64,000 nucleotides of DNA, taken from an uncultured Pseudomonadales bacterium (GTDB taxonomy: Bacteria; Patescibacteriota; Microgenomatia; UBA1400; PJMF01). The stretch lies in NCBI GenBank assembly GCA_964511345.1, contig CAZEEV010000001.1, forward strand, positions 220,342-284,341, written 5' to 3'. Below the pieces are notes generated by a model that had not been told where the DNA came from, made no database searches, and saw nothing but the letters and a program-made list of their open reading frames with translations. Shown here one piece after another: positions 1 through 64,000 of the stretch. Each line of letters starts with the position of its first letter. Position 1 is the first letter of the stretch. Position numbers and translations under genes: made by a program.

Positions 1-1135
1 AACTAAACAAACAAATTTGTCTAGCCACTCTTGCTCCTTCTCGAGCATAGAGGACCGGATCGACCAAAAGATTGTATCCTTTTGCCTTTAATTTGTCAAT
101 TAAGCTCTCAAGAGAATAAATTCTTTTATCTGTTTGCACTTTTGGAAAGACAATGGCCACAACAGCCCCATCATTGAGAATATTAGCAAAAGCTTTAAAA
201 GAACCTAAATACATCTTTTCAAGGCCTTTAAAAACATTAGCTAGTTCTTGATCTTTTGGAGTTTGTTTGCCTAAAAATGGCTCAGTGACTAAAAGATCAA
301 CTTTTTTAGCGAAATTTTCTGGATTGATATGACTGGCATCCATATAAAAAACTTTACTTTCTATATCAATGGAGTATTCTTTTTTAAACCATTCCAAATT
401 ATCTCGAGTGCCAAAGACTGCATTCTGATCGATATCTGAACCATAAATATCTAAATGTCTCATGCCTGCCTCAAGTAAAACAGTGCCAGTGCCACAAAAT
501 GGATCGTAGAGTAGTGGTTTGCCAGTGTTTTTTTCCTGCCACAAGCCTAAAGCAATATTAACCATCATCCGAGCTACTTTAGGAGGTAGCATGCCTTTTT
601 TACGATCTGCATAGGGCTTGGCACGATCACGGTTAGTCCAATCATCAATGTCTTGAACACCTCTGATTTGAGCCAGCAACAACTTACCTTCTTCAATTAA
701 ATTAAAACTCAATAATTCAGTAGCCTCTGATTTATGAGAAAGTAATGCACTCTCACTTGGATCACCAGAGAAATAGCGAGCTTTTTTACCATTTTCTTTG
801 ATTAAATCTTTGATATCAGCGTTACTAATTGATTTTTGACCTTTGCCAATTTGGGTAAAAGTAAAATATGGCGCATCTGTCTGAGACAGTAACAAAGCCA
901 CTATCTCTTCAACCAGTTTTTCATCTTCGATTTGATTATCAATCTCTTTAACAATTTCAAACAACTTAACTGAACCGCCTAAAATACTGATCATCGAATT
1001 AGCTACATCAGAATCACCTTCAAAAAGGAAAAGGTGTTTGTCTAATTGAGTGAGAGGATAATCTTGATAAACAGATTCAAACTCTAATTTGGATAAAAGA
1101 GTGGTGTTACCAAAAAGAATTAGGAATTTAGACAT
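1..1135 (-). CDS. THUMP-domain class I SAM-dependent RNA methyltransferase (COG0116, RlmL/Trm14-like). The C-terminus runs off the window start.
   Basis: My reverse translation from the ATG at 1135-1133 gives MSKFLILFG... and later ...KKGMLPPKVARMMVNIALGLWQ...LLYDPFCGTGTVLLEAG. The DPFCGTGT motif I (SAM binding) plus the upstream LPPxxARMMVNIA segment is typical of COG0116. No stop is reached before position 1, which is why it is absent from the ORF track. Confidence 0.6.
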   Translation of the reverse strand, partial: MSKFLILFGNTTLLSKLEFESVYQDYPLTQLDKHLFLFEGDSDVANSMISILGGSVKLFEIVKEIDNQIEDEKLVEEIVALLLSQTDAPYFTFTQIGKGQKSISNADIKDLIKENGKKARYFSGDPSESALLSHKSEATELLSFNLIEEGKLLLAQIRGVQDIDDWTNRDRAKPYADRKKGMLPPKVARMMVNIALGLWQEKNTGKPLLYDPFCGTGTVLLEAGMRHLDIYGSDIDQNAVFGTRDNLEWFKKEYSIDIESKVFYMDASHINPENFAKKVDLLVTEPFLGKQTPKDQELANVFKGLEKMYLGSFKAFANILNDGAVVAIVFPKVQTDKRIYSLESLIDKLKAKGYNLLVDPVLYAREGARVARQICLFS

Positions 1136-1158
1136 AACGGACAGTTGAGTACTAATTC

Positions 1159-1473
1159 TTAAGCAATCTTAAGAACTTTGACAGTACTCTGATACTGGCG
1201 GTGACCTTGCACCTTACGGTATCTGGATTTAGATTTATATTTGGCGACACGAATTTTCTCGCCTTTTTGGCTGGAAACCAATTCACAAGAAACTTTAGCA
1301 CCATCGACTAGAGGCTGACCGACTTTACGATCTGCTTCGCTGACCACTAATAAAACATCACTGACATCAAATTTGCTGCCAACTTCTTTATCTAATTGAT
1401 CAACCAAAAATTCATCGCCTTCCTGGACCATGAATTGTTTTCCTTGTAATTGAATGATTGCGTACTTTGACAT
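1159..1473 (-). CDS. rplU: 50S ribosomal protein L21 (bL21)
   Basis: 104 aa. MSKYAIIQLQGKQFMVQEGDEF... matches the bL21 N-terminal pattern (MYAII..GGKQ..V), and the size fits. Confidence 0.9.
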   Translation of the reverse strand: MSKYAIIQLQGKQFMVQEGDEFLVDQLDKEVGSKFDVSDVLLVVSEADRKVGQPLVDGAKVSCELVSSQKGEKIRVAKYKSKSRYRKVQGHRQYQSTVKVLKIA

Positions 1474-1497
1474 AACGAGGTTGAATTATATCAGATA

Positions 1498-2592
1498 CTA
1501 ATAAAAAATGAAGTTTGGCTTTTTCTTAAAATTTTTAGCAATAGATTGAGCAATACCAAGAGCAAAAAATAAAGAAATAACACTACTGCCTCCATAAGAA
1601 AGAAATGGCAAAGTGATGCCGGTAATTGGCAAAATTGCTAAGTTCATACCTACATTAATAAAAATTTGTATCAAAAACATCATAAATAAAACCAATAAAT
1701 AAAGCTTCTCGCCAAAATCGTCTATTTTGTAAGCCAAAGATAAAAGAAAAAATAATAATAAAAAATATAAAGTAAGTAAAAAACTAGCCCCAACAAAACC
1801 CCATTCTTCAGCAAAAGAGGCAAAAATAAAGTCAGTTTGCCTCTCTGGCAAAAAGCGTAAATGTGATTGTACCCCCTGACCAATACCACGACCCCAAAAT
1901 TGACCGCTACCAACAGCAATCAAGGCTTGGCGCGCGTTATAAGCGCTACTGCTTTCTTTAACATCAGCTTGCAAATCAATTGAAGTTTGATGTAAATGTA
2001 AAAACCCTAACAGTCTATTTTTTTGATAATCTTTGAAAACCAAAAACCAAAGCGCCATTAAGGCCAAAAAACCTATAGAAAATAGGGTTAAAATTTGTTT
2101 AAAGTCGAGTTTATTAAAAAATAGAAAAATTGCTAAAGCAGCAGAAAAAACCAAAACCGTGCCGAAATCGGGCTCCAATAAAATTAAGATTGCCGGCAAA
2201 GAAATAATAGCCAAAGTTTGAATTAATAGTGACCAATTGAATTTTTGCTTCTTTTTGAAAAAATTAATCAGATACAAAGCAGTAATCGGCACCGCCAATT
2301 GAGAAGGTTGAAATTTAAAACCAAAAGGTAAAACTATCCAAGCAGAAATTCCTCTAGTAATTGAGCCATAAACCAATAGAAACAACAAAGACAGATTGAG
2401 AAATAGGTAAAGCCATTTGGATATTCCCACATGAAAAGTAAACGGCAACTTACTAGAGAGAAAGAAAACTGCAAAAGCCAGTCCAAAAGCAATCGCTTGC
2501 TTATAAAGCAAATTTGGCACAATGCTGCGCAGAGTCGTTAAAGACAACACTGCAAAAAGAAACAGTATTCCAAACAAAAAATATTTGCGCAT
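1498..2592 (-). CDS. SEDS family peptidoglycan glycosyltransferase (RodA/FtsW-like). This is the second SEDS gene in the window, outside the division cluster.
   Basis: 364 aa polytopic membrane protein with SEDS motifs: QTDFIFASFAEEWGFVG and PFLSYGGSSVISLF. Confidence 0.75.
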   Translation of the reverse strand: MRKYFLFGILFLFAVLSLTTLRSIVPNLLYKQAIAFGLAFAVFFLSSKLPFTFHVGISKWLYLFLNLSLLFLLVYGSITRGISAWIVLPFGFKFQPSQLAVPITALYLINFFKKKQKFNWSLLIQTLAIISLPAILILLEPDFGTVLVFSAALAIFLFFNKLDFKQILTLFSIGFLALMALWFLVFKDYQKNRLLGFLHLHQTSIDLQADVKESSSAYNARQALIAVGSGQFWGRGIGQGVQSHLRFLPERQTDFIFASFAEEWGFVGASFLLTLYFLLLFFLLSLAYKIDDFGEKLYLLVLFMMFLIQIFINVGMNLAILPITGITLPFLSYGGSSVISLFFALGIAQSIAKNFKKKPNFIFY

Positions 2593-2605
2593 TTATTTTT
2601 TTACT

Positions 2606-5479
2606 TTAATCAAGCAATAATTTTGTCTCTATACCTTGCTTAATTTTAGTATTGGTTTTATCTTCAATCTCTTGTTTAAAAGCCTCTGGCCAGTTAGCTA
2701 ACTGCAAATCAACAACTTGATTTACATCTAATTTGGCTTCTTTGCGCAGATCTTGAATCTGGCGGATCAACTCTCTAGCTTCGCCTTCTGCTTTCAATTC
2801 TGCGGTTAAATTGAAATCATAATCAACTTCCAAATCACCAGCTTCTTTTAACCACTCCACATTTTTAACATTAATTTCTGCCTTCAACAACTCTTCTAAT
2901 TCTTTACGATAAACCATTTTACCAAAACCACTAACCTTCAAGCTCACCAAAGGCTGACGAGCTTTAATTTGCTTAAGTTTACGCAAGGCGTGAGCTACCT
3001 CCACAATTTTGCGCAAAGTTGACATTGAGTTTTCTAACTCTAAATCAACAAATTGCTCTCGATATTGGGGAAAATCAGTTAAATGAATCGAGCTTTTTTC
3101 ATCGATCATATTATGGTGAATTAATTCCGTAAAAAATGGCACAATTGGCGCAAAAGCTTTAGCGATTTCGTACAGAACAGTCGCAAAAACTTGACTCACT
3201 TCTTGATTATCTTTAGCTTTGATTCTTTCTCTGGAAGAACGCAAATACCAAGTCGATAATTCATCAATAAATGGAGCCAATAAACGACTAGCTTTCATCA
3301 CATCATATCGATCTAATTGTGTTGTGAGTTCTCGAATTACACTCTGCAAACGACTCAAAATCCAACGATCTAATAAGTTGCTCGGTTTTTGGCCAGCTTC
3401 TAAATCAAAGAAGCCAGACTCTTGGTTGCCAAAAGTTTTGTAAAAAGCCAAAACATTCCACCAAATCACGAAAACTCGACGACGCAAATTAACTACATCT
3501 TTTTCTGCAAAATTAAGTGTCTCAGCTTTAACTGCTGGAGAAGACATTAAATAAAGACGTAGAGCATCAGCTCCATATTTTTCCAAAACTTCTCCTGGTT
3601 CTGGATAGTTTTTCAAGCGCTTGCTCATCTTCTTGCCATCTTCAGCCATAATCAAGCCAGTACACATGACGTTTTTGAAAGCGCTACTTTTTTTCTCACT
3701 AGTTAAAGTCAAAGCCGTAGCTAAAACATGCAAAGTATAAAACCAACCACGAGTCTGATCTTGTCCTTCAGAAATAAAATCAGCTGGGAAGGAACGCTTG
3801 AAGGCCTCTTGATTAGCAAAAGGAAAATGCAACTCACCATAAGGCATAGAGCCTGATTCAAACCAGCAGTCCAGAACTTCTGGAATATGACGGTAAGTCT
3901 TACCATCTTTTTTAAACTCGATTTTATCGACGATGTGTTTATGCAAATCGCTAACTTTTTGACCAGAAAGTTGTTCCAACTCTTCAGCAGAACCAACACA
4001 AATAAAATCGCCAGCTTCACTTTCCCAAACTGGCAGAGGAGTACCCCAATAACGATTGCGTGAAATCGCCCAATCTCTGGCTCCTTCTAACCATTTACCA
4101 AAACGACCATGTTTAATATGATCTGGCTCCCAGTTAATCTTTTCATTATTAGCTAACAATTGATCCTTAAAAGAACTGACTTTAACGTACCAACTATCAG
4201 TTGCGTAGTTAAGGAGTGGGGTATCACAACGCCAACAGTGTGGATAGCTGTGCTCAATTTTCTTCTTAGCAAAAAGATTACCATGAGTTGCTAGATATTT
4301 AATGATTTCTATGTCTATTCCCTGAGGATTATCTTTTGGTTTGACTTCCATGCCTGCAAAATCAGTCACCTGGTTAATAAAACGACCATCCATACCTACG
4401 TGTTGTAGCAACTCGATACCTTCAGCTTTGCCAACGTTGTAATCGTCTTCACCAAAAGCAGGTGCGATGTGCACAATTCCAGTTCCATCATCTAAAGTCA
4501 CAAAGTCTCCAGCAACAACACGAAAAGCATTACTCCATTTAGCAAAATAGGGAAAAATTGGCTCATAAGTCAAACCAACTAACTGGCTACCTTTAAAACT
4601 CTGGCCAATTATTTCAAATTTTTTATCCGCCATGACTTCTAATAGGCGTTCTTTGGCTATTACAAATAAACCATTTTCTTCCTCAACTTTAACTAAAACA
4701 TAATCTAAATCTGCACCAACTGCTAACAACACATTACCTGGTAGTGTCCAAGGAGTAGTTGTCCAAGCTACAGCGTAAATTGATTCATTAGTATCGACGC
4801 CTAGTTTTGTGATGGCACCATGTAATTTAAATTTAGCAAAAACCGAAATATCTTTAACATCCTTATAGCCCTGAGTCACTTCGAAATTTGACAAAGGCGT
4901 GCCACAACGAGGACAGATGTGCATGGATTTGTGACTTTTGTAAATTAAGCCTTTATCCCACAGTTGACGGAAGACCCACCAAACTGTTTCCATAAAATCT
5001 TTGTCCATAGTTTTATAAGCGTGATCCATATCAATCCAACGCCCAATGCGACGAATAGTTTTTTTCCATTCTTCCGCATAAGTTAAAACTGTTTGACGAC
5101 AAGCTTCATTAAATTTATCAACTCCATAGCCTTCAATGTCTTTCTTACTATCTAGATTCAATTCTTTTTCGATAATGTTTTCGACAGGTAAACCATGACA
5201 ATCCCAACCCCAAACACGACGGACTCTTTTACCTTTCATCGTCTGGTAACGAGGAATAAGATCCTTGATGATTGATTGCATTAAATGACCATAGTGAGGT
5301 AAACCAGTCGCAAATGGAGGACCATCATAGAAAGAGAATGAGTTGTCGACGCTTCTTTGATCAATTGATTTTTGAAAAGTTTGATCATCATCCCAAAACT
5401 GAAGAGTTTCACTTTCTAACTCTGGAAGGTTTGGTACTTGTTTAAAATCTGTAATTTTCATTTTTTCCTTATGAACCAT
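2606..5479 (-). CDS. ileS: Isoleucyl-tRNA synthetase, type 2 (eukaryote/archaeal-like)
   Basis: 957 aa. The HIGH region FYDGPPFATGLPHYGHL is characteristic of IleRS type 2, and a KMSKR (KMSKS) motif is present. It is preceded by a T-box leader. Confidence 0.9.
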   Translation of the reverse strand: MVHKEKMKITDFKQVPNLPELESETLQFWDDDQTFQKSIDQRSVDNSFSFYDGPPFATGLPHYGHLMQSIIKDLIPRYQTMKGKRVRRVWGWDCHGLPVENIIEKELNLDSKKDIEGYGVDKFNEACRQTVLTYAEEWKKTIRRIGRWIDMDHAYKTMDKDFMETVWWVFRQLWDKGLIYKSHKSMHICPRCGTPLSNFEVTQGYKDVKDISVFAKFKLHGAITKLGVDTNESIYAVAWTTTPWTLPGNVLLAVGADLDYVLVKVEEENGLFVIAKERLLEVMADKKFEIIGQSFKGSQLVGLTYEPIFPYFAKWSNAFRVVAGDFVTLDDGTGIVHIAPAFGEDDYNVGKAEGIELLQHVGMDGRFINQVTDFAGMEVKPKDNPQGIDIEIIKYLATHGNLFAKKKIEHSYPHCWRCDTPLLNYATDSWYVKVSSFKDQLLANNEKINWEPDHIKHGRFGKWLEGARDWAISRNRYWGTPLPVWESEAGDFICVGSAEELEQLSGQKVSDLHKHIVDKIEFKKDGKTYRHIPEVLDCWFESGSMPYGELHFPFANQEAFKRSFPADFISEGQDQTRGWFYTLHVLATALTLTSEKKSSAFKNVMCTGLIMAEDGKKMSKRLKNYPEPGEVLEKYGADALRLYLMSSPAVKAETLNFAEKDVVNLRRRVFVIWWNVLAFYKTFGNQESGFFDLEAGQKPSNLLDRWILSRLQSVIRELTTQLDRYDVMKASRLLAPFIDELSTWYLRSSRERIKAKDNQEVSQVFATVLYEIAKAFAPIVPFFTELIHHNMIDEKSSIHLTDFPQYREQFVDLELENSMSTLRKIVEVAHALRKLKQIKARQPLVSLKVSGFGKMVYRKELEELLKAEINVKNVEWLKEAGDLEVDYDFNLTAELKAEGEARELIRQIQDLRKEAKLDVNQVVDLQLANWPEAFKQEIEDKTNTKIKQGIETKLLLD

Positions 5480-5698
5480 GGTATTCTTACTACTAAAAAA
5501 GCCTGCTCAAAAACGAAATTTTTATCGTTTTTAAGCAGGCTCATCTTTTTACTAGACGAAGGTACCAGCCTTGCTAATACTTGATTTGGAGTGATTACGG
5601 GCTCAACCGATCTGGTTTACTCACTTTTTCATTTCAAAAAAGTTTTCTGCAGACACCTCACCGTGGATAGCGGCTAAAAAGGTTTTAAATACTAAGGA
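5480..5698 (-). promoter_or_regulatory. T-box riboswitch leader (Ile-specific) controlling ileS
   Basis: The minus-strand RNA contains ...UAUUAGCAAGGCUGGUACCUUCGUC.... Helix A1 AGGCU/AGCCU, the 7-nt bulge UGGUACC (UGGU would pair with the tRNA-Ile ACCA end) and helix A2 CGUC/GAUG form a canonical antiterminator that competes with the downstream terminator. An upstream stem contains AUC followed by a purine (rc of plus 5609-5611) as a candidate specifier. Leader length about 220 nt. Confidence 0.6.
5500..5541 (-). terminator. Intrinsic terminator hairpin of the ileS T-box leader. It probably also ends the ftsZ transcript.
   Basis: On the minus strand AGCCUGCUUAAAAACGA-loop-UCGUUUUUGAGCAGGCU is followed by UUUUUU, sitting 20 nt upstream of the ileS AUG. 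The 5' arm overlaps the antiterminator 3' strand. Confidence 0.7.
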
Positions 5699-5699
5699 A

Positions 5700-5728
5700 A
5701 TTATATTTTGAACCCTGTCTTTTTGCAA
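5700..5728 (-). promoter_or_regulatory. Sigma-70-like promoter for the ileS leader
   Basis: On the minus strand: TTGCAA (plus 5723-5728), a 17-nt spacer, then TATAAT (plus 5700-5705). Confidence 0.5.
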
Positions 5729-5782
5729 AAGCAAAAAGCAGATGGTGCAAAAGATGCTGTGCATAACACGAAAGAAAAAAGA

Positions 5783-7084
5783 TTATCTATCTCGCAAAAA
5801 AGCTGGAACATCAAATTCTGCAAACTCATCTTCTGTTTCAACATCTTCTTTTTTATCACTTTGATCATCGCGCTTTTTTTCATCTTTTTTACGTAAATTG
5901 AAGAGAGCTGACCTGACAAAAGGATTATGACTTTCCTCTTCAACCTCTTCCTTCTTAGGCTTTGCGGTTACTATTTGTGGCTGAGTAAAACCACTGGGAG
6001 TGCGATCAATTTTGTCTTCCTCAACTTCCTCATCTGACTTTTTATAAGTCGCGGTGGGGCCACTCATTTTACGGCGAGATTCTCGACTATAAGCTCCGAA
6101 CATCGCTCGTGGACCAGAACCAGAATAGCTATCGCCAAAACCTGTAGCAATGACACTAATTTTAATTTTGGAACCCATATTTTCGTCGATTGTGGCACCG
6201 AAAATAATATTGGCATCTGGATCAGCACTATCAGCAATCACCGCCGAAGCATCTGAGATTTCACTCATCGCCATATCTGGACCACCAGTAATGTTGTAAA
6301 GAATACCCTTGGCCCCATCGATGGAAATTTCTAAGAGTGGGGAAGAAACAGCCATGCGAGCAGCCACTACAGCGCGATCTTCACCAGAAGCTTCACCAAT
6401 ACCCATTAGGGCAGAACCAGAATCAACCATAATTGTTTTTACGTCAGCAAAATCAACATTGATCATACCGGCAATAGTAATTAAGTCGGAAATACCTTTC
6501 ACACCTTGTCCAAGTACATTATCAGCTAAACGGAAGGCATCGATAAAAGTCATTTTCTTATCAATCACTTCTAATAAGCGTTGATTAGGAATAACAATTA
6601 AAGTATCAACAGTGTCAGTTAAAGCCTCAATACCCTCATCAGCGGTTTGCATACGACGAATACCTTCAAAAGCAAAAGGTTTGGTGACGACAGCCACAGT
6701 CAGCGCACCCGCTTCTTTGGCGATTTCGGCGATAATTGGAGCAGCACCTGTACCAGTGCCACCACCCATACCAGCGGTGATAAAAACCATATCAGTATCA
6801 AAGAGCAAATCTTTGAGTTTCTCACGACTTTCTTCAGCAGCGGTGCGACCAACTTCTGGGTCGGCACCAGCGCCCAAACCTCTGGTAAAATTGCTACCAA
6901 TTTGCATTTTGGTTTCTGCTTTGGAGGTTAAAAGAGCCTGAGCATCAGTATTAACTGTAATAAATTCCACCCCATTAATTTGCTTGGAAAGAATCATGGA
7001 ATTGACAGCATTGCTACCGCCACCGCCCACACCGATCACTTTAATTTTGGCAAAAGTAGTATTTGAAGGTTTAACGAGTCCCAT
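5783..7084 (-). CDS. ftsZ: Cell division GTPase FtsZ
   Basis: The [13 protein letters not shown] tubulin signature and an acidic disordered C-terminal tail. Confidence 0.95.
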
Positions 7085-7177
7085 GGTTTTTAGTCTTTCT
7101 TAAGATATCAAACTACAACATAAATTAGCTGATTTTTCCTAAAAAGTAAACTGGCAATAATCAAATTGAAGTTTATT

Positions 7178-8488
7178 TTAAGGCAAAATCGATTTAGTTG
7201 ATTTTTTTAATTTATCAAAAACATTTTTAAATAAATCTTTCGGTAAAAGAGCCTGCCAATTAAAATCTTCACTTACTGCCGTCACATTACCTTGCTTCAG
7301 AGCATAATCCAACAAACCAACTGAAACCGCAAAATTAGGTTTTTTAATATCCTCAGTCAAACCTTCAATTTCCTCTGGATACGCCACTCTCACCGGCAAA
7401 TTACTAACTTTTTTGGCCACCTCTGTCAAAGCAGCAGTCATGGCACCACCTCCAGTTAAAACCAAACCGGCTGGAATTTTATTGTCTGTCAGTAAATCCG
7501 CTTTTTCTAACTCTTGCATCACTAAACGAAAGATTTCTCTGACGCGAGGTTCCATAATTCCACTAGTGAGAGTTTTTTTAGATAGAAAATCGTTATGACT
7601 AATTCCAACTTTTTCTGGATCAATTAAATCCAATTTACGCTTTCTCTTGGTAAAATCTGCTTTCGATTCACCAGGATAAGGTTTTAAATCGTCAACGCCA
7701 TTATCAGTTAAATAAAGCTTAAGTTTTTCTGCATCGTCCATGGGAATACGACAGCCCAAGGCAATATCTTGAGTAATATGTTTAGCACCAATCGGCAAAA
7801 CCGCTGAAAAAGCTAAAGTTCCTTCAACATAAGCTACCATACTGGTCGTGCCAGCTCCAATGTCGACTAGAACCGCTCCTAATTCTTTTTCAGTCTCAGT
7901 TAGAGCAATTTGTGAAGCAGCTAGAGCAGAGAAAACAAAAGCATCAACTTTAATGCCCATATCGTTAATACATTTCTCTAAATTACGCATTGCCGTAGTT
8001 AAACCAGTAATAATATGTGCTTCAGCCTCCAGTCTGACTCCGGTCATCCCAACGGGATCTTTAACTCCATCCTGAGAATCAACTTTAAAATCTTTAGGAA
8101 TGACGTGGATAATTTCACGATCAGCTGGCATGGATACTGCTCTGGCAGCTTCGATCACTCGATCAACATCACTGTGAGTAATTTCTTGATCGCTAGCGGC
8201 CACTGCCACCACCCCTCTGGAATTCTTATATTTAATATGTACTCCAGAAATAGACACCACTGCATTTTTCACACTAAAACCAGCCATTCTTTCTGCTGCA
8301 TCCAAACCTTGACTCATAGTGTTAAGCACTTGTTCTAAATCAATAATCATGCTGCGCTTCATGCCTCTGGCAGGCACCACTGAGAAGCCTAGCACCTGTA
8401 ATTTATTACTTTCTGTTACCCGAGAAATTAGGGTTGTGCATTTATCACTTCCCAAATCTATGGCTGTTATCACTTGTTCTTTACTCAT
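7178..8488 (-). CDS. ftsA: Cell division protein FtsA (actin-like ATPase)
   Basis: 436 aa. N-terminal AIDLGSDK, actin-fold motifs (DIGAGTT, LTGGGA), and a position immediately upstream of ftsZ. Confidence 0.9.
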   Translation of the reverse strand: MSKEQVITAIDLGSDKCTTLISRVTESNKLQVLGFSVVPARGMKRSMIIDLEQVLNTMSQGLDAAERMAGFSVKNAVVSISGVHIKYKNSRGVVAVAASDQEITHSDVDRVIEAARAVSMPADREIIHVIPKDFKVDSQDGVKDPVGMTGVRLEAEAHIITGLTTAMRNLEKCINDMGIKVDAFVFSALAASQIALTETEKELGAVLVDIGAGTTSMVAYVEGTLAFSAVLPIGAKHITQDIALGCRIPMDDAEKLKLYLTDNGVDDLKPYPGESKADFTKRKRKLDLIDPEKVGISHNDFLSKKTLTSGIMEPRVREIFRLVMQELEKADLLTDNKIPAGLVLTGGGAMTAALTEVAKKVSNLPVRVAYPEEIEGLTEDIKKPNFAVSVGLLDYALKQGNVTAVSEDFNWQALLPKDLFKNVFDKLKKSTKSILP

Positions 8489-8540
8489 ATATTTTTACTT
8501 CACTCTCATCATAAACTATACAAAATTTTGGAGATAATGT

Positions 8541-9233
8541 CTATTCTTTTAACACTGGCAGATTAAAACGCATATCAAGAATTTTTTTAGTGGGCAAAAT
8601 AGTTTTTAATTCTTCTTTTTTCAAAATCAAAGCTAAGCGTTCTACTTGATAAGCAAAGTCTTTAGTGTTGTCCATAATAACCTCTATTTGATCAAGATAG
8701 AGATATATTTCTGAATCATTTTGCCAAACAATTTTTTTACTTATAATTTGTTGTTTATTTAAAGCCTGACTTAAAGCCAAAAATTGTTGATGATAGCCAT
8801 CTTCAAGATAGCCGTGTTGTTTGATACTCGGATCACCCATAAACTCTATGCTGGGTAAAGTTAAGCGTTCTTGATTATCTTTTAATTTGTTGCTCTGATT
8901 GAGTAAATATTGCTCTGAACCGATAACCAAACGATAATCTGGTAATTTGGCAATCAATGATAAATTAGCTGTTCCTGTCATGGATTTTTTAATTTTTTGA
9001 TATTGATAAACTTGACTAAATTGTTGATTACCAAGTAATTCTTCCCATACAGATTCATTTTCTAGATCAGTAAAAAATAAGGATTTCCCTTTTAATCGAT
9101 CATTTATTAATTCGCACACTCCAGTTTCTATGGTATTGCTCTCTAACAAACAATTAATTTTTCTGAAAACAAAAACGAAACGAAATAATAAAAAAAGAAT
9201 TAATAAAAAAATAACAAATCTCAGAATTTTCAC
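8541..9233 (-). CDS. FtsQ/DivIB-like cell division protein (single N-terminal TM; called by synteny)
   Basis: 230 aa with one N-terminal TM helix and an extracytoplasmic domain. It lies between murG and ftsA, where ftsQ normally sits. There is no strong motif evidence. Confidence 0.45.
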   Translation of the reverse strand: MKILRFVIFLLILFLLFRFVFVFRKINCLLESNTIETGVCELINDRLKGKSLFFTDLENESVWEELLGNQQFSQVYQYQKIKKSMTGTANLSLIAKLPDYRLVIGSEQYLLNQSNKLKDNQERLTLPSIEFMGDPSIKQHGYLEDGYHQQFLALSQALNKQQIISKKIVWQNDSEIYLYLDQIEVIMDNTKDFAYQVERLALILKKEELKTILPTKKILDMRFNLPVLKE

Positions 9234-9235
9234 AA

Positions 9236-10372
9236 TTAAGCTGTTTCTTTATGCTTGTTTTGGTAAGTAGTTACTAAAAGTTGATAAAGCTTAGAACTTG
9301 CATTTTGATAAAGACTGTTTTTAGCTAGGCTTAAACGCATCTCTTTGTAATTTTTTTCTAAAAATTCAACACTATCAAGAAAAGTAACATTATTTAATTT
9401 TGTCTGTTGTAAAATTAGAGCACCGTTTACCTTCTGCATCGCCAACGCATTAGCTAATTGTTCATTTTGATAAGCATTTGCTAAGGGAATCAGAATAGCT
9501 GGCAAGGGAGCAAGAGATAATTCTAAAACTGCATTAGCGCCAGATCTAGAAATGGCAAATTTAGCATGTTGATAAATCCAAAACAAATCTTCTGCTTCAA
9601 TCCATTCTTTGACAAAATACCTCTCTCGTAAAGCCTTGGGCAGATGAGATTTAATTTCATCTAACTCCTTAAAAGAATCCTTAATTTTGTTGGCGCGACC
9701 ACATTGATGAATAATGCAATATTTTGTTAAAAGTTTTTCTAAATTATTTTTAATTAAATCATTAATCACAAAAGAACCTTGATTGCCACCCATGATTAAC
9801 AATAAGTCTTTCGCTGAAGTTGGCAGCCACTTAGGTCTTTTCAAATCTTTGGCAAATAATCTGGCCCTAATCGGATTACCAGTTAAAACCACATCTGATC
9901 TTTTTAAATACTGCTTAGTTTCTTCATAAGAAATCGCCACTTTATCTGCAATACCAGCAATAAATTTATTGGCTTTACCTAAAACCACTGTTTGCTCGTG
10001 AGTTATTACAGCAATACCCAAACTCTTAGCGGCAATAGCAAAGGGCACTGCTAAATAAGAACCAAAGGATAAGAATAAATCGATTTTTTCAGCTAATAAA
10101 ATTTTACGAGCTCTAGCAACAGTGCGCGGAAACATTAAAAAAGCACTAACTCGACTCAACAAAGAATAATTAACAAATTTAGCCGCTGTGAAAGGAATGA
10201 ATTTAACACCTCTTTTTTCCACCTCTTCTTTTTCAATTGCTTTCTGGCCAAGTTTCTCTTGACTATATAAACGACCAACAAAAAATAGCTGATGTTCTGA
10301 ATGATTGGCTTGAATGAAATCAATCATCGCTAAGGCCGGAGTTAAATGAGCACCACTAAATAAAATTCTCAT
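9236..10372 (-). CDS. murG: MurG, lipid I to lipid II GlcNAc transferase (undecaprenyl-PP-MurNAc-pentapeptide-UDPGlcNAc GlcNAc transferase)
   Basis: 378 aa. MGGNQGSFVIN (GGSQGA-like) and the C-terminal SRSGANAVLELSLAPLPAILIPL...NEQLANA match the MurG GT28 C-terminal domain. Confidence 0.85.
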   Translation of the reverse strand: MRILFSGAHLTPALAMIDFIQANHSEHQLFFVGRLYSQEKLGQKAIEKEEVEKRGVKFIPFTAAKFVNYSLLSRVSAFLMFPRTVARARKILLAEKIDLFLSFGSYLAVPFAIAAKSLGIAVITHEQTVVLGKANKFIAGIADKVAISYEETKQYLKRSDVVLTGNPIRARLFAKDLKRPKWLPTSAKDLLLIMGGNQGSFVINDLIKNNLEKLLTKYCIIHQCGRANKIKDSFKELDEIKSHLPKALRERYFVKEWIEAEDLFWIYQHAKFAISRSGANAVLELSLAPLPAILIPLANAYQNEQLANALAMQKVNGALILQQTKLNNVTFLDSVEFLEKNYKEMRLSLAKNSLYQNASSKLYQLLVTTYQNKHKETA

Positions 10373-10393
10373 ATTTCTATTTCTTAAGCATTA

Positions 10394-11467
10394 CTATTTT
10401 TTAAGTTTAGCATGTCTTGCTATGGAGAGTAAGACTCCGCTTGCGAAAAATAGCATTAAAAGCGAAGATCCTCCTTGAGAAAAGAAGGGTAGCGGCATAC
10501 CACTTAAAGGCAGTAGCACTACTACAGCTGACAAGTTAAATAGCAATTGAATAGCTATCCAGGCTAAAATTCCATAATAAAGTAAATGTTCGTATTTACT
10601 TAAATCTTTATTTCTAACCATAGCATTAGCCAAAATAAAATAACAAGCAAACAGAGTAATGATGATAAAAGAACCAACAAAACCTATTTCTTCTGCCACG
10701 ATAGCAAAAATAGAATCACTACTGGCCTCTGGCACATAAGAATATTTTTGTTGAGAATTACCAATACCTCTACCTAACCATGAACCCCCACCTAAAGCCA
10801 AAGTAATTTGCCTGACATGATAAGAATCTTCCAAAACATTTTCCTCTGGATTTAAAAAAGTCGTCAATCTTTCTCTTCTGTAAGGACTAAATAAAACCAC
10901 TAATAGTGCTAATAAAAATCCGCCAGCAAATACCATTGATAAAAGTTTGATATTCGCACCTGATAAGAAATAGACAATTAAACTGCTAGCTACCAAAATC
11001 ATTAAAGATCCAAAATCTGGTTGCAATAAAATTAAAATAGTTGGCCATAATAAAAAAAACAGAAAACTTTTTAAATCCAATTTTTTGGATAATAAATAAG
11101 CATAAAAATTGATCAATACAAATTTAAAAATCTCCACTGGTTGCAAAGTACCAAAAGGTAAACTGATCCAACGACGAGCTCCATTTAATTTTAAACCTAT
11201 TCCTGGAATTAAAGTTAAAATTAACAATAAAATATTTAAAACATAAAAATGTAGCGCAAATTTTTCGAAATATTTAACTTTTATTCTGCTTGAAAAGAAA
11301 AACACCACAAAAGAAATCGCCAACCACAAAGCTTGTTGCTTAAAAAAATGATATTGATGTCCAAATAACTTAAAGCTTTCCACCGTAGACGCTTCAAAAA
11401 CAAAGAATAATCCGATCAAAGAAAGGGCAATGACTAAAAAATAAAAAAATTTAGAAGATGATGACAT
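10394..11467 (-). CDS. ftsW: SEDS protein FtsW (division cluster copy)
   Basis: 357 aa. SDSIFAIVAEEIGFVGS and PFFSQGGSS motifs, and a position between mraY and murG. Confidence 0.8.
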   Translation of the reverse strand: MSSSSKFFYFLVIALSLIGLFFVFEASTVESFKLFGHQYHFFKQQALWLAISFVVFFFSSRIKVKYFEKFALHFYVLNILLLILTLIPGIGLKLNGARRWISLPFGTLQPVEIFKFVLINFYAYLLSKKLDLKSFLFFLLWPTILILLQPDFGSLMILVASSLIVYFLSGANIKLLSMVFAGGFLLALLVVLFSPYRRERLTTFLNPEENVLEDSYHVRQITLALGGGSWLGRGIGNSQQKYSYVPEASSDSIFAIVAEEIGFVGSFIIITLFACYFILANAMVRNKDLSKYEHLLYYGILAWIAIQLLFNLSAVVVLLPLSGMPLPFFSQGGSSLLMLFFASGVLLSIARHAKLKK

Positions 11468-11485
11468 GGGTTCTTAATCAGCTAT

Positions 11486-12529
11486 TTAAATCACCGCCAA
11501 CCACACTCCAAAAATCGTCAGCATAATTTGCAACAACCAAGCTCGTTGTACAATTTTTGGCTCCTCCCAGCCTCTTTCTTGAAAAGTTAAATGAAGTGGG
11601 GCAGCTGGCATAATTTTTTTCTTAAAATATTTTTTAGCTATTAATTGAATTAAAGAACTGGCAATTTCTGCCACAAAAATAAAACTGATGATCACTAAAG
11701 CTACTACTTTACCCAATAACAAACCAACCACTGCTAAAGTTGCACCAAAAGCTAATGAACCAACATCACCCATAAAAATTCTGGCCGGAAAAACATTGAA
11801 GTAAAGAAAAGAAACTAAAGCTCCTAACCACAATGCTAGAAACACTGACAGAGGCACATCTAAAATTGTTGATGACAAAATCCATAGACCAAAAGAAGAA
11901 AACAATAATAAGCCAGAAGCAAGACCGTCTAAACCATCTGTGATATTAACAGCATTGGCAAAAGCCACAATTACAAAGGCAGCAAAGGGAATATAAAAAT
12001 AACCTAATTGCAGAGTGCCAATAAAAGGAATGTGTAAAATAGAAATTTCTAACTGGAAATAAATCATGCAGGAAATAATAACTGCCAAAACTACTTGTAG
12101 AATCAATTTTTGACGCATGCGCAAACCAAAAAACTTACTGTCATTGAAACGGAAAAATTTTTTAATATCGTCATAAAGACCCAAAATCGCAAAAGATAAA
12201 AAAGTAAAAAACAAAATGTTAACTTCAGCTTGACTATTGCGATGAATACTCGTCACCTCAATGCCAAAGTAATTAAGGGCTGGAATCATCAAAGCAAAAA
12301 GTAAAGAAACCATTATCACCACTAATAAACCTCCGCCAACTGGTACGCCAGCTTTGCTAGAGTGAAACTTATCAAAAATAGGCGTACGTTTGCCAAAGGC
12401 ATCTAAGGTTTTTTGATCCTGACGACGAAAACGTAATTTATAAAGTAAATTAATGAATGGCACTACTGCGCTACTAGTTAAAGTAAAAGAAAAAATTAAA
12501 ATCCCTAAAAAAAGTGCTAGCGATCCCAT
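11486..12529 (-). CDS. mraY: Phospho-N-acetylmuramoyl-pentapeptide transferase MraY
   Basis: 347 aa. NAVNITDGLDGLA and MGDVGSLAFGATLAV motifs. Confidence 0.9.
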   Translation of the reverse strand: MGSLALFLGILIFSFTLTSSAVVPFINLLYKLRFRRQDQKTLDAFGKRTPIFDKFHSSKAGVPVGGGLLVVIMVSLLFALMIPALNYFGIEVTSIHRNSQAEVNILFFTFLSFAILGLYDDIKKFFRFNDSKFFGLRMRQKLILQVVLAVIISCMIYFQLEISILHIPFIGTLQLGYFYIPFAAFVIVAFANAVNITDGLDGLASGLLLFSSFGLWILSSTILDVPLSVFLALWLGALVSFLYFNVFPARIFMGDVGSLAFGATLAVVGLLLGKVVALVIISFIFVAEIASSLIQLIAKKYFKKKIMPAAPLHLTFQERGWEEPKIVQRAWLLQIMLTIFGVWLAVI

Positions 12530-13851
12530 GTTGTCCTTTCAATCTTGGCTCCCATCAAAATTAATTTTTCATCTATTTTTTGATAACCGCGTTCAACTTG
12601 CTCAATATTATGCAAAATAGTTTTGCCCTTAGCCCCAATAGCTGCCAACAAAATAGTAGCGCCAGCTCGCAAATCATGAATAGTAAATTCACCTCCTCTG
12701 AAATCTGTCGGGCCAGAAATTTTAATGGCATGGCGATCACTTTCAAGATGATCCTGCCAATTAAAATTGTAGAGTTCCTCTGGATTTTTTACTGTTGGAT
12801 TAAAATATTCAATTTTAGCTCCCATTGCCTTTAAATCTTCCACATATTGAAAGCGATTTTGCATCACAGTTTCGTGAATAATACTTTCACCATGACATTG
12901 GCAGAGCAGAGTAGCAAAAAGAGGTTGCCAATCAGTCATAAATCCAGGATGAATTTCTGTTTCTACGTCGGTAGCTTGCAATGGTCCCTTATAAAAGAAA
13001 CGAATACCGTAGTCACCAATTTCATAACCCGCCCCAATTTCATCCAACTTATTCAAAAAAGCTTTTAAATCATTATGTCTAGCATTCTCCACCACAATAT
13101 CGCCCCTGCTAGCAATAGCCGCACAAGCATAACTAACTGCTTCGTTGCGATCTGGCATAATCTTATGAATTGCTCCATTCAATTTTTCAACGCCATCAAT
13201 TTCAATTTTTCTAAAAGAGCGACGGCGAATTTTAGCTCCCATTTGATTAAGGAAGAGAATTAAATCATCGATTTCTGGCTCCTCAGCAGCATTTTCCAAA
13301 ATTGTTTTACCTTTGGCTAATACAGCAGCCATAATTAAAGTTTCGGTTCCAGTATGAGTATTTTTTTCAAAACGATAAGTACAACCTTTAAGTTGTTTAC
13401 AAGTGGCTTTTAAAATTCCATCTTCTTGAGTAAACTGAGCTCCCATTAATTCTAGGCCCATCATATGTCTCTCTAAAGGACGTTTACCAATTTTATCTCC
13501 ACCTGGCAGTGGAACTTCAGCATGACCAAATTTAGCCAGAAGAGCTGGAATAAAAAGAGTGGAAGCACGAGATTGCTCGCCATGATTTTGCTGAATGCCA
13601 GAGAAACGAAAATTTTTAGGATTAATAATAAAAGTACGCTCACCAACGCGATGTGCCCCTGCTCCAAGCTCGTTGATAATCTGTGCCACTAAATCAACAT
13701 CAGAAATATCTGGCAAATTTAATAAACGACTTTCAGCGCTACCAAGCAAAGCCGCAATCATTAACTTATAAGAAGCATTTTTAGCTCCACCAACTCTTAC
13801 CGAACCATAAAGAGGAGTTCCCCCCGTAACTATGAAGCTTGCTTTAGACAT
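12517..13851 (-). CDS. murA: UDP-N-acetylglucosamine 1-carboxyvinyltransferase MurA
   Basis: 444 aa. FIVTGGTPLYGSVRVGGAKNASYKLMIAALL N-terminus. It overlaps the mraY start by 13 nt. Confidence 0.9.
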   Translation of the reverse strand: MSKASFIVTGGTPLYGSVRVGGAKNASYKLMIAALLGSAESRLLNLPDISDVDLVAQIINELGAGAHRVGERTFIINPKNFRFSGIQQNHGEQSRASTLFIPALLAKFGHAEVPLPGGDKIGKRPLERHMMGLELMGAQFTQEDGILKATCKQLKGCTYRFEKNTHTGTETLIMAAVLAKGKTILENAAEEPEIDDLILFLNQMGAKIRRRSFRKIEIDGVEKLNGAIHKIMPDRNEAVSYACAAIASRGDIVVENARHNDLKAFLNKLDEIGAGYEIGDYGIRFFYKGPLQATDVETEIHPGFMTDWQPLFATLLCQCHGESIIHETVMQNRFQYVEDLKAMGAKIEYFNPTVKNPEELYNFNWQDHLESDRHAIKISGPTDFRGGEFTIHDLRAGATILLAAIGAKGKTILHNIEQVERGYQKIDEKLILMGAKIERTTWDR

Positions 13852-13873
13852 ATTTTTCTTTCCTTCTAAAACC

Positions 13874-14848
13874 CTAGGTTAAATAAAAAACTTCCTCTTT
13901 TAGAATAACATTAAATTTCTCTAAAACCACTGCCTTAACCTTGGCTACTAATTTCTTGACGTCACTGGCCTTGCCATTTCCTAAATTTACAAAAAAAGCA
14001 GAATGTTTTTCACTTACTTGAATACCTCCTTCTCTCGTACCTTTAAGACCAGCTTGTTCAATTAAAAAACCAGATGGAATGAATTCCGCTTCGCTGAATT
14101 TCGGAAAAAGTTTTTTTAACTCATCGGTATTACGAGGATTTTGAAAAACACAACCGCAACTTGGCATATTTAGAGGTTGGCGAGACTCACGTCTTTCCAT
14201 TGAATCTTTAATTGTTGTTTTAATTTTCTCTGGATCATCTTTTTTTAATGCAAAAACTGCAGAAAAAATTAATAGATCTTTATTTTTTTGAAAAATGGAT
14301 TGCTCATAAGCAAAATCACAATTTTCATGTGAAAATGTAACAATTTCTCCTTTTTTCACGTCAAAAGCTTCAACTTCCTTAATATGATTGCCAATTAAGT
14401 TGTCCAAATAATGAGCATTGTTATAAATCGCTCCACCTAATGTTCCTGGCACACCAATAAAACCTTCTAGACCACTGCCACCTCTATTAGCCGTTTGCGC
14501 CACCAAATAAGCAGTTTTCATACCAGCGTCAGCTCGAACAATCAATTCCTGATCATTGTCATTAATAATCTCAAGCTCCTTAAAATCTAGGCTTAAAACT
14601 AAACCTCTTAAACCCTCATCAGCAATAATTACATTACTGGCTCCACCTAAAATATAAAATTTAATATTTTGTTTGTGACAAAAAGATAACAAATCTGCTG
14701 CCTCTTGGCGACTCTTGGCACTATAAAAAACCTCTGCATTACCACCAATTTTGAAATAACTTTTCGAGGCAAGCGGATAATTAAAAAGGAAGTCTAGGGA
14801 AGGAAAATTTTGCTTAAAAAGCTGTTCTAAATTCATAGTCTTTTTCAT
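13874..14848 (-). CDS. murB: UDP-N-acetylenolpyruvoylglucosamine reductase MurB
   Basis: 324 aa. FAD-binding FKIGGNAEVF..ILGGASN and C-terminal SAFFVNLGNGKASDV motifs typical of MurB. Confidence 0.85.
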   Translation of the reverse strand: MKKTMNLEQLFKQNFPSLDFLFNYPLASKSYFKIGGNAEVFYSAKSRQEAADLLSFCHKQNIKFYILGGASNVIIADEGLRGLVLSLDFKELEIINDNDQELIVRADAGMKTAYLVAQTANRGGSGLEGFIGVPGTLGGAIYNNAHYLDNLIGNHIKEVEAFDVKKGEIVTFSHENCDFAYEQSIFQKNKDLLIFSAVFALKKDDPEKIKTTIKDSMERRESRQPLNMPSCGCVFQNPRNTDELKKLFPKFSEAEFIPSGFLIEQAGLKGTREGGIQVSEKHSAFFVNLGNGKASDVKKLVAKVKAVVLEKFNVILKEEVFYLT

Positions 14849-14896
14849 TCTATCACGAGATGTGATTATACAAATAAGGTTTATAATGAGAGCGCA

Positions 14897-15574
14897 ATGG
14901 AAATTATAAAACCAGGTTTATATTTGGTTGATAAACCAAGCGGTCCGAGTAGTCACGCCATTGTTAATTATTTCAGAAAAAAAAGCGGCATTAAAAGAGT
15001 GGGACATTGTGGCACCCTAGATCCGCTTGCCTCCGGCTTACTTATTATTCTCGTCGGTCGAGAATATACCAAACAACAAAATCTTTATTTAAAAAAAGAT
15101 AAAGAATATCTAGTACAAGCCCAACTAGGAATTGAAACTGATACTTACGATAAAACTGGCAAAATAATCAAGCAAGTAGAGTGGCAAGAACTAAAACAAA
15201 TTAATAAAAAAGATTTATTAAATATTCTGCCTGAGTTTAAAGGTAAAATTAAACAAACAGTCCCAATTTTTTCCGCCGTGAAAATTAAAGGACAAAAACT
15301 TTACCAAAAAGCCAGAAGGGGAGAAAAGGTTATCTTGCCAAGTCGAGAAATCAATATCACTAAATTAACTCTCAAAGACTTTAAGAAAGACGTGAAAAAC
15401 CAAATTATCAGCTTCGAGCTTTTGGTTGCTTGTTCAAGTGGTACCTACATCAGATCTCTCATTCACGATTTGGGGGAAAAACTAAAAGTTGGAGCACACG
15501 TCACAATACTACGTCGCACCAAAATTGATAAATTTCACGTGAAAAAAAGTATTTCTATTAATTGGGATAGTTAG
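14897..15574 (+). CDS. truB: tRNA pseudouridine(55) synthase TruB
   Basis: 225 aa. GHCGTLDPLASGLLIILVG catalytic-Asp motif. Confidence 0.85.
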   Translation: MEIIKPGLYLVDKPSGPSSHAIVNYFRKKSGIKRVGHCGTLDPLASGLLIILVGREYTKQQNLYLKKDKEYLVQAQLGIETDTYDKTGKIIKQVEWQELKQINKKDLLNILPEFKGKIKQTVPIFSAVKIKGQKLYQKARRGEKVILPSREINITKLTLKDFKKDVKNQIISFELLVACSSGTYIRSLIHDLGEKLKVGAHVTILRRTKIDKFHVKKSISINWDS

Positions 15575-16148
15575 CTTTAGTCACAGCGCTAATGGCTGCC
15601 GGTGGCCAATATCTGAAAAAGACTCTGCCAATGATATCGTCTTTAGTAATCGCTCCCCAAGCTCTGGAATCACTTGAATATGGACGGTTGTCTCCTGAGA
15701 CGAAAAATTCATTGGGTCCTAAATAAACACTTTTATCTTTAGTGGCGTTGCCAGGTAAAATGGGGAAATCACTAGGAATATATGGTTCTGGTAATTGATT
15801 GCCATTGACCCAAATCGCATTATTTTTTACTTCAACAGTGTCACCTGGTACTCCCAAAATACGCTTAATGAAATCGCAACCAGTGCCTTCTGGACAATGA
15901 GCAGCTGGAGGAGCGTGAAAAACCACGATCTCTCCACGTTGCGGATCCCTCATTTTATAAGACACTTTATCGGTTAAAACATGTTCTCCGTCCTGAAAAT
16001 TAGGCACCATAGATTGACCATTAACCTGATGTGGTTGCAAGAAAAATAAATAAACCACCAAAAAAATCGAAAAAGAAATAGCCATGGTTTCAATTAAGTC
16101 TAGAAAAGTGGCACCAATTTTTTGAAAAACGTTTTGCATAACAGCCAA
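15558..16148 (-). CDS. lepB: Signal peptidase I
   Basis: 196 aa. GQSMVP (Ser box), RILGVPGD, and GDNRPYSSDSRAWG (box E). Confidence 0.85.
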   Translation of the reverse strand: MAVMQNVFQKIGATFLDLIETMAISFSIFLVVYLFFLQPHQVNGQSMVPNFQDGEHVLTDKVSYKMRDPQRGEIVVFHAPPAAHCPEGTGCDFIKRILGVPGDTVEVKNNAIWVNGNQLPEPYIPSDFPILPGNATKDKSVYLGPNEFFVSGDNRPYSSDSRAWGAITKDDIIGRVFFRYWPPAAISAVTKANYPN

Positions 16149-16173
16149 TATGTTACTACTTTTCTAAGCCTGC

Positions 16174-17433
16174 TTGCAAGCATTATTGTTTATACCTACA
16201 ATAAGACCTGTGCATTATCAAAAACACGCTATTGCTGGCTTTAGTTGGCAAACCTTACAAAAGATCTTTCTTACTGGTTTGAGTTTTTTGAAAATTTTCA
16301 TTTTAGCCAGACTACTGAGTCCAGAGCAATTTGGCTTATTTTCTTTAATCATGATTGCTTTGGGAACGACTGAGAGTATTACTCAAACCGGAGTAAATAC
16401 CACTATTTTACAGTCTAAGCAACCTATTAAATATTTTTTAGATACTGCTTTTGTGATTGCCATCATTAGAGGTTTTGTGATTGGCTCTTTAATGATCGTC
16501 ATGGGCTATCTAATGAGCAATTACTATCACGAGCCTGCTTTATTCCCCATGATAGCAGTCATTGCTCTAGTACCGATCATCAAAGGCTTCATTAATCCTG
16601 CAATCGTTAGTTGGCAAAAAAACTTTGAATTTGCTAAAGACAGTTTTTATTCTTCTTTGAGGATGACTGTCGAAATTTTGGCACAGATCGCTTTAGCATT
16701 TTTAATGCACTCTGTCTGGGCTTTGGTTTTAGGAGTCATTGTTGGTGCAATTTTTGAGGTCTGTCTATCTTTCATTATGTTACAAGAAAAACCTGTTTTT
16801 CATTACATTAAGAGTCGGGGCGTGGCCATTTTCAAAAACGCTCGCTGGCTAAGTTTAAGTAGTTTGCTGAGCTATTTAAATGACAACGTAGATGATTTTT
16901 TACTGGGCAAAATTGTAGGCACTCATCGCTTGGGAATTTATCATAATGCCTATGCTCTCAGTCATAAAGTAAATTATGAACTCTCTAAGTCCGCCTATCA
17001 TGGCATCATGCCCATTTTCAACAAAATGACACAAAATGACGAAAATTTGCGACTTAAAAGAGCGTTTTTTAAATCGTTTTTTGCAACTTTAGCAATTGTG
17101 ACATTAATCTCTGTCCCACTCATCTTCTTTCCTGAATTTTTAGTAAATTTTCTCCTAGGTGAGCAATGGCTAGAGGCCATTGATATCTTGCGCATCTTAA
17201 CTTTGGCCGGTTTAGTGCACACTATGGCCAACCTCTGTTATGCTCTGATTATTGCTAAAAAAAAGTATCTTTATCTAAACGCTCACATGATTGTATCTTT
17301 AACTTTACTTATATCTGGAATCATTATTTTAGGCAACAAATATGGTCTAATGGGAGCTGTTTATGCTATCTTTATTTCCAGATTGATCTCTCTACCAATT
17401 GCTCTAGCTGGAGTTAAAAAGAGTTTAGAATAA
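16174..17433 (+). CDS. Polysaccharide/oligosaccharide flippase (MOP/Wzx-like)
   Basis: 419 aa with about 12 TM segments. Its composition resembles the polysaccharide biosynthesis protein family, and it is followed by an O-antigen-ligase-like gene. The start may lie downstream of the listed ORF start. Confidence 0.55.
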   Translation: MQALLFIPTIRPVHYQKHAIAGFSWQTLQKIFLTGLSFLKIFILARLLSPEQFGLFSLIMIALGTTESITQTGVNTTILQSKQPIKYFLDTAFVIAIIRGFVIGSLMIVMGYLMSNYYHEPALFPMIAVIALVPIIKGFINPAIVSWQKNFEFAKDSFYSSLRMTVEILAQIALAFLMHSVWALVLGVIVGAIFEVCLSFIMLQEKPVFHYIKSRGVAIFKNARWLSLSSLLSYLNDNVDDFLLGKIVGTHRLGIYHNAYALSHKVNYELSKSAYHGIMPIFNKMTQNDENLRLKRAFFKSFFATLAIVTLISVPLIFFPEFLVNFLLGEQWLEAIDILRILTLAGLVHTMANLCYALIIAKKKYLYLNAHMIVSLTLLISGIIILGNKYGLMGAVYAIFISRLISLPIALAGVKKSLE

Positions 17434-17434
17434 T

Positions 17435-18550
17435 ATGAAATTCTTTCTAATTAGTTTAGTATTTTTACTATCTTTGGGACAATTACAAAGAATTCAGATC
17501 ACCAATAATCTTGCATTTTATTTGCATGATTTACTAATCGTTGGTTTTTTGCTAAAAGAACTTTTTGCAGGAAATTTGCAAAGAAAAAAAATTATTGAAA
17601 ACGCAAAAAAAATAATTAAAAAGCAAAAAAAAATCATTTTTCTTTTTTTCATCGTGGTTTTCTTATCTTGGATCTTAGCTTTATTAGAAAATAGATTCGA
17701 TCCAAGAGCAATTTTATATTTAAGTCGCTTAAGTGCTTATTTTGCTTTCATCATCATCTTACAAAAGCAATTAAAAAATAAAAGTTTATTGTGGCGAATT
17801 ATTTCTTTTAATATTTTATTGCTTGGATTTTTGCAATATTTTTTCTTGCCGGATTTGCGGTTTTTAATTTATGAAGGCTATGACGATCATCTTTATCGTT
17901 TAACTAGCACCATCTTAGATCCAGCTTTCACTGGCTTAATTTTTGTTTTTAACCTGAATTATTATTTGTGGCAAAAAAAGAAAAATTACTTACTCATTGG
18001 CTTATTTGCCATTGGCTTATTACTCACTTACTCAAGAGCGTCTTATTTGGCTTTTGGCTTGAGTAGCTTGTTAATGATTTTTCTTAACAAGGAAATTAGC
18101 AAAAAAGCTATCTTTTTAATTCTGTTTTGCTTTTGTTTGACTATGCCTTTTTTACCAAAAAAGAGTGGTGGAGACGGAGTAAATTTACTCAGAACTGTTT
18201 CAGCGCAAAAAAGAATTAACAATGATCAAGAAATTCTGCAAAGTATGACTGGTGCACAATGGTTGTTTGGTCAAGGATTATTTATTCCAGCTAAAAATAG
18301 AGTTTTCACTGAAAATATTCCCAGTCATTCTCATTTTGCTGATAATTTGTTGGTATTTCTAATCAGTAATCTAGGTATCGTTGGCAGTGCCATTTTATTA
18401 ATATCTTTTTTCAAGTTCGCCATTAAAAACCAATCGGTAGAACAAAAAATTTTGACAACAAGTTTGACCACTCATGCCATGTTTAATTACAGCCTCACTC
18501 AAAGTTTTGTCGTGCTAATCTTCTTAGGATTGTATTTTTCGAGAGATTAA
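17435..18550 (+). CDS. O-antigen ligase/polymerase-like (Wzy_C domain) membrane protein
   Basis: 371 aa polytopic protein. LLTYSRASYLAFGLSSLL is typical of the O-antigen ligase domain, and there is a large periplasmic loop. Confidence 0.55.
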   Translation: MKFFLISLVFLLSLGQLQRIQITNNLAFYLHDLLIVGFLLKELFAGNLQRKKIIENAKKIIKKQKKIIFLFFIVVFLSWILALLENRFDPRAILYLSRLSAYFAFIIILQKQLKNKSLLWRIISFNILLLGFLQYFFLPDLRFLIYEGYDDHLYRLTSTILDPAFTGLIFVFNLNYYLWQKKKNYLLIGLFAIGLLLTYSRASYLAFGLSSLLMIFLNKEISKKAIFLILFCFCLTMPFLPKKSGGDGVNLLRTVSAQKRINNDQEILQSMTGAQWLFGQGLFIPAKNRVFTENIPSHSHFADNLLVFLISNLGIVGSAILLISFFKFAIKNQSVEQKILTTSLTTHAMFNYSLTQSFVVLIFLGLYFSRD

Positions 18551-19311
18551 AATCTAAATTCAACTTCGATTTTCTTTTGTGTTTTATTAGTAGCCTTATC
18601 AATGGCTTCAAACTCTAGCTCATTTTTACCTTCATTTAAATAGTAGTTGGTGGAAAAATTACCTTCGCTGTCAGCTAAAACCATTCTGCCATTTACCAAA
18701 ACTTTAGCGTTCGCCTCTGTTTTGCCTTTGATGGTGGTGGTGCGATTTTTTTTCAATTCAATCACGGCGCCATCTTTTGGCTCTTCAATTTCCAAAATTG
18801 GTAACTCAGAATCCTTGGCAATTAGGTAAGAGCGAGTTTTAAGTGACTCATTGCCAGCTTCATCTACTCCAAAAATTGACAGTTCGTTTTCTCCATCAGA
18901 TAGGGCTAATTCATGCTCAAATTGTCCTTCCTCGGAAACTATGATTTCTGCACTTTTGGCAGAATTAAGCAAAAAAATCACTCTGCTTTTGGGTTCAGCA
19001 AAACCTTTCAAATTTAAACTCGCAGAAAAAGTCGCTTCGACTGGATTGCTAGCTAAAACTGGCACTTGAGGAGGAACAGTGTCCTTTTCCACCATAGGAG
19101 AATCTTTATCGATAATGGCAAAAAATAACCTAATTAAACTAGGCATGATCAAAAAAACAAATAGCAGCAAAATAACAATACCAAAAAATAGAAAATAAAA
19201 AGTTTGTTTTTGAATTTTACTTTTTTCTCTTTTAACTAAACGAGAAGAAGCGAAGTTTTTTTTATCGGCTTTTTTTTGATAAATTGAAGAATAGCGACGA
19301 GAATTAAACAT
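18547..19311 (-). CDS. Hypothetical membrane-anchored protein with predicted beta-rich (Ig-like) extracytoplasmic repeats
   Basis: 254 aa. Basic N-terminus, one TM (FYFLFFGIVILLLFVFLI), then strand-rich repeats. No recognisable motif. Confidence 0.3.
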   Translation of the reverse strand: MFNSRRYSSIYQKKADKKNFASSRLVKREKSKIQKQTFYFLFFGIVILLLFVFLIMPSLIRLFFAIIDKDSPMVEKDTVPPQVPVLASNPVEATFSASLNLKGFAEPKSRVIFLLNSAKSAEIIVSEEGQFEHELALSDGENELSIFGVDEAGNESLKTRSYLIAKDSELPILEIEEPKDGAVIELKKNRTTTIKGKTEANAKVLVNGRMVLADSEGNFSTNYYLNEGKNELEFEAIDKATNKTQKKIEVEFRF

Positions 19312-19315
19312 GTTT

Positions 19316-20452
19316 TTATCTTACCACAACTCGCTTCACAGATTCAGCTAAATTAACCAATAATTCATATGGAATTACCTTGATTAATTTGGCATTTTCA
19401 AGAAGATTGTTTTTGTCTGTAATCTTAGACGAATAAATAATGACTTTTTCACCAATTTTTGGATTTTTCAATTTAGAAATATCAACACTAGTCATATTCA
19501 TTGAGACTCGACCAATAATCGGACAATAAATATTTCTAATTTTCACGCAACCAAGATTCGATAACCCTCTATGAACCCCTTCATAATAACCAGCTGGCAA
19601 CAAACCAATAGTCATATCTTTTTTTGCTTGAAAAGTGCAATTATAACCAACCAAATCACCTTTAGAAATTTTTTTAATTTGCACCAGGGTGGAAGAAAAT
19701 TCTAAGGCTGGTTTGAGTGCAATTTTGTTTTTGTCGGCATCATTTTGAGCTAAAGGATTGATACCATAATGCGCCAAACCAACTCTTAGCATATTAAAAG
19801 CTTTATCTTTAACTTTAAAGGCTCCGCCTGAAGCCGAAATATGTCGCCATTTAGGATCAATGCCAAATTCTTGCATAATTTCTAAAGCTTTTTTAAAAGT
19901 TTCAATTTGCTGTTTAGTAAATTCTAGAGAGGACGGATTGTCTGCATCAGCGAAATGCGAGCATAAACCTGTCGCTTTTAAGTTGCGCAGTTTTTTAATC
20001 TCGGCTAAAAATTGAGGAAGATCGGCAATTTTGACACCTTCGCGATTCATGCCTGTATCGACAAAAATATGGACAGAACATCTAGCCTGATATCTGTTAA
20101 GTATTTTCGCTAAATCTAGATCAAAAACAGCGATTTCAAAAGGCAGTTTTTTCACTTTAAAATTCTCTGGAGCGGTGTAGCCCATGATCAGAACTGGTGT
20201 TTTGACTTTTAATTTGTAAAGCTCGTAAGCCTCAAACAAACTATCAACAATTAAAAATGGGCTACCCATGGCATCAAAAATTGTGGCAGTCTCTTTTAAA
20301 CCATGGCCATAGGCATTGCTTTTTAAAACAGGGCAGACTTTAGCTTCTTGATGGAGAGCTTGAATTTTTTGATGATTGGCGAGTAGAGCAGATTTAGAAA
20401 CGGAAATTTTATTTAGGTTCTGGTAGGAACGTTTTTGTAAAAAGCGAAACAT
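19316..20452 (-). CDS. alr: Alanine racemase
   Basis: VLKSNAYGHGL PLP-lysine motif. The ORF track starts at a TTG at 20464; the first ATG is at 20452 (MFRFLQKRS...), which avoids overlap with tRNA-Thr. Confidence 0.85.
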   Translation of the reverse strand: MFRFLQKRSYQNLNKISVSKSALLANHQKIQALHQEAKVCPVLKSNAYGHGLKETATIFDAMGSPFLIVDSLFEAYELYKLKVKTPVLIMGYTAPENFKVKKLPFEIAVFDLDLAKILNRYQARCSVHIFVDTGMNREGVKIADLPQFLAEIKKLRNLKATGLCSHFADADNPSSLEFTKQQIETFKKALEIMQEFGIDPKWRHISASGGAFKVKDKAFNMLRVGLAHYGINPLAQNDADKNKIALKPALEFSSTLVQIKKISKGDLVGYNCTFQAKKDMTIGLLPAGYYEGVHRGLSNLGCVKIRNIYCPIIGRVSMNMTSVDISKLKNPKIGEKVIIYSSKITDKNNLLENAKLIKVIPYELLVNLAESVKRVVVR

Positions 20453-20458
20453 ATGCTG

Positions 20459-20531
20459 AGCCAAAGGTGGGAATCGAACCCACGACCGACGGTTTACGAT
20501 ACCGTTGCTCTACCAACTGAGCTACTTTGGC
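20459..20531 (-). tRNA. tRNA-Thr (anticodon CGU)
   Basis: Hand-folded cloverleaf: acceptor GCCAAAG/CTTTGGC, D arm GCTC..GAGC, anticodon loop AUCGUAA, T arm GTGGG-TTCGATT-CCCAC. CCA is not encoded. Confidence 0.85.
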
Positions 20532-20547
20532 ACCTAGATTCTATCAC

Positions 20548-20715
20548 TTAATTGCTCTTGCTACGCAAGATTAATCATCTGAGCGACCGAAGGGAGTCCA
20601 CTCTTCGAATACTAGGAGGGTGCTAGTCGCACTCTCCGTCGGAACCCTCTTTTCAGCTTTTTCTTTCACTCGCTCTTTCACATGATTGCTCTTGCTGCGC
20701 AAGAGTAATCATGTG
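20548..20715 (-). repeat. tRNA-Gly-associated repeat unit. It comprises a degenerate copy of the tRNA-Gly(CCC) T-arm/acceptor 3' segment carrying a 43-nt GC-rich insert, flanked by two copies of a roughly 30-bp hairpin-forming direct repeat.
   Basis: Minus strand ...GAGGGUUC[CGACGGAGAGUGCGACUAGCACCCUCCUAGUAUUCGAAGAGUG]GACUCCCUUCGGUCGCUCA; the authentic tRNA has GAGGGUUCGACUCCCUUCGGUCGCUCA. The direct repeats attgctcttgctacgcaagattaatcatctgagcgaccgaagggagtc (about 20548-20598) and attgctcttgctgcgcaagagtaatcatgtgagcgaccgaagggagtc (about 20686-20733) each form a long imperfect hairpin. Confidence 0.6.
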
Positions 20716-20786
20716 AGCGACCGAAGGGAGTCGAACCCTCACCTCAAACTTGGGAAGTTCGTATTCTACCGCTGAACTACGGTCGC
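20716..20786 (-). tRNA. tRNA-Gly (anticodon CCC)
   Basis: Acceptor GCGACCG/CGGTCGC, anticodon loop UUCCCAA, T arm GAGGG-TTCGACT-CCCTT, discriminator U. Confidence 0.85.
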
Positions 20787-20833
20787 TATTGATAAGTTTA
20801 GGAAGATTATAGCAAACTTTAAATACTTTAAAA

Positions 20834-21058
20834 TCAAGTGCTAGAAGATTCTTTTTTTGAAATCAGAGCTCTAATGGCAATTACTTGTAGATTTGTTTCT
20901 AGAGCTTCATCACTTAATCCACCTGCTAACTGTATTGAGTTAATTATTTCTCTTAATTCGTCTAGTGTTTTATTTCCAAAATTTTCTGATTCTTCAGTTA
21001 CTCTTTCTTTATAAGCTTTTTCAAGATATTCATCAGTTATAACCATGTTTTCCAGCAT
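20834..21058 (-). CDS. Hypothetical small acidic protein (74 aa)
   Basis: An ORF with a plausible upstream AT-rich promoter region and no recognisable motif. Confidence 0.3.
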   Translation of the reverse strand: MLENMVITDEYLEKAYKERVTEESENFGNKTLDELREIINSIQLAGGLSDEALETNLQVIAIRALISKKESSST

Positions 21059-21209
21059 TTGTGTCCTTTATTTAGTTTGGTTAACTATATATTAGTCTAT
21101 CAAACATATAAAAAATTACAATTATAAGTAATAAAAATACTAAAATTAATATTTTTATAAAGCTACTTGAATTGTTTTTGTCATAAACACAAAGTAGAAT
21201 TATGATGAG

Positions 21210-22115
21210 ATGGTGAAGTTACAATATTCTGAAAGAAAAAAAGGAATCGTAGCTCTTTTTGTATTAGTAATAATTTGGGGTATCCTTCCAATTATTCCAA
21301 GATTTTTAAGTATTGATTTTAAATTGTTTCAACAAGTCTATCTTCGCATGTCGATCGGCCTTATTTTGTCTTTGCTTATATTTTCAAAAAATATAAATCT
21401 TAAAAAAATAATACTAACACCAAAAAAAGATTTATTTTTAATTCTTTTTAGAGCTACTTTTTATTATCTAGTAGGAGTTGTTTTGAATACTCAAGCACTT
21501 CTGCTAACTAAAATCAGCAACGTCACTCTTATTGGGGCTCTACCCATCACCTCATTATTAGGTTTCATTGTTCTCAAAGAAAAGTTTTCAGTAAAAAAAT
21601 TTATATTAGTTTGCTTAGCATTTTTCGGAGTTTTAATTGTATCAATAAATAATTTTTCAAATTTTTCTTTTGGATACGGAGAATTGCTTGCCTTACTTTC
21701 TTCATTATGTATATCGCTAGCTCTAATATCTAGAAAATGGCAATCTAAATTTCTCAATGATCAAGAAACAACAATTCTAATTCTTTCAATTTCCGCTGTT
21801 GAAATTTTCTTCGCTTCAATAATTAAAGGAGAGGGCATTCCAAACACTACTTGGAGTTTTAGTATTGTTGGTTTTCTAGTTTTAGGTGGAATTTTAAATG
21901 CTGGAACAAGTTTCTTTTCAAATTATGGTTTTGCTCGTGTTGATGCAGTTTTAAGTGGAAATATATTGATGCTTGAACCTATTCTTGCTTCAATATTTGC
22001 TTTCATTATTTTTAATGAAATCCCAGTTCCCAAAGAAATCTTTGGAGGGATAATTATACTTTTCAGCGTTATTATGATGAATCGCATAGAAAACAAGCAA
22101 TTAAAAAATGCCTAA
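21210..22115 (+). CDS. EamA/DMT-family transporter (10 TM)
   Basis: 301 aa with two 5-TM halves typical of drug/metabolite transporter (EamA) repeats. Confidence 0.7.
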   Translation: MVKLQYSERKKGIVALFVLVIIWGILPIIPRFLSIDFKLFQQVYLRMSIGLILSLLIFSKNINLKKIILTPKKDLFLILFRATFYYLVGVVLNTQALLLTKISNVTLIGALPITSLLGFIVLKEKFSVKKFILVCLAFFGVLIVSINNFSNFSFGYGELLALLSSLCISLALISRKWQSKFLNDQETTILILSISAVEIFFASIIKGEGIPNTTWSFSIVGFLVLGGILNAGTSFFSNYGFARVDAVLSGNILMLEPILASIFAFIIFNEIPVPKEIFGGIIILFSVIMMNRIENKQLKNA

Positions 22116-22195
22116 TCGGGATCACCCTGCGGGTACTAGTCTGGCGCTTCGTAATTTAAAACATCAGTGCTCGCCATACGGCGCGAACATGGCTA
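22113..22195 (-). repeat. tRNA-Asp-associated repeat unit (partial tRNA-Asp T-arm copy plus a GC-rich insert)
   Basis: Minus strand ...CCAUGUUC[GCGCCGUAUGGCGAGCACUGAUGUUUUAAAUUACGAAGCGCCAGACUAGUACCCGCAGGGU]GAUCCCGAUUAGG, against authentic GGUUCGAUCCCGAUCGAGG. It shares ACGAAGCGC, CUAGU and CCCGCAGGG with the other units. Confidence 0.5.
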
Positions 22196-22218
22196 GATCT
22201 CTCAATGAGTTCTTAAAA

Positions 22219-22252
22219 TAAAAAATCCAGACCTTAGTCTGGAATTTTTATT
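22219..22252. terminator. Bidirectional intrinsic terminator between the EamA gene and tRNA-Asp
   Basis: aaaaaatCCAGACcttaGTCTGGaattttta: a 6-bp GC-containing stem flanked by an A-run and a T-run. Confidence 0.6.
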
Positions 22253-22255
22253 TTG

Positions 22256-22328
22256 CGACCTCGATCGGGATCGAACCGACGATCTTCTCCGTGACAGGGA
22301 GACATGTTAACCACTACACCACGAGGCC
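22256..22328 (-). tRNA. tRNA-Asp (anticodon GUC)
   Basis: Acceptor GGCCTCG/CGAGGTC, anticodon loop CUGUCAC, T arm GTCGG-TTCGATC-CCGAT, discriminator G. Confidence 0.9.
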
Positions 22329-22560
22329 TTTTTAAAGATTTAGAAGCTTTATTATATTTCAGACCCTCCTTTTTTGCAAAGCAAGAAAAAGGAGTTGGTA
22401 TGAAAGATGTTTTAGCGAATTTCAGGCCCTCATATTTCTTATTGCAGTCCGTCCTCCGTCTACACTTTGGACATTCCCTCGCAAAGCTCGGTCAAAAAAC
22501 GAGACAAATTTGCACAAAAATGCTACAATGAAAACTCATTAATATATAAAAAAGGAACCT

Positions 22561-23139
22561 ATGATTATCGCCTTAATTATTTTAGCTGTAGTTGTTCTCT
22601 ACGTAGTTGGAATTTACAATTCTCTACAAACTCTCAAGACTCAAATCAAAGCCAGTATTCAAGAAATTGGCAACCAATTAAAACGCCAAGCAGGCTTGAT
22701 TCCTAACTTAGAAGTTGCTGTCAAAGGTCAACTCAAACACGAAAAAGGCATTTACGAAATGCTTACTGATGCTCGCAAATCGGTCAATAAAGCTGACGCT
22801 TCCGGTTCAGCCAAAGATATTGATCAAGCAGTAGCTAAAATCCAAAATTTAATCCCACAAATTCAAGTGATGGTAGAAAGTAATCCAGAATTAAAAGCTA
22901 ACGAAGCTATTACCAAATTCATGGATGAACTAACTGATACTGCAGATAAATTGACTTACGCACGTCGTAGCGTCATTGATCTGTCTCAGAGTTTTAATGA
23001 AAAATTAGTAGTTTTCCCTTCTAATATTGTCGCTAATTTATTCGGCTTCAAAGAAGAAAAGGGCATTACCACTTCAACAACTGGCGCTCACATGGAAGTC
23101 AGTAGTGAAGAAGAGAAAAGTCCTAAAGTAAACCTCTAA
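22561..23139 (+). CDS. lemA: LemA family protein
   Basis: 192 aa. N-terminal TM followed by a coiled domain with the LemA signature (...YEMLTDAR...LTYARRS...). Confidence 0.8.
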   Translation: MIIALIILAVVVLYVVGIYNSLQTLKTQIKASIQEIGNQLKRQAGLIPNLEVAVKGQLKHEKGIYEMLTDARKSVNKADASGSAKDIDQAVAKIQNLIPQIQVMVESNPELKANEAITKFMDELTDTADKLTYARRSVIDLSQSFNEKLVVFPSNIVANLFGFKEEKGITTSTTGAHMEVSSEEEKSPKVNL

Positions 23140-23143
23140 GTTT

Positions 23144-24055
23144 ATGACTCACTATCAGTTAGTTGCGAAAAATAAGCAACGATCTTTTTTGATTATCTTC
23201 ATCTTTATTGCCTTCATCGTCGGAGCTTCTTATTTGATGGCAGAAGGCTTTGGTTATTCTTTAGATATCGTAGCCTGGGCTTTGATTTTTTCTGGAGCAA
23301 CTTCTTTCTTTAGTTATTTTTACTCAGATAAAATCATTCTTGGTATTTCTGGAGCTAAAGAGGCTAAGCGAAAGGAATTTTTTGACTTCTACACGGTCAC
23401 TGAAAACATTTGCCTAGGACAAAAAATGCCCATGCCTAAACTTTATGTGATTGAGGACAGTGCTATGAATGCTTTTGCCACTGGACGCAATCCAGAGCAC
23501 GCTGTGGTTTGCGCCACTACTGGTTTGTTAAGTCGTTTGAATCGCAGTGAAGTTGAGGCTGTCATTGCTCATGAAATGAGTCACGTTAAAAATTACGACA
23601 TTTTGCTCATGTCCGTCGTTTCTGTTTTAGTTGGCCTAATTGCTTTGTTAGCTGATTGGATGATGAGGATGTCTTTTTGGGGTGGGGGTAAAAAAAGAGA
23701 CAATAATGACAACGGTCAAATTGGAGCAATTATTGCTATCGTGGCAATAATTTTAGCGATTCTTTCACCAATTATTGCCCAACTAATTCAATTAGCCATT
23801 TCTCGCCGTCGCGAATTTTTAGCTGACGCTGGTAGTGCCAGCATGACTAAAAATCCACAAGGTCTCATTAAAGCTTTGAGTAAAATTAGTCAGGACAGCG
23901 AATCTTTGGAAGCTGCTAATAATGCCACTGCTCATTTGTATATCAGCAATCCACTAAAAAATGCCAAAGGAACCCATGCCTTTGCCAAGCTTTTTAATAC
24001 TCATCCACCAATTGAAGAAAGAATAAGGGCACTTCAAGAAATGCAAGCGATTTAA
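23144..24055 (+). CDS. htpX: M48-family zinc metalloprotease HtpX
   Basis: 303 aa. AHEMSHVKNYD contains HExxH; it has 4 TM helices and a second-half ...EFLAD... motif. Confidence 0.8.
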   Translation: MTHYQLVAKNKQRSFLIIFIFIAFIVGASYLMAEGFGYSLDIVAWALIFSGATSFFSYFYSDKIILGISGAKEAKRKEFFDFYTVTENICLGQKMPMPKLYVIEDSAMNAFATGRNPEHAVVCATTGLLSRLNRSEVEAVIAHEMSHVKNYDILLMSVVSVLVGLIALLADWMMRMSFWGGGKKRDNNDNGQIGAIIAIVAIILAILSPIIAQLIQLAISRRREFLADAGSASMTKNPQGLIKALSKISQDSESLEAANNATAHLYISNPLKNAKGTHAFAKLFNTHPPIEERIRALQEMQAI

Positions 24056-24083
24056 GCTTAAGAATGTGCTAAACTAAGCAACA

Positions 24084-24389
24084 ATGTCAGTCAACAATAC
24101 TCAAGTAAAACACATTGCCCAATTAGCTAATATTCCCATTAGTGAAGAGGAGAGTAATAAGCTTGCTCAAGATTTTAGTGAAACTCTCCAAGTAGTAGAC
24201 CAACTAAAAAAAGCTGACGTCTCTAAAGTAGAAATCACTCACCAGGTAACAGGCTTCAAAAATGTTTTCCGTGAAGATGTTGCTAAAGAAGATCAAAGCT
24301 TCACTCAAAAGGAAGCTTTGGCTAATGCTCATAAGACTTACAAAGGTTACTTTGTCGTGCCTTACGTTTTACAGAATAAGGACAATTAG
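24084..24389 (+). CDS. gatC: Asp/Glu-tRNA(Asn/Gln) amidotransferase subunit C
   Basis: 101 aa. Sits immediately upstream of gatA; ...VKHIAQLANIPISEEE... resembles GatC. Confidence 0.8.
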   Translation: MSVNNTQVKHIAQLANIPISEEESNKLAQDFSETLQVVDQLKKADVSKVEITHQVTGFKNVFREDVAKEDQSFTQKEALANAHKTYKGYFVVPYVLQNKDN

Positions 24390-24391
24390 TA

Positions 24392-25774
24392 ATGAAATTA
24401 AATGAATTAACTCTCAAAGAAAGTATTGACGCTCTAGATAAAAAAGAAGTCACTATTGAAGAAATTTATAGCGACTTAGACGCAGCCTACCAAAAGAAAA
24501 ACAAGGAATTAAATATTTATTTAAGTGTTGACACTGATGCCTTAAAAAAAGCTAAGGAAAACAAAGACAAACCACTTCGTGGTTTGCCAATCGCTGTTAA
24601 AGATAACTTTTGTACTAAAGGTCTACCAACTACAGCCTCATCTAAAGTTTTAGATGGCTTTTTACCTCAATATGAATCCACTGTTACCAAAAGATTAAAA
24701 GAAAATGGTGGTGTGATTTATGGCAAGACCAATATGGATGCTTGGGCTCATGGTTCTTCCACTGAAACCAGTGACTATGGTCGTACTCTTAATCCTCGTA
24801 ATCCTAAACATTTGCCAGGTGGATCCTCTGGTGGTAGTGCTGCCGCTATTGCTGCAGATCTTGCTATTTCTGCCATTGGTAGTGAAACGGCTGGCTCTAT
24901 TAGACAACCTGCTGCTTGGTGTGGAACGGTTGGTTTGAAACCAACTTATGGCAGAGTGAGTCGTTTTGGCGTGGTCGCCATGGCATCTTCTACTGATAGC
25001 CCAGGACCAATTGCTAAAACTGTTGAAGATGCTTGTATTTTACTTAATACTTTTGCTGGACCAGATGAAAAAGATGGCACCAGTAATAAAGAAAAATCTC
25101 CTGACTTTACTAGTTTCCTAAATCAAAGCATCAAGGGCATGAAAATTGGCGTTATCTATCAAGATGTTAAAGAAATAGCCGAAACTAATGAAAAATTGCT
25201 TAAGGAATTAGATATTCTCAAAGAAATGGGAGCTGAAATAGAAATTGTTCAGGCTATGGACCCTCATCATGCTATTGGTGTTTACACCGTGGTACAGAGG
25301 GCTGAAGTTAGTAGCAACTTAGCTCGCTATGACGGCATTCGCTACGGACATGATCGTTCTAATTTTGGCGATGAAGGCAAGAGACGTATTATGCTGGGCA
25401 CTTTTACTTTAACTAAAGGCTATGCTGACCGTTATTACAATTTGGCTCAAAAAGTCCGCACTCTTTATCTCAATGATTATAAAAAACTCTTTGCTAAATA
25501 TGATGTCTTAGTTTCACCAACTTCACCTTCTTTTGCTAAAGAAGTCGGCGCTTCTTTCAGTTCACCGATGTTTGGTGAATTAGAAGATATGTTACTTGAA
25601 GCTAGCTCAATCACTGGTTTACCAGGTGTAAACGTGCCTTTTTATCGTGACGAGAAAACCAATCTTTACCTTGGTGCTAATTTTATAGCTCCAATGTGGC
25701 GAGAAGATTTAGTCATTAAAGTTGCTGACGCTTTCGAAAAAAACAGCAAATGGAATTCATGGAGAAATAAATAA
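24392..25774 (+). CDS. gatA: Asp/Glu-tRNA(Asn/Gln) amidotransferase subunit A
   Basis: 460 aa. Amidase signature GGSSGGSAAAIAA and the catalytic Ser-cisSer-Lys context. Confidence 0.9.
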   Translation: MKLNELTLKESIDALDKKEVTIEEIYSDLDAAYQKKNKELNIYLSVDTDALKKAKENKDKPLRGLPIAVKDNFCTKGLPTTASSKVLDGFLPQYESTVTKRLKENGGVIYGKTNMDAWAHGSSTETSDYGRTLNPRNPKHLPGGSSGGSAAAIAADLAISAIGSETAGSIRQPAAWCGTVGLKPTYGRVSRFGVVAMASSTDSPGPIAKTVEDACILLNTFAGPDEKDGTSNKEKSPDFTSFLNQSIKGMKIGVIYQDVKEIAETNEKLLKELDILKEMGAEIEIVQAMDPHHAIGVYTVVQRAEVSSNLARYDGIRYGHDRSNFGDEGKRRIMLGTFTLTKGYADRYYNLAQKVRTLYLNDYKKLFAKYDVLVSPTSPSFAKEVGASFSSPMFGELEDMLLEASSITGLPGVNVPFYRDEKTNLYLGANFIAPMWREDLVIKVADAFEKNSKWNSWRNK

Positions 25775-27120
25775 TGCCATACAAACTCGTTTGTGGACTC
25801 GAAGTTCACGCTGAACTAAAAACTAAATCAAAAATGTTTTGTTCCTGCAAGAACGATCCTTTTGGTGCAGAACAACCTAACACTTATACTTGCCCAGTTT
25901 GTCTTGGCATGCCAGGAGCTCTGCCTGTTGCTAATCGTCAAGCGATTGAGTGGACCATTAAATTGGGTTTGGCACTTAATTGTAAAATTAATTTGTTCTC
26001 AAAATTCGATCGCAAAAATTATTTTTACCCAGATCTACCCAAAGGTTATCAGATTAGTCAGTATGACATTCCTTTTTGTTATGATGGGTATATTGACACC
26101 ACTGAAGGTCGCGTGCGTATTCATCGTATTCATCTCGAAGAAGACACTGCCAAGCTTTCACATCAGGAGATTGATTTAGATGGTGATGGCAAACTAGATA
26201 AAGCTACTTTGATCGATTTCAATCGTAGCAGTGTTCCTCTTGTAGAAATCGTCACTGAACCAGACATCATTTCAGCCATCCAGGCCAAAGAATATGGCCA
26301 AAAATTGCGCCAAATCATGCGTTATTTAGATATTGCCGACTGTGACATGGAGAAGGGTGGCATGCGTTTGGAGGCAAATATTTCTCTACGCAAAGAAGGT
26401 CATCAAGACCTTCCTAATTACAAAGTCGAATGCAAAAATATTAACTCTTTTAAATTTTTGGAAGCCGCCATTCATTACGAAATAACTCGCCAAACAGAAA
26501 TTTTGCAAAATGGTGAAACACCAGTCCAAGAAACTCGTGGTTATAATCCTAATACTAGTAAGACTTTTTCACAAAGAACTAAAGAAGATGCGGCTGATTA
26601 TCGCTATTTCCCAGATCCAGATTTGCCACCAATTGAATTTACGATAGAGGAAATTGAAAAAATTCGTCAAACAATACCTGAGTTACCAGAGTTAAAAGCC
26701 GTTCGTTTTGCTAGGGACTATGGTATCAATGAAAAAGTAGCCACAGAATTAGTCGCCAATAAACAAAAATCAGAATTTTTTGAAGAAATTTTGAAAATTG
26801 CTAAAAAAGAAAATTTAGATTGCCAAAAAATCATTAATAGCTTACTAAACAAAAAAATTGTTTTTGCTTTTAATGAAAAGCCAGAATCAATTCTTAATAA
26901 ATTTAAAGAGAATTCAAGTAGTGAAAACATTGACCAAGCAGAGTTACAAAAAGTCATTCAAGAAGTCTTACACCAAAATCAAGATGCTGTCACAAAATAC
27001 AAGGCAGGAAAAACTGCAGTTATCGGTTTCTTAATTGGGCAAGTTATGCGTCAATTAAATAAAAAAATCGACGTCAATTTGGTCAAAAAAGAATTGATTA
27101 TTTTCCTCGAAAAAAATTGA
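25774..27120 (+). CDS. gatB: Asp/Glu-tRNA(Asn/Gln) amidotransferase subunit B
   Basis: 448 aa. MPYKLVCGLEVHAELKTKSKMFCSC matches the GatB N-terminus. Confidence 0.9.
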   Translation: MPYKLVCGLEVHAELKTKSKMFCSCKNDPFGAEQPNTYTCPVCLGMPGALPVANRQAIEWTIKLGLALNCKINLFSKFDRKNYFYPDLPKGYQISQYDIPFCYDGYIDTTEGRVRIHRIHLEEDTAKLSHQEIDLDGDGKLDKATLIDFNRSSVPLVEIVTEPDIISAIQAKEYGQKLRQIMRYLDIADCDMEKGGMRLEANISLRKEGHQDLPNYKVECKNINSFKFLEAAIHYEITRQTEILQNGETPVQETRGYNPNTSKTFSQRTKEDAADYRYFPDPDLPPIEFTIEEIEKIRQTIPELPELKAVRFARDYGINEKVATELVANKQKSEFFEEILKIAKKENLDCQKIINSLLNKKIVFAFNEKPESILNKFKENSSSENIDQAELQKVIQEVLHQNQDAVTKYKAGKTAVIGFLIGQVMRQLNKKIDVNLVKKELIIFLEKN

Positions 27121-27185
27121 CAAATCGCCATAAACCAATTATGATCCACTTTTATATATAGCTTTTGCTATAAGAAAGGTCGATT

Positions 27186-27482
27186 ATGACTGAAGGCTTA
27201 CCAAAAGTTGATCAATCAGAGCTTTCTTCCCCCCAAGATAGAGATGAAGATATCCTTGCAAATCATACCTATGAATTATGGGGCCGAGCTGTGTTGTTAT
27301 GTCCTTATTTCAAAAGATTAAACGATGATGAAGCCAACCAATTAATGTTAACTATTCATAGATTTGGAGAAAGTTCCATACAAGTGAATAATATGCTTTT
27401 GCAACTTGATAAAAAATACAACCCTGAAGAACCCGAGCCACAACTTTCAGAGGGCATGCAAGAGCTTTTGAATCACGACTAA
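27186..27482 (+). CDS. Hypothetical small acidic protein (98 aa)
   Basis: An ORF between gatB and dnaE with no recognisable motif. Confidence 0.3.
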   Translation: MTEGLPKVDQSELSSPQDRDEDILANHTYELWGRAVLLCPYFKRLNDDEANQLMLTIHRFGESSIQVNNMLLQLDKKYNPEEPEPQLSEGMQELLNHD

Positions 27483-27535
27483 TATAAAACAGTTTTACAA
27501 ATCTCCTAATTAATGCTAGACTTTTCTCGAGAGAT

Positions 27536-30500
27536 ATGTCTAAGCAAAACTTCGTTCATCTACATGTTCACACCGAATACTCAATGTTGGATGGTTTAAG
27601 TAAAATTCCTGATTTGGTTAAGAAAGTCAAAGATTTAAAACAAACAGCCGTCGCTATTACCGATCATGGCAACATGTACGGCAACATTGCCTTTTACAAC
27701 GAATGTAAAAAAGAAGGCATCAAAGCCATCATTGGTGTTGAAGCCTATATAGCTAAAAATTCTCGTTTCGATAAACAAATTCGCGTTGGTTCTGATCAAT
27801 TTCATTTAACCCTGTTAGCTGAAAATTATGTTGGTTACAAAAACCTCATGAAAATGGTAACTATCGCCAATTTTGAAGGTTTTTCTTATAAACCACGTAT
27901 TGATGATGAGATTTTGGAAAAATACAGTGAAGGCGTCATTTTATTAAGTGGTTGTATGAGTAGTCAAACTAGCCGTTTATTGTTAGATGATAAAGACGAG
28001 AAGGCATTAGAAATATTTAAAAAATATAAAAAAATCTTCAAAGATCGCTTTTATATCGAAGTGCAAAACTCTCCACACATTGAAGAGAGTAAAACTCTGC
28101 GTGACAAACTCGTTCAAGTTGCTCGTCAATTAAATTTGCCACTGGTTGCTACCAATGATTCTCATTATCTAGAAAAAGAAGATGCTGAGGCTCAGGATGC
28201 GCTTTTATGTGTACAAACTCGCAAGCTCATTTCTGACGCTAAAAGAATGAAGATGGTAGATAAACCAGATTTCTACTTTAAATCCACTGAAGAAATGTCG
28301 GAATTATTTAGCGATCTTCCAGAAGCAATTGAGAATACAGTTAAAATTGCTGAGCGCTGTAATCTAGAAATTCCCACTGGTCATTTAATTTTCCCAAGTT
28401 ACGAATTGCCAAAAGGAGAGACTTACGATACTTATCTAAGAAAGTTGAGTTTTGAAGGTGCTAAGAAAAAATACGGCAAAATCACTCCAGAAATTGAAAA
28501 AAGACTCGAATATGAAATTGGTATTATTAACGGTAAAGGCTATCCTGCTTATTTTTTAATTACTCAAGATTTTGTGAACTGGGCTAAAAATCAAGGCATC
28601 GCTGTTGGTCCAGGTAGAGGCAGTGCCGCTGGCTCAGTAGTTTCTTATGCCCTTAATATAACTACTCTTAATCCATTGGAGCATGGTCTGCCATTTGAAC
28701 GTTTTCTTAACCCAGAACGCCCCACGCCGCCTGATATTGACATGGACTTTGCAGATATTAAACGCGATGAGGTGATTAATTATGTGGCTAAAAAATATGG
28801 CGAAGACCATGTGGCCGCTGTGATTACTTTTGGAAGAATGGAAGCTAGAGTTGCTGTCCGTGATATTGGCCGCGTTTTAGGTTTACCTTATGAAGATCCC
28901 GACCGTATCGCTAAATTAATTCCTAATGAACCAGGCAAAAAAGTTTCTATCAAATCAGCAATCGAAAATATCCCTGAGCTAGCCAGCTTATATAAACAAG
29001 ATAAGTTCAAAAGGCTACTAGACCTTGCTTCTAAGGTTGAGGGCACCATTAGACACTCAAGCATGCACGCTTGCGCTATTATCATTGCTGATAAATCGCT
29101 TGATAACTATACTCCTATTCAAAAAGACTCTCGTTCCGGCAAAACTCTTACCCAATTAGACATGTATTCTCTCGACTGTAATATCGATGACAACGCAGTT
29201 GGTTTACTGAAGTTTGACTTTTTAGGTCTTCGAAACTTATCCATCATCCAGGAGGCACTTAAATTAATTAAAATATATAAGAATAAAGATATTGCTATTG
29301 ATCGTTTACCACTTGATGATAAAAAAACTTTTGACCTTCTAGCTTCCGGCGACACGACTGGTGTTTTTCAACTTGAATCGGCTGGTATGAGACGTGTGGC
29401 TAAGTCACTTAAACCTAGTGCTTTTTCAGATATTACTGCTATGGTGGCACTTTATCGTCCAGGTCCAATGGATCTTATTCCACGTTTTATTGAAGGCAAA
29501 CATAATTCAGCTTCCATAGAATATCCTCATGAATCCCTTGAGCCATTTTTGAAAGAAACTTATGGCATCATGGTTTACCAAGAGCAGATTCTAGAAATTG
29601 TGCACTTTATGGCTGGCTATAGTTTGGGTGAAGCCGATATGTTGCGTCGCGCTATTGGTAAAAAGAAAAAGAAAATTCTTGATAAAAACAAAAATCGTTT
29701 CATTGAGGAATCAGTTAAAAATAATTACAAAAAAGAAACAGCAGAAAAAATTTGGGGATTCATTGAAGCCTTTGCTAATTATGGTTTTAATAAAGCTCAC
29801 GCAGCTTGCTATGCCATGATTGCCTATGAGACAGCTTGGCTTAAGGCTAATTATCCAGTGGAATATATGACCGCTTTGATGAGTGTTGAATCAAATTCTC
29901 ATGGCATGAATCGTGATGAAAAAATAGCCATTGCCATCGAAGATTGTCGCAAAATGGGCATCAAGATCTTAGCCCCAGACATTAATCTTTCCGCTCAAGA
30001 TTTTACAATTGAAACCAATAAAGATTCTAAAGAAAACATGGCTATTCGTTTTGGTTTAACTGCTATTAAACACGTTGGCAAAGCTGCCATTGAAAATATT
30101 ATTGAGGTCAGAAAAGCAGAGAAGAATTTTGCCTCATTCACACATTTTATTCAGGCTACAGATAGTCGTAAAGTTAATAAAAAAACCTTGGAATGTTTAA
30201 TTAAAGTGGGCGCTATGGATCGATTTGCAACAAGAGCTTCAATGCTAGAAAATCTCGATCAAATTCGTCAAAACGCTGGTCAATTTCAATCTGAAATTGA
30301 TGGGCAAGATCATTTATTTGCTAGCGTAAGCGAGAAGAGCACTGAAATCAAAGACAGTTTTATTAAACTCAAAGAATATCCAGAAGCAGAACTCTTATCC
30401 TTTGAAAAAGAGTTGCTTGGTTTATATCTGACTGATCATCCACTAGCCGACGCTCTTAGTTTAGTCAGTAAAAGATCTAATATGAAAATCGCTGAATTAG

Positions 30501-30994
30501 ATCCTGAATTCAGCCAAGATCAGGTGTTTCTTTTTGGCGGATTGCTAAGTCGCTTCAAAGAAATTACTACCAAAAAAGGTCAGAAAATGGCCTTCGCCAC
30601 GCTCGAAGATCAAACTGGTAAAGCCGAGTTGATTATTTTTCCTCGTACTTATAATGAGCTTGGTTTTCAACTTGAGCAAGATCAAGTGGTTTTAGTGAGA
30701 GGCAAAGTCCAGCACGAGGAAGAAGAGTTTAAGATCATCGCTGAAAAAATTATTATTCCCAAAGATGAAGAAGTCGAATTTGCTAAAGATCAAGATTATA
30801 GAGAAATCTTCGTCCCTCGCAAAACCTCACCAGAGACTTTGAAAAAATTAGGCACTCTGCTCAAAGCTAATTTGGGTCAAGAAAAAGTAGTCATCGTCAT
30901 TCCTAATGGTGCCAAAGCAGAAAGAATCGTCTTACCGTATAAAGTGAATTATAATGAAGAACTAATCAAGGAAATCGAAAAAATCTTAAATTAA
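27536..30994 (+). CDS. dnaE: DNA polymerase III alpha subunit (PHP + pol domain)
   Basis: 1152 aa. N-terminal PHP motif FVHLHVHTEYSMLDG and the catalytic region. Confidence 0.9.
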   Translation: MSKQNFVHLHVHTEYSMLDGLSKIPDLVKKVKDLKQTAVAITDHGNMYGNIAFYNECKKEGIKAIIGVEAYIAKNSRFDKQIRVGSDQFHLTLLAENYVGYKNLMKMVTIANFEGFSYKPRIDDEILEKYSEGVILLSGCMSSQTSRLLLDDKDEKALEIFKKYKKIFKDRFYIEVQNSPHIEESKTLRDKLVQVARQLNLPLVATNDSHYLEKEDAEAQDALLCVQTRKLISDAKRMKMVDKPDFYFKSTEEMSELFSDLPEAIENTVKIAERCNLEIPTGHLIFPSYELPKGETYDTYLRKLSFEGAKKKYGKITPEIEKRLEYEIGIINGKGYPAYFLITQDFVNWAKNQGIAVGPGRGSAAGSVVSYALNITTLNPLEHGLPFERFLNPERPTPPDIDMDFADIKRDEVINYVAKKYGEDHVAAVITFGRMEARVAVRDIGRVLGLPYEDPDRIAKLIPNEPGKKVSIKSAIENIPELASLYKQDKFKRLLDLASKVEGTIRHSSMHACAIIIADKSLDNYTPIQKDSRSGKTLTQLDMYSLDCNIDDNAVGLLKFDFLGLRNLSIIQEALKLIKIYKNKDIAIDRLPLDDKKTFDLLASGDTTGVFQLESAGMRRVAKSLKPSAFSDITAMVALYRPGPMDLIPRFIEGKHNSASIEYPHESLEPFLKETYGIMVYQEQILEIVHFMAGYSLGEADMLRRAIGKKKKKILDKNKNRFIEESVKNNYKKETAEKIWGFIEAFANYGFNKAHAACYAMIAYETAWLKANYPVEYMTALMSVESNSHGMNRDEKIAIAIEDCRKMGIKILAPDINLSAQDFTIETNKDSKENMAIRFGLTAIKHVGKAAIENIIEVRKAEKNFASFTHFIQATDSRKVNKKTLECLIKVGAMDRFATRASMLENLDQIRQNAGQFQSEIDGQDHLFASVSEKSTEIKDSFIKLKEYPEAELLSFEKELLGLYLTDHPLADALSLVSKRSNMKIAELDPEFSQDQVFLFGGLLSRFKEITTKKGQKMAFATLEDQTGKAELIIFPRTYNELGFQLEQDQVVLVRGKVQHEEEEFKIIAEKIIIPKDEEVEFAKDQDYREIFVPRKTSPETLKKLGTLLKANLGQEKVVIVIPNGAKAERIVLPYKVNYNEELIKEIEKILN

Positions 30995-31002
30995 AAAAGA
31001 TT

Positions 31003-31854
31003 ATGCCTGCCAATTATCAAGCAATTAATAGAATAGCCTGGCAAATTCGTCGCGAATTATTGCAGATGATCTACGAGGCGCAAAGTGGTCATCCTGCTGG
31101 TTCACTGGGAATGGCAGATGTTTTTGCTGCGCTTTTTTTTGGTGGTATCCTGCGTCACGATAGTAAGCGCCCAAATTGGGACAAGCGCGATTATTTTTTT
31201 CTGAGCAACGGGCACATCTCTCCAGTTTTTTATGCTACTTTAGCGAAAGATGGTTATTTTCCGCTTGAGGAATTAAAAACTTTCCGCCAAATTAATTCAC
31301 ATTTGCAAGGACATCCACATTTTACTTTTGATTTAAAAAAATCTTTACCAGGAGTAGAAAATAGCTCTGGGCCACTTGGCCAAGGTTTATCTCAAGCTGC
31401 TGGCATGGCTATGGCTTTAAAAATGGATCAAAAGAAAAACAGAGTATTTTGTATGATGAGCGATGGAGAGCAACAAGAGGGACAAATTTGGGAAGCCTAT
31501 CAATTCATTATTCATCATCATCTAAATAATCTCATCGGCATTATTGATTACAATAAAATTCAAATTTCTGGCACCACGGAGCAAATTCTTTCACTTGGTA
31601 ATTTAAAACTCAAACTGATGAGTTTTGGTTTTAAAGTTTTGGAAATGGATGCTCACGATTTTACAGATATCTTTGCAAAATTTGTTTTAGCAAAAAATGA
31701 AACCAAACAGCCAGTTATTATCATCGCCAATAGTATCCCTGGAAAAGGTGTCTCTTTTATGGAGAACAGTCACGATTGGCATGGTAAAGCTCCGACAGAA
31801 AGTGAATACAACCAAGCTATGAAAGAAATGAGTATTAAGGAAAAATCATTGTGA
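31003..31854 (+). CDS. Transketolase, N-terminal (TPP-binding) subunit of a split enzyme
   Basis: 283 aa with TPP-binding motifs (GHPAG.., SNGH, GDGE..EG). It overlaps the C-terminal subunit gene by 4 nt. Confidence 0.8.
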   Translation: MPANYQAINRIAWQIRRELLQMIYEAQSGHPAGSLGMADVFAALFFGGILRHDSKRPNWDKRDYFFLSNGHISPVFYATLAKDGYFPLEELKTFRQINSHLQGHPHFTFDLKKSLPGVENSSGPLGQGLSQAAGMAMALKMDQKKNRVFCMMSDGEQQEGQIWEAYQFIIHHHLNNLIGIIDYNKIQISGTTEQILSLGNLKLKLMSFGFKVLEMDAHDFTDIFAKFVLAKNETKQPVIIIANSIPGKGVSFMENSHDWHGKAPTESEYNQAMKEMSIKEKSL

Positions 31855-32828
31855 GTTCAACAATACTAAAAGCTACTAGAGATGGATTTGGCGAAGCAAT
31901 GTTAAAGCTTGGTCAAGAAAATGAGCAAGTGGTCGTTTTATGCGCCGATCTTCGCGAGTCTTTGCGTCTAGATAAATTTGCTAAAAATTTTCCAAATCGT
32001 TATGTGGAATGCGGAGTCGCTGAACAAAATATGATGGGCGTTGGCGCGGGTTTAGCTTTGGCTGGCAAAATTCCTTTTATTACTAGCTTTGCCACTTTTA
32101 ATCCTGAACGCAACCTAGATCAACTAAGAGTAGCAGTTTACAGTGACTTGAATATCAAAGTTATTGGTGGACACGCTGGATTGAGCACTGGCGAAGATGG
32201 AGCTACTCATCAAGCTTTAGAAGATTTAAGTATTGTTTGCGCTTTGCCTAAAATGACAGTTGTTGTTCCAGCTGACAGTGAACAAAGTCAAATTCTCACA
32301 GAACAAATTGCCGCCTATAACGGACCGTGTTATTTACGACTTGGCAGAAAAAAATTAGCAACAATTAGTGATTTTGTTGAAGCACCTGAAACAAAAATCG
32401 GTAAAGCTCAAGTCCTCACAGAGGGCACTGATTTAAGTATTTTTGCTTGTGGTTTGATGGTCCAAGAAAGTCTCAAGGCTGCTTTTGAAGTAAAAAAATT
32501 AGGCATTAAAGCAGAGGTAATTAATTTGCACACTCTCAAACCTTTGGATAAAGAAAGTATTATCAAAAGTGCGAATAAAACTGGTGCAGTTATCGTCGCT
32601 TGTGAACACGAAATAAATTCAGGCTTTAATAGCTTGGTGATTCAAGCTATTGCCAAAGCTACTGGTTCTGAAATTGAGAAACCGATTGCTATCGAAAGTA
32701 TTGGTACAGAAGACTTTGGCGAGTCAGGCAAAGATGGCGACTTACTGAGAAAATATGGATTAGATTATTTAGGAATTATTAAAAAAATAAAATTAGTTTT
32801 AGAAAAAAAGAAAAAATTGAATTCATGA
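31851..32828 (+). CDS. Transketolase, C-terminal (pyrimidine-binding) subunit
   Basis: 325 aa matching the transketolase Pyr/C-terminal domains. Split tkt is known from archaea and several bacteria. Confidence 0.8.
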   Translation: MSSTILKATRDGFGEAMLKLGQENEQVVVLCADLRESLRLDKFAKNFPNRYVECGVAEQNMMGVGAGLALAGKIPFITSFATFNPERNLDQLRVAVYSDLNIKVIGGHAGLSTGEDGATHQALEDLSIVCALPKMTVVVPADSEQSQILTEQIAAYNGPCYLRLGRKKLATISDFVEAPETKIGKAQVLTEGTDLSIFACGLMVQESLKAAFEVKKLGIKAEVINLHTLKPLDKESIIKSANKTGAVIVACEHEINSGFNSLVIQAIAKATGSEIEKPIAIESIGTEDFGESGKDGDLLRKYGLDYLGIIKKIKLVLEKKKKLNS

Positions 32829-33925
32829 AAAAAATTGTTTTGACCGTCTTTTTTATTTTATTTTCACTCCAAGCATCTGTCATAAAAGCGAATGCTCAAA
32901 CTCAAAACGAACAAAAAAATTACAAAGCTACCGTCACACAAATTCTAGAAAAGAAAACTTCTGGAAATCTAAGCGCGGGAGAAATGTTTCAAAAATTAGA
33001 ACTAATTATTAATGGCAAGGGTGATTTATATCAACAAAAAATTACTGCTGAAAATATTGATCCGCGTATTGAATATAAAATTGGTGATAAATTAATGATT
33101 TATCAGGCTGACGCCAACACTTTTTTAATTGCCGACCAAGTCAGAACCAACGCTTTATTAGTTTTGTTTATCATTTTTATTGTTTTGGTTGTGGCTGTTT
33201 CCAAATGGCAAGGCCTCGGTTCTCTGCTGGGAATGGCTATTTCTTTCCTAGTTATTATTTATTTTATTTTGCCAAAAATTGCTGGTGGAGCTAATCCTAT
33301 TTTAATTGCCGTTCTCGGATCCTTAATGATTATTCCTGCCACATTTTATCCTTCGCACGGTTTAAATCATAAAACCACCATCGCAGTTTTCAGCACTTTA
33401 ATCGCTCTTATCATGACTGGCTTTTTGGCCAGTTTCTTTATTGGTTTTGCCAAATTAACTGGCTTATCTTCCGAAGAAGCAGGTTTTCTACAAACCATCA
33501 ATCCAGAACTTTTTAATATGAAAGGATTACTTTTAGCCGGAGTAATTGTTGGTATTTTAGGAGTCTTGGATGACGTTACAGTTTCACAAGTTTCCATTGT
33601 TCAACAATTAAAACTTGCTAATCCTAATTTAAAAATTGGGGAGTTATATAAAAGCTCCATGGAAGTAGGACATGACCACATTTCTTCCATGGTCAATACT
33701 TTAGTGTTAGTTTATGCAGGAGCTTCTTTACCATTATTGTTGTTATTTAACGATGCAGCCAAACCATTTAGCGAACTTGTTAATTACGAAATTATTGCTG
33801 ATGAGATAGTTCGTACTTTAGTTGGAAGTATAGGTCTAATTTTAGCAGTACCAATTAGCACTCTTTTGGCAATTATTTTTGTTGACAAACTGGGCAATAA
33901 AATGTCCCACGACCACCTTGTTTAA
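32825..33925 (+). CDS. YibE/F-family membrane protein
   Basis: 366 aa. Signal/anchor, a soluble N-terminal domain, then about 7 TM helices with glycine-rich segments typical of YibE/F. Confidence 0.55.
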   Translation: MKKIVLTVFFILFSLQASVIKANAQTQNEQKNYKATVTQILEKKTSGNLSAGEMFQKLELIINGKGDLYQQKITAENIDPRIEYKIGDKLMIYQADANTFLIADQVRTNALLVLFIIFIVLVVAVSKWQGLGSLLGMAISFLVIIYFILPKIAGGANPILIAVLGSLMIIPATFYPSHGLNHKTTIAVFSTLIALIMTGFLASFFIGFAKLTGLSSEEAGFLQTINPELFNMKGLLLAGVIVGILGVLDDVTVSQVSIVQQLKLANPNLKIGELYKSSMEVGHDHISSMVNTLVLVYAGASLPLLLLFNDAAKPFSELVNYEIIADEIVRTLVGSIGLILAVPISTLLAIIFVDKLGNKMSHDHLV

Positions 33926-34736
33926 TTTTCTCTATTTTTGCTCCGCAATTTGAACAAGCTTCACCAGCCCTACCATAAACCTTAAGTTCATTTTGAAAAC
34001 CACCAGCAAAACCATCAACTCCTACATACTTACCATCAAAAGTCGTGCCACCTAATTCCGTGGAGCGTTCGATAATTGCTTGCATGGCTTTAAGCAATTC
34101 AGTCATTTCTTTTTTACTTATTTCTTTAGCTGGCTTGGTCGGATTAATGCCAACCGCAAAAAGCGATTCACTGGCATAAATATTGCCTACACCACAAATG
34201 ACTTTGTTATCCATGATAAATTGTTTAATCGGCACTTGGCGTTTTTTGGCGGCATTAAGTAAATAATCGACGGTCAAGTTTGGATCATTGATGTCTGGAC
34301 CATAATTTACAAACTCCCTGTCAATGTCTTGTTTAAGAGGCGAGCGGATCCAACCAAAAACTCGCATATCGTTAAAAAAGAGTTTTGAGGTATCGGTAAA
34401 ACTAAAAATGACCCTGGTATGTTTAGCTGGCAAATCATTAACCCAATCGGCATTTGGATGACCGCCACCAGCCCTTTTGCCATCAACATCAACAAAAATT
34501 AATTGGCCAGTCATTTTTAAATGAATGAGTAAATCACGTTGACCACTTAAAACAATTTGTAAAATCTTCGCGCGACGTTTCACTTCTACAACAGTCTGAT
34601 CTAAAATTTCTTGACTCAAAGTAGGGAAGGCGAGAAAACTTTTCTCCCGCAGAACTTCGATTTGTTGAATTTGACGATTAGCTAAAATACTAGTTAATTT
34701 GCGACGAATTGATTCTACTTCTGGAAGTTCGGGCAT
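33873..34736 (-). CDS. mutM: Formamidopyrimidine-DNA glycosylase (Fpg/MutM)
   Basis: 287 aa. MPELPEVE N-terminus (catalytic Pro2/Glu3), H2TH region and a C-terminal zinc finger CxxC...CPVCQ. The 3' end overlaps the convergent YibE/F gene by 53 nt. Confidence 0.8.
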   Translation of the reverse strand: MPELPEVESIRRKLTSILANRQIQQIEVLREKSFLAFPTLSQEILDQTVVEVKRRAKILQIVLSGQRDLLIHLKMTGQLIFVDVDGKRAGGGHPNADWVNDLPAKHTRVIFSFTDTSKLFFNDMRVFGWIRSPLKQDIDREFVNYGPDINDPNLTVDYLLNAAKKRQVPIKQFIMDNKVICGVGNIYASESLFAVGINPTKPAKEISKKEMTELLKAMQAIIERSTELGGTTFDGKYVGVDGFAGGFQNELKVYGRAGEACSNCGAKIEKIKQGGRGTFYCPVCQQK

Positions 34737-34739
34737 ATT

Positions 34740-35327
34740 CTATTTTTGGTCAGAACCATCGATGGAACTACGAGAATATTTTAATTCCAATAGTTTTTCT
34801 AAAAGTGGAAAAGTTGTGTAAGGTTTTTTAAAAGTATCTGAGCCCATGTGTCCTTCGCCTTCACGTAAAATCAGGGTGCCACCTAAATGATGAAAAAGAT
34901 CTAAACCTTCTTTGTCATCGCAACCCCATGGATCGTCAGTTGAGTTAATAAAAATAATATCTTTAACGTTTTGTTTAATTTTTGCCCAATCGTAAGAATC
35001 CTGTAAAATCAATGGATTGTCACCTTCATTTTTCAATTTGTCATAACCAGCCACAATCACCGCTTTGTGAATTTGTACGTTAATGTTTTGCAAAATACTT
35101 AAAACAAAAGGTCCGCCAGCAGAGTGACCAATTAGAATAGTTTCTTGTGAAAATTTTCCTTGCTCCAGAACCAATGGCAACCATTTTTTCAAATCTGGTT
35201 TATCGGAATTTGGTAAAGCTGGAACCCAAACTTCATAACCATTTTTTTCTAAAAACTTTTTAATACTTGGTAACCAGTAAGAATTTGGTGTACAAGAAGT
35301 TCCGTGGAGAATAATGGCATTTTTCAT
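34740..35327 (-). CDS. Alpha/beta hydrolase (RBBP9/YdeN-like serine hydrolase)
   Basis: About 195 aa from MKNAIILHG. Nucleophile elbow GHSAGG and a late His. Confidence 0.55.
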   Translation of the reverse strand: MKNAIILHGTSCTPNSYWLPSIKKFLEKNGYEVWVPALPNSDKPDLKKWLPLVLEQGKFSQETILIGHSAGGPFVLSILQNINVQIHKAVIVAGYDKLKNEGDNPLILQDSYDWAKIKQNVKDIIFINSTDDPWGCDDKEGLDLFHHLGGTLILREGEGHMGSDTFKKPYTTFPLLEKLLELKYSRSSIDGSDQK

Positions 35328-35331
35328 AAAT

Positions 35332-38301
35332 TTAATCCCTATGTTCCTTTGCTCCAATCAAACCACATTTTTTATATTTAAGACCTGAACCACATGGGCA
35401 AAGATCGTTGCGACCAACCTTAGCATATTTATCAGTTGGCTGGTTTGCACCGCCACTATTAGAGCCACCGTTAGTACTACCACCCATTTTGCCCAGTGCA
35501 GCAGCCAAATCATTGGCATTGCCTTTTTGACCACCGTTGCCACCAGAACTAGCTCTTTCTTGTCTTTGCTCTACCTGCACTGCTTGTCCTAAGTTTGGAG
35601 TCGCTTCAGAAGGGGCTTGAAGATTAATTCTCTCTGGCATAGTGGAGCGATTCATTAAAGGCTGAACACGGAAAATGCGAGCCGCGATAGTACTTTCAAC
35701 GTTAGTAATTAAACTTTCAAACATCATGAAAGCTTCTTTTTTGTATTCAGCTAGAACAGTATTTTTATCACCGCGCAACCAAATACCTTCACGCAAATCT
35801 TCTACGCCATCCAAATGATCCATCCATTTTTCATCGATGGTGGAGAGCACTACATATTTTTCCAATTCATGCATAATGTCTTCACCAAGAGTTTTTTCTC
35901 TGGACTCATAAGTTTTAGTAACGATTTCTAGTAACTCGCTAGCTATTTCATCGGTGCTAGTTAATTTACTAATTTTTTTAGTTAAACGACTTTGTGAAGC
36001 TTCATCAAAAGGAATTAGGCGCACAAATTCTTTGGTGATCGCCTCAAATTCATCCTCGGTAAAATTTTCAGGCGCACGCAAGGAAACCAAGCCAGTAATT
36101 TCATTACTTAAATAATCCATGATTTGATTTTTAAGAGTATCTTCTTTGCCTTCTTCAAAAACACTAGCCTCTAATAAACGACGACGACGTTTGTAAATAA
36201 TTTCACGATGCTTATTCATCACATCGTCAAATTCCACCAAACGTTTACGTTGATCAAAAAAGAAAGTTTCGACTTTGACCTGGGCTGATTCGATAGCTTT
36301 ACTGACCATTGGATTTTCAATCGCCTGATCTTCGTCTATCTTGAGGAAATCCATGACTTTGGCGATTTGCTCACCACCAAAAATACGCATGATTTCATCA
36401 TCTAAGCCCACAAAAAATTGTGAGGTACCTGGATCACCCTGACGACCAGAACGACCACGCAACTGATTATCGATACGACGAGATTCATGACGTTCAGTAG
36501 CCACAATTGCCAAACCACCTACTGACACAACGTCGTCGTGATCTGTCTGCCATTTGTCCAAAGCAGTGGCGTAAGCATCTAAATCATAATTAGCTGGATT
36601 AATGGAAGTTGGCAAACCAAGCTTCTCATATTTTTTAGCTAAAGCAATTTTTTTCTTAGAACGCTCTTTCTTTAAGAAATCTTTTAATTCAGGTTTAGCA
36701 CCACCAAGCACAATATCCACACCACGACCAGCGATGTTGGTAGCAACAGTAATCGCTCCACGACGACCAGCATCAGCGATAATAAAAGCTTCTTTTTCGT
36801 GGTTCTTAGCATTTAAAACTTGATGAGGAATATTTTTTCTCTTTAGAAAGTTAGCCACAATTTGGTTGTGTTCGATAGAGCGCGTACCAATTAAAACAGG
36901 ACGCCCATCAGCATGGATTTCTTCGACAGCTTTGACAATGGCTGAATATTTAGCAGCGGTATTTTTATAAACCTGATCTGGTAAATCTTGACGCACCACT
37001 GGCTGATTAGTAGGAATAGCTAAAACATCGACATGATAAATTTGATTAAATTCTTCTGCCTCAGTTAGAGCCGTACCAGTCATGCCAGAAAGTTTCTCGT
37101 ACATGCGGAAATAGTTCTGCAGTGAAACAGTCGCCAAAGTACGTGATTCTTGTTGAATTGGTACACCTTCTTTGGCTTCAATAGCCTGATGCAAACCATC
37201 ACTGTAGCGACGACCAAACATCAAACGACCAGTGTGCTCATCAACGATCACTACCTGATTATCTTTAACGATGTATTCTTTATCACGTAAATAAAGTGTG
37301 CTGGCTTTGAGAGCAGATTCGACATGATGAATGGTATCAAAACTTTCTTCGTAAAGGTTTTTGACTCCCAATTTGGCTTCGATACGTTTCACACCGAGAT
37401 CGGTTAGAGTAGCGGTCTTGGATTTTTCATCGAGTTTAAAATCTTGATCAATAACCAAAGAACGCACCATTTTGGCATATTCAAAATATTTATCTGTCGG
37501 CTCACTATCTGGTGCAGAAATAATTAAAGGCGTACGCGCTTCATCAATTAAAATAGAATCAGCTTCATCCACAATGGCAAAATAATGCGGTGTATCCTGA
37601 CGTTGGACCATTTGATCCAAGCTCTGCACCATGTTATCGCGCAAATAATCGAAGCCAAACTCATTATTGGTGCCATAAGTAATATCGGCTAGATAAGCAT
37701 CTTGACGCTGTATTTCTTCGAAATGCTCTAAACGCTCGTCGCCTCGCTCCTCGCTATCAACATCAGGGTTATAAAGCCTCGCATGATCATGCACGATTAC
37801 AGCGGCTTTAAGACCCAAAAAATGATATAAAGGCCCCATCCAACCCAAACCAATTTCACTCAAATAATCATTGACGGTAATCAGTTGCACACCTTTGCCA
37901 AGCAAAGCATTGAGGTAGAGTGGACAAGTCACAGTCAGAGTTTTACCTTCACCAGTTTTTTGTTCAGTAATATTACTGTTGTGTAAAGCAACGCCAGCTA
38001 AAAGTTGAACATCAAAATGGCGCATCCCTAAAATACGATGCGAGGCTTCACGCACGGTGGCATAAGCTTCAGGTAAAATTTCATTTAAAATTTCTTGCTC
38101 TTTGGCTCTTAAATCAGCTTGGTTAACTCCTTCAAGTGCGGCACTAATTTGTGCTTTAAATTTTTCGGTTTGTGCAGCTAATTCGTCATCACTAAGAGCC
38201 TGCATTTGTGGCTCAAAGGCATTAATTTGGTCAACAACCAGTTGATATTTTTTGATTTTTTTGGCTTCTTCGTCAAAAAGATTTTTAAAAAATTTGAACA
38301 T
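35332..38301 (-). CDS. secA: Preprotein translocase ATPase SecA
   Basis: 989 aa. DEAD-like motor motifs and a C-terminal zinc finger CPCGSGLKYKKCG. Confidence 0.95.
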   Translation of the reverse strand: MFKFFKNLFDEEAKKIKKYQLVVDQINAFEPQMQALSDDELAAQTEKFKAQISAALEGVNQADLRAKEQEILNEILPEAYATVREASHRILGMRHFDVQLLAGVALHNSNITEQKTGEGKTLTVTCPLYLNALLGKGVQLITVNDYLSEIGLGWMGPLYHFLGLKAAVIVHDHARLYNPDVDSEERGDERLEHFEEIQRQDAYLADITYGTNNEFGFDYLRDNMVQSLDQMVQRQDTPHYFAIVDEADSILIDEARTPLIISAPDSEPTDKYFEYAKMVRSLVIDQDFKLDEKSKTATLTDLGVKRIEAKLGVKNLYEESFDTIHHVESALKASTLYLRDKEYIVKDNQVVIVDEHTGRLMFGRRYSDGLHQAIEAKEGVPIQQESRTLATVSLQNYFRMYEKLSGMTGTALTEAEEFNQIYHVDVLAIPTNQPVVRQDLPDQVYKNTAAKYSAIVKAVEEIHADGRPVLIGTRSIEHNQIVANFLKRKNIPHQVLNAKNHEKEAFIIADAGRRGAITVATNIAGRGVDIVLGGAKPELKDFLKKERSKKKIALAKKYEKLGLPTSINPANYDLDAYATALDKWQTDHDDVVSVGGLAIVATERHESRRIDNQLRGRSGRQGDPGTSQFFVGLDDEIMRIFGGEQIAKVMDFLKIDEDQAIENPMVSKAIESAQVKVETFFFDQRKRLVEFDDVMNKHREIIYKRRRRLLEASVFEEGKEDTLKNQIMDYLSNEITGLVSLRAPENFTEDEFEAITKEFVRLIPFDEASQSRLTKKISKLTSTDEIASELLEIVTKTYESREKTLGEDIMHELEKYVVLSTIDEKWMDHLDGVEDLREGIWLRGDKNTVLAEYKKEAFMMFESLITNVESTIAARIFRVQPLMNRSTMPERINLQAPSEATPNLGQAVQVEQRQERASSGGNGGQKGNANDLAAALGKMGGSTNGGSNSGGANQPTDKYAKVGRNDLCPCGSGLKYKKCGLIGAKEHRD

Positions 38302-38327
38302 AAGATCCTACTTATACCATTTATTGA

Positions 38328-39584
38328 CTAGATCATAAATGGGCGCAAAACCTCTGGAATTTCCACTGTTCCATCAGCTTGCTGATAATTTTCGATGATT
38401 GCAGCCAACAAACGTGGGGAAGCAGCCACAGTGTTATTAAGAGTGTAAACAAATTTAGTGCTACCATCTTTAGCTTGATAGCGAATGTTTAAACGACGAG
38501 CCTGAAAATCATTGAAATAACTAGCAGAGTGAGTTTCACGATATTTGCCTTGTCCTGGGAACCAAGTTTCAAGATCATATTTCTTACGCTGTCCTGCACC
38601 CATATCACCAGTGCACATTAGTAAAACTTGATAAGGTAAATTCAAACCACGCAATAATTCTTCTGAAAAACCAACCATTTTTTGATGCCAGTCTCGAGTG
38701 ATTTCTTCGTCAGCCACGGTCAAAACTACCTGTTCGACTTTATTAAATTGATGAACACGAATAATCCCTTTAGTATCTTTGCCATAAGAACCAACCTCGC
38801 GACGGAAACAAGGAGAAATACCACAAATCTTGATGGGAAGGTCTTTTTCGCGAAGCAGCTCACCGCCATAATAGGAAGTTAAAGCTACTTCAGCAGTGCC
38901 AGCCAAAATTTGACCATCCTGAGTGTAATAGTGGTCCTCAGCTCCCCAAGGAAAATAGCCCGTACCAAACATGGCTTCTTTATTAACTAAAATTGGCGCC
39001 GACATGGCGGTAAAACCATGTTTTTTCATGATGGAAAGTGCATAAAGCATTAAAGCTTGTTCTAAAAAGAGTGCGCCATTTTTCAAAAAATAGCCCCTAA
39101 ATCCAGCGATCTTGGTAGCACGCTCCGTGTCTAGCCAGTCTAAATTTTTCATGATTTCTTCATGAGTTTTTGGTTGAAAATCAAATTCACGTTTTTGGCC
39201 TTCTTGTCTAACTACTTGGTTAGAACTTTCATCTTTACCAACTGGCACATCGGCAGCTGGAACGTTGGGAATTTGGCTTGAAAGATTAAAAAATTTCTCG
39301 TTGATTTCTTTTTCTTGAGGTTCTAAATCTTTCAACTTGGTTTTAATGGTTTTACCATTTTCAACTAATGCAACATCTGGGCGATTGCCTTCTGCTACCA
39401 TTTTTTTAATTTCATCGGCATTAGTATTTGCTTCTGCACGTAAAACATCCATTTCCTTTTGTAAACTGCGCCTCTCTTCATCAACTTTCAATAGCTGATC
39501 AACGATAGAGGAATCCAAATTTTTGTTGATACAAGCTTCTTTGACCTGCTCTTTATTTTGGCGGATGAAATTGATGTCTAGCAT
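38328..39584 (-). CDS. serS: Seryl-tRNA synthetase
   Basis: 418 aa. N-terminal coiled coil and class II motifs (...FRREVGSYGKDTKGIIRVHQFNKVE...). Confidence 0.9.
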   Translation of the reverse strand: MLDINFIRQNKEQVKEACINKNLDSSIVDQLLKVDEERRSLQKEMDVLRAEANTNADEIKKMVAEGNRPDVALVENGKTIKTKLKDLEPQEKEINEKFFNLSSQIPNVPAADVPVGKDESSNQVVRQEGQKREFDFQPKTHEEIMKNLDWLDTERATKIAGFRGYFLKNGALFLEQALMLYALSIMKKHGFTAMSAPILVNKEAMFGTGYFPWGAEDHYYTQDGQILAGTAEVALTSYYGGELLREKDLPIKICGISPCFRREVGSYGKDTKGIIRVHQFNKVEQVVLTVADEEITRDWHQKMVGFSEELLRGLNLPYQVLLMCTGDMGAGQRKKYDLETWFPGQGKYRETHSASYFNDFQARRLNIRYQAKDGSTKFVYTLNNTVAASPRLLAAIIENYQQADGTVEIPEVLRPFMI

Positions 39585-39599
39585 AATTAATTCCTTATT

Positions 39600-40133
39600 C
39601 TACACTTTTGCAAATACATTAATTAAAAATTGAATATGTTCTTCTGGATTTTTTTCAATTAGCTCAAAACCCAAAGCAATATCTTCGCGACTCACATTAG
39701 CTGCAAAAGATTTGTCTTTGATTTTTTTCTTGACCGATTTGACTTGCATATCAGCAAAACCATTTGGTCGCATCAGTGAAACAGCATGCATTAGACCACT
39801 TAATTCATCACAGGCGAAAAGATATTTGTCTAACAAACTCTCAGCTTGAACATTGGTGCGACTTGGAGCATGAGCCAAAATTGCCTGTTTCATTTCCTCT
39901 GGATAATCTCCAAAAAATTCTGCTACGGCTTTCATCGGATGCTCGTCGGGAAATTGTTCCCAATCCAGATCGTGAAGCAACCCCGTAGCGTACCAAAGTT
40001 CCACATCTTGATTTAAAGCCTTGGCGTAAACCTCCATTGCTTGAGCCACCATATAGCAATGATGGAGTAGAGCTTCATTTTTAATATATGTTTTTAGCAA
40101 TGTTTCACTAGATTTTCTGTCTGGAAAACTCAT
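39600..40133 (-). CDS. HD-domain phosphohydrolase
   Basis: 177 aa. H..HD metal-binding signature (LLHDLDWE). Confidence 0.6.
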   Translation of the reverse strand: MSFPDRKSSETLLKTYIKNEALLHHCYMVAQAMEVYAKALNQDVELWYATGLLHDLDWEQFPDEHPMKAVAEFFGDYPEEMKQAILAHAPSRTNVQAESLLDKYLFACDELSGLMHAVSLMRPNGFADMQVKSVKKKIKDKSFAANVSREDIALGFELIEKNPEEHIQFLINVFAKV

Positions 40134-41791
40134 AAATTCGCCATTTCCTTGAATCTTTTATCAAGTAATTCGCCTTCTACAGATTTTAAAAGCCAACCAG
40201 CTCTTGGACCAGCTTTTTTACCAAGCAATAATAAATAAATGCTTTCAAAAGCTTTTCTAGGGCCAAGACTATTTTTGGATAAATCAAAAATTGCTTGCTG
40301 CAGATCTGCTGGAGCTAAATCTTTTTTCTCTGCTAACATAACCTGCAATTCTTTTAAGAAACTTTTTTGTTCTTCACTCAAAGTTTTAGCTTCCTCTGGC
40401 ATTTCTGCTTTTGGTCGCAACTGATACTCACTAGGAGCATAATTTCTTACCCATACTTCAGCATATTTGATGCGTTCTTCAAGTAAAGCTTTTTCTAAAT
40501 CATTAAGTTTCTCACCTTTAATTTTGGCAAATTCTTCTTCTAAATTTAATTCTGGATGTTGCATCCACATCGCCACATCTCTAAAGCGAGGCAAGAAAGA
40601 AGTTTGTTGAGCTTTACCAAACTGAGATAATTCAAAAGCTCTGGCCAATCTTCGATCACCTTCTTCTAAACCCCAAGCAATGCGTGCTCCTTGATCATAT
40701 TCATCAAAAAGATCTGGAATTGCCATAGTATTTGGATCAAAATCAATTACCTGAGCATAATTACGACTGGCAAATAAAAAGCGCCCAACAGTTGGAGGGA
40801 AAAGTTTGGTAAATTCACGAGCTGAGGTGCCAACACCTTTACTAGAACTCATTTTAGCTCCACGAATCAAAATCCATTCGTAAGGAATATTGAAAGGCAC
40901 AGGAATATTAAAAACTTGTTGGCATTGAGCACTAGCCATATCTCTTGAACCTCCAGCACTAGAGTGATCTTTACCAGCACCTTCAATATTGACACCCATT
41001 GCCGTCCAATGAGCTGGCCAATCAACCTTCCATAATAGTTTACCGTTGCCTCCAAATGGGCTTATTTTGCCTTTATGTCCACAGCCTTTGGCCCAAGTGA
41101 CTTTATTTTCTTGACACTCAAAGGTTACTTCTTGACCATCCCAACCAGTAACCAGAGTGGTTCCAACTTTACCGCAAACTGGACAAATTACTTGAAATGG
41201 ATACCAAAGTTCCGGTAATTCATATTTGGCGACATCTTGATAGATTTTTCTAAGTGGCGTAACGCTATCCAAAGCTAAACGAATTAGATCGTCCATTTTG
41301 CCAGATTCATAAAGCTCATGACTCCAGACAATCTCTTGAGTACATCCTAAAGAACGGAAGGCGTGCATAAAATCTACCGCATAAAGTTGTGCAAAATTTT
41401 TTGCGTTTTCAAGATCCGCTAATTCTGCAGCTGAAGTCTGGGTTAAATCAATGCCACATTGATCTAAAGCTGGTTTGGGAATTCTATAAAGAGGTTTGCC
41501 CATGTGCTGACCGAACTCTGTTTCATCTAAATAAGCTGGCAAACCATCCATTGGATCCATGTCATTAAAAACATAAGTGTTATCTGGTTCAATGCCTCTT
41601 TCACGTAAAACTTGAGCGACTAAATCATGAAGTAAAACACCACGTAAGGCACCAGTGTGTACACGACCAGAAGGGGTTTTCATATCGTCTACGTGCAATC
41701 GTTTAATACCAGTTTTTTCTTGCCACTTCAAAATACCATCAACCACTTTATCTAGCCAATGTTTGCTTTGTGGTATTTGTGTTTTTTCCAT
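40130..41791 (-). CDS. lysK: Lysyl-tRNA synthetase, class I (LysK-type)
   Basis: 553 aa. A class I Rossmann HxGx element (PSGRVHTGALRG) and KMSSSKG, the characteristic KMSKS variant of class I LysRS. Confidence 0.6.
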   Translation of the reverse strand: MEKTQIPQSKHWLDKVVDGILKWQEKTGIKRLHVDDMKTPSGRVHTGALRGVLLHDLVAQVLRERGIEPDNTYVFNDMDPMDGLPAYLDETEFGQHMGKPLYRIPKPALDQCGIDLTQTSAAELADLENAKNFAQLYAVDFMHAFRSLGCTQEIVWSHELYESGKMDDLIRLALDSVTPLRKIYQDVAKYELPELWYPFQVICPVCGKVGTTLVTGWDGQEVTFECQENKVTWAKGCGHKGKISPFGGNGKLLWKVDWPAHWTAMGVNIEGAGKDHSSAGGSRDMASAQCQQVFNIPVPFNIPYEWILIRGAKMSSSKGVGTSAREFTKLFPPTVGRFLFASRNYAQVIDFDPNTMAIPDLFDEYDQGARIAWGLEEGDRRLARAFELSQFGKAQQTSFLPRFRDVAMWMQHPELNLEEEFAKIKGEKLNDLEKALLEERIKYAEVWVRNYAPSEYQLRPKAEMPEEAKTLSEEQKSFLKELQVMLAEKKDLAPADLQQAIFDLSKNSLGPRKAFESIYLLLLGKKAGPRAGWLLKSVEGELLDKRFKEMANL

Positions 41792-41809
41792 AAAATTCCT
41801 ATTGTATTG

Positions 41810-41979
41810 TACAAACCAAGAACTTTAACATAAGACCATTTGCAGAAGCTGATTGCCAAACATCAATAAACAATCATGTTTATAGACAGCGACTGCAATG
41901 AGTGTAGAAGAAGATCGTTAACTTAAAGAAGCTAATAATTTTCGTCTAACGTGTCTTATGTTAAAGTTCTTGGTTTGTA
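41810..41979 (-). repeat. Perfect 27-bp inverted repeat pair separated by 116 bp in the lysK 5' leader; a MITE-like or long-hairpin element
   Basis: tacaaaccaagaactttaacataagac at 41810-41836 and its exact reverse complement at 41953-41979. The spacer contains nested imperfect palindromes (atttgcag/ctgcaat; ataaacaatcatgtttat). A candidate -10 box TATAAT (rc of 41981-41986) lies just upstream on the minus strand, and an AGGAA RBS lies 6 nt before the lysK AUG. Confidence 0.7.
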
Positions 41980-41993
41980 AACCCTATTATATC

Positions 41994-42030
41994 TAAAAAA
42001 CCCCGCTTTTGGCGGGGCTTTTCTTGTTTT
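41994..42030 (-). terminator. greA intrinsic terminator
   Basis: aaaaaaCCCCGCttttgGCGGGGcttttcttgttttt: a GC stem with a U-run on the minus strand. Confidence 0.65.
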
Positions 42031-42039
42031 TAATTTGTT

Positions 42040-42504
42040 TTATTTAATTTCTAAAATTTTGTAAGTAATTTTGCCCGCCGGGGTTTCTACTTCAACCTTA
42101 TCTCCCTTACTCTTGGAGAATAAAGCCTTGCCAACTGGAGATTCAACAGAAATTTTACCTTCAGCTGGGTTAGATTCATATTCACCACTCATTTGGTAAG
42201 TGATTTTTTTATTTTTACCAACTACTTCTACAGTTACAATAGAGCCCAAGGAAACAGTGCTAGTGCTTTTGACGGCAGTGACTTCGGCTTTGGCCAGAAT
42301 CTCTTCAATTTCATTAACACGAGCTTGTAAAATATCTCTTTCATCTCTCGCACTGTGATAATCAGCATTTTCTGAAAGATCACCTTGTTCTCTGGCATTG
42401 GCAATTCGTTCGATCACTCGAGGCATGGAAACAGTTTTGAGTTCTTGCAACTCTTGTTGCAACTCTTCGTAACCAGTCTGAGTAATTGTAATTGTGTCTG
42501 ACAT
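42040..42504 (-). CDS. greA: Transcription elongation factor GreA
   Basis: 154 aa. N-terminal coiled coil and a C-terminal FKBP-like domain; ...LSENADYHSARDE... is conserved. Confidence 0.9.
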   Translation of the reverse strand: MSDTITITQTGYEELQQELQELKTVSMPRVIERIANAREQGDLSENADYHSARDERDILQARVNEIEEILAKAEVTAVKSTSTVSLGSIVTVEVVGKNKKITYQMSGEYESNPAEGKISVESPVGKALFSKSKGDKVEVETPAGKITYKILEIK

Positions 42505-42554
42505 AACAGTTGCTTAGTATAAATAAATTTTCGTCTTTGGCAATAGCTTGAATT

Positions 42555-44324
42555 TTACTGACCGAGTACTAGGACTGCGCTGTAGGCATTAGTGCTATCT
42601 TCATCCTCAATATCGGTCTTTAGAGCCAGAGTGAGGTCAGTGACTGTTTCTAATTCTTTGAGTAAAGCTGCATTGCTAGCGTTATCTTCTTTAACTAACA
42701 AATAGTCGCCTTTTTCATAGATACCCTTAGCGTTTTTGGCATTTACATTTTCAAATTTGGCAGCTTTGACTTTGTTAGCAATCGTCGAAGCATAGCCAGC
42801 TTTAGTGGTGGCGTTAACTACGAGTATTTTGTAATCAGCTTTGTTAATTTCAATAGTTGGAGTAGGGGTTGGTGTCGCCTCTGGAGTGACGCTTGGTTCT
42901 ACCTCCACCACTGGTTTACTGTCAGTTTTGTGATTGGTCCATTGCAAATAAGCCAAACCAATTCCTACACCTAAAGCAATAGTTACTACAAAACTTAAAA
43001 AACCAATTAAGATCATTTTAGCCACAGACGAGCCATCATTCTGATTTTTAATTACTTGTTTTTCTGGGATTTTTGCGGATTCACTAGATTTCTTATCAGA
43101 TGCATCTGTCTGTTTAGACTCTTTTGAAACTTGATTTTTGTCAAAAACTGAAGGGTCAAGAGCTAAGTTAGCAAATTGACTAAAATCAACTTCTTTTTCT
43201 TCCACCGGAGTTTGTTTTTCTGCCATATCTACCTTTTCGCTTATGACTTCTTCTATTTTAGCTGATTTGTCGGGAATTTCCACTTTTTCTGGAGTTACTG
43301 CCGGTTCTTCATCCAAACTCTCTACTGCCACTTCAACTACTGGAGTGCTTGTAACAGTCGTTGGAACTGGTAAAACAGCTTCACCTACCACTGCTGGTTT
43401 AACCATATTATCCAAATCATCTTCCAAATCGTCTTCTACTTCGCTTTTTTCATCAACTGAAATGTTCTGAGCTTGATAATTTTTGTCCAAATTAAATTGA
43501 GGCAACAAGAACTCTGGAATTGAAAAAGTCTTAGCTCCAGCTTCAATAATTTGTCTCACATAAGAAGGCATGCTCTCGTTTTCACTAGCTAAATCAGCTA
43601 ATTGCTGAACTGGAAGAGTTTCTTTAAGTTTCTCTTTGATGGCATCGTCAACCAAACTATTGGTCAATAAATAAACAGTTTGTAAGCTGGGTTCGACTCC
43701 TTTAAGAGTTTTAACAGTTTCAGCAAAATTTTCTCCTTCGGCAACCTCCACAGAATAACACTGATCCACGCCAATATAGTGCTCGGCTAAAAATAAATGG
43801 TTGCCCATTTGCAAAATCGCTACCGATGGCTCGAGACTAATAATTGATTTACTAGTCCAACTCAATGGAGAGATGGATTCAATTTTAATGTCTTTGTGAC
43901 TTTCAAGAATTTTGGTTAGAGGAACAACCACTGATTTCTCCAGAGCAGTTAGTTGAACTTTAAAAGCTCCCTTATAATTACTTAGAACTGTCGTGTCCAA
44001 ATAATAATCTTCATTGTTGATATTTAATTCTGGTAATAATTTATTGTTTAAATGTTCTTTGACAGCTTCTTCGCTTTCCAACTCGAGATTAACAATGGTG
44101 CTAGTAAATAAAAAATCTGGTAAAACTAATTTGTAGCTTCCAGCTTCTAATTTGGAAAAAAGTTTAATTAAATTGCTCTCGAGTAAATTATTTTCGTCTA
44201 AAAACTCACCGTTAATTTGGCGAAAGTCGGAAAGTGTAAAATCATGAGCCTTTTTGCCAGGAACTAATTTAGCAATGTAAGCTAAATCAGAAAGAATATA
44301 GAGCAAACGAGTGTCGGTAGGCAT
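42555..44324 (-). CDS. Hypothetical bitopic membrane protein with a cytoplasmic N-terminal domain (possibly PilM/FtsA-like), a long acidic disordered linker, one TM, and a C-terminal LytR_C-like domain
   Basis: 589 aa. The TM is MILIGFLSFVVTIALGVGIGLAYL. The C-terminal roughly 90 aa (YKILVVNATTKAGYASTIANKV...AVLVLGQ) resembles the LytR C-terminal domain. The N-terminal domain assignment is speculative. Confidence 0.35.
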   Translation of the reverse strand: MPTDTRLLYILSDLAYIAKLVPGKKAHDFTLSDFRQINGEFLDENNLLESNLIKLFSKLEAGSYKLVLPDFLFTSTIVNLELESEEAVKEHLNNKLLPELNINNEDYYLDTTVLSNYKGAFKVQLTALEKSVVVPLTKILESHKDIKIESISPLSWTSKSIISLEPSVAILQMGNHLFLAEHYIGVDQCYSVEVAEGENFAETVKTLKGVEPSLQTVYLLTNSLVDDAIKEKLKETLPVQQLADLASENESMPSYVRQIIEAGAKTFSIPEFLLPQFNLDKNYQAQNISVDEKSEVEDDLEDDLDNMVKPAVVGEAVLPVPTTVTSTPVVEVAVESLDEEPAVTPEKVEIPDKSAKIEEVISEKVDMAEKQTPVEEKEVDFSQFANLALDPSVFDKNQVSKESKQTDASDKKSSESAKIPEKQVIKNQNDGSSVAKMILIGFLSFVVTIALGVGIGLAYLQWTNHKTDSKPVVEVEPSVTPEATPTPTPTIEINKADYKILVVNATTKAGYASTIANKVKAAKFENVNAKNAKGIYEKGDYLLVKEDNASNAALLKELETVTDLTLALKTDIEDEDSTNAYSAVLVLGQ

Positions 44325-44425
44325 ACCAAAATTATAACTTGAATAGCAAGGGAGTGCAAATAGGGTAAAGTAAAAAAATATTGCTTGACACCGGAGGCTT
44401 AAAAAAGTAGATTCTTTAGCTAAAT

Positions 44426-45079
44426 ATGTCCCAAGAATTTCTGCAGGTTTTATCGGTTAATAACCAAAAAATCATTAAAAAACTTAACACTCCGGAACTA
44501 GTCCAAGATTTTGTCGATCAAAAAGTTATTTACGATACAAAGCGTGAAGACCGAACTATCGAAGAAATCCTAAATGACGGGCGGGGTGAATGTTATGGTG
44601 GAGCTTTACTTGCTGCCACTTGCTTAATGGTGGCTAATCTTGAGGTTTTCTTAGTTAGAATTGAAGCCAGAGGAGGAGATGAGGAACACATTCTTTGCGT
44701 ATATAAACAAAACAACTATTTTGGTTCAATCGCTCAAAGTAAATTTTTGGGCTTAAAAGACAGAAAACCAATTTATAAAACCATTAGAGATTTAGTAGTT
44801 AGTTATCAAGAATTTTATTTTGGTTTTGATGGCAGGTACACTCTCTTGTCTTTTCATCAACCACTAAATCTTAAAAAATACCAATTTACTTGGCTTAGTC
44901 AAAGAGAAAGTGTTTTGCAAATAGCCAAAGATTTAATCTCCGCCCCAATTGAAGAAATTGCTAAATTAGATGATCCTTATTTTCTAGTAAATCCCAAACG
45001 CTACTGGAACGAAATTCTCTACATTCCTGAGTGGGCAAAAATTCCAGAAAGTTATTTACGAGTAAAAAAAGACGCATAA
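44426..45079 (+). CDS. Hypothetical protein with conserved Cys/His (possible papain-fold or transglutaminase-like peptidase)
   Basis: 217 aa. GECYGGALLAATCL then ...EEHILCVY... places a Cys ahead of a His as in papain-like folds. Followed by a terminator aaaaagacgcataattgcgtcttttt. Confidence 0.3.
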   Translation: MSQEFLQVLSVNNQKIIKKLNTPELVQDFVDQKVIYDTKREDRTIEEILNDGRGECYGGALLAATCLMVANLEVFLVRIEARGGDEEHILCVYKQNNYFGSIAQSKFLGLKDRKPIYKTIRDLVVSYQEFYFGFDGRYTLLSFHQPLNLKKYQFTWLSQRESVLQIAKDLISAPIEEIAKLDDPYFLVNPKRYWNEILYIPEWAKIPESYLRVKKDA

Positions 45080-45098
45080 TTGCGTCTTTTTCTTATAT

Positions 45099-45195
45099 GT
45101 GAGTCCGGTGGAGCTCCACTCTTCGAGTGCTAGTCACGCGCTTCGTAAATAAAAGGCACTCAAAAATTCAATCTCGCTTGACGGTGGAACCCATA
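45099..45195 (-). repeat. tRNA-Lys-associated repeat unit (partial tRNA-Lys 3' copy plus an insert)
   Basis: Minus strand ...AUGGGUUC[CACCGUCAAGCGAGAUUGAAUUUUUGAGUGCCUUUUAUUUACGAAGCGCGUGACUAGCACUCGAAGAGUG]GAGCUCCACCGGACUCA, against authentic GUGGGUUCGAGUCCCACCGGACUCA. Confidence 0.6.
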
Positions 45196-45264
45196 TATTT
45201 GGCTTTTCATCTATACCGGCTCCATTTATAAAAAAACACGCTTACAGCGTGATTTTTTATAAAG

Positions 45265-45338
45265 TGAGTCCGGTGGGACTCGAACCCACGACGCACAGCT
45301 TAAAAGGCTGTCGCTCTAACCGACTGAGCTACGGACCC
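45265..45338 (-). tRNA. tRNA-Lys (anticodon UUU)
   Basis: Acceptor GGGTCCG/CGGACTC, anticodon loop CUUUUAA, T arm GTGGG-TTCGAGT-CCCAC, discriminator A. A terminator hairpin (cacgctgtaagcgtg + U-run) follows at 45231-45260. Confidence 0.85.
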
Positions 45339-45390
45339 ATGTTAAAAAACAAGTTATTATATCAAAGTTTAAAAACTTTATAGCCTCTAA

Positions 45391-45960
45391 TTAATCATTG
45401 ACTCTAGAAACGTAAGCTGCTGTTTCAGTATCAATTAATAAGGTATCACCGGTTTTAATAAAAAGAGGTGCTTGAACAATCAAACCACTTTCCATCACTA
45501 TTGGCTTTTTACCAGCAGTCTGACGATCGCCAGAGACAGCATCTTGAGCTTCTGCCACAGTCATTCTAACCTTAGGTGGCAAAATTACCCCAATTACTTG
45601 CTCTTCATAAATAGTTAAATAAACTTTGATTTCAGAAGTTAGCATCTGCACTTTATCACCCAAAATATGTTTTGGTACAGATAATTGTTCATAAGAGCGT
45701 GGATCCATAAAGACAACTTCATTACCATCCAAATACAAAAATTGCATTTCTTTTGTTTCAACATCTAATTCTTCAACATTGTCGTGAGATTTAAAGTTAA
45801 ATTCGATGTTGGCACCATTGCGCATATCGCGCATTTTGACTCTGGTAAAAGCAGAACCTTTGCCAGGAGAAACGAATTGGGTCTTCACTACATAATGAGG
45901 AAGGTCTTTATATAAAATATAAATACCTTTTTTGATGTTGCCGGCTTTGATGGTTGACAT
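45391..45960 (-). CDS. efp: Translation elongation factor P
   Basis: 189 aa. ...VSPGKGSAFTRVKMRD... carries the conserved modified Lys loop. Confidence 0.9.
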   Translation of the reverse strand: MSTIKAGNIKKGIYILYKDLPHYVVKTQFVSPGKGSAFTRVKMRDMRNGANIEFNFKSHDNVEELDVETKEMQFLYLDGNEVVFMDPRSYEQLSVPKHILGDKVQMLTSEIKVYLTIYEEQVIGVILPPKVRMTVAEAQDAVSGDRQTAGKKPIVMESGLIVQAPLFIKTGDTLLIDTETAAYVSRVND

Positions 45961-45991
45961 AACTAGAGTATTTTACGCCTGGCGTATTGTT

Positions 45992-47053
45992 TTAGTCAAG
46001 GAAGAGCTCACTGGCTGGAAAAAGTAGAGCGTCGTCAATATTATCTACATCTGAAAAAAGCATAACCAAGCGGTCAACTCCCACCGCCATGCCGCTACAA
46101 GCTGACAAACCAGATTTTAAAGCATCAAGAAAATCTTGATCAATTGGTTGTGATTTTTTGCCCAGTTCATGACGTAAAAGTAAATCTGCCTCCAAACCTT
46201 CTTTTTGCAAAACTGCATCAGTTAATTCTCCAAAAGCATTGCCCAATTCCATACCTGCCAAATAAACTTCAAAACGTTCTGCAAAACGCGGATCTTTTTT
46301 GGTTCTCTGAGCTAAAGCTGTTTGGGCAGCAGGATAATCATAAACAATCACTGGCTGATTAAATTCGGCCAACTTGGGTTCAATTTCGTTTAAAAACAAT
46401 TGGTTATAAACTTCCTCCCAAATTAGATCTTTAGAAAGAGCCTTGAGACCGGTTAAATCATAACCTAATTCCAGAGCTTTAAGACAAATGGCGCGTAAAT
46501 CAAAAAGTTGGTCTTCATTTAAATTTAAATATTTTTTAAATAATTCTGCGACACTAATTTTTGGATAGGGAGCACTTAAATCAAAAGTTTCGCCCTGATA
46601 AACAAACTTTTTTTCATCAATTCCTAGATTTCGACAAACAAAACTAAGCATGTGCGCAAAATCATCCATCACCTTAAAATAATTAGCATTGACACGGTAA
46701 AACTCTAAAATTGTAAACTCTGGATTATGCCAACCACCCAAACTTTCCTGATTTCTAAAAGTTTTACAGATTTGAAAAATATTACCAAAATCAGCAGCCA
46801 ATAATTTTTTCATGGCATACTCTGGACTAGTGGTTAAATAAACTGGTTTTTCTTGACCATCGGTTAACTGAAGTTTACTTTCAAAAAGATTAAAATATGG
46901 CTCAGTACTGGGTACGCTTATCATGAGCGGAGTTTCAACTTCATGAAAATTATTTTGTTTAAAAAAAAGTCGCAAAGCATCAACTACTTTTTCTCTAATC
47001 AAAAATCGTGTCTTAAGACCAGGATCTGCCTTAATTTTTTGCCAATTTTTCAT
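45992..47053 (-). CDS. epmA: EF-P beta-lysine ligase EpmA (PoxA/GenX; truncated class II LysRS paralog)
   Basis: 353 aa. Class II core motifs (FHEVETP.., TSPEY, FRNE, GGWHNPEFT, GMAVGVDRL) without an anticodon-binding domain, and a position adjacent to efp. Confidence 0.7.
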   Translation of the reverse strand: MKNWQKIKADPGLKTRFLIREKVVDALRLFFKQNNFHEVETPLMISVPSTEPYFNLFESKLQLTDGQEKPVYLTTSPEYAMKKLLAADFGNIFQICKTFRNQESLGGWHNPEFTILEFYRVNANYFKVMDDFAHMLSFVCRNLGIDEKKFVYQGETFDLSAPYPKISVAELFKKYLNLNEDQLFDLRAICLKALELGYDLTGLKALSKDLIWEEVYNQLFLNEIEPKLAEFNQPVIVYDYPAAQTALAQRTKKDPRFAERFEVYLAGMELGNAFGELTDAVLQKEGLEADLLLRHELGKKSQPIDQDFLDALKSGLSACSGMAVGVDRLVMLFSDVDNIDDALLFPASELFLD

Positions 47054-47057
47054 AATT

Positions 47058-48140
47058 TTATAGATTAATTGCTTTGAGTGAAATATAAACTAAATATAAG
47101 GAAAGCAATAAAATTGATTCCTTCTTATCAAGCTTATTGCGACTCCCAATAAACAGGACCACGATAATAACACTAAATAGCAAGTAGGGAATGTCGAATT
47201 GCACCAAACCACGATCAACATTCCAACCGCTAATAGATGCACCAAGAGCCATCGCCACACAAAGATTAACAACGGTACCACCAACTAAATTGCCCATGGA
47301 AAGATCTCTTGAACCTTTAAGAGCAGCTGTGATGGCAATCACTAATTCTGGCAAACTTACACCAAAGCCTAACAACACAATTCCTACCGTTGCCTCACTG
47401 ATGCCCAATTGAGTGGCCAACATTACTCCTTTAGCTAAAACTATTTGCGAAGCTTTAACGATAATTAGCAAACCAGCTAATAACTTGATTACATCAAGCC
47501 ATTTCATTTTTTTTCTAGTTAACTTGCTTTTAATTTGATCAGAGGCTTGAGCTAAAAAACTTTGGCGACTGGCATAAAGAATGTAGACCACATAAAAAGC
47601 CAATAGAGCAAGCCCTTCAAAACGAGCAATGACAGCATCTCGACTAAAAATATAGAAAGCCATAGCAGCAATGATCACAAAGGCAGCGTTAAAAAAAACA
47701 TTTTTTTTCTTAAATCTGACTACTTTTAAAAGACCAGAAACAGCTACTACTAAAATTAATTGATTCATTGAAGCACCAATTGCATTACCCACTACAATGT
47801 CTGATGTGTTCTGTCCTGCCAAAGTTTGCACTGCTCCAGTTACAGATAAAGTGATCTCTGGAAAACTAGTGCCTAAGGCAACAATGGTCATGCCAACAAA
47901 GGCTTCGGACATACCCCAAGCTTTGGCAAGACGAGAAGCTGCTCCAGTAATGAGGTTAGCTGCCAGCCAGACAAAAAGTAAACCTAGAATAAAAACTAAT
48001 AAACTAGAATTCAACATAAGACTATTAAAGCAAATTTTTGAAGATGGGAGAAGAAGCTGGATTTTAAAAGAAAAGATGATATAATAAATTTGACTGATTC
48101 GGCAGTATAAAGAAAGGATTTTATGAAGAAAATTCTTCAC
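47058..48140 (-). CDS. Na+/Ca2+ exchanger family (CaCA/YrbG-like) membrane protein
   Basis: Two alpha-repeat motifs (GNAIGASMNQLILV and GNLVGGTVVNLCVAMALG). The true start may be an internal Met (MLNSSLL...). Confidence 0.65.
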   Translation of the reverse strand: MKNFLHKILSLYCRISQIYYIIFSFKIQLLLPSSKICFNSLMLNSSLLVFILGLLFVWLAANLITGAASRLAKAWGMSEAFVGMTIVALGTSFPEITLSVTGAVQTLAGQNTSDIVVGNAIGASMNQLILVVAVSGLLKVVRFKKKNVFFNAAFVIIAAMAFYIFSRDAVIARFEGLALLAFYVVYILYASRQSFLAQASDQIKSKLTRKKMKWLDVIKLLAGLLIIVKASQIVLAKGVMLATQLGISEATVGIVLLGFGVSLPELVIAITAALKGSRDLSMGNLVGGTVVNLCVAMALGASISGWNVDRGLVQFDIPYLLFSVIIVVLFIGSRNKLDKKESILLLSLYLVYISLKAINL

Positions 48141-48174
48141 TGCTTGCCCAGAATCTTAACATTATTTACATAAG

Positions 48175-48447
48175 TTGCTCAATCTTGTGTTTTTCGAACA
48201 TTCTGAGAGAATCTCAGAGTTTACTTCCCGTAATCTTTCATCTAATTTTTGTGTCATTCTGATTATGTTAACGGTAATTGCCTGGCGAAATAAACTAGCC
48301 AGTGGCTGGCTGTTTATACTGACAGGCTTAATAATTATTTTCCTACCAGATTTTAAATCCTGGATTTCGGCAATCCCTGCTTTTACAATAGGAATACTAT
48401 TTTGGATTGGTGCCGACACTGTTGCTAACAAACGTCGTTATTTTTAA
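48175..48447 (+). CDS. Small membrane protein, paralog A (possibly N-terminally truncated)
   Basis: ...IMLTVIAWRNKLASGWLFILTGLIIIFLPDFKSWISAIPAFTIGILFWIGADTV aligns along its length with the downstream gene product. Confidence 0.35.
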   Translation: MLNLVFFEHSERISEFTSRNLSSNFCVILIMLTVIAWRNKLASGWLFILTGLIIIFLPDFKSWISAIPAFTIGILFWIGADTVANKRRYF

Positions 48448-48462
48448 AGAAAGGAAATTTTT

Positions 48463-48777
48463 ATGAAAAAATTTCTTTATTTACTACCTAGAGTTTTGGC
48501 GGTTTTGTTTATTGCTTTCGTTAGTTTGTTTGCTTTGGATGCTTTTGAACAAGCCCAATGGCTCATGGCTTTAATAATGCATTTAATTCCCAGTTTTATT
48601 TTAATTGCTATAACAATTGTTGCCTGGAAACGTGAGCTTATTGGAGGCCTACTTTTTATTTTAGTTGGAGGAATACTTTTGTTTTTATCTGGTTTTGAAT
48701 CATGGATTGTTTCAGCACCGGCTTTTGTGATTGGAGTGCTGTTTTGGGTGGGGAAGAAATATTGTAAATCAGCTTAG
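48463..48777 (+). CDS. Small 3-4 TM membrane protein, paralog B
   Basis: 104 aa. ...IAITIVAWKRELIGGLLFILVGGILLFLSGFESWIVSAPAFVIGVLFWVGKKY... is clearly homologous to paralog A. Confidence 0.45.
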   Translation: MKKFLYLLPRVLAVLFIAFVSLFALDAFEQAQWLMALIMHLIPSFILIAITIVAWKRELIGGLLFILVGGILLFLSGFESWIVSAPAFVIGVLFWVGKKYCKSA

Positions 48778-48816
48778 TCAGTAGAAATAAGATAATTATC
48801 TTGCTAAACTCAACGT

Positions 48817-49641
48817 ATGCTTGAAAATGGGCAAGAGATAGAGAGTACTGAATCCATACTTGAAGAAGTTTGGCTAACTCGTGGCACAAACAACAAACTA
48901 GCAGAAAAAGTTAGACTGCCTAATAAAATGAAGTCTGGGTATGGATTTCCCACATTTTTATCACTAAAGGAATCAACTTTGCATTTAGATCGTTTTGATA
49001 ATTATTTTGGAGAAGGCAATGAAAGAATTAGAATTTTTTGTTTTGGCTTGTTTGAAGATCGCACGATAGTTAATAAAAATACAAATATTAAACCAATCGG
49101 CTATTTATTTTTACAAGAAGTTGGTGGCAACAAGCCTCATATTGAATGTAGTGATAACTGGCTGCTTTCTATGATTACACACGTTACTAATCCAGACGGC
49201 ACAAATGGAATAGATCCATTGTTTTCGATAATAGAAGATGACTACCACAATTCACCTCATTCTAGGAAAATTCCTTTAGCAGCAATTCGAGTAGGTTCTG
49301 ACACTACATATAGAGAATCTAGAAATAAAACTATTGCAAAATTAGAAAAAAATGGCACAGCAAAACTCATAGAAATGTTAGAAGAAATGAAAAATAACCC
49401 GAGAAACATAAACGGTGGTGGAAATAATGAGAGGTTAGAAGAATTTCAACATACTCATCTCGGATTTGGCAAACTTATGTTATCTGGAGCGATTGATGTT
49501 TGTCGAAGAATTGGTTATGAAAAACTTTATATAAAAGGGGCAAATGAAAACTCACAAAAATTAGTGGCAAAGTCTTCATTTCCATATGTAAAATCAAGGG
49601 ATGGTGGATTTACAACTTTGATTATAGATACAAAGAAGTGA
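48817..49641 (+). CDS. Hypothetical protein with a C-terminal GNAT-like acetyltransferase core
   Basis: 274 aa. HLGFGKLMLSGAIDVCRRIGYEKLYIKGANENSQKL resembles GNAT motif A (acetyl-CoA P-loop and surrounding helix). The N-terminal 180 aa are unassigned. Confidence 0.35.
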   Translation: MLENGQEIESTESILEEVWLTRGTNNKLAEKVRLPNKMKSGYGFPTFLSLKESTLHLDRFDNYFGEGNERIRIFCFGLFEDRTIVNKNTNIKPIGYLFLQEVGGNKPHIECSDNWLLSMITHVTNPDGTNGIDPLFSIIEDDYHNSPHSRKIPLAAIRVGSDTTYRESRNKTIAKLEKNGTAKLIEMLEEMKNNPRNINGGGNNERLEEFQHTHLGFGKLMLSGAIDVCRRIGYEKLYIKGANENSQKLVAKSSFPYVKSRDGGFTTLIIDTKK

Positions 49642-49663
49642 GTATAACAATAGTAACAGCACT

Positions 49664-49924
49664 TTATTGATTGTGCCGAGACTCACTTAGTTTTTTCAAA
49701 AGGTCATCAATTTGCTCGGAAGTTGTATCTGGATTAGTTCCTAGGCGAAAAATTTCTTCTCCCAATTCATCACCAAACATTGCTTTGGTATTATCAAGCG
49801 CTTGCTTTTCCAATGGTGCAAGCATCTTGTCGAGTTGTAAAATATTGATAATCGCCAGCCTGTCAGCTGGAGACAAATTATTAAATTCTTCACGAATTTC
49901 TTCAATCTCTGTTTTAACTGCCAT
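49664..49924 (-). CDS. Hypothetical small acidic protein (86 aa)
   Basis: ORF only. Its upstream region contains the tRNA-Gly(TCC)-associated repeat. Confidence 0.3.
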   Translation of the reverse strand: MAVKTEIEEIREEFNNLSPADRLAIINILQLDKMLAPLEKQALDNTKAMFGDELGEEIFRLGTNPDTTSEQIDDLLKKLSESRHNQ

Positions 49925-49972
49925 ATGTTGCTATTTTAGCATATAATGTAGAATTTATAATCTTTGTCATAT

Positions 49973-50100
49973 GTGAAAGCGGGTGTCGCCCTGCGGGCAC
50001 TAGGCGGGTGTATCACGCTCTTTTGCCGTCGCCCTCTTCGAGGACTAGGCGGGCGCATCGCGCTTCGCTTGATTTGCGACTCGCCGTCGCCAGAATCTAG
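49973..50100 (-). repeat. tRNA-Gly(TCC)-associated repeat unit (partial tRNA 3' copy with a roughly 106-nt GC-rich insert containing two tandem sub-repeats)
   Basis: Minus strand GAUUCUGG[CGACGGCGAGUCGC...GCGCCCGCCUAGUCCUCGAAGAGGGCGACGG...ACACCCGCCUAGUGCCCGCAGGGCGA]CACCCGCUUUCA, against authentic CCGAUUCUGGUCACCCGCUCA. Confidence 0.6.
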
Positions 50101-50172
50101 ACTTAAAAAATTCCGTTTTTGCTTTACCACTTCATTTTAAAAATAGCCCATTTCTGGGCTATTTTTAAAATG

Positions 50173-50243
50173 AGCGGGTGACCAGAATCGGACTGGCTTC
50201 TTCTCCTTGGAAGGGAGACATACTACCGGTGTACTACACCCGC
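50173..50243 (-). tRNA. tRNA-Gly (anticodon UCC)
   Basis: Acceptor GCGGGTG/CACCCGC, anticodon loop CUUCCAA, T arm GCCAG-TCCGATT-CTGGT, discriminator U. The T-loop is slightly atypical (C at the usual U55). A terminator hairpin agcccatttctgggct follows at 50145-50160. Confidence 0.75.
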
Positions 50244-50324
50244 GGTTTTAGATTTTAAACTTTTGTGCTACTGATAAGCAACCCCAATAGTTTACCTCAT
50301 GCTCTATACAAAATAAAGTTGTAT

Positions 50325-51338
50325 CTAGAAAGTTAGGGTGTCAAAGTTTTTAATCGCTTTTTGCAAAGAAAAAAGCTGAATAGTAGGATTATTGGCAGCA
50401 TCAAAAAAACTGAAGGAGGCGAAGGGACCAGGGCTACCTTTCATCAAAAAAGGCGTCACTGCTTTGACTCTAGCATCGCTCCAGATATGCTGTAATGCAT
50501 ACAAATAGTAATCATCCAAATAGTAGTTAGTGAGATACGAAGAGGCCCAACCAGTTTCGGTAATGAAAACTTCGAAATCTTTGCCAGTTTTGTTTTTAAG
50601 CCAATTCAATTCATAGGTAAAACCACGTACGGAATTTTGGCCTTTTTTAGTTGGCGAAGCGGCAAAATCAGGATTCGGATAAGAATGAGAATTCCAATAA
50701 TCGATACTATCAAAAATGCCGTTATCAAAATCATAAAGACTTTTGAGATAGCTAAAAGCCTCTCTTGTTTCATGACTGTTGTTAGCTGCTAAATCCATGG
50801 CCGCGGGCAGAATTTTGTAATTTCTGCCTTCTGAACGAAACCAGCTACTGGTAAATTTCAAGGTCCCTCCATAGAGTAGGGGGTCAATTTTGCCACCCCA
50901 TTCGGCAGCGTGATTCACTTCATTGAAGACAATGACAAATTTTTCATTCTGGTGCCAATCTAAGTTTGACAAAAAATTAGCTAAACTCACGATATCCTTG
51001 CGACTAGGAATTTGCCAAGCATTAAGGTTAGTGTCAAAACGGGTTGATAGACGAACAATAGGAATTACTTTTAACTGATAAGCTTGATCAAAAAACTGCT
51101 GCCATTCTTGATGCTTGCCAATATCATTCAGGGTTAATGGAATTGTAACAAAACGCCAGGCTTCGTCCTTATAAATCTGTCTGAATTGATTAATTTCATC
51201 CGGATGCAAAATATGCATACCGAGAATTTGACTATTGAGGGTTTGTGCTCTAACTTGTTTGGAAACAAAATCAGTCACTAAAAACAAAAGGGCAAAAATC
51301 AGCGATACACAGAGAATTTTTAATTGATGCTTCACCAT
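50325..51338 (-). CDS. Secreted glycoside hydrolase, clan GH-A TIM barrel (GH5-like)
   Basis: 337 aa with a signal peptide. NEVNHAAEWGG (candidate acid/base Glu after Asn) and ITETGW (candidate nucleophile Glu) sit at the spacing expected for GH-A enzymes. Confidence 0.45.
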   Translation of the reverse strand: MVKHQLKILCVSLIFALLFLVTDFVSKQVRAQTLNSQILGMHILHPDEINQFRQIYKDEAWRFVTIPLTLNDIGKHQEWQQFFDQAYQLKVIPIVRLSTRFDTNLNAWQIPSRKDIVSLANFLSNLDWHQNEKFVIVFNEVNHAAEWGGKIDPLLYGGTLKFTSSWFRSEGRNYKILPAAMDLAANNSHETREAFSYLKSLYDFDNGIFDSIDYWNSHSYPNPDFAASPTKKGQNSVRGFTYELNWLKNKTGKDFEVFITETGWASSYLTNYYLDDYYLYALQHIWSDARVKAVTPFLMKGSPGPFASFSFFDAANNPTIQLFSLQKAIKNFDTLTF

Positions 51339-51343
51339 TTTTC

Positions 51344-52045
51344 TTGGCTAATTTTAACACAAATGCTATACTAAAAAAAGAGATGAAGAAATATTTATTA
51401 ATTTCTAGTTGGTTTTTATTGTCTACTTTAATAATTTTAGTGGGTAGTTTCGCTTATAGTTTTTATTTTTTATCAGAAAATAATCTACCATCAAAATTTG
51501 AACAAATTAAAACACCAAAAATCCAAAGTCCACAAGAAACTAAAAGTCCTTCCATGCTGGTTACTAGTGTCATAGAAAGCGAAGACGCTAGAGCTCAACT
51601 ACTTGCCCAATTTCTAGAAAGACACAGTTCACCCATGCAACCTTATGATTTCTATGGTAAGAAATTAGTGGAAATCGCCGATCGTTATCAGATAGATTTC
51701 CGTTTGCTCCCAGCAATTGCCATGCAAGAATCGAATTTATGCAAAAATCAAAATCCAGGCGCTCCTAAAAATTGTCTCGGTTTTGGCATTCACAAATCTG
51801 GAACACTTGATTTCGATAGTTATGAAGCCGGCTTTGAGCGAGCAGGTCGTGAACTTAAGGCTTATTACATTGACAAAGGTTTATTGACTGTCGAACAAAT
51901 TGAAAGTAAGTACACTCCATCAAGCAATGGCTCTTGGGCGAATTCCGTTAATCAATGGATGGCAGAAATTCGTTTCGATGATCGCCAAATGGGCAGAGAA
52001 AACGAAAATAATGCTAGTGCTTTGGAATTTGCCAAAGAGCAATAA
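51344..52045 (+). CDS. Membrane-anchored lysozyme-like/lytic transglycosylase-like protein
   Basis: 233 aa. N-terminal TM anchor; LPAIAMQESNLCKN resembles the SLT catalytic Glu-Ser motif. Confidence 0.3.
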   Translation: MANFNTNAILKKEMKKYLLISSWFLLSTLIILVGSFAYSFYFLSENNLPSKFEQIKTPKIQSPQETKSPSMLVTSVIESEDARAQLLAQFLERHSSPMQPYDFYGKKLVEIADRYQIDFRLLPAIAMQESNLCKNQNPGAPKNCLGFGIHKSGTLDFDSYEAGFERAGRELKAYYIDKGLLTVEQIESKYTPSSNGSWANSVNQWMAEIRFDDRQMGRENENNASALEFAKEQ

Positions 52046-52183
52046 ATTTCCTTCAATCAATCCAGACTTGACTATCTTATAATAATTGCTATAATACCTA
52101 TTAACTCAGAAGGTTTACTCCTCACCAGGATCTACGTTCTGAGATCAAAAAATCCCGCTTCTGGCGGGTTTTTTTGTAGATTG

Positions 52184-52264
52184 TGCCGAGGAGAGGACTT
52201 GAACCTCCATGGATTACTCCACACGCTCCTAAAACGTGCGCGTCTACCATTTCGCCACCCCGGC
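52184..52264 (-). tRNA. tRNA-Leu (anticodon UAG), long variable arm
   Basis: Acceptor GCCGGGG/CCTCGGC, anticodon loop UUUAGGA, a 13-nt variable arm, T arm GGAGG-TTCAAGT-CCTCT, discriminator A. A terminator cccgccagaagcggg plus a U-run follows at 52150-52180. Confidence 0.85.
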
Positions 52265-52292
52265 TTACAAATGATATTATACCCATATAGTT

Positions 52293-52946
52293 ATGGATTA
52301 CCAAATCAAAAGATCAAGTAAATCTCTGTCACTACGCATTAGCATTAATGCCAAAGCAGAAGTTATTGTTAGCGCTCCTAAATTCATGCCTGAATTTATG
52401 ATTCGCAAATTCGTCGAAGCTCAAAAAACCTGGATTGAAAATAATTTGGCCAAAGTCAAAAAAAATCAAATTCCAGTTAAAACAGATGAGCTATATATTT
52501 TTGATAAAAAGTATCAAATCATCATTAACGATCAAGCTGATAAAATGGGTATTTTTGTCAGGGGAGAGAAGATTTTTGTCAATAATTTAAGTAAAAAATC
52601 TCCAACTAAAATCAAACAGCAAATTGAAGATTTCCTCAAGAAAACTGCTTCAAAATATATTGCTACGCGCGCGCAAATTCTGGCCAAAGAAATGAACATT
52701 AGTTATCAACGAATTTCCTTGCGCGAGCAGAGTAGCCGTTGGGGCAGCTGCAGTTCTCGCGGCAACCTCAATTTCAATTGGCGACTGGTGCATTATCCAC
52801 CAGCCATCATTGACTATGTAATTATTCATGAGTTGGCCCACCGCCGTGAAATGAATCATTCCAAAAAATTCTGGGAGCTTGTCAAAAAACACGATAGTGA
52901 ATATCTAATCCACAAAGGGCAATTGCGAAAAAAACGGTATAATTAA
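52293..52946 (+). CDS. YgjP-like (DUF45/M48-related) zinc metallopeptidase
   Basis: 217 aa. C-terminal IIHELAHRREMNHSKKFW (HExxH plus downstream His). Confidence 0.6.
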   Translation: MDYQIKRSSKSLSLRISINAKAEVIVSAPKFMPEFMIRKFVEAQKTWIENNLAKVKKNQIPVKTDELYIFDKKYQIIINDQADKMGIFVRGEKIFVNNLSKKSPTKIKQQIEDFLKKTASKYIATRAQILAKEMNISYQRISLREQSSRWGSCSSRGNLNFNWRLVHYPPAIIDYVIIHELAHRREMNHSKKFWELVKKHDSEYLIHKGQLRKKRYN

Positions 52947-52961
52947 CTAGCGTAAAAATGT

Positions 52962-53648
52962 ATGTTAAAAGTTATTCACGGCGAAAACCAAGTTGCTTCC
53001 AGAAAAAAATTAGTTGAGCTAATCGAACAAGCCAAAAAGCAAAATAAAGAAATTGTTAATCTGAGTGCAGAGAAACTTGATCGTGCTAAATTAGAATCTG
53101 CGCTACTTAGCGAAAATCTTTTTGGCAATGAGAAATTGCTTATTATTGAGGGAATATATTCTTTACCCAAATCCAAGAAGAAAGACGAGTTCATAGAGTT
53201 AATCTCTTCTGCATCAATTGAGACAATTCTGTGGGATAAAAAATCACTCACTAAAACTGATTTCAAAAAATTACCCACTAATTTAGAAAATTTTGAATTT
53301 AAAATCACACCAAAAATGTGGTCTTTTTTAGACACTCTTTCTCCCAATCCCAAAGCCAAAACTTCAATGATGAAACTTTTCAAAGAAAGCGTTGAAGGTG
53401 ATGGAGCAGAATTTGTTTTTCTAATGATCGCTCGTCAAATTAGAATCTTAATCCAAGTCAAAGAAAACAATCCTCCCAAAATGGCTCCGTTCATGCTGAG
53501 CAAATTAAACAGACAAGCCAAAGAATTTTCTCTTCAAAAACTTTTAGATTTGCACCAACAACTCTATTTAATCGACCAAAAACAAAAACAATCTACAGGA
53601 TTATTGAGCCTGGAGAGCGAACTTGACCTTTTGCTTTTTAATATGTAA
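52962..53648 (+). CDS. holA: DNA polymerase III delta subunit-like (HolA), short form
   Basis: 228 aa. The N-terminal pattern (MLKVIHGEN...LFGNEKLLIIEG) resembles the clamp-loader delta N-domain. A weak call. Confidence 0.35.
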   Translation: MLKVIHGENQVASRKKLVELIEQAKKQNKEIVNLSAEKLDRAKLESALLSENLFGNEKLLIIEGIYSLPKSKKKDEFIELISSASIETILWDKKSLTKTDFKKLPTNLENFEFKITPKMWSFLDTLSPNPKAKTSMMKLFKESVEGDGAEFVFLMIARQIRILIQVKENNPPKMAPFMLSKLNRQAKEFSLQKLLDLHQQLYLIDQKQKQSTGLLSLESELDLLLFNM

Positions 53649-53691
53649 ATTAGCGTAGCTAGTTTAACTAGCACTGAAAGGTAAAACGCTT

Positions 53692-55113
53692 ATGTACCAA
53701 ATCGTTAAAAATATTAATCCCAACATTTTTCGCGGTTATGATCTTCGTGGGGTCATTGATGAAGATCTCAATGAGGATGTTTATTACACGCTAGGTCGAG
53801 CTTATGCAACTTTTCTTACCCAGCGCAGAATCAAAGAAGCAGCTGTGGGTAGAGACAATCGTCGCAATGGAGAAGTTTATGCTAAAGCGATGATTGCTGG
53901 CCTTAATGACGGTGGCATTAATACCATCGACATTGGCTACAGTATGAGTCAAATTGTTTATTATTCTTCTTATGAATATCACACTAAAGGCGGAGTGATG
54001 ATTTCTGCTTCTCATAATCCTGGTAATTACAACGGTTTGAAATTAAGTGTCGGTTATTCAGACACCATGATTACAGAAGAAATCGTAGAGCTTCGTGACA
54101 TCGCTGCTAAAGGTGAATTCAGTGAAGGACGTGGCAGCAATCGACAAGATGATATTTTTCCAGCCTACATGAAAAATGTGCTCAAATTATTTGAACTGAA
54201 GAATAATTGGAAAATTGTGATTGATACCTGTAATGCCACCGGCGGTCTGTTTTATCCTGAAATTTTTAGACAAGCTGGTTGCACTGTCATTGAACAAAAT
54301 ACTAACCTAGATAGCAGCTACCCACTAGGTGATCCAGATCCAACTGAAAGCAAAGTTTTAGAAAGACTAGCCAAAGGAGTCAAAGAGAACGGCGCCGACC
54401 TTGGTTTTGCTTTTGATGCAGATGGTGATCGCATGTCGGTGGTTGATGATCAAGGTCAAATTTTATGGATGGACACTATCGTCGCCTTATTCGCCAAAGA
54501 TGTTCTAGAAACTATGCCTGGTGCACCAATTGTCTATAACACACTTTGTTCAAGACAAGTGACTGAAAGCATTGTTGCTGCTGGTGGTAAACCAGTCATG
54601 TGGCTGACAGGTCATTCTTTTATTAAAGCCAAAGTCAAAGAGGCTCGCTCACCTTTTGGTGGTGAACTTTCTGGCCATATTTTCTTCATGGATAATTTTT
54701 ATGGTCATGATGATGGCGCTTATGCCTGTCTACGTCTTCTATCTTATCTTGAAAGAAGAAATCAAAAACTTAGTCAATTGGTGGCTGAATTACCCAAATA
54801 TATTAGCAGTCCAGAAATTAAATTTGGCTTGAGCGATGAAATTAAATTTAAATTCATTGCTGAAATAATCACCAAAGAATTTAAAGCACAATGGCCAGAC
54901 GCTGAATACATTGATATTGACGGCATTAGAATGGATATGTCAGATCAGATGGCGATTATTAGAGCCTCGCAAAACGGCCCCTATGCCACTGTGAAATTTG
55001 AGGCTAAAACTCAAGCTGGTTATGATGATTTGAAAAAAATTCTTAAGAGTATTTTGAGTAAATATTCAGAAATTGATTTACAAAAAGGTACTAATATTGA
55101 AGCTCTAGATTAA
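53692..55113 (+). CDS. Phosphomannomutase/phosphoglucomutase (alpha-D-phosphohexomutase)
   Basis: 473 aa. Active-site SASHNPGNYNGLK and metal loop FDADGDR. Confidence 0.85.
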   Translation: MYQIVKNINPNIFRGYDLRGVIDEDLNEDVYYTLGRAYATFLTQRRIKEAAVGRDNRRNGEVYAKAMIAGLNDGGINTIDIGYSMSQIVYYSSYEYHTKGGVMISASHNPGNYNGLKLSVGYSDTMITEEIVELRDIAAKGEFSEGRGSNRQDDIFPAYMKNVLKLFELKNNWKIVIDTCNATGGLFYPEIFRQAGCTVIEQNTNLDSSYPLGDPDPTESKVLERLAKGVKENGADLGFAFDADGDRMSVVDDQGQILWMDTIVALFAKDVLETMPGAPIVYNTLCSRQVTESIVAAGGKPVMWLTGHSFIKAKVKEARSPFGGELSGHIFFMDNFYGHDDGAYACLRLLSYLERRNQKLSQLVAELPKYISSPEIKFGLSDEIKFKFIAEIITKEFKAQWPDAEYIDIDGIRMDMSDQMAIIRASQNGPYATVKFEAKTQAGYDDLKKILKSILSKYSEIDLQKGTNIEALD

Positions 55114-55133
55114 TTGATTAAAGAAAGGTCATT

Positions 55134-56207
55134 ATGTCTAATTCTGTTTTAGAAGATCGATTAGCAATTAAAAAAATTGATCCAGATGGCGCCCTCGCTT
55201 CAGCAGAAAGCATCGCCGATCAAGTCAGACAAGTTTGGGAAGAACAAACTCAGATTGATTTAAGCAGCTATAAAAATATCGCTAATGTCGTAGTAGCTGG
55301 CATGGGTGGTTCAGCACTTGGAGCTGATTTTGTTCGCAGTTTTTACAAACACGAACTATCAGTTTCTTTGGAAATTTGCAAAGATTACACCTTACCTAAT
55401 TATGTGAATCAAAATACTTTAGTGATTCTCTCCAGTTATTCCGGTAGCACTGAAGAAACCCTTAATTGTGCCGAAGAAGCAGAACAAAAAGGAGCGATGA
55501 TCGCTGTTATTACCGCTGGTGGTAAATTAGCTCAATTAGCCAAAGACAAAAACTATCCGGGCTACATCATTAATCCTAAATTTAATCCTTCCAATCAACC
55601 ACGCATGGCCACTGCTTACAACATTATGGCTATGATTCTCATGTTGAAAAAGCTTCAATTGCTTAAGTTTGGAGAAGAAGATTTCCATCAGATTTTAGAT
55701 ACCATTAATGCCACTGCTCAACGTTGCTTGGTAGAAGTACCTCAAGACAAAAATCAGGCTAAAATTTTGGCTTACATGTTTGTAGAAAGAAGACCCATTT
55801 TAGTTGGAGCAGAATTTTTGGAAGGTGCTTTGCACATTGCCACCAATCAACTCAACGAAAATGCTAAAATTTTTGCTGACTACAAAATGATTCCAGAACT
55901 CAATCATCATTTACTTGAAGGCTTAACTTTTCCTAAGAGCAATGCATTGAATCATTTTTTTGTCTTCTTTCAATCAGATTTATATCGCAGTGAAGTGCAA
56001 AAAAGAATTTCACTCACTCAAAAAGCTTTGGAAAAAATCGGTATTGAAAGTATTGAAATCAAACTCGAATCTGAAAATAAGTTGATGCAGGCTTTTGAGC
56101 TAGTAACCTTGGGAACTTTTACCAACCTTTACCTGTCATATCTGGAAGGCACTAATCCCTGTCCTATTCCAATGGTGGATTGGTTTAAAGCACAACTAGA
56201 AAAGTAG
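55134..56207 (+). CDS. Bifunctional phosphoglucose/phosphomannose isomerase (SIS domain, archaeal-type PGI/PMI)
   Basis: 357 aa. A double SIS architecture with the typical length and motif content. Confidence 0.55.
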   Translation: MSNSVLEDRLAIKKIDPDGALASAESIADQVRQVWEEQTQIDLSSYKNIANVVVAGMGGSALGADFVRSFYKHELSVSLEICKDYTLPNYVNQNTLVILSSYSGSTEETLNCAEEAEQKGAMIAVITAGGKLAQLAKDKNYPGYIINPKFNPSNQPRMATAYNIMAMILMLKKLQLLKFGEEDFHQILDTINATAQRCLVEVPQDKNQAKILAYMFVERRPILVGAEFLEGALHIATNQLNENAKIFADYKMIPELNHHLLEGLTFPKSNALNHFFVFFQSDLYRSEVQKRISLTQKALEKIGIESIEIKLESENKLMQAFELVTLGTFTNLYLSYLEGTNPCPIPMVDWFKAQLEK

Positions 56208-56232
56208 TTGGCAATTTTATATACTCTTAGAC

Positions 56233-57489
56233 ATGGCAACAATCTATGCAATGCAAGCACGAGAGATTCTCGATGGTCGTGGTTGGCCCACAATTGAGCT
56301 TGTTTTGTGGTTAGATAATGGTTTTTCCACAATTACCTCTGTGCCATCAGCGATTTCCAGGAGTGAACACGATTCTTTGGAATTAAGAGATTTAGAGAAA
56401 AGAGCTGGCGGTCTTGGCGTACAAAAAGCCATTAACAATATTAATCAAATTATTGCTCCACAAATGATTGGCAAGGACGTCCTCAAACAAAGAGATATTG
56501 ACCAATTCTTGATCGACCTTGATGGCACGACTAATAAAAAAAAGCTTGGTTCTAACGCTATTTTAGCCGTTTCTCAAGCCGTGCTCAAAGCTGGAGCTTT
56601 GAGTGTTGGTTTACCACTTTATCAATATATTCAAAAAAAATATCAATTAATTAGTGAATTTAATTTACCCAATTGTATTATTACCGCTTTGGACGGAGGC
56701 ATTTATGGAGGTAAGAACTTAGACTTCCGCGAATTCTTTATTATTCCCGCCAGTCACATGTCCATAGATAAATCGATTGAAATGGCCATTACTTTGAAAC
56801 AAAAGATTGAAGATTTATTAATTAGTAAAGGCGCAATTCATTCTGTTGGCTCAAATGGGGGATTTAGCCCTAGTCTATACAAAAACACTGATGCATTCGA
56901 ATTATTGATTGAGGCTATCAAACAGAGTAGCTATAACTTTGCTCAAGATTTGTTCTTTGGTCTCAATAGCGCCGCTTATGATATTTATGAAGCTTCAAAA
57001 TATCGCTTACGTGACAATAATGAAGGCATGAGTGCTAATGAATTGATTGCCCTCTATAAAAAAATGAGGGAAAACTACAAACTAATTTATATCGAAGATC
57101 CTTTCGTTGAGAATGATGATGAAAAATGGCAAGAGCTAGTGAGAGAAATTGGTAAAACCACAACCATCGCTGGCTGCAATAACGTTTCTTCTCGAGCTTC
57201 GCTCATTAAGAATGGCATTAAAGATCAAAGCTTTAATGCTGTCGTTATCAAGCCAAAACATCTGGGTACTATCAGTGAAGTCATGGAAAGCGTTAAGTTA
57301 GTTAAAGATTCAAAAATGGATTTAATTATTTCGCAAAGTGGAGGTGAAACCAATGAAACTTTCATTGTCGATTTAGCAGTAGCAGTAGGAGCTAATTATG
57401 TGAAGCTAGGACCTCTTAACAGAGGAGAGCGCATCAGCAAGTATAATCGTTTACTAGAAATTAATCGCGAAATTCAGACTCCAACATAG
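56233..57489 (+). CDS. eno: Enolase
   Basis: 418 aa. AREILDGRGWPTIEL N-terminus and C-terminal SQSGGETNETFIVDLAVA...KLGPLNRGERISKYNRLLEI. Confidence 0.85.
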   Translation: MATIYAMQAREILDGRGWPTIELVLWLDNGFSTITSVPSAISRSEHDSLELRDLEKRAGGLGVQKAINNINQIIAPQMIGKDVLKQRDIDQFLIDLDGTTNKKKLGSNAILAVSQAVLKAGALSVGLPLYQYIQKKYQLISEFNLPNCIITALDGGIYGGKNLDFREFFIIPASHMSIDKSIEMAITLKQKIEDLLISKGAIHSVGSNGGFSPSLYKNTDAFELLIEAIKQSSYNFAQDLFFGLNSAAYDIYEASKYRLRDNNEGMSANELIALYKKMRENYKLIYIEDPFVENDDEKWQELVREIGKTTTIAGCNNVSSRASLIKNGIKDQSFNAVVIKPKHLGTISEVMESVKLVKDSKMDLIISQSGGETNETFIVDLAVAVGANYVKLGPLNRGERISKYNRLLEINREIQTPT

Positions 57490-57598
57490 TTTCAGCAAGT
57501 TTGATCTAAAAACCGAAATTTACCCGTTGACCTTTGCCTTTTTTTCGTTTATTTTATGGTTAATCTTCGTTATTTAATTTAAAAGCAAAGGAACTTCT

Positions 57599-58219
57599 AT
57601 GGCCATTACTCTCTATAAAAGACAGCGTCAAATCATTGATTTTATCGCGCAATATGTACAAAAAAATGGTTTTTCACCAACTCTCAAAGAGATTGCTGAA
57701 TCAATTAATGTCTCTTCTTTAGCTACTGTCCATGAGCACTTACAGGCTCTTGAACGCAAGAAGGTCATTCGTAAACACGAGGGAGCAGTGCGTGGCATTG
57801 AGCTAGTTGATCGTACTTTCTTAAATATTACTGACAGCGTTGATTTGCCATTTTTAGGATTCATTGCTGCCGGTTCACCAATTGAACCTCATAGTGATCC
57901 TAACGCTAGTTTCAAAGTTTCTCCAGAGATGATTACTGGCAAGAAGCGCGCTTATGTGTTACAGGTTCGTGGTAAATCCATGATTGAAGACCATATTGAT
58001 GATGGTGATTATGTAGTAATTGAAGAAACTCCTGAAGTAAATAATGGGGACATTGTCGTCGCTCTATTAGATAATGGCCTGGCCACTTTGAAAAGATTTT
58101 ACAAAGAAGTCACTCGCATTCGCTTGGAGCCAGCCAACTCCAGCATGAGCCCAATTTATGCGACCAATGTTCAAATTCAAGGCAGAGTAGTAGGACTAAT
58201 TCGTAAGTTTAGGTACTAA
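57599..58219 (+). CDS. lexA: LexA repressor (S24 peptidase)
   Basis: 206 aa. N-terminal wHTH (LKEIAESINVSSLATVHEHLQALERKKVIRK) and catalytic Ser/Lys (VRGKSMIED...LKR). Confidence 0.85.
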   Translation: MAITLYKRQRQIIDFIAQYVQKNGFSPTLKEIAESINVSSLATVHEHLQALERKKVIRKHEGAVRGIELVDRTFLNITDSVDLPFLGFIAAGSPIEPHSDPNASFKVSPEMITGKKRAYVLQVRGKSMIEDHIDDGDYVVIEETPEVNNGDIVVALLDNGLATLKRFYKEVTRIRLEPANSSMSPIYATNVQIQGRVVGLIRKFRY

Positions 58220-58221
58220 AC

Positions 58222-58776
58222 TTAGTTTTTAAACTCTATTTCTTTAGTTTTGAGTTCTTTGTTAACCCAAGTTCTTAAGGCGTACAAATAATCTGAAACT
58301 CTGTTAACAAATTGCAGAATTACTTCACGCACATCTCTTTCATTGTCTAGAGAAACCATTCTTCTCTCTAAGCGACGGCAAATAGTGCGAGATAAATCTA
58401 AAAATGCGGCAAGTTCTGAACCGCCAGGCAAAACAAATTTACTATGCCAATCTTGTCCCAATTCTTCTTGTAAAAAATCTATTTCTTTTTCTAAAAGCTT
58501 CACAAATTTTGCGTCCAAACGCACTTTGGGAGAAGCTGCTATTTCTGCACCCAATTTAAAAAGTTCATTTTGTAAATCAAGTAAAAAAGCATATTCCTGG
58601 AGCCAAATTTTCGTGCACCCAGACTGTTTTAGTTTAAGCACTACTATTCCCAAACTTGCATTAAATTCATCAAGCGTACCTAAAACTTCAAATACTAGGC
58701 TATTTTTTGGCAAACGCTCACCATTGATTAAAGCTGTTTTACCTTGATCTCCCATTTTGGTATAAATCTTTTTCAT
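58222..58776 (-). CDS. ATP:cob(I)alamin adenosyltransferase, PduO-type (MMAB family)
   Basis: 184 aa. MKKIYTKMGDQGKTAL...VFEVLGTLDEFNASLG matches the Cob_adeno_trans N-terminus. Confidence 0.7.
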   Translation of the reverse strand: MKKIYTKMGDQGKTALINGERLPKNSLVFEVLGTLDEFNASLGIVVLKLKQSGCTKIWLQEYAFLLDLQNELFKLGAEIAASPKVRLDAKFVKLLEKEIDFLQEELGQDWHSKFVLPGGSELAAFLDLSRTICRRLERRMVSLDNERDVREVILQFVNRVSDYLYALRTWVNKELKTKEIEFKN

Positions 58777-58845
58777 ACTCTCATTCTAGCATTAGAATCT
58801 GCCACTACCCAAATCATCAGCTCTCGCTTAGAATAAAATCCCGTA

Positions 58846-60564
58846 ATGATAGACATACGCGGGTTCCTCAAACAAACCAATAGTAAACATTCCACTAAGT
58901 ACGTTTTTGTCTCTGGTGGTGTCCTTTCAGGTTTGGGTAAAGGGGTGACTGCCGCTTCTTTGGGGGTTCTACTTAAAGAACAAGGTTACGATGTCACTAA
59001 TATTAAATGTGAAAATTATCTCAATTTAGATTCTGGCAATATTAATCCTATTGAACATGGAGATGTTTTTCTTTGTGAAGATGGTTTGGAAGCAGATTTG
59101 GATCTAGGCTCTTATGAAAGATTTTTAGGTAGAGAAGTCGGATATAAAAATTTCACTACCATGGGTCAAATTTACAGTACTGTTATTGAGCGCACTAAAA
59201 ACCTGGAATACAACGGAGCAACAGTTGACGCCATTCCCTATGTGCCAGAAGAAGTTATCCGTCGAATTCAAGAGGCATCCGTGGGTCACGATATTGTGTT
59301 AATTGAATTAGGTGGAACAGCTGGTGAATATCAAAATATTATTTACTACGAAGCTTACCGTATCATGAAGATGACTTTACCCAAGGATGTCATCCTTCTG
59401 CATGTTACCTATTTCCCAGCTCCTTCTCACATCAATGAATTGAAATCTAAACCCACTCAACTTTCAGTCAAATCCCTGAATTCTATGGGTATTCAACCAG
59501 ACTTTATTGTAGGTAGAGGAGAATTGGAGATTGATGAAAAACGCAAAGAAAAAGTGGCTTATTTTTGCACCATGAATCAGGAAGACATCATTTCTAACCC
59601 AGATTGTAAATCAATTTATGAAATCCCATTAGTTTTCAACAAACAACAATTTAGTCAAAAAGTACTTAAAAAGCTGGGTTTAAAATCTAGAAAAATTGCT
59701 TTGACCGATTGGCAAGCAATGGTACAAAACATCTATGCTGAGAAAGATAAAAAGGTCAAAATCGGCATTATAGCTAAGTATATAGCTACTGGTGATTATG
59801 AATTAAAAGACTCTTATACATCTCTTCTAGAATCCATTAACCATTCTGCCTGGCATGAGAAAATTGATGTAGAAATAGTTTTCATCAATGCTGAAAGTTT
59901 AGAAAAAAAAGATAAAAAAACTTTGTCTGACTTACAAAAAGTGGACGGCATCATTGTGCCAATCGGTTGGGGCAGTCGTGGCGTAGAAGGCAAAATAGAG
60001 GCTATTCGCTATGCCAGAGAAAATAAAATACCTTATTTGGGCTTATGTTATGGCATGCAATTAGCCTCAGTGGAATTTGCCCGTCATATGGCTGATTTAA
60101 GTGATGCAAACACGCAGGAAGTGGATCCAAATACCAAAAACCCAATCATTCACGCCATTCCTTTTGAAGACAAATATCAAAAAATCAAAGGCAACGGCGC
60201 CAGTATGAGACTCGGAGCTTATGATTGTATTCTCAAACCCAATACCTTGGCTCACGAAATTTATAAAAAGCACAATGCTTTTAAAGATTCAAGAAAAAAT
60301 CTTATCTCTGAACGTCATCGTCATCGCTATGAGTTTAATAATGATTACCGCCAAATCTTAGAAGAAAAGGGCTTTGTCATCTCTGGAACCAGCCCGGATA
60401 ATTTCTTTGTAGAAATGATTGAGCTACCCAAAGAAACCCACCCCTTCTTCTTAGCCACTCAAGCTCATCCAGAATACAAATCTGCACCCCTTAAACCACA
60501 CCCTATTTTTATTGAATACTTACGCACTATTTGGGAAGAAAAAAACAAGAAAAGCCAAAGTTAA
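58846..60564 (+). CDS. pyrG: CTP synthase
   Basis: 572 aa. KYVFVSGGVLSGLGKG and the glutamine amidotransferase triad region (GLCYGMQ). Confidence 0.9.
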   Translation: MIDIRGFLKQTNSKHSTKYVFVSGGVLSGLGKGVTAASLGVLLKEQGYDVTNIKCENYLNLDSGNINPIEHGDVFLCEDGLEADLDLGSYERFLGREVGYKNFTTMGQIYSTVIERTKNLEYNGATVDAIPYVPEEVIRRIQEASVGHDIVLIELGGTAGEYQNIIYYEAYRIMKMTLPKDVILLHVTYFPAPSHINELKSKPTQLSVKSLNSMGIQPDFIVGRGELEIDEKRKEKVAYFCTMNQEDIISNPDCKSIYEIPLVFNKQQFSQKVLKKLGLKSRKIALTDWQAMVQNIYAEKDKKVKIGIIAKYIATGDYELKDSYTSLLESINHSAWHEKIDVEIVFINAESLEKKDKKTLSDLQKVDGIIVPIGWGSRGVEGKIEAIRYARENKIPYLGLCYGMQLASVEFARHMADLSDANTQEVDPNTKNPIIHAIPFEDKYQKIKGNGASMRLGAYDCILKPNTLAHEIYKKHNAFKDSRKNLISERHRHRYEFNNDYRQILEEKGFVISGTSPDNFFVEMIELPKETHPFFLATQAHPEYKSAPLKPHPIFIEYLRTIWEEKNKKSQS

Positions 60565-60625
60565 TATTCTCTCTTATAAACCCATTGTACTTTTATGACT
60601 TCCTTTGGTACAATACTCGCTTGTT

Positions 60626-60979
60626 ATGGCACAGAATTTTACTTACAACGATCAAGAAGTTAATGTTGGTGACACCGTTCGTGTCCACCAAGAAATTAGT
60701 GAAGGCAAGAAAACCAGAGTTCAGGTTTTTGAGGGCTTAGTTATTGCTGTCAAAAATCGTGAAGTCAACAAAACTTTTACCGTTCGCAAAATTGCTACTG
60801 GTGGCATTGGAGTAGAGAAAATCTTTCCTCTAATGATCCCTAGTATCAAAAAAATTGAAGTTAAACGTCGTGGCGAAGTCAAGAGAAGTAAACTATACTA
60901 CTTACGTGCCAAAGTCGGTAAAGCAGCTAGTAGAGTTAAAGAAAAAAGTCTTTTCACCGAGACAAAAAAAGTTCCCTAA
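60626..60979 (+). CDS. rplS: 50S ribosomal protein L19 (bL19)
   Basis: Start taken at MAQNF... (the ORF track begins 7 codons earlier). ...[19 protein letters not shown]...[16 protein letters not shown] is conserved bL19. Confidence 0.9.
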
Positions 60980-61331
60980 TTTTTCCAAAGGAATACAAGC
61001 AGAAAAAATCGCCTTAACCTTTCTTCTTAATAAAGGTTATTCACTCTTGGAAAAAAATATTAGAACAGCCAACTCGGAAGTAGATTTAGTCATGCTTGAT
61101 GAAGAATTTGACGAGATTGTCTTTGTTGAAGTCAAATATAGGGAAACACGTAGCTACGGAGATGGCAGTCAAGCTGTTGATCAAAGAAAGCTCAACAGCA
61201 TAATTAAAGTCGCCAATAGCTATTTAAGAAAAAAGCAGTTTAAAAAAAGCTATAGATTTGATATCATATCAGTCTCTGGAAATTTAGAACGACCAGAAAT
61301 ACGGCACTTTGAGAATATTACTTGGCTTTAG
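60855..61331 (+). CDS. yraN: YraN-family (UPF0102) predicted endonuclease; start uncertain
   Basis: ...[49 protein letters not shown]... matches YraN. The only in-frame ATG overlaps rplS by 125 nt, so the true start may be a non-canonical codon near 60980. Confidence 0.5.
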
Positions 61332-61345
61332 GCCTTTGATAAAAA

Positions 61346-61417
61346 GGCCCCATCGTCTAGTGGTTAGGACATCGGGTTTTCATCCCGGTAACTGGGGTCC
61401 GATTCCCCATGGGGTCA
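61346..61417 (+). tRNA. tRNA-Glu (anticodon UUC)
   Basis: Acceptor GGCCCCA/TGGGGTC, anticodon loop UUUUCAU, T arm TGGGG-TCCGATT-CCCCA, discriminator A. Confidence 0.85.
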
Positions 61418-61423
61418 CAGCGT

Positions 61424-61456
61424 AAAAAAGAGTGGATTTGTCCACTCTTTTTTTTG
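61424..61456 (+). terminator. Intrinsic terminator after tRNA-Glu
   Basis: aaaaaaGAGTGGAtttgTCCACTCtttttttt. Confidence 0.7.
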
Positions 61457-61627
61457 CTTTGAACTCGTAATAGGATCAGCCTTTTTAGGTCCAGACAATT
61501 GAGCTAATAACGCACACGAGCTTAAGCGAGGAGCATTATGTTCAATTATATGAGGAAGCGCGGTGAGAACAAGCAAAATAACTGTAGTGATTAGCGGAAG
61601 TTGTGCTTGTGGAGCGAGCAAGCTCGT

Positions 61628-61649
61628 ATTCCCCATGGGGAGGGTCACA
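61628..61649 (+). repeat. Partial copy of the tRNA-Glu T-arm/3' end within the 5' UTR of the downstream small gene
   Basis: AUUCCCCAUGGGG-AGG-GUCACA, against authentic GAUUCCCCAUGGGGUCACA. It is preceded by the GAGCAAGCUCG hairpin. Confidence 0.5.
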
Positions 61650-61668
61650 AAAAGATAAAAAAAACTAT

Positions 61669-61944
61669 ATGGAAAAAGAACAATTTGTAATTTCTGACAT
61701 AGAAAAAATTTTATCTATGAGAGAGTTGAAGTTATACAAAAAACTCAAAGACTTTGGAGCTTGTAGCTTAGAGGAAATAATATTGGATTTCAATATGCCA
61801 CATCAAGAGGCTGCAGAAGCTATGATTAGTAGATTGAGAACAAAACTTAATAGATTGGGGAGAGAGCAACTCAAAGGCATTAAAATTGGAAAAGACAAAT
61901 TTCTCAGTTACTACATAGCAGCAAAAGACGAACCGCTGATCTAA
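61669..61944 (+). CDS. Small standalone winged-helix protein (OmpR/PhoB-type trans_reg_C-like), 91 aa
   Basis: Starts at MEKEQF.... ...HQEAAEAMISRLRTKLNRLG... resembles the OmpR-family recognition helix/wing (RRLRKKL). Confidence 0.35.
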   Translation: MEKEQFVISDIEKILSMRELKLYKKLKDFGACSLEEIILDFNMPHQEAAEAMISRLRTKLNRLGREQLKGIKIGKDKFLSYYIAAKDEPLI

Positions 61945-61947
61945 TTT

Positions 61948-62772
61948 CTATTCTTCATTCTGATTTTTTTCTTTTGGCAAATTAGGAATAATGTGCACGT
62001 TTCTATTAGAATTCATTGCCATTGCAAGTTGCATATTTGACAATCTAACTACTTCGGTGAACTCGATATTTTTGATAACTTCATCAGGCTCATCGTTTTC
62101 CTTAATACCAGGTCTCGTTAAAACAGCCAAACCAGTGTTCACGTCAATCCCAACAAAACTATAAGCATATTCATCACCTTCAACAATTACTATATCGTCT
62201 TCTTTCAGTTGAGTTTCTGTTTTTAGCTGATCTTCAACCTGAGATGCTTTGGCTGATTGCCAAGCCGCCCCCATGTCCACTTTTAACTCATCGTCATCGT
62301 CTTCTGCACTTTCTTGTCCTTCGTCTCGAATAATCGATACCATTGTTGCAAGCCAAGCAGTTAACGCCTTAGAAAATTCCAGTGTACTTTCCCAATCTCC
62401 TTTGGCATCTAAAAGATATCCAAAATGTAAAACTGTAAAAGCATCTAAAATTACAAATTCACCGTTAGCATTCCTACATTCTAAATTAATTCTGCCGAGA
62501 ATTAGATTGGCGCGCTTACTATTATCAAAAACTTTATTTACCTCATAAATCTGTCGTGTCTTAGGATGAAAAATCACATCGCCAACATCAAAAAGCACAT
62601 CATTGGTCGTTTGTAAATCTTGAGCCAACTTAATCACTTCTTCAGTAAGACCATCAAGACTTTCACTTAATTTTTGTAAATCTCTACCTAGAGGCCTAAT
62701 TTTTACTCTAGGATATTCTAATTGGTCGAAAAAATGTCTTGGATCATTGGGGTCTCGTGATTGCTCTACCAT
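61948..62772 (-). CDS. Hypothetical acidic protein (274 aa)
   Basis: ORF with coding-like composition and no recognisable motif. Confidence 0.3.
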   Translation of the reverse strand: MVEQSRDPNDPRHFFDQLEYPRVKIRPLGRDLQKLSESLDGLTEEVIKLAQDLQTTNDVLFDVGDVIFHPKTRQIYEVNKVFDNSKRANLILGRINLECRNANGEFVILDAFTVLHFGYLLDAKGDWESTLEFSKALTAWLATMVSIIRDEGQESAEDDDDELKVDMGAAWQSAKASQVEDQLKTETQLKEDDIVIVEGDEYAYSFVGIDVNTGLAVLTRPGIKENDEPDEVIKNIEFTEVVRLSNMQLAMAMNSNRNVHIIPNLPKEKNQNEE

Positions 62773-62834
62773 AAGAGGTCTGATTATAAAACCTTATAAT
62801 CAAAAAAGGAATATTATGATGTACTACAATTAGC

Positions 62835-63425
62835 ATGGATTGCACACCATGTGGTAACATACAAACTATGAACTTTGATCAATATCAACACGTTATTTTT
62901 GACTTTGATGAAACTCTAGCCACCATCATTATGGATTGGTCACCTTGGTATAAGGGGGTGGCTGAGATTGTCAGAAAATATCAACCAAGTTTTGATGATG
63001 TGAACAATCTTAGCATGCAATCTGTTTCTGAGTTTATTAATCAGTATGGTCAATCTTTTCGCGATGAATACGTAAATTTTGAGATAAACCTCGAAAAGAA
63101 AAATTATCAAAGTTACAAAATCATTCAAAAAACCTTAGACTTATTTCAAAAATTTCACAAACAAAACAAAAATTTGTATCTACTTACTTCTAATTCTAAG
63201 ATAACAGTTTTGCCAATTTTGGAAGAATTAAAAATAACAAATCACTTTACGAAAATAGTTACTCTCGACGATGTAAGAAACTTCAAACCAAGTCCCATCC
63301 CTTTTGAGTTAATTTATGTCGAGGGTAACGATAAAAAACAATATCTGATGGTTGGTGATAGCGTCTCTGATAAAGGATTTGCACAAAATGTTGGCATTGA
63401 TTATTTAAATGTTCGCGATTTCTAA
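62835..63425 (+). CDS. HAD-superfamily hydrolase
   Basis: 196 aa. Motif I VIFDFDETLA (DxDxT) and a C-terminal GDSVSD (motif IV). Confidence 0.65.
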   Translation: MDCTPCGNIQTMNFDQYQHVIFDFDETLATIIMDWSPWYKGVAEIVRKYQPSFDDVNNLSMQSVSEFINQYGQSFRDEYVNFEINLEKKNYQSYKIIQKTLDLFQKFHKQNKNLYLLTSNSKITVLPILEELKITNHFTKIVTLDDVRNFKPSPIPFELIYVEGNDKKQYLMVGDSVSDKGFAQNVGIDYLNVRDF

Positions 63426-64000
63426 ATCATCTCATTGCCAAAAATCACAGCCGAACAATCCTCATAAATACCCACTCCCACGTGACTCCACTTACCTAAT
63501 TGATTGCCATCATGAGCTGGATCTGCCGCATACATCCATTCTATTAGGTGAGTGCCAGTAAATTTCATGTGGGTACTCATATTCTCCCCAAGTTGATAAA
63601 AACCCAAGGTTTTGTATCCCTCTTGGTTTTCCACATAATCACTAAAGCCAGCATGACCGTCAGAACCATTTTGACAAACATAAGTAGCTCGCTCCAAGGC
63701 ATATTTAGCCAAACGCTTATCCCAAGTTAAATTTGATTTACCTTTGGTATAACGATAAAGATTGAGAGCCTGAAAAGTTTCTTCTGCCGTGCCCATTACA
63801 CTATCAAAACCTACTTTCATGCGATAACCAGTTTCACTGACTTGCACTGCTTCTCCCCAAGCAGCATCTTTTAAGTCTGGGTCATTAGCATAAGGATCCA
63901 CTGGTGTCGGAGTTTTACTTGGCGTGGGTGTCAAAGCAGCAGATGGAGTAGATGCAAATGTCAAATCTTCTTCATTGGCAAAACTAATCAGCGGGGCTTC
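63422..64000 (-). CDS. CAP/SCP-domain (YkwD-like) secreted protein; N-terminal part beyond the window end
   Basis: A Thr/Pro-rich linker followed by a CAP-like core (...LTWDKRLAKYALERA...GHAGF...GENM...WMYAADPAHDGNQL...HVGVG...). The reading frame stays open to position 64000, so it is 5' partial. Confidence 0.5.
   Translation of the reverse strand, partial: EAPLISFANEEDLTFASTPSAALTPTPSKTPTPVDPYANDPDLKDAAWGEAVQVSETGYRMKVGFDSVMGTAEETFQALNLYRYTKGKSNLTWDKRLAKYALERATYVCQNGSDGHAGFSDYVENQEGYKTLGFYQLGENMSTHMKFTGTHLIEWMYAADPAHDGNQLGKWSHVGVGIYEDCSAVIFGNEMI

Follow-up and report, generated by a model that had tools for sequence, protein, structure and literature searches.

Sequence features of the ileS locus

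The window, by which we mean the whole 64-kb stretch of DNA that was analysed, carries on its minus strand the ileS gene (2606-5461; TIGR00392, E = 3e-275), the gene whose regulation is considered here. The ORF finder places the start of ileS at ATG 5479 (ORF 2606-5479, minus strand); the second ATG, at 5461, is probably the true start, because the relatives begin with MKI(K/T) downstream of an AAGGA Shine-Dalgarno (SD) sequence. In the window the AAGGA (5470-5466) and the likely start codon (5461-5459), together spanning 5459-5470 on the minus strand, lie outside the terminator described below and are not sequestered. Upstream of ileS are ftsZ (5783-7084) and then ftsA (7178-8488). No tRNA-Ile gene was found in the 64-kb window or in 17 related loci.

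Compared with solved enzymes, the window IleRS scored about 720-780 bits with its best matches, which are cytoplasmic IleRS of eukaryotes, T. thermophilus 1ile and 8c8u/8c8v, and 324 bits with S. aureus 1ffy; the motif FYDGPPFATGL was found in the protein. These results bear out the sequence-only reading, that is, an earlier interpretation made from the letters of the DNA, which had called the enzyme type 2 (eukaryote-like); judged by its sequence, the window IleRS is of this type. Its closest relatives, with 82-92% identity, include that of the complete 853-kb candidate division TM6 bacterium GW2011_GWF2_28_16 as well as proteins encoded on metagenome contigs of 750-840 kb, and on this basis the window was assigned to a small-genome member of the Dependentiae (TM6).

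A consensus scan detected a promoter-like sequence, TTGCAA-17-TATAAT (5728 to 5700, minus strand), with the -35 hexamer TTGCAA at 5723-5728 and the -10 hexamer TATAAT at 5700-5705. The promoter named in the sequence-only reading is thus present, but the match alone is not significant: in DNA so rich in AT, promoter-like hexamers are no commoner than chance predicts (63 in 20 kb, with 60.7 expected). The -10 hexamer is kept in close relatives: a TATAAT-like box lies 12-24 nt 5' of Stem I in 11/11 of them, and in 8 of those 11 it has an extended TG. Transcription would start near 5693, and the leader, all of whose features lie on the minus strand, extends for about 214 nt up to ATG 5479. The -35 hexamer overlaps a palindrome at 5715-5741.

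Predicted structure of the leader RNA

Stem I is short, with 29 nt (5655-5683) forming a lower helix ACC/GGU and an upper helix GCCG/CGGU (3 + 4 bp), both of which covary and are 89-96% paired across the homologous leaders described below. Its asymmetric internal loop, UUUUUA/GA, may be a degenerate K-turn-like GA motif. All leaders keep the GA of the 3' strand; the 5' strand ends with UA in the window and with GA in L004, L002, L017, L012, L114 and L095. The apical loop of 7 nt, CUAUCCA (5664-5670), is unpaired in the minimum-energy fold and holds the specifier AUC (5666-5668), an isoleucine codon complementary to the anticodon GAU. The specifier proposed earlier is confirmed by its invariance in 16/16 leaders, where it is the sole invariant triplet of the apical loop and the gene downstream is always ileS; the registers UCC, CUA and UAU were rejected because AUC alone is invariant in the family. 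The sequence-only reading had further expected AUC, followed by a purine, in a specifier loop of a foldable Stem I. Stem I folds with AUC in a loop, but this loop is apical and not an internal specifier loop, and the base that follows is C5665 instead of the purine that T-boxes conserve at this position. The base 3' of AUC is A in 10/16 leaders; the C of the window is found also in L080, L003, L005, L081 and L095.

In Stem II (5610-5654) the lower helix is GUCUG/CAGAU, the S-turn is made of CAGAAA at 5649-5644 and GUAAAC at 5620-5615, and an apical hairpin whose length varies (5643-5621) caps the stem. The lower helix reads GCUUG/CAAGC, GCCUG/CAGGC, ACCUG/CAGGU or ACUUG/CAAGU in relatives, and GCCGA/UCGGC, GGGGA/UCUCC and GGUAA/UUACC are further variants. 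Across the leaders the S-turn combines AGAAA with GUAAA in the window and with GUAGA or UUAGA in the relatives. Stem II is followed by a 21-nt Stem IIA/B pseudoknot (5589-5609), CGG-UU-GAGC-CCG-UAAUC-ACUC, whose pairs covary and whose helices are IIA (CGG/CCG) and IIB (GAGC/ACUC); the F-box CCGUAA (5600-5595) lies within this element, and the relatives show UGGC/GCCA, UAGC/GCUA, GAGU/ACUC and GAGU/GCUC as variants of IIB.

A 17-nt linker, CAAAUCAAGUAUUAGCA (5572-5588), carries a conserved AAGUA and ends in AGCA (5575-5572), four bases that belong to antiterminator helix A1 as its outer portion. Folding of the linker gave no Stem III hairpin in the window, L080, L003, L004, L007 and L012, and Stem III is also absent from L095; nine of the 15 aligned relatives have a Stem III of 5-10 bp. 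The sequence-only reading had described a "complete" T-box with "every canonical part". This description went too far, as Stem I has only 3 + 4 bp and no internal specifier loop, AG bulge or distal platform, and Stem III is missing.

The T-box core AAGGCUGGUACC is present in the window, and the bulge UGGUACC reported earlier is indeed found, at 5567-5561. The bulge is invariant in 15/16 leaders and reads UGGUUC in L095; its variable base is U, which presumably suits the discriminator A73 of bacterial tRNA-Ile. The antiterminator (5534-5575) is formed by helix A1, AGCA-A-GGC/GCC-UGCU, and helix A2, UCGUCU/AGAUGA, with a loop at 5553-5547, and both helices covary. The sequence-only reading had correctly placed two helices around the bulge, but it counted one U twice: A1 is AGGC/GCCU, lengthened by AGCA/UGCU across a bulged A to a total of 7 bp, and this length may compensate for the missing Stem III. 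The A2 pairs CGUC/GAUG given in that reading exist, but they belong to a fuller helix, UCGUC(U)/(A)GAUGA. Eight bases rather than seven are left unpaired, UGGUACCU, consisting of UGGUACC and U5560.

The intrinsic terminator with its U6 tract (5493-5542) is a hairpin of 16-18 bp at 5542-5499 (about -25 kcal/mol) followed by the six U at 5498-5493; the scan for terminators counted 18 pairs in it. Its 5' arm reuses the A1 3' strand, GCCUGCUU in the window. The folds agree with the earlier claim that the two structures have this strand in common: window RNA cut before the terminator 3' arm folds as the antiterminator (-11.6 kcal/mol) with UGGUACCU bulged, and the full-length RNA folds as the terminator, to the exclusion of the antiterminator. 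The U6 tract lies 15 nt upstream of ATG 5479, as the sequence-only reading had it. No other terminator-like site within 20 kb comes near this one in strength; such sites as a class are not enriched there (13 against 13.7 expected). No other U-tract terminator was found between the end of ftsZ (5783) and ileS, and it is plausible that this one also closes the upstream ftsZ transcript.

Homologous leaders and their distribution

A search for IleRS in genomes and metagenomes gave 159 loci, in which 16 distinct homologous leaders, mostly of Dependentiae/TM6, were found upstream of ileS. The leader is present in 12/12 loci of the core clade (IleRS identity of at least 66%) that have upstream DNA, and it was also found at the distant type-2 ileS genes of L012 (identical to L092 and L094), L015 and L114. 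From 15 of the leaders we built a covariance model, R1, which picks up one member outside its seed, L095, with 59 bits (E = 4e-11). R1 gives 152.6 bits on the window leader and no other credible match in the 64-kb window. A possible second T-box at 15998-16139 (13.5 bits, E = 0.23), which has UGGCACC and runs antisense inside the ORF 15558-16148, was rejected as a chance match.

No degenerate leader motifs were found at the nearest T-box-negative ileS neighbours (L093, L097 and others). The leader is thus universal in the core Dependentiae clade and patchy among more distant type-2 ileS genes, and this distribution does not establish the "regulatory retention" spoken of earlier. In L003, L004 and L008 ftsZ is not upstream and other genes stand in its place, and the leader is kept; we concluded that the leader travels with ileS and not with ftsZ.

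An equivalent terminator with a U-tract is present in every member of the family. The core-clade terminators have 16-18 bp and about -24 to -25 kcal/mol (-20 to -27 kcal/mol over all core members), start exactly at the A1 3' strand and run into U6-U8, and the core-clade antiterminator alone has about -10 kcal/mol. L015 and L114 have the same terminator/A1 design as the core clade, and in L012 and L095 the terminator 3' arm pairs instead with the A1 5' strand and the bulge. The SD-AUG lies 28-47 nt 3' of the terminator in the relatives and takes part in no competing helix. Since the terminator overlaps A1 and is followed by a U-tract, and the SD-AUG is unpaired, all members look, from their sequences, like transcription attenuators and none like an SD-sequestering switch.

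Covariation of the proposed structure

The structure that was tested has 28 base pairs in 9 helices, the pseudoknot included. In a plain MAFFT alignment of 15 leaders, 92.9% of the cells are paired, compared with 25-44% when the partners are slid by 1-3 columns; double changes occur at 19 pairs, and none of 500 shuffles reaches any of the measures. The model-guided alignment of 16 leaders, which includes the non-seed L095, gave 94.8% paired cells against 22-44% after sliding, with double changes at 21 pairs and, again, 0/500 shuffles matching. A curated element-by-element alignment raised the paired fraction to 96.5% (0/2000 shuffles). The lower helix of Stem II is 100% paired in the 16 sequences and shows compensatory changes in 5/5 pairs, and pseudoknot helix IIB, which is not encoded in R1, is 88-89% paired with double changes in 3/4 pairs. 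Because of this conservation and covariation in 16 homologous leaders, the leader is far more than a chance arrangement, and the earlier claim of a T-box leader ahead of a type-2 ileS gene is upheld.

Searches with RF00230

The scan with the Rfam T-box model RF00230, which had been named beforehand as a check of the sequence-only reading, went against it. The model, whose gathering threshold is 93 bits, gave no match in the window at that score, on a 501-nt slice of the window at E <= 10, or in the related leaders L005, L007, L012 and L015. The weak Rfam microRNA/snoRNA matches in the window reflect the terminator hairpin only.

To obtain positive controls, loci were chosen by the classical T-box 14-mer AGGGUGGUACCGCG, and RF00230 scored 108-127 bits on the canonical T-boxes of L200, L172 and L197. 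No T-box was detected with RF00230 in the Firmicute-labelled L077 and 16 other loci. The first 17 matches to AGGGTGGTACCGCG, on viral contigs, were discarded as T-box controls since they are chance matches. As the same search detects canonical T-boxes, the silence of RF00230 is a property of the window RNA, and we concluded that the RF00230 result is a false negative for this structural class. R1, for its part, gives no match on the canonical T-boxes of L200, L172 and L197.

Proposed mechanism and alternative explanations

Very probably the leader is a T-box that senses tRNA-Ile and regulates ileS through attenuation of transcription. The RNA would start near 5693 from its own promoter, and the apical loop of Stem I would display AUC, a codon for isoleucine. 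The purines of the Stem II S-turn would dock onto the codon-anticodon helix, and the IIA/B pseudoknot would set the right angle between Stem I and Stem II, so that the three elements together would make up an anticodon-binding groove as in the actinobacterial Class III ileS T-boxes. Uncharged tRNA-Ile has a free 3' end, ACCA, with which the UGGU of the bulge could form base pairs; the antiterminator, weak by itself (about -11 kcal/mol), would gain stability in this way, and RNA polymerase would continue into ileS. If no tRNA is present, or if it is charged, the terminator (about -25 kcal/mol, U6) would capture the A1 3' strand and transcription would end 13 to 31 nt upstream of the start codon. 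The comparison and the folds establish the architecture with its conservation and covariation, two structures that exclude each other, and an unobstructed ribosome-binding site; from these we infer that the RNA binds tRNA, that it discriminates between charged and uncharged forms, and that termination takes place in vivo. Counted against this explanation are the silence of RF00230, the lack of a distal Stem I and of Stem III, the C in place of a conserved purine after the specifier, the unpaired stretch of 8 nt rather than 7, and the finding that terminator-like sites are not enriched.

Alternatively, the window's sub-lineage could carry a decaying T-box relic that has stopped sensing tRNA and acts as a constitutive partial terminator or as a 5' UTR only. 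Stem III is absent from the window, L080 and L003, and C follows AUC in these three and in L005 and L081, at a position where the base makes contacts at least in N. farcinica. We nevertheless consider a relic unlikely, because compensatory changes continue inside this very sub-lineage: between the window and L080 a G-U pair of Stem I has become A-U, a G-U pair of Stem II has become G-C, and a C/A position of IIB has become U-A, while IIB of L003 reads GAGU/GCUC. AUC, the S-turn, the F-box and UGGUACC are all intact, and A1 is lengthened to 7 bp. The absence of Stem III from the distant L007, L012 and L095 as well suggests, on comparison of the leaders, that this stem is dispensable in the class rather than decayed.

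A translational T-box, in which the downstream hairpin would be a sequestrator of the ribosome-binding site and not a terminator, deserves if anything slightly less credence than a relic. It would agree with the translational control described for the Class III/ultrashort decoding module and with the lack of enrichment of intrinsic terminators in the region. It is made improbable by the U-tracts and the free SD: U6-U8 follows the hairpin in every core-clade member, the hairpin leaves out the SD and the start codon, which stand 28-47 nt downstream at a variable distance, no conserved anti-SD pairing was seen in the leaders, and the hairpin itself, with its 16-18 bp, is a classical intrinsic terminator. 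There is hardly any room for the simplest possibility, that no riboswitch exists and the hairpin is a plain terminator of the ftsA-ftsZ operon, beside which AUC and the palindrome GGTACC would be mere coincidences in ordinary intergenic DNA. The end of ftsZ at 5783 with no other U-tract terminator before ileS is what such an arrangement would look like, and RF00230 was negative; but the promoter lies upstream of the hairpin, which puts the hairpin inside the ileS 5' UTR, the leader is kept at the ileS loci without ftsZ (L003, L004, L008), and 28 pairs in 9 helices covary, the pseudoknot among them. These facts exclude a plain ftsZ terminator, and the motifs and spacings, moreover, match those of solved T-boxes.

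Comparison with known T-boxes

T-boxes are assigned to Class III when Stem I is short and has no elbow platform, the specifier lies in an apical loop, and Stem II is indispensable (PMC10482949). The same group has been called "ultrashort", and all of its members regulate ileS (bioRxiv 10.1101/2023.02.28.530422). The type is described as translational (bioRxiv 10.1101/2023.02.28.530422; PMC1262725), the actinobacterial ileS T-boxes being SD-sequestering switches (PMC1262725). In the ileS T-box of N. farcinica, C18 belongs to the specifier, the S-turn is formed by G37-A38-A39 and G67...A69-G70-A71, the F-box 87-CCGUCA-92 lies inside a 21-nt pseudoknot, and the base after the specifier contributes contacts (PMC7583486). 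Both the S-turn of Stem II and the IIA/B pseudoknot are described for most T-boxes except the glycine ones, and Stem III is described as part of the T-box discriminator core.

The leaders of our family share with the Class III ileS T-boxes of N. farcinica, M. tuberculosis and M. smegmatis, which have been solved with tRNA-Ile, a Stem I that is short and has no platform, the placing of AUC in an apical loop, the exclusive association with ileS, the UGGNACC bulge, the Stem II S-turn (GAA / GUAGA) and the 21-nt IIA/B pseudoknot with the F-box. The spacings agree as well: in 12/15 leaders the S-turn G follows the specifier C at +19, and in 14/15 the F-box has its first C at +20, counted from the base that opens the 3' S-turn strand, identical to C18->G37 and G67->C87 in N. 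farcinica. These elements assign the decoding module to the Class III/ultrashort type. The differences are that an intrinsic terminator with a U-tract is found here in place of the SD-sequestering helix of Class III, that the apical loop has 6-7 nt (5-6 nt reported there), that the F-box is CCGUAA and not CCGUCA, that the window and 6 of the 15 remaining members lack Stem III, that a pyrimidine stands 3' of the specifier in the window's sub-lineage, and that the hosts are Dependentiae/TM6 instead of Actinobacteria.

With the Class I T-boxes of the B. subtilis tyrS type the window leader has in common, and in the same order, the S-turn, CGG..CCGU(U/A)A, the AAGU linker and GG(G/C)UGGUACC; the A1 and A2 helices around the bulge, the terminator overlapping A1 and the logic of transcription attenuation are shared too. 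The order of the RF00230 consensus, GAA ... AGUA - CGG..CCGUUA - AAGUG - Stem III - GGGUGGUACCGCG, likewise matches. In contrast to Class I, the window leader has no long Stem I, internal specifier loop, AG bulge or distal loop platform, and no Stem III.

The combination of a Class III module with a terminator departs from the published description of this class, and an earlier mention elsewhere is possible; in the literature that was searched, no mention of T-boxes together with Dependentiae or TM6 was found. T-box regulation in Dependentiae has gone unrecorded because surveys based on RF00230 miss the family and because the short-Stem-I model of TBDB was run only on Actinobacteria and on RF00230 (class I) matches with a truncated Stem I. 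This annotation gap in the Dependentiae, which are intracellular bacteria with reduced genomes, could be mended by means of R1 or of its seed alignment. A host-dependent bacterium of about 0.85 Mb would retain a dedicated sensor of tRNA-Ile charging before its only IleRS, which suggests that the supply of isoleucine from the host is a regulated bottleneck.

An elbow-binding distal Stem I is described as generally needed for transcriptional T-boxes (PMC7583486, section 6.2), and reviews associate the elbow platform with the quick capture of tRNA in the transcriptional mode and a short Stem I with translational control. We propose, with a little more doubt than belief, that the family is a natural minimal co-transcriptional T-box in which a Class III module without an elbow platform drives an intrinsic terminator, with Stem III missing in the window's lineage. 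If this is true, short-Stem-I T-boxes would be widespread in uncultured phyla (Dependentiae and other MAG lineages) and invisible to RF00230-based surveys, and neither the elbow contact nor Stem III would be necessary for the kinetically demanding transcriptional mode, against the current generalisation. The family would then offer a directly testable natural counter-example to the requirement for an elbow platform, some of its members doing without Stem III as well.

Promoters, terminators and a hairpin at the ileS leader

Sigma-70-like promoters and intrinsic-terminator-like sites are not above chance in positions 1-20000 of the window, an AT-rich region, where 63 promoters were found against 60.7 expected and 13 terminator-like sites against 13.7 expected. 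The only strong terminator-like site in these 20,000 nt is the terminator of the ileS leader.

An 11-bp palindrome (CUGCUUUUUGC-UUUU-GCAAAAAG-A-CAG) lies at 5715-5741 on the minus strand, where it shares positions with the ileS promoter's -35 hexamer. The hairpin has a folding energy of -16.3 kcal/mol (z = -4.5), and no U-tract follows it. It may act as a hairpin at the 3' end of the ftsZ mRNA, or in the DNA as an operator. The palindrome is kept in two related loci, L080 and L003, the latter without an upstream ftsZ, and is missing in the other relatives; in the relatives without it, the -35 hexamer and the ftsZ stop codon overlap.

The mechanically called ileS ORF starts at ATG 5479 (minus strand) and gives the N-terminus MVHKEK.... 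The IleRS of the relatives begins with a conserved MKI(K/T) after the Shine-Dalgarno sequence AAGGA; therefore, judged from this sequence comparison, the real start is probably ATG 5461.

Other candidate RNAs

The covariance model R1, built from 15 homologous ileS leaders, gave a weak full-length match at 15998-16139 on the plus strand (13.5 bits, E = 0.23) with UGGCACC inside. We considered it a chance match rather than a second T-box, because it lies antisense within a minus-strand ORF, 15558-16148.

Between 20458 and 61418 lie the genes of seven tRNAs (Thr-CGU, Gly-CCC, Asp-GUC, Lys-UUU, Gly-UCC, Leu-UAG and Glu-UUC), and the window contains neither tRNA-Ile nor rRNA genes. The 80-nt tRNA-Gly(ccc) called by ARAGORN within the ileS coding region of loci L012 (4495-4574) and L092 (3495-3574) is probably a false positive.

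Related loci and switch topology

Several related MAG records (L001, L006, L007, L008, L010 and L015) are labelled "uncultured Pseudomonadales", "Parcubacteria" or "Pacebacteria". Their IleRS shares 66-92% identity with the enzyme encoded by the TM6 (Dependentiae) genome GW2011_GWF2_28_16, with which they have in common the ftsZ-ileS synteny and the T-box leader. These taxonomic labels look unreliable.

In L012 (2890-2945) and L095 (1320-1375), two distant family members, the terminator 3' arm pairs not with the 3' strand of antiterminator helix A1 but with its 5' strand together with the T-box bulge, so that the A2 hairpin lies inside this pairing. The bulge of L095 is 6 nt (UGGUUC), and L092 and L094 are identical to L012 over the 2890-2945 stretch. 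The switch topology of L012/L092/L094 and L095 is different from that of the window leader, whose terminator 5' arm reuses the A1 3' strand.

Follow-up and report, generated by a model that had tools for sequence, protein, structure and literature searches.

tRNA genes of the window and their split downstream copies

The window, as we call the whole 64-kb stretch of DNA that was analysed, contains seven tRNA genes at the places given in an earlier note, and ARAGORN and Rfam agreed on their positions. On the reverse strand are tRNA-Thr(CGU) (20458-20531), tRNA-Gly(CCC) (20715-20786), tRNA-Asp(GUC) (22255-22328), tRNA-Lys(UUU) (45264-45338), tRNA-Gly(UCC) (50172-50243) and tRNA-Leu(UAG) (52183-52264), and on the forward strand is tRNA-Glu(UUC) (61346-61418). 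Five of the seven, the intact genes for tRNA-Gly(CCC), Asp, Lys, Gly(UCC) and Glu, are followed about 90 nt downstream by a partial copy of their own 3' end, and each copy is split by a GC-rich, hairpin-forming insert (44-66% GC, compared with 36.5% for the window). These units, which the earlier note had recognised at the same five genes together with the high GC content of their inserts, were confirmed by alignments and by matches to the element families E1 and E2 described below. As it had also reported, tRNA-Thr and tRNA-Leu of the window lack a unit in the covariance-model scan, while the same tRNA-Leu has one in the related locus L027. The spacing is tighter than the 60-170 nt first proposed, since the pseudo-copy begins 65-74 nt from the tRNA end in all five units. 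Measured from the real to the pseudo T-loop, the offset across the window and its relatives is 77-100 nt, with nine of ten units at 88-100 nt and the one in L026 at 77 nt.

At tRNA-Gly(CCC) the unit, on the reverse strand, consists of a pseudo T-stem 5' strand with TTC (GAGGGTTC; 20642-20649; 8/8 identical to the tRNA), a truncated E1 of 43 nt placed between C56 and G57 (20599-20641; 30 bits, E = 2.8e-5) and a copy of tRNA positions 57-76 (19/19) that continues into a copy of the post-tRNA hairpin (20551-20598). The duplication extends 29 nt beyond the tRNA end (BLAST, 48 nt, 93.8% identity, E = 1.8e-15), and the E1 has retained both helices (GGAG-A-GUG/CAC-C-CUCC) with its internal loop deleted. 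The tRNA-Lys unit, also on the reverse strand, has a full-length E1 of 70 nt between C56 and G57 (45117-45186; 79.8 bits), made up of the prefix CACC, P1 (GUCAAGCG/CGCGUGAC), CUAGC and P2 (CACUC-GAA-GAGUG). It is flanked by the pseudo T-stem and TTC (TGGGTTC, 45187-45193) and by a copy of tRNA-Lys positions 57-76 (45099-45116; 16/18, with a 13-nt exact run). On the forward strand, the tRNA-Glu unit begins with a pseudo T-stem and TCC (AGGTCC, 61487-61492), which fits the unusual TCC T-loop of this tRNA, and ends with a 22-nt copy of tRNA-Glu positions 58-76 (61628-61649) that has a 13-nt exact run and a 3-nt insertion (AGG). The 22-nt copy, already noted earlier, is real, but the insert had been taken to be these 3 nt only; the true interruption is a 135-nt E2 element with three hairpins (61493-61627), which lies in the T-loop between AGGTCC and (G)ATTCCCC. 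The 3' flanks with a long match fit their own tRNA best, with 18 identities compared with at most 12 at Gly(CCC), 16 with at most 10 at Lys and 13 with at most 9 at Glu.

Of the tRNA matches that flank the inserts, those at Asp and Gly(UCC) are weak when taken alone. In the tRNA-Asp unit (reverse strand) a full-length E1 (22124-22184; 59 bits) comprises the prefix GCGCC, P1 (GUAUGGCG/CGCCAGAC), CUAGU and P2 (ACCC-GCA-GGGU). Its flanks, only GTTC (22185-22188) on the 5' side and GATCCCGAT(TAGG) on the 3' side, are too short for significance alone; the latter side holds a degenerate copy of the T-loop 3' half, T-stem and acceptor (GATCCCGATTAGG versus GATCCCGATCGAGG; 22111-22123), and T-stem pairing is not maintained in the pseudo-copy. 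In the tRNA-Gly(UCC) unit (reverse strand) a 104-nt insert separates GATTCTGG, a copy of the T-loop 3' half and T-stem 3' strand (50090-50097), from CACCCGCT, a remnant of the acceptor 3' strand (49978-49985). This insert holds E1 copy a (50026-50089; 35.1 bits, E = 2e-6), which has CGAC on each side as at the tRNA-Pro genes of other genomes, and a truncated copy b consisting of CUAGU and the hairpin GCCC-GCA-GGGC (49986-50025; 15.9 bits, E = 0.05).

The E1 and E2 families

E1 is 43-76 nt long with two helices, and E2 is about 135 nt. The E1 covariance model was made from 12 copies, two of which are the Lys and Asp units of the window. Beyond these two it matched Gly(UCC) copy a, which is not part of the model, Gly(CCC) and Gly(UCC) copy b, with no other significant match in 128 kb (both strands of the window). 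RNAalifold recovered the same two helices that had been proposed by hand (98.6% of cells paired). Compensatory changes, at four base pairs, support both helices, and none of 500 shuffles did as well. Since these helices contain U-G pairs, the tRNA-sense strand should be the folding strand. The motifs noticed earlier as common to several inserts, when combined as CGAAGCGC-N2-12-CTAGY-N-CYCGMAGRG, occur three times in the window and not once in 100 shuffles.

Hairpin 1 of E2 covaries as well. Over about 100 nt the Glu E2 shares about 80% of its bases (E = 1.7e-17) with an element in L027 that sits in the T-loop of a pseudo tRNA-Gly(UCC) copy, and it contains a partial E1-like core (9.9 bits with the E1 model). 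With Rfam 15, only the seven tRNAs reached the gathering score in the window. E1 had no Rfam match at E<=10 in a focused scan, nor across the seven E1-bearing loci; E2 gave only weak Rfam matches, driven by terminators, and phage and viral collections yielded no match. E1 and E2 look like miniature mobile elements of undescribed families, with the T-loops and 3' ends of tRNAs in tiny-genome uncultured bacteria as their targets.

Association with tRNA genes and variation between relatives

Every significant match to the E1 model, whether in the window or in the 79 kb of loci taken from other genomes, adjoins a tRNA or tRNA fragment on the same strand, and all E1 copies of the window are on the strand of the neighbouring tRNA. 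The matches of the motif scan likewise all adjoin tRNA-derived sequence on the same strand. The recurrence of tRNA 3' ends is above chance: of 30 tRNAs from the window and from loci related to it, six had their last 16 nt repeated (at least 13/16) on the same strand within 400 nt downstream, compared with 0 of 90 in three control regions. The breakpoints had been placed in the T-loop or at the T-stem/acceptor junction, and in every copy the core of the pseudo-copy is indeed split by E1 or E2 between C56 and G57 or between 64 and 65, the former in the Gly(CCC), Asp, Lys and Glu units of the window and in L015, L025 and L027.

In the window all elements lie inside a partial tRNA copy and none directly after a working tRNA. 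In MAGs labelled TM6 or Pacebacteria, E1 is found directly 3' of functional tRNA-Ser and tRNA-Pro genes, where 4 nt of the tRNA terminus (CGCC or CGAC) are repeated on either side of it; the T-loop copies have no 4-nt direct repeats. Hairpins lie within 0-6 nt of both element ends, and nearly all copies have YTC or TCC as their left flank. Compared with a MITE of a DDE transposon, which has terminal inverted repeats and a target duplication of fixed length, the strands of P1 are inverted repeats, but only the 5' strand is near an element end. Since the Gly units of the window carry a CGAC prefix, and one also a CGAC suffix, both typical of tRNA-Pro sites, these copies appear to carry donor-site bases. 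None of about ten pseudo-copies lacked an element, which argues that duplication and insertion were coupled and not two independent steps.

At the tRNA-Ser and tRNA-Pro genes E1 is placed between the tRNA and its terminator and must therefore be co-transcribed. Most window units, as the earlier note had observed, are separated from their tRNA by a terminator. Such terminators were located at Lys (45237-45251) and Asp (22226-22243, an intrinsic terminator), and a second one follows the tRNA 3'-end copy at Lys (45066-45091). No promoter-like site was seen upstream of the Lys and Asp units, the two loci scanned. The window ORFs of at least 120 aa comprise only housekeeping genes (Pfam, NCBIfam), with no transposase, integrase, reverse transcriptase or TnpB-like protein among them. 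There is no Y1 (TnpA/RAYT) transposase in the 64-kb window, no TnpB, IscB, Cas12k or Tns effector adjoins the elements and no mobility enzyme gene was seen beside any copy. Since no recombinase-type gene was found, it is from the comparative data only that we infer mobility.

In sister genomes with conserved synteny the units were absent, degenerate or replaced. The E1 model had no match at Lys or Gly(UCC) in the syntenic L026, L027 and L028: the Lys site of L026 carries a degenerate E1-like unit, Gly(UCC) of L027 is followed by E2 and its Leu by another double hairpin, and L028 is empty. In L035 only 24 nt lie between tRNA-Gly(CCC) and tRNA-Thr, compared with the 183-nt Gly(CCC) unit of the window. 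At tRNA-Pro(UGG), L016 is filled (CCGAC[E1]CGACAAAC) and the orthologous site of L025 is empty (CCGACAAAT). In one MAG, the E1 copies at tRNA-Ser(UGA) and tRNA-Ser(CGA) are 72/76 identical (25/28 in the loop); orthologous Ser(CGA) copies in other MAGs have merely 12-15 of 28 loop positions in common. Judged from the sequences of these nearly identical paralogues, E1 has been copied within the genome recently. The genes directly downstream of tRNA-Lys and tRNA-Gly(UCC) differ among the window, L026, L027 and L028, and since this content varies among relatives the two tRNA genes can be regarded as hot spots. None of these variable genes lies within the segment that the repeats bound.

Known systems and the origin of the units

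The earlier view that no described system has this layout was too strong, since the E. coli tyrT/tyrV-rttR locus is comparable. For its repeats and the rtT RNA, PMC3318445 cites Bosl and Kersten 1991. In E. coli K-12, the last 19 nt of tRNA-Tyr (T-loop A58 to CCA) recur without a mismatch every 178 nt downstream; as in the window, the copies are of the gene's own 3' end, in the same orientation, and run from the T-loop to the 3' terminus. They differ in forming a tandem array at one tRNA, without a T-stem 5' remnant or GC-rich hairpin insert, whereas the present units follow many different tRNAs, once each, at about 91 nt. The window units have no sequence or Rfam (RtT) similarity to RtT.

Miniature hairpin repeats include REP/REPIN, palindrome-associated elements derived from IS200/IS605, Rickettsia palindromic elements, mitochondrial GC clusters and double-hairpin elements, and some of them insert next to or into RNA genes. 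Elements of the IS200/IS605 type insert in one strand only, at the 3' side of a short conserved motif, and leave no target duplication. E1 and E2 are like such repeats in being small, non-coding, intergenic and GC-rich in an AT-rich genome, in their subterminal hairpins, and in differing between relatives and multiplying within a genome. With co-orientation to the tRNA and a left-flank motif besides the hairpins, they have an IS200/IS605- or REP-type layout, which is a resemblance only. They differ in their strictly tRNA-derived sites, the exact T-loop breakpoint, the 4-nt repeats at 3'-end sites and the duplication of the local tRNA 3' segment. Self-splicing introns are another kind of structured insertion in the tRNA genes of uncultured bacteria with small genomes, but these occupy position 35/36 of functional tRNAs, whereas E1 and E2 lie in a pseudo T-loop or after the gene, are much smaller and gave no match to group I introns.

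We propose, at about even confidence, that the inserts are mobile repeats which are non-autonomous, depend on structure and have the 3' regions of tRNAs as their target, and that those of the window are orphan copies in partial decay. What the comparisons above establish is family membership, structure, exclusive association with tRNAs, precise breakpoints, presence or absence between relatives and recent copying within a genome. Among the three readings first offered, the covarying hairpins, the restriction to tRNAs, the polymorphism and the near-identical paralogues favour the tRNA-targeting miniature element and the REP-like element; a host ncRNA is not supported for the window copies. Against our proposal, no single known mechanism explains the 4-nt repeats, the repeat-free T-loop sites, the local two-sided match and the near-constant offset together, and host-level selection on an RNA is another possible reason for the compensatory changes seen between tRNA-Ser(CGA) copies that are apparently orthologous.

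Direct repeats of tRNA 3' ends are a classic signature of tRNA-targeted integration, and a class of such integrative elements with a T-loop sublocation (attL/attR) is said to have been described by Williams in 2002. The units could be scars of islands of this kind, the partial copy being attR, the spacer what was left after reductive deletion, and E1 and E2 conserved arms shared by a family of such elements. As with attL/attR, there are two copies of the tRNA 3' segment from the T-loop on, with the gene restored upstream and a displaced copy downstream; moreover, the repeats share one orientation and end 0-8 nt beyond the gene, there is a new terminator behind the intact tRNA, and the gene content downstream of tRNA-Lys and tRNA-Gly(UCC) varies. 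However, we consider island scars unlikely, since the element lies inside the repeat (T-stem 5' strand and TTC, then G57), interrupting it at C56/G57, and not beside an uninterrupted core, and since the repeats bound only about 65 nt at a near-constant offset, which random deletion of islands would not yield. Furthermore, no island is present, the window ORFs of at least 120 aa include no integrase, the variable genes are outside the repeats, phage and viral collections gave no match, and the Gly(CCC) unit duplicates local downstream sequence (94% identity). The idea that these are integrase crossover sites fits only in part: the breakpoints lie in the T-loop, but the integrase is missing and the distance between the repeats is short. 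Rather doubtful, too, is an undescribed tRNA-directed insertion in which the T-arm is recognised, the break is made between C56 and G57 and the segment is duplicated about 91 nt away; the element and its tRNA-derived flank might then be a targeting RNA or a folded DNA site, and duplication at a fixed distance would allow an essential single-copy tRNA to survive the hit.

E1 might instead be a host-selected RNA module of tRNA precursors (a signal for the processing or stability of the 3' trailer, or an rtT-like small RNA freed by tRNA-type processing at the tRNA-like 3' end), with the window units functional but displaced. The covarying helices with U-G pairs on the transcribed strand, the co-transcription at tRNA-Ser and tRNA-Pro genes and the existence in E. 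coli of an rtT RNA made from similar repeats with a tRNA 3' copy at their end would agree with this. It is made distinctly improbable by the position of the window units behind terminators with no promoter-like site at the two scanned loci, by their absence, degeneration or replacement by the other family in syntenic relatives, by the deletion of conserved internal motifs in Gly(CCC) and Gly(UCC) copy b, by the lost T-stem pairing at Asp and by the lack of an Rfam match. We regard as very unlikely that the units are relics of RNA-guided homing, in which the element would be the scaffold and the adjacent 17-20 nt tRNA copy the guide, as with TnpB omega-RNA or Cas12 crRNA, the universal T-loop GGTTC being the adjacent motif and insertion taking place at a fixed distance. 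The order of structured element, short hairpin and 17-25 nt identical to the tRNA from G57, the conserved left flank (TTC or TCC), the T-loop sites without target duplication and the near-constant offset of the pseudo T-loop (88-100 nt in nine of ten) are all as such homing would have them. Yet there is no effector gene in the window or beside any copy, at Lys, Asp and Glu the putative guides contain mismatches or indels, such a system would target the intact tRNA as well, and five independent homing elements per 64 kb are implausible. Known scaffolds are also much longer than E1.

If the inserts are mobile repeats as we propose, they would be small non-coding hairpins, mobile now or recently, in a lineage of small-genome uncultured bacteria, landing only in the 3' regions of tRNA genes and oriented as the tRNA. 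Two sites would be tolerated. At the 3' terminus of a working tRNA, the first four bases of the element would repeat the last of the tRNA (CGCC/CGAC), so that the working gene stays intact. The other site would be within a non-functional duplicate of the segment from T-arm to 3' end, about 90 nt downstream of the real T-loop, where the element would occupy the exact boundary of C56 and G57 or the T-stem/acceptor junction. Only the second site would be represented in the window, by orphan, terminator-insulated and partly truncated copies. The elements would probably be inserted by a trans-acting enzyme that recognises folded single-stranded DNA or the T-arm hairpin, and the duplication of the tRNA segment may be made by the insertion, or selected together with it, such that the essential tRNA survives.

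The units create pseudo-tRNA fragments and probably assembly breaks beside tRNA genes in MAGs, and they mark hot spots, linked to tRNAs, at which genes are gained and lost. The E1 covariance model provides a handle for a genome-wide census, and the near-constant offset of about 91 nt is a concrete mechanistic clue. If the elements are active, they would represent a new route by which selfish DNA exploits the tRNA T-arm, the most conserved sequence of the genome, while a host with a single copy of each tRNA stays alive, and this would bear on how the tiny genomes of uncultured bacteria keep turning over.

The units and their shared inserts

All five tRNA loci at which the earlier note had described a downstream unit, a partial copy of the tRNA 3' end split by a GC-rich insert, were inspected, and the units are present as claimed. 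The clearest is that of tRNA-Gly(CCC), where a 43-nt insert separates GAGGGTTC from a 19/19 match to tRNA positions 57-76, and the copy runs on through the hairpin 3' of the real gene (48 nt, 94%, E 1.8e-15). At tRNA-Lys, TGGGTTC precedes a 70-nt insert and 16/18 identity to the tRNA 3' end, and the tRNA-Glu unit holds a 22-nt tRNA copy with an exact run of 13 nt. Flank identity in the Asp and Gly(UCC) units is just 4-13 nt and is insufficient taken alone. Where the 3' flanks have long matches, the best fit is to their own tRNA. The duplication at Gly(CCC) takes in local downstream sequence, and elsewhere identity stops 0-8 nt past the gene. A hairpin of 13 bp that lacks a U-run, GATTACTCTTGC-GCA-GCAAGAGCAATC, stands 3' of the partial copy as well as 3' of the real tRNA-Gly(CCC) (20551-20579 and 20678-20716, minus strand) and is missing in the relative L035. 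Of 30 tRNAs in the window and at related loci, six have their last 16 nt repeated (at least 13/16) on the same strand within 400 nt downstream, compared with 0 of 90 for the control regions, so that the flank matches are better than chance.

The loci are linked to one another by their inserts. The motif said to be common to them occurs three times in the window and never in shuffles, and a covariance model built on 12 copies of the main insert family, E1, scores the two Gly units outside its training set at E 2e-6 and 3e-5, with no other significant match on either strand of the window. From its 5' end, E1 consists of a prefix of 4-5 nt, C(G/A)(C/A)(C/A); the 5' strand of helix P1, G-NNN-A-GCG; AG, a variable AT-rich loop of 11-37 nt and CGAAG; the 3' strand of P1, CGC-N-NNN-C; UAGY; a hairpin, P2, of 4-5 bp with a GAA or GCA triloop; and a single purine. 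The structured character proposed for the inserts was borne out by covariation, since RNAalifold returned exactly P1 and P2, with 98.6% paired cells and four compensatory pairs, a result reached by no shuffle (P1 examples are UCA/UGA, UCG/CGA, GCG/CGC, GCA/UGC and CCA/UGG). The U-G pairs in the helices mean that the folding strand is the tRNA-sense strand. Rfam gave no family match to E1, either at the gathering score or at permissive E-values. At tRNA-Glu a T-loop interruption does exist, but the "3-nt insert" reported there amounts to a minor indel of the tRNA copy, and the true interrupter is a separate element, E2 (61493-61627), which again lies in the T-loop. A relative has an element with ~80% identity to E2 across ~100 nt (E 1.7e-17), and covariation is also seen in the first hairpin of E2.

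Occurrence and turnover in other genomes

The window is a segment of bacterial chromosome of 36.5% GC, rich in housekeeping genes (ileS, an ftsZ/ftsA/mur cluster, truB, alr, gatAB, dnaE, secA, serS, lysS, efp, eno, pyrG and rplS), with seven single, dispersed tRNA genes. Since the nearest homologues of its EF-P and alanine racemase are in MAGs labelled by their submitters as Pacebacteria, Microgenomates or Patescibacteria, and further MAGs carrying E1 are labelled TM6, the host is an uncultured bacterium whose genome is probably small. When one genome per species was scanned, the E1 motif turned up in several MAGs, the complete TM6-labelled genome CP011212 among them, and four more loci came from a metagenome scan. 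The association with tRNAs extends beyond the window, as the matches in low-GC MAGs lie just downstream of a tRNA or tRNA fragment on the same strand. The remaining matches, in GC-rich genomes with no tRNA nearby, are taken to be chance.

At most of these other loci E1 begins right at the 3' terminus of a functional tRNA gene. With slashes marking the element boundaries, tRNA-Ser(CGA), tRNA-Ser(UGA) and one cut-off tRNA read ...CUUC-CGCC/GUCAAGCG...GAGGG/CGCCA, and tRNA-Pro(UGG) and tRNA-Pro(CGG) read ...CUCUC-CGAC/GGCGAGCG.../CGACA. Since CGCC or CGAC stands on both sides, 4 nt of the tRNA terminus form a direct repeat around the element. In these Ser and Pro genes the encoded N73-CC or N73-C is followed by the element; none of the seven window tRNA genes encodes CCA, and six have CA immediately 3' of the discriminator base, tRNA-Lys having CU. 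One locus (L018, 4432-4586, minus strand) holds a tandem E1 pair separated by a 13-nt tRNA-like 3' fragment (CTGTCCCTCCGCA), with no tRNA gene detectable nearby. In L021/L022 the tRNA-Ser(CGA) E1 is followed after ~140 nt by a weak second E1-like match (13.7 bits, E 0.19). The T-loop offset of this match, ~157 nt by eye, includes 74 nt of 3'-end E1, an arrangement similar to that in L016.

The elements are present in some relatives and absent from others. An orthologous tRNA-Leu/tRNA-Pro(UGG) locus is filled by E1 in L016 and empty in L025 (CCGACAAAT). Three syntenic relatives (L026, L027 and L028; EF-P identity 89, 78 and 76%) keep the gene order YgjP ... Na/Ca exchanger - AsnRS-like - EF-P - tRNA-Lys ... 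GreA - LysRS - SerRS - SecA, and the E1 model found no match at their Lys and Gly(UCC) loci. In L026, degenerate E1-like sequence precedes a copy that matches the tRNA-Lys 3' end at 17/17 positions. L027 carries E2 within the T-loop of the non-functional copy downstream of tRNA-Gly(UCC), and a third element, a 45-nt double hairpin with the same ACGAAGC motif, splits its tRNA-Leu copy. L028 is empty at Lys, Gly(UCC) and Leu. In L035 (alr identity 74%), 24 nt separate tRNA-Gly(CCC) from tRNA-Thr, compared with 183 nt in the window; since the bases adjoining tRNA-Thr are orthologous, the Gly(CCC) unit is an insertion or duplication. One MAG has E1 at two different tRNA-Ser genes, and these two copies agree at 72/76 positions (25/28 in the fast-evolving loop); orthologous tRNA-Ser copies in other MAGs share just about half of the loop. 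As judged from these comparisons, the turnover pattern is the signature of DNA that is mobile or being actively copied, and is not what a conserved host RNA would show.

The genes directly 3' of tRNA-Lys and tRNA-Gly(UCC) (44426-45079 and 48817-49641) differ in every genome compared (unknown ORFs, PRTase and HAD, a znuABC/fur cluster), with syntenic flanking genes, and these regions resemble tRNA-linked hot spots at which genes are gained and lost. Homologues of the EamA gene, tried as a synteny anchor, were not syntenic. The contigs of L033 and L034 (alr identity 88% and 83%) end within or at the start of tRNA-Thr, at the expected site of the Gly(CCC) unit; the repeats may break short-read assemblies.

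Two contexts of the elements and a near-constant offset

The second context, seen in the window, L015, L025 and L027, is a partial copy of the adjoining tRNA that encloses the element. At four of the window loci, Gly(CCC), Asp, Lys and Glu, the copy is broken exactly at C56/G57, as it is in L015 and L025 and at L027 Gly(UCC); at the fifth, Gly(UCC), and in the X2 piece of L015 the break falls at the T-stem/acceptor junction. These elements retain the prefix of the 3'-end sites: CGAC, the tRNA-Pro terminus, is present in both window Gly units and flanks copy a at Gly(UCC) on both sides. The elements in partial copies therefore descend from 3'-end copies and brought a few bases of flank with them.

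About ten such tRNA copies were found, each carrying an element and none uninterrupted. The distance from real to copied C56 is almost constant, at 91, 88, 95, 92 and 92 nt in the window and 99, 89, 90, 100 and 77 nt in other genomes; an offset of 161 nt, where a 3'-end E1 intervenes, resolves into 89 + 72 nt. The spacers have only a weak purine-rich motif in common, and a decayed full tandem tRNA duplicate was rejected because they lack residual similarity to tRNA 5' parts when compared with shuffles. The full occupancy, the near-constant offset, the nature of the spacers and the duplication extents together suggest that the element inserts and the tRNA 3' segment is duplicated in a coupled and measured process, which we could not reduce to a known mechanism.

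Possible origins of the elements

It is rather unlikely that the units are integrase scars, a reading for which the duplicated tRNA 3' ends of integrative elements provide the likeness. An integron attC site resembles E1 in its stem, mismatch, stem and variable loop, but E1 does not retain the conserved R-box sequence. Phage or viral origin was rejected, since IMG/VR motif scans gave nothing or chance matches in GC-rich coding DNA; BLAST against GenBank phages also found nothing. The two Gly(CCC) copies differ at positions that are not adenine-specific, contrary to DGR template/variable repeats, and relics of RNA-guided homing are very improbable.

That E1 is a host RNA module, the reading to which the covarying helices would lend themselves and against which the turnover argues, we consider doubtful, slightly more so than integrase scars. 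The 3'-end E1 copies elsewhere must be co-transcribed with the tRNA, since they are located before its terminator; at window Lys and Asp, intrinsic terminators lie between tRNA and unit, and no sigma-70-like site was found upstream of the unit at these two loci scanned. A self-cleaving HDV- or hatchet-like ribozyme at the tRNA/E1 junction gave no model match, and the first base pair is G-C, not the G-U wobble of HDV-like ribozymes. By inspection, the strands of a kink-turn at GCGAG/CGAAGCGC are off consensus, and a small ORF across E1, open in L015, closes after eight codons at window Lys. Convergent with tRNA-Leu there is a candidate small RNA gene (52060-52180, plus strand) with the promoter TTGACT-17-TATAAT, read from the complement of ...GTCAA...ATTATAAG...TATTATAGC, a hairpin CTCAGAAGGTTT..CCAGGATCTACGTTCTGAG that is near-invariant in four genomes, and an end at a bidirectional terminator that also serves tRNA-Leu; it had no significant Rfam match.

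The view that no described system matches this layout goes too far, since the E. coli tyrT/rttR repeats, which end in exact T-loop-to-CCA copies of the tRNA, and integrative elements give precedent. For the element families, their exact T-loop breakpoint and the fixed offset there appears to be no earlier description, as Rfam had no match and a limited literature search found none of them. The reading that we favour, at about even confidence, is that E1 and E2 are non-autonomous, hairpin-dependent mobile repeats specific for the tRNA 3' region, of which the window would hold orphan, partly decayed copies.

Follow-up and report, generated by a model that had tools for sequence, protein, structure and literature searches.

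Gene-less inserts with displaced tRNA 3' ends at three tRNA genes of a Patescibacteria genome: candidates for very small integration footprints

Partial copies of tRNA genes are a standard marker for delimiting integrated elements, and a tRNA 3' end repeated downstream of an intact tRNA gene is regarded as a hallmark of elements integrated in tRNA genes (PMC4383910; PMC9897764); the examples cited here bound islands of 9-23 kb. Integrases targeting the T-loop are known, e.g., that of mycobacteriophage Ms6 (PMC1762012). CIMEs are flanked by att sites and lack recombination and transfer genes; arriving elements use an att site that is already occupied and thereby form tandem arrays (ICESt1/ICESt3-type; PMC5704250). 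In tycheposons of Prochlorococcus islands, successive integrations at one tRNA gene are accompanied by partial tRNA copies between them (bioRxiv 10.1101/2020.12.28.424599).

We have analyzed a 64-kb stretch of DNA from a small Patescibacteria genome (hereafter, the window), in which the same signature bounds gene-less inserts of approximately 0.15 kb at three of the seven tRNA genes, with presence or absence among close relatives. To judge from their sequences, these elements are probably a very small form of the familiar footprint of integration in tRNA genes.

Layout of the region between tRNA-Gly and tRNA-Thr

Since tRNA-Gly and tRNA-Thr are both on the minus strand, the order of transcription is tRNA-Gly, spacer and tRNA-Thr, and the features are listed in this order.

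20715-20786, minus strand: intact tRNA-Gly(CCC), found by ARAGORN and scored at 64.6 bits by the Rfam tRNA model
20674-20732, minus strand: repeat copy adjoining the intact tRNA-Gly (attL-like side), composed of the tRNA 3' end from G57 of the T-loop and a 41-nt flank
20678-20716: hairpin H1, a near-perfect palindrome of 17-18 bp beginning in the last bases of tRNA-Gly
20599-20673, minus strand: insert body of 75 nt between the repeat copies
about 20667-20675: acceptor-like 5' segment GAGCGAG of the body
20641-20647: GGGTTCC in the body
20615-20637: middle hairpin GGAGGGTG/CACTCTCC of 8-9 bp
20599-20608: right-end block of the body, ending in TCGAAGAGTG
20580-20598, minus strand: displaced tRNA-Gly 3' end on the attR-like side, with the same 19 nt as 20714-20732
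20544-20582: hairpin H2, a decayed copy of H1 with 35 of 41 flank positions identical and changes that break pairs
20532-20554, minus strand: remnant of the native spacer, CAATTAAGTGATAGAATCTAGGT, which aligns with the short spacers of two relatives (L047 and L048)
20458-20531, minus strand: tRNA-Thr(CGT), found by ARAGORN and Rfam, the conserved downstream neighbour of tRNA-Gly in the lineage

The direct repeat is 59 nt long and 90% identical between its copies (20540-20598 and 20674-20732), and the spacing of 134 nt agrees well with an earlier note, which had described a segment of roughly 50 bp, including the tRNA-Gly tail, present twice about 135 bp apart. Its exact core is 19 nt (20580-20598 and 20714-20732), 18 of which are within tRNA-Gly; on the tRNA strand, this core is GACTCCCTTCGGTCGCTCA and starts after the TTC of the T-loop. 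The genomic attR side continues into GATGATTAATC. The repeat and the hairpins of the note are real, but a head-to-tail tandem unit is not present: Tandem Repeats Finder reported nothing, and only 59 of the 134 nt are repeated, the other 75 nt being unrelated. We do not regard the structure as a tandem duplication because the 75 nt between the copies are foreign and recur at other tRNA genes. The 18-mer of the tRNA tail had no second-site match elsewhere in the window (chance expectation, 0.01), nor had the 25-nt hairpin pattern (chance expectation, 0.00). Local alignments of the 75-nt body with the 5' part of tRNA-Gly were no better than those of shuffled sequences, and the spacer contains no convincing gene, the overlapping ORFs being all of chance size (43 aa or less). 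An independent Logan assembly (SRR8925774; L001) is identical over the aligned region from tRNA-Gly to tRNA-Thr, so that the suspicion of an assembly artefact was not borne out.

H1 folds with -23.1 kcal/mol on the minus strand and -27.2 kcal/mol on the plus strand (z = -7.0 and -8.9), and none of 200 shuffled sequences was equally stable. The stem of H2 consists of 6+5+3 pairs with internal loops between them (-11.9 and -7.5 kcal/mol; z = -3.4 and -2.4); both folding and direct reading of the sequence indicate that its differences from H1 are pairs lost without compensatory change. A long hairpin in each flank had been claimed; H2 is far weaker than stated. Neither H1 nor H2 has the stem followed by a U-tract of an intrinsic terminator; H1 has no U-tract, as had been noticed previously, and gave no terminator call. 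The middle hairpin proposed between the copies is present (z about -3.8). The whole 183-nt spacer has z = -4.6 (minus strand) and -6.35 (plus strand) against shuffled sequences, and the excess of structure that the folding comparison was meant to check is real.

The gap from tRNA-Gly to tRNA-Thr is only 12-97 nt in approximately 17 related Patescibacteria loci, in none of which the repeat or the palindrome was found. Relatives with an alanine racemase (Alr) 80-82% identical to that in the window have a gap of 12-28 nt and no hairpin. The Gly insert is lineage-specific; at this locus, only empty sites were found among relatives, and in the window the native spacer remnant comes after the displaced fragment and H2. 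One relative (L049) has a 2.4-kb insert of three genes between tRNA-Gly and tRNA-Thr. Contigs of some relatives break in or at tRNA-Thr. Synteny of alanine racemase in species-representative genomes was uninformative (the best matches were approximately 50% identical, with no nearby tRNAs), and relatives have the EamA gene in other contexts.

Related elements at tRNA-Lys and tRNA-Glu

The other two sites in the window are as follows.

45264-45338, minus strand: tRNA-Lys(TTT), second site of the family
45099-45263, minus strand: tRNA-Lys element of 165 nt, composed of hairpin T1, body and displaced tRNA-Lys 3' fragment
45225-45263: terminator hairpin T1
45186-45192: GGGTTCC in the Lys body
before the displaced fragment, in the Lys body: block GACTAGCAC-TCGAAGAGTG
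45099-45118: displaced tRNA-Lys 3' fragment, 13 nt exact
45059-45098: terminator hairpin T2, after the displaced fragment
44350-44369, minus strand: native downstream flank of tRNA-Lys, TTTACCCTATTTGCACTCCC, approximately 0.9 kb away and past a 217-aa gene (44426-45079)
61346-61418, plus strand: tRNA-Glu(TTC), third site of the family
61419-61648, plus strand: tRNA-Glu element of 230 nt, composed of terminator hairpin, body and displaced tRNA-Glu fragment
61424-61455: terminator hairpin of the Glu element, a terminator as judged by eye, which looks bidirectional
61628-61648: displaced tRNA-Glu 3' fragment, 13 nt exact

The tRNA-Gly, tRNA-Lys and tRNA-Glu sites have a common layout of intact tRNA, hairpin, body and displaced tRNA 3' fragment; at each of them, an intact tRNA gene and a displaced 3' copy in direct orientation bound the insert, which is the arrangement of integrative elements. 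The 12-mer TCGAAGAGTGGA occurs just twice in the 64 kb, each time abutting a displaced tRNA fragment, and the similarity between the Gly and Lys bodies was reached by none of 3000 shuffles. A stretch of the Glu body (61495-61569) is approximately 80% identical to the tRNA-Lys element of related species, and a profile of the elements recovered the tRNA-Glu copy with nhmmer (E = 9e-8). Of the motifs that recur in the bodies, the clearest is a block directly next to the displaced fragment, which reads AGCAC...TCGAAGAGTG or, in further members of the family, AGCAMGCTC(A)GT. The 75-nt Gly body is a member of a dispersed family with copies at tRNA-Lys and tRNA-Glu. When 87 tRNAs in 71 sequences were searched for downstream 3' fragments, these were found only at the Gly, Lys and Glu sites, at tRNA-Lys of relatives and at one unrelated locus. 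The end hairpins of the Gly, Lys and Glu copies are unrelated to each other, and the flanking repeats are 19-59, 13 and 13 nt, respectively. Neither ARAGORN nor the Rfam tRNA model (E up to 1 or 10) recognised any module, their only matches being the intact tRNAs; with Rfam 15 at permissive thresholds, only tRNA reached the gathering threshold at the three loci, others being far below.

Empty sites and native flanks were directly observed for the tRNA-Lys family. In empty-site relatives, the native flank TTTACCCTATTTGCACTCCC directly adjoins tRNA-Lys. Among contigs encoding identical EF-P, four have an empty tRNA-Lys site (tRNA...GGACTCAC|TTTACCCC...) and four have an occupied one, with an insert of 169-172 nt composed of hairpin, body and fragment; the TTTACCCC flank resumes right after the displaced fragment, which is the attL/attR geometry. 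The occupied sites were drawn from four sources (JGI, Logan, ENA and NCBI), and the tRNA-Lys element of the window is identical in two Logan assemblies. In efp nucleotide sequence, the window is 97.2% identical to the clade with empty sites, versus 93.2% to the occupied clade, and the distribution of the tRNA-Lys element is patchy.

T1 and T2 both have the features of intrinsic terminators and look bidirectional. T2 resembles a hairpin of related species, namely the one with which their element follows intact tRNA-Lys; this is as expected from successive insertions and suggests that T2 may be the trace of an older insertion at tRNA-Lys. In the window and in two relatives (L067 and L056), tRNA-Lys is separated from its native flank by gene cassettes; with such variable cassettes in the flanks of both tRNA-Lys and tRNA-Gly, these neighbourhoods behave as insertion hotspots. 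The 102-aa ORF of L067 had no match in Pfam or PHROGs, and the 74-aa and 217-aa ORFs of the window had no PHROGs match and no Pfam family.

Origin of the elements

On balance, we think that the feature at tRNA-Gly probably represents the two junctions of a 134-bp gene-less insertion into the 3' part of tRNA-Gly(CCC), made by Campbell-type site-specific integration, and the elements as a group are best read as non-coding integrative elements of 134-230 bp, or remnants of them, inserted by site-specific recombination. We prefer this reading because the repeat runs from the T-loop to the tRNA 3' end, in direct orientation and downstream of an intact tRNA; because the Gly insert is lineage-specific, with the same architecture at tRNA-Lys and tRNA-Glu and a series of presence and absence at tRNA-Lys; and because of the patchy distribution, the hotspot neighbourhoods and the match of T2 to the hairpin of a related element. 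A circular form with a tRNA-like att site would recombine with the tRNA gene within the common 13-19 nt, and integration would regenerate the tRNA gene and leave the displaced fragment; with each copy, a new hairpin or terminator comes to lie immediately behind the tRNA so regenerated. In the tRNA direction, the 134-bp insert would be composed of the replacement tRNA 3' end (19 nt from G57), H1 and the 75-nt body; the last 18 nt of the intact tRNA-Gly(CCC) would be supplied by the insert, and the original 3' end would have been pushed downstream as the second repeat copy, followed by the older H2 and then the native spacer remnant. The predicted attP-type junction of the circle is ...TCGAAGAGTG|GACTCCCTTCGGTCGCTCA|CATGATTACTCTTGC, in which the right end of the body is joined to the H1 flank, and the predicted attB-type junction of the empty site is ...GAGGGTTC|GACTCCCTTCGGTCGCTCA|GATGATTAATCTTGC. 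An integrase acting in trans, which would be a tyrosine integrase encoded elsewhere, was probably responsible. The copies may be complete miniature elements, or larger elements after internal deletion, and repeated insertions would stack at the same tRNA.

Several findings count against this reading. A search of the 59 window ORFs of 90 aa or more, and of the elements themselves, revealed neither an integrase nor a transposase nor any other recombinase. Because the elements carry neither a recombinase gene nor any other convincing gene, they are not classed as autonomous islands. Scans and blastn searches of viral contigs and phage records with the hairpin, body and junctions found no full-length relative with the same end block, and a viral-contig scan for the 19-mer tail matched only the unrelated dispersed repeat GGATCCTTCGACTCCCTTCGGTCGCTCAGGATGACAG, which is not an att site. 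One viral contig with this repeat is G+C-rich and encodes a tape-measure-like protein. The size of 134-230 bp is at or below that of known attP regions, and such a circle would be mechanically awkward. A full T-loop overlap of 7 bp is not common to the copies, since the identity block starts in the middle of the T-loop (Gly) or later (Lys and Glu). At the start of the Gly and Lys bodies, the 5' acceptor strand of the cognate tRNA recurs in degenerate form; such a copy is not known from ordinary attP sites, and it would also fit an origin by tRNA duplication. Empty sites could be produced by deletion between the direct repeats of 13-19 nt instead of enzymatic excision. It is a tentative extension of the insertion reading that the elements are complete and now mobile gene-less mini-integrative elements of 130-230 bp, each having a circularly permuted and degenerate tRNA-like att site and a terminator hairpin, mobilised in trans by the integrase of another locus or of a phage, retargeting between tRNA species, and residing on a sizeable share of the tRNAs of this lineage, as on three of seven in the window.

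A purely local origin, in which a tRNA and its trailer were tandem-duplicated, the downstream copy lost its D and anticodon arms and was expanded in the T-loop, and empty sites arose by deletion, is in our opinion unlikely, although several observations speak for it. The segment after the first hairpin of the Gly and Lys elements is complementary to the cognate displaced fragment in an acceptor-stem-like manner, the cognate duplex energies being -15.8, -12.9 and -13.6 kcal/mol versus -6 to -8 kcal/mol for non-cognate pairs (0-9 of 2000 shuffles were as good); GAGGGTTC in the Gly body is identical to the T-stem and loop start of tRNA-Gly; and the element is found in the window and in clade B and is missing from clade A, as expected from a single gain with later losses. 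However, the Glu module has no acceptor-like pairing, no body is significantly similar to the 5' half of its own tRNA, and three different tRNA genes would have to be tandem-duplicated and then identically remodelled. Independent decay fails to explain the identical 12-mer, GACTAGCAC and GGGTTCC common to the Gly and Lys modules, as well as the approximately 80% identity of the Glu module in the window with the tRNA-Lys module of another species. A reading of the body as a T-arm with an insertion, together with its likeness to the D-arm of tRNA-Lys, was rejected because the alignments were no better than those of shuffles. Since the copy comprises 18 nt of the tRNA 3' end, an origin from a retroviral-type primer-binding site or cDNA was considered; it was discarded on direct reading, as the copy runs into the genomic trailer (TCA-G/C...) and not into CCA.

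We also give little credence to a functional structured RNA, whether a platform for tRNA-precursor processing or a small RNA mimicking tRNA for tRNA-processing enzymes. The spacer and the elements are far more stable than shuffles (z = -4.6 to -6.9), the modules are predicted to be able to form acceptor-like and T-stem-like helices, and the Lys module could be a transcription unit since terminator-like hairpins bracket it. Against this, the modules are absent from close relatives with the same tRNAs, H2 and a variant in L062 lost pairing without compensation, and scans of the spacer and of the tRNA-Lys region revealed no promoter-like site. In a consensus fold of five copies, the covariation term was +1.33 (positive values are unfavourable) and only the terminator hairpin was robustly common; on the tRNA strand, a 95-nt tRNA-like core did not fold more stably than shuffled sequences (z = -1.6); and no Rfam match reached the gathering score, the tRNA model being blind to the modules. 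The earlier note had suggested a check for an RNase processing platform; a conserved platform is not supported, in view of the lack of the hairpin in the relatives with 80-82% identical Alr, the uncompensated decay of H2 and the lack of an Rfam match. The compact structured spacer between co-oriented tRNAs is real, and the structure at the Gly locus is best read as a by-product of insertion, in which the insert brought a palindrome and a decayed copy of greater age was already present. As for the RNA hairpins, the most likely reading is that of by-products, i.e., terminator or att-arm sequences, rather than a dedicated processing device. A miniature transposon inserted after the TTC of the T-loop, with the tRNA tail as flank (a palindrome-associated IS200/IS605 derivative, or an orphan right end with guide RNA), has in its favour that GGGTTC is on the left and the rest of the T-loop on the right of a stretch of 43-77 nt with a hairpin and a conserved 3' block, and that a conserved scaffold followed by a 13-19-nt target resembles the layout of a right-end guide RNA. 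We consider this very improbable: H1, T1 and the Glu terminator differ completely, so that there are no common transposase-binding ends; the flanking repeats of 13-59 nt are unlike a target duplication of fixed length; TnpA and TnpB are absent from the window; and the inserted unit, as defined by empty versus occupied sites, includes the hairpin and the second tRNA tail and not an insert in the T-loop alone. A CRISPR-transposon or TnpB guide was rejected because the related tRNA-Lys element does not conserve the scaffold and because such genes are absent, and a MITE or IS200-IS605 palindromic element for the lack of conserved ends common to copies and of a fixed target duplication. For an assembly artefact or a chance repeat, only the general risk of metagenome assemblies can be adduced, and the identical sequences in one (Gly) and two (Lys) independent assemblies and the chance expectation of 0.00-0.01 leave this practically negligible.

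Significance and comparison with known systems

If the elements are self-contained units, they are, to our knowledge, about the smallest site-specific integrative elements, and would make recombinase activity and gene flux easier to follow in a phylum whose mobile elements are poorly charted; if they are mere scars, they would be an ordinary record of past integrations. The modules replace the native tRNA trailer, and annotation could mistake them for tRNA fragments, terminators or small RNAs. Their tRNA-tail repeats and long palindromes may break short-read assemblies.

Like tRNA trailers, terminators and processing signals, the elements have a hairpin directly 3' of the tRNA, and T1, T2 and the Glu hairpin are terminator-like; in contrast, H1 has no U-tract, the structure is not conserved in relatives, and a processing signal leaves the repeated tRNA tail and the common body unexplained. 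MITEs, IS200/IS605 palindromic elements and neisserial intergenic mosaic elements (with dRS3 phage att repeats) are short, gene-less, hairpin-rich, dispersed and polymorphic. The present elements differ from such repeats in having neither common terminal inverted repeats nor a fixed target duplication, their ends being specific to the target tRNA. Degenerate remnants, scattered partial tRNAs and streamlined genomes are shared with tycheposons, which are several kb in size with integrases and cargo; this likeness is one of layout.

As in CIMEs, both att-type junctions are kept and genes are absent. Tandem accretion of the CIME type would explain the pairs H1/H2 and T1/T2; H2 and T2 have the appearance of left ends from earlier insertions that now lie behind more recent ones, and searches of viral and phage sequences did not find a parent element. 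The CIMEs known to us are decayed ICEs or IMEs of Firmicutes and kilobases in size, whereas the units described here are approximately 0.15 kb, lie at three tRNAs within 64 kb of Patescibacteria DNA and have a common compact layout, and their cis-mobilization is only putative. Much is also shared with islands and prophages integrated in tRNA or tmRNA genes by tyrosine integrases (Islander-type): the tRNA is regenerated, its 3' fragment is displaced in direct orientation with the native flank behind it, the identity block extends from the T-loop region to the 3' end, and empty sites occur in relatives. The core of Ms6 is 26 bp, whereas the identity block here starts in the middle of the T-loop and does not cover the whole T-arm. 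Unlike the islands, the elements described here are just 134-230 bp, with neither an integrase nor any other gene, and have a body that in part resembles the target tRNA's 5' acceptor strand.

The tRNA-Gly/tRNA-Thr spacer and its relatives

The two tRNA genes that bound the spacer are as follows.

20715-20786, minus strand, tRNA-Gly(CCC)
20458-20531, minus strand, tRNA-Thr(CGT)

In the direction of transcription, tRNA-Gly is followed by a hairpin (H1, 20678-20716), a 75-nt stretch of different sequence, another tRNA-Gly tail, a second hairpin (H2, 20544-20582), a spacer of about 23 nt, tRNA-Thr and the alanine racemase (Alr) gene. The direct repeat (20540-20598 and 20674-20732) is 59 nt long with 90% identity and a spacing of 134 nt; 19 nt of it match exactly (GACTCCCTTCGGTCGCTCA on the tRNA strand), and this core starts after TTC of the T-loop. 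Outside these copies, the window has neither the tRNA-Gly tail nor the hairpin pattern (chance expectation 0.01 and 0.00, respectively).

H1 is a near-perfect palindrome with a predicted fold of -23 to -27 kcal/mol (z = -7 to -9 against shuffles), and H2 is a copy of H1 in decay (z = -2.4 to -3.4), in which substitutions disrupt pairs and are uncompensated. An earlier note had described a long hairpin in the downstream flank of each copy of a tandem duplication; the first of these is very stable and the other is weakened. The middle hairpin was confirmed (z about -3.8), and for the entire spacer the predicted fold is more stable than that of shuffled sequences (z = -4.6 and -6.35). Its sequence is identical in an independent Logan assembly. 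The feature is real, was accurately described and passed both tests that the note had set for its refutation, namely folding against shuffles and comparison with independent assemblies; the agreement of independent assemblies excludes an assembly artefact. The term tandem duplication does not apply: the two copies are separated by 75 nt with no relation to the rest of the unit, and a Tandem Repeats Finder run was empty.

In the spacer (20599-20716), each of the three stems (H1, the middle hairpin and the CGAAGGG/CTCTTCG stem of the fragment junction) forms a G-U pair on the plus strand at the position of an A-C mismatch in the tRNA strand, and the pairing is therefore better in the orientation antisense to the tRNAs. 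This pattern fails in the long hairpin of the tRNA-Glu and tRNA-Lys elements described below.

Genes around the locus are housekeeping ones (murB, truB, signal peptidase, alr, EamA transporter, lemA and htpX), with best protein matches named Microgenomates/Pacebacteria (Patescibacteria), and no integrase, transposase or other recombinase was matched among the 59 window ORFs of at least 90 aa. Metagenomes were scanned for the T-arm of this tRNA-Gly together with its acceptor end, which gave 22 loci. About 17 of the 22 have tRNA-Gly(CCC) directly followed by tRNA-Thr(CGT) with spacers of just 12-97 nt, and none of these about 17 has a repeated tRNA-Gly tail or a palindrome. In the closest loci, whose Alr and downstream Ig-domain protein are 80-82% and 82-90% identical to those of the window, respectively, the spacer is 12 nt (L043, L052-L054) or 26 nt (L048), and L047 and L048 have short spacers to which the final 23 nt of the window spacer can be aligned. 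These short spacers lacking repeat and palindrome, together with the alignable final 23 nt, indicate by sequence comparison that a lineage-specific insertion of about 134-160 nt is present in the window.

Other variation was seen around this tRNA cluster. One related locus (L049, 476-2883) has a 2.4-kb insert with three genes between tRNA-Gly and tRNA-Thr, and no repeated tRNA tail was found in it; the genes encode a 225-aa membrane protein and proteins of 191 and 304 aa with by-eye resemblance to an HD-domain protein and an aldo-keto reductase, respectively. Logan contigs of the closest Alr relatives (L050, L051 and L055; 78-88% identical) stop exactly at or inside tRNA-Thr and do not cover the spacer, including that of the 88% relative; these breaks might themselves come from a repeat or strain variation. 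Two reading frames lie in the tRNA-Asp to tRNA-Gly interval (20787-22254): a 74-aa ORF (20834-21058) and, on the plus strand, the gene for the EamA transporter (21210-22115). In relatives this gap ranges from 158 to 922 nt, EamA homologues occur in unrelated contexts, and no homologue of the 74-aa ORF was found in their tRNA-Asp/tRNA-Gly loci, which suggests another variable insertion within the tRNA cluster.

Members of the family at tRNA-Lys and tRNA-Glu

A search for second copies of tRNA 3' ends, covering all seven tRNAs of the window, found one at tRNA-Lys(TTT), and a profile made from five copies detected a third member behind tRNA-Glu(TTC) (E = 9e-8).

45059-45338, minus strand, tRNA-Lys element: tRNA-Lys(TTT), terminator hairpin T1, body of about 105 nt, displaced tail (13 nt exact), terminator hairpin T2
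61419-61648, plus strand, tRNA-Glu element: terminator hairpin, 172-nt body, displaced tRNA-Glu tail (13 nt exact)

Three of the seven window tRNAs carry a member, with lengths of 134, 165 and 230 nt. The tRNA-Lys copy, identical in two independent assemblies, has the same layout as the tRNA-Gly copy, and the two bodies have in common GGGTTCC, a block ACGrAG.G.G.GACTAGCAC and an identical 12-mer, TCGAAGAGTGGA, which abuts the displaced tail in both and occurs nowhere else in the window. This similarity was attained in none of 3000 shuffles. The displaced tRNA-Glu fragment consists of ATTCCCCATGGGG, an inserted AGG and GTCAC; the Glu body shares about 80% identity with the tRNA-Lys element from another, related species, and one and a half units may be combined in it.

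Among 87 tRNAs in 71 sequences, downstream tail copies were found only at these three sites, at relatives' tRNA-Lys sites and at one unrelated high-GC metagenome locus (L038, 268-590). There, an 82-nt unit, in which the tRNA-Gly(TCC) tail, beginning at the T-loop, is joined by a terminator and an inverted tail copy, is repeated with 98% identity 186 nt apart, and an upstream 103-nt repeat has three overlapping copies with an 86-nt period. This locus is analogous to the element family in form but unrelated in sequence.

Empty and occupied tRNA-Lys sites

Eighteen contigs encode an EF-P identical to that of the window, and 10 of these were read (L061-L070). The tRNA-Lys site is empty in four contigs, where tRNA-Lys...GGACTCAC runs directly into TTTACCCCATTTGCAC and the next gene. 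Four contigs from four sources (JGI, Logan, ENA and NCBI) have an occupied site with an insert of 169-172 nt. In these, tRNA-Lys is followed by a terminator hairpin, the body and CT(C/T)CACCGGACTCAC, after which the TTTACCCC flank continues unchanged. This comparison places the native flank behind the displaced fragment and shows that the hairpin behind the intact tRNA-Lys arrived with the insert. Such attL/attR geometry has been described for elements integrated in tRNA genes (PMC4383910; PMC9897764). Since efp of the window, an occupied one, has higher nucleotide identity to the empty-site clade (97.2%) than to the occupied clade (93.2%), the distribution of the element is patchy. In one contig of the empty-site clade (L067), the left hairpin of the insert is kept, followed by a 102-aa ORF cassette on the opposite strand, and no displaced tRNA-Lys fragment was found.

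44350-44369, native tRNA-Lys flank in the window

A 217-aa gene (44426-45079) is located between T2 and this flank and, therefore, inside inserted DNA. It had no match in a Pfam search, and its distant homologues are named transglutaminase-like. The same interval in a relative (L056) contains TspO, DUF2177, a 216-aa homologue and a glutamate dehydrogenase gene.

Mechanism, alternatives and known systems

Site-specific recombination of the Campbell type is the best-supported reading of the mechanism of insertion. Recombination inside the shared 13-19 nt would join the tRNA gene to a small DNA bearing a tRNA-like att site; the tRNA would be restored with a tail and trailer hairpin new to it, and its former tail would be displaced. 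Tyrosine integrases targeting the T-loop are known (PMC1762012), and we infer a recombinase as the catalyst; the elements and the window contain no recombinase gene, no circle junction was seen, and viral and phage collections yielded no full-length parent element. A dispersed repeat in viral contigs (L023-L027), GGATCCTTCGACTCCCTTCGGTCGCTCAGGATGACAG, has 19 nt in common with the tRNA-Gly tail. It has 1-3 copies per contig, partly inside ORFs, and is not tRNA-related. Each copy may be either a complete miniature element or the remnant of a larger one, and the compact layout shared at three tRNAs argues for the former.

The Gly and Lys bodies begin with a degenerate copy of the cognate 5' acceptor strand, able to pair with the displaced tail, and the insert resembles a tRNA gene that has been gutted and circularly permuted. 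Because the pairing is lost without compensation in a variant (L062) and is absent from the Glu copy, the acceptor-like segment points to ancestry, not to a selected structure. A purely local tandem duplication followed by decay could account for these segments but not for motifs common to different tRNA loci and different species, and we consider it unlikely. Somewhat less probable still is a functional RNA, such as the RNase processing platform considered in the earlier note: the strong predicted folding is in its favor, but the feature is missing from close relatives, its decay is uncompensated, no Rfam match was found, no promoter-like site was found in the spacer or in the scanned tRNA-Lys region, and the covariation term in the consensus fold is unfavorable (+1.33). 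A miniature transposon depending on the hairpins is highly improbable, since the end hairpins are unlike between copies and the flanking repeat varies in length.

T2 resembles the hairpin behind the intact tRNA-Lys in the related element, as would be expected from successive insertions at one tRNA; an accretion model has been presented (PMC5704250), and similar stacking has been reported in Prochlorococcus (bioRxiv 10.1101/2020.12.28.424599). By analogy, H2 is most simply explained as the hairpin of an older, related insertion. The main interest hinges on whether the units remain mobile. The tRNA-Gly feature has a meaning other than that proposed in the earlier note: it is the footprint of an insertion at a tRNA gene, an event of a well-known kind, which is here unusually small, gene-less and recurrent.

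Follow-up and report, generated by a model that had tools for sequence, protein, structure and literature searches.

A palindromic repeat in the leader of the lysK-HD-serS-secA genes is probably a copy of a low-copy repeat family of Pacebacteria

The DNA analysed here, hereafter called the window, is a stretch of 64 kb, and between its genes greA and lysK there is a long perfect inverted repeat. This repeat is, in our judgement, probably a subtype-A copy of a low-copy, non-autonomous palindromic family of the Correia/ERIC-like kind, which belongs to a narrow clade of Pacebacteria and has its effect at the RNA level. The copy in the window appears to have been inserted between the −10 box and the ribosome-binding site (RBS) of lysK. 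The evidence comes from the structure of the repeat, from related copies in other genomes, from filled and empty insertion sites in close relatives, and from the fold and the compensatory changes shared by the copies. Loci from other genomes and metagenomes are designated by an L with a number.

The repeat in the lysK leader

The repeat consists of two 27-nt arms which are 100% complementary (27/27) and enclose a spacer of 116 nt (Table 1). The arm sequence was found at these two places alone in the 64-kb window with up to three mismatches allowed, and none of the dinucleotide shuffles (0/100) contained any arm match. On the minus strand, greA and its terminator are followed by the TATAAT box and, after a gap of 6 nt, by the 5′ arm; then come the core and the 3′ arm, and a stretch of 18 nt with AGGAA leads to the ATG codon of lysK. 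The downstream genes form the string lysK-HD-serS-secA, as shown by a Pfam search of the window, where HD stands for an HD-domain protein. The arms with their spacing, the leader context with its TATAAT box, AGGAA RBS and 18 nt to the start codon, the gene string, and the sub-palindromes nested in the spacer, which correspond to the hairpins at 41905-41948 and 41840-41898, had all been read from the letters alone in the original prediction, and every one of them was confirmed. The TATAAT box of lysK is kept in relatives both with and without the element.

Table 1. Features of the lysK leader in the window, listed in the order of the minus strand.
Feature	Position	Strand	Remarks
greA	42040-42504	-	upstream neighbour of the lysK leader
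greA intrinsic terminator GCCCCGCCAAAAGCGGGGTTTTTT	about 41995..42019	-	parts greA from the lysK promoter and the element
Upstream direct repeat ATATAATAGG	41983..41992	-	candidate target-site duplication, contains the −10 box
TATAAT −10 box, presumed lysK promoter	41986..41991	-	6 nt upstream of the 5′ arm
Whole element according to the family covariance model R1	41807..41982	-	191.5 bits, E about 1e-40
Element termini			read GNNCTTTAA...AGAC
5′ arm (first on the lysK strand)	41953..41979	-	inverted-repeat match, TACAAACCAAGAACTTTAACATAAGAC
Inner ~14 nt of the 5′ arm, CTTTAACATAAGAC			common to other family members; the outer ~13 nt are peculiar to the window copy
116-nt directional core, subtype A	41837..41952	-	87-94% identity to other subtype-A copies (other loci, other species)
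Internal imperfect hairpin P3, ~20 bp	41905..41948	-	UAGACGAAAAUUAUUAGCUU-CUUU-AAGUUAACGAUCUUCUUCUA
Interrupted hairpin P4/P5	41840..41898	-	UUGCAG-UC-GCUG ... CAGC-UU-CUGCAA around UAAACAU/AUGUUUG
3′ arm, exact reverse complement of the 5′ arm	41810..41836	-	ends 18 nt before the lysK ATG; the + strand reads TACAAACCAAGAACTTTAACATAAGAC here
Downstream direct repeat ATACAATAGG	41798..41807	-	9/10 identical to the upstream copy, overlaps the AGGAA RBS
AGGAA RBS (41800-41796) and lysK ATG (41791-41789)	41789..41800	-	both outside the hairpin

LysK is a class I LysRS which is 91-92% identical to proteins from groundwater Candidatus Pacebacteria (CPR/Patescibacteria), one of them being encoded in the 853-kb complete genome GW2011_GWF2_38_9. 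Elsewhere the window has the gene content of an ordinary chromosome, with the dcw cluster, dnaE, transketolase, fpg, efp and glycolytic genes. Neither transposase nor recombinase genes were found within the 64-kb window, and it contains no orthologues of the other element-bearing loci. A second copy of the element was not detected in the window either by the arm search with three mismatches or by the covariance model with filters off.

Several further observations concern the surroundings of lysK. The region 45264-47053 (minus strand), 3.5 kb from class I lysK, carries a 353-aa truncated class II paralogue of the Lys/Asp/Asn-type synthetases, probably EpmA/PoxA-like, directly upstream of efp (45391-45960), as well as a tRNA-Lys(UUU) gene (45264-45338). 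The tRNA genes for Gly, Asp and Lys (50119-50186, 22203-22266, 45212-45276) are each followed by a GC-cored hairpin with an A-/T-tract extension, for example CATTTTAAAAATAGCCCAGAAATGGGCTATTTTTAAAATG; these hairpins look like bidirectional terminators and give weak, spurious matches to the arm part of the element model. In one assembly of a GW2011_GWF2_38_9-like strain (L003, 4659-5182) two ORFs of 64 and 110 aa take the place of the single HD-domain gene after lysK, which is either a frameshift or an assembly error.

Members of the family

A search with a degenerate pattern of the core gave seven places in five species-representative genomes, two each in CP011212.1 and CAZWWE010000001.1, and eight true places in metagenomes. 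A covariance model built from 14 copies (R1) recovers all 14 at 140-198 bits and adds a more diverged copy, L036, at 99.8 bits. CP011212.1 harbors at least two copies, and the 320-kb contig CAZWWE010000001.1 two full copies and one truncated mini copy, so that the copy number according to the core-pattern matches is at least 2-3 per genome. The original prediction had offered a miniature inverted-repeat element (MITE), expected to be multi-copy, as one option, and this option is upheld by the several copies in related genomes together with the empty sites and the core-deleted derivative described below. What was found is not a single copy lacking conservation and covariation, but a family which is multi-copy, conserved and covarying.

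As regards the names of the records, CP011212.1 (the source of L018 and L020) is titled 'candidate division TM6 GW2011_GWF2_28_16' with its proteins named Pacebacteria GW2011_GWF2_38_9, and several contigs of CPR metagenome-assembled genomes (L019, L021, L023 and L024 among the records) are titled 'uncultured Pseudomonadales'.

The element measures 157-172 bp in the copies examined (~160-175 bp for the family in general) and consists of a directional core of ~116 nt within inverted arms of 24-29 bp, the latter being present in 15/15 full copies. Two subtypes of the core can be told apart: the window copy, the L018 group, L019/L025, L023/L024 and L034 have subtype A, and L020, L013, L022 and L031 have subtype B, to which L036 is close. 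Core identity is 0.85-0.98 within subtype A, 0.79-0.86 within subtype B and 0.72-0.86 between the subtypes. The inner ~14 nt of the arms are semi-conserved (G-N-N-CTTTAA-N(4)-AG-N-C), while the outer 8-13 nt are different at every locus, yet complementary inside each copy, and in several copies the arms are perfect (27/27, 25/25, 27/27).

The element was found in the lysK leader, in the divergent spacer between mreB and the PEGA gene, between nrdR and the class II ribonucleotide reductase (RNR) gene, upstream of a GT39 glycosyltransferase gene, at two junctions of a mevalonate operon (thiolase to a DUF35-like gene, and the DUF35-like gene to mevalonate kinase), upstream of a gene for a 572-aa membrane protein, and upstream of ybaB. 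These genes have no common function, which rules out a regulator specific to aminoacyl-tRNA synthetases (aaRS). All the copies seen are within transcription units, and their orientation is that of the downstream gene at 8/8 loci, the probability of which by chance is about 2^-8. Six copies start 4-7 nt past a TATAAT-like box, so their 5′ arm lies at about the expected transcription start site, and the remaining copies directly follow or overlap the stop codon of a co-directional upstream gene.

The PEGA protein of the L018 locus (5269-6783, P0121) has a public gene call of 504 aa that starts in the element, whereas its homologues and the RBS place the start ~19 codons later and give 485 aa; the 504-aa call is an annotation artefact produced by the element.

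Filled and empty insertion sites

The spacer between greA and lysK carries an element of the same size in L002/L020 (LysK 91% identical to that of the window) and in L013 (92%), and the site is empty in L012 (92%), L040 (87%), L017 (85%), L014/15 (82%) and L016 (81%). The empty greA-lysK spacers are 61-98 bp long and retain the same terminator and TATAAT box. L013 and L020 have copies of subtype B, the window one of subtype A. Six loci have the element at the PEGA site, which is empty in L035 and L038. The lysK and PEGA sites each contain subtype A, subtype B or nothing, depending on the lineage.

In the mevalonate operon both junctions are filled in L023, and L041 is a clean empty site for both of these copies: its thiolase stop codon is located 2 nt from the next ATG, and the following junction is a ATGTCTAG overlap. 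The second L023 copy (L023b) has kept the 24-nt terminus AAAACTTAGTCCTTTAACATAAGAC of the first copy and has lost ~125 nt of the core; it is absent from L024 and L041, and is therefore a recent local derivative. The terminus of the element encodes the last codons and the stop codon of upstream proteins (..IKT*, ..ERT*). Since the IKT tail of thiolase is confined to element-bearing loci, it is the element terminus that supplies these last codons and the stop, and the native thiolase coding sequence is overlapped by only ~3 nt of the arm. At the level of sequence comparison, the pairs of filled and empty sites and the core-deleted derivative show recent mobility of the family.

The window copy is itself apparently young, judging from its perfect arms, its near-perfect flanking repeat and the empty site in close relatives. 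The flanking repeats ATATAATAGG and ATACAATAGG are each located within 2-3 nt of the arms, and their similarity is suggestive of a 10-bp target duplication, which would have doubled the −10 box together with the AGG of the RBS. Another copy, L022, is flanked by a perfect 8/8 repeat (ATAATAAA / ATAATAAA). Across 11 copies of the family, target-site duplication showed no excess over a mismatched-pair control in this AT-rich background (p = 0.13-0.25).

The comparisons of the window copy and L013 with L012, and of L023 with L041, fit insertion of the whole repeat. The comparison of L020 with L040 suggests that the outer part of the 5′ arm could be host sequence which has been copied in inverted form to the 3′ side; the L040 lysK site may be a secondary deletion. 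In the 'empty' lysK leader of L017 (2903-3000) there is a small hairpin, AAACAC-AATTTA-GTGTTT, followed by TTTAAAG and faintly arm-like, so this leader could contain the remnant of an old copy and not be a never-occupied site.

Two more observations were made at lysK loci. Four independent Logan short-read contigs carrying lysK (L001 (1-114), L008, L009 and L010 (1-122)) all begin within the element just past P3, 114-122 nt ahead of the lysK ATG, and longer assemblies read through it; these breaks may be due to coverage loss across the hairpin or to a graph break at the nested palindrome. In L014 (6460-6650), the spacer between serS and a DnaJ-domain gene contains four perfect palindromes of ~20 bp, two copies of TGTCGACAAATTGTCGACA and two of TGTCTACAAATTGTAGACA, which looks like a different, operator-array-like repeat family.

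Fold, constraint and covariation

A fold energy of −70 kcal/mol (z = −9.4 relative to shuffles) was obtained for a 204-nt region comprising the element when read on the lysK strand, and of −66.6 kcal/mol (z = −9.1) when read on the opposite strand; no shuffle matched the fold energy of the region. The consensus fold of the family includes P1 formed by the arms, P2 (CGUU/AAUG), a three-way junction, the long imperfect hairpin P3, P4 ((U)UGCAG-UC-GCUG / CAGC-UC-CUGCAA) and P5 (UAUAAACAU/AUGUUUAU) with the conserved loop AAUUGCUUAUUU. Other candidate features of the core were rejected: a conserved small ORF, which loses its frame in L019 and L025 owing to a 1-nt deletion, and an internal promoter, for which one weak, non-conserved consensus match was seen.

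Folding and covariation analysis across homologues had been named in the original prediction as a check, and it revealed a conserved fold with compensatory pairs in the stems. In an alignment of 15 copies, 95.5% of the cells are standard pairs and 24/54 pairs have changed on both sides, whereas neither any of the shuffles (0/500) nor any slid register comes near the observed pairing. Most of the double changes fall in P1. Elsewhere, a C-G pair of P4 in subtype A is replaced by A-U in subtype B, the UC/UC internal loop of P4 is paired in L013 (AA/UU) and L036 (UC/GA), and the innermost arm pairs AGAC/GUCU read AGUG/CACU in L036. Compensatory changes are also seen within a single locus, namely AATTAAT/ATTAATT versus AATTGAT/ATCAATT at the nrdR stop codon (L019/L025), and ATCATTG/CAATGAT, ATCCTTG/TAAGGAT and ATTCCTG/CAGGAAT at the PEGA locus (L018 group).

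At loci shared across species, identity amounts to 88-94% in the core and 74-96% in the arms, compared with only 40-56% at fourfold-degenerate sites, which are near saturation; with the insertion points being identical, these values would correspond to core evolution roughly 5-8-fold slower than at fourfold sites. As two loci carry both subtypes, this same-locus likeness may partly reflect recent re-insertion or horizontal replacement.

The arms contain 5 G.U and 9 A.C wobbles, without strand-specific bias, and the consensus (alifold) energies of the sense and antisense strands are about equal, the antisense core being slightly better in 11/14 copies. The covariation is of the Watson-Crick type and thus does not identify the transcribed strand, and for that reason a selected RNA hairpin is inseparable here from a DNA hairpin kept by template switching. 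Taken from these alignments, the fixed orientation, the slow core and the compensatory stems indicate that the folded form is maintained, whether by selection or by hairpin-templated correction.

Comparison with known elements

No Rfam family matches the element, either at the gathering threshold over the whole window or at E ≤ 10 over 41700-42100, and the matches obtained in these scans are tRNAs and terminator look-alikes only. The statement in the original prediction that the repeat is not a T-box is in keeping with this result, as no Rfam match falls on the element even at E ≤ 10. No match to the element was found in viral contigs, phage records or plasmid records, and the literature searched contains no description of MITEs or of leader RNAs in CPR. 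The ~170-bp palindromic family is thus apparently undescribed.

The ERIC (IRU) elements of enterobacteria are imperfect palindromes of ~127 bp located in transcribed intergenic regions and similar across species. Their mobility machinery is unknown, and they affect mRNA stability; they lack long perfect terminal arms and occur in both orientations. The present element resembles them as a transcribed palindrome, but it comes from a different host, shows no sequence relation to them, and has long arms and a single orientation.

Like T-box leaders and riboswitches, the window copy belongs to the 5′ leader of an operon with aaRS genes; unlike T-box leaders, it has no specifier or T-box sequence and no terminator/antiterminator, and the family is not restricted to aaRS genes. 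The arms of L020 (4540-4710, the same as L002 2816-2986), TTAGCACTT ... AAGTGCTAA, match each half of the CIRCE operator at 8/9 positions. A CIRCE/HrcA operator was rejected at this place as a coincidence, given that the other copies differ and that the half-sites would be spaced ~150 bp apart.

Prokaryotic MITEs are defined as small elements with terminal inverted repeats and no ORF, which are present in several copies at intergenic locations (PMC11602168). The family has inverted termini of 24-29 bp (at least 10-15 bp being expected of a MITE), small size, no coding capacity, several dispersed copies, intergenic sites and insertion polymorphism with empty sites, and in all this it agrees with MITEs. 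A cognate IS or transposase with matching termini was not found, the 64-kb window containing none. The family differs from generic MITEs in that individual insertions are constrained and not decaying, and in that the outer arms vary, which is atypical of termini bound by a transposase.

The closest likeness in architecture is to the Correia elements (CREE/NEMIS) of Neisseria, which are 153-157 bp long with inverted ends of ~26 bp and a conserved directional core, have shorter, internally deleted forms, and differ in insertion between strains (PMC2649163). They are often located between a promoter and a gene and thus become part of the mRNA, in which the stem is then cleaved by RNase III (PMC2649163). 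The similarity extends to size (~170 bp here), inverted ends, directional core, the deleted form, location 5′ of genes and insertion polymorphism. The differences are the CPR host; few copies per genome as compared with 100-250 for Correia; no TA duplication at most copies, with a candidate duplication of 8-10 bp here; copy-specific outer arms with compensatory changes; and a fixed orientation to the downstream gene in all copies seen. Moreover, neither an IHF site nor promoter generation has been demonstrated for the CPR element. The element is not a member of the Correia family: the likeness is one of architecture only, apparently without any sequence relation.

Possible function and origin of the element

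As the 5′ arm lies ~6 nt past the TATAAT box, the lysK-HD-serS-secA mRNA should begin with the complete element, which would account for its first ~170 nt, with transcription presumably driven from the lysK promoter to which this box points. The RNA would fold into the 27-bp stem with a 4-bp extension closing the three-way junction, and the RBS would be left free. A long double-stranded stem at the extreme 5′ end may serve, by analogy with Correia, as an RNase III substrate and/or a 5′ protective structure; the stem, uninterrupted over 27 bp, exceeds the length of at least ~20 bp set for an RNase III hairpin. A long hairpin of the RNase III type was among the options of the original prediction, and as a part of the present reading it is plausible. 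The element is probably a target of RNase III or of mRNA stability control, as the Correia analogy would have it, and the stem would govern how the downstream message is processed and how long it lasts, with no sensing of lysine or tRNA-Lys.

The last point concerns a further suggestion of the original prediction, a cis-regulatory RNA for aaRS control, which did not hold: the downstream genes are unrelated and most lysK orthologues have no element. A riboswitch- or T-box-like leader specific to lysK or aaRS genes, sensing lysine or tRNA-Lys, would agree with the position of the window copy, which precedes lysK and serS in the lysK 5′ leader. It is nevertheless hardly credible, with five lysK orthologues (81-92% identity) devoid of the element, with copies preceding RNR, PEGA, GT39, mevalonate-operon and ybaB genes, with no T-box or Rfam match, and with a perfect 27-bp closing stem that cannot switch and an RBS that is not sequestered. 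An inverton, a promoter switch that works by recombination at the arms and flipping of the 116-bp segment, would account for inverted repeats around a short segment just upstream of a gene and for several Logan contigs ending within the element. This explanation is very improbable too: the core has the same orientation in 15/15 full copies from many samples, the contigs end in the middle of the core and away from the arm boundaries, the core lacks a consistent promoter, and no recombinase gene is located nearby in the 64-kb window.

The idea that the element is purely selfish DNA and does nothing for its host deserves more attention, and we regard it as possible, albeit rather unlikely. The hairpin would then matter only as DNA, for instance as a folded single-stranded intermediate of transposition, the arms would be kept complementary by template switching during replication (quasi-palindrome correction), and the likeness between species would result from recent spread, or from renewed insertion at a small number of permissive sites close to promoters. 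The insertion polymorphism, the deletion derivative and the candidate target-site duplication all agree with it, as do the presence of both subtypes at the lysK and PEGA sites in different lineages, the arm mismatches without strand-specific wobble bias, the equally good folding of sense and antisense strands, and the perfect arms of several copies, which look templated more than selected. What speaks against it is that the orientation follows the downstream gene at 8/8 loci with all copies in transcription units, that non-palindromic parts of the core (the junction ACACUCA and the P5 loop) show no less conservation than the stems, and that at shared loci, where the insertion points are identical, the core changes several-fold more slowly than fourfold sites do.

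Two further readings attribute an activity of its own to the RNA. According to one of them, which we consider unlikely, the element is a mobile structured-RNA module, its three-way-junction RNA being kept by the host as a protein platform, a small RNA or a ribozyme; the closing stem would then be kept perfect, and perhaps extended into the host flank, by hairpin-templated correction. According to the other, the RNA has been domesticated as an excised small RNA, a protein platform or a self-cleaving ribozyme, with mobility being secondary. The three-way junction, the near-invariant junction and loop nucleotides, the covarying helices, the strong constraint on the core and the fixed orientation would suit such an RNA, which would be new, having no Rfam match. 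Domestication is still quite improbable, because there is little covariation within P3-P5, where the sequences barely vary, the strand is not assignable, no neighbouring protein gene is conserved, just ~15 copies are known, all from one narrow clade, and a core-deleted copy persists.

Significance

CPR/Patescibacteria genomes are extremely streamlined, and the literature searched includes no report of interspersed repeats or leader RNAs for them. Here, a dispersed element is found in the leaders of essential genes (lysK-serS-secA, RNR and the mevalonate operon), where it is apparently both recently mobile and constrained. For annotators this means that the hairpin is not to be taken for an aaRS regulator and that gene callers run ORFs into the element; short-read contigs tend to break in it, and its presence or absence may serve as a fine-scale strain marker. 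The element offers a testable handle on post-transcriptional control in organisms which have not yet been grown alone, and, if the reading as a mobile RNA module were true, it would represent a new way for ultra-small CPR genomes to gain such control.
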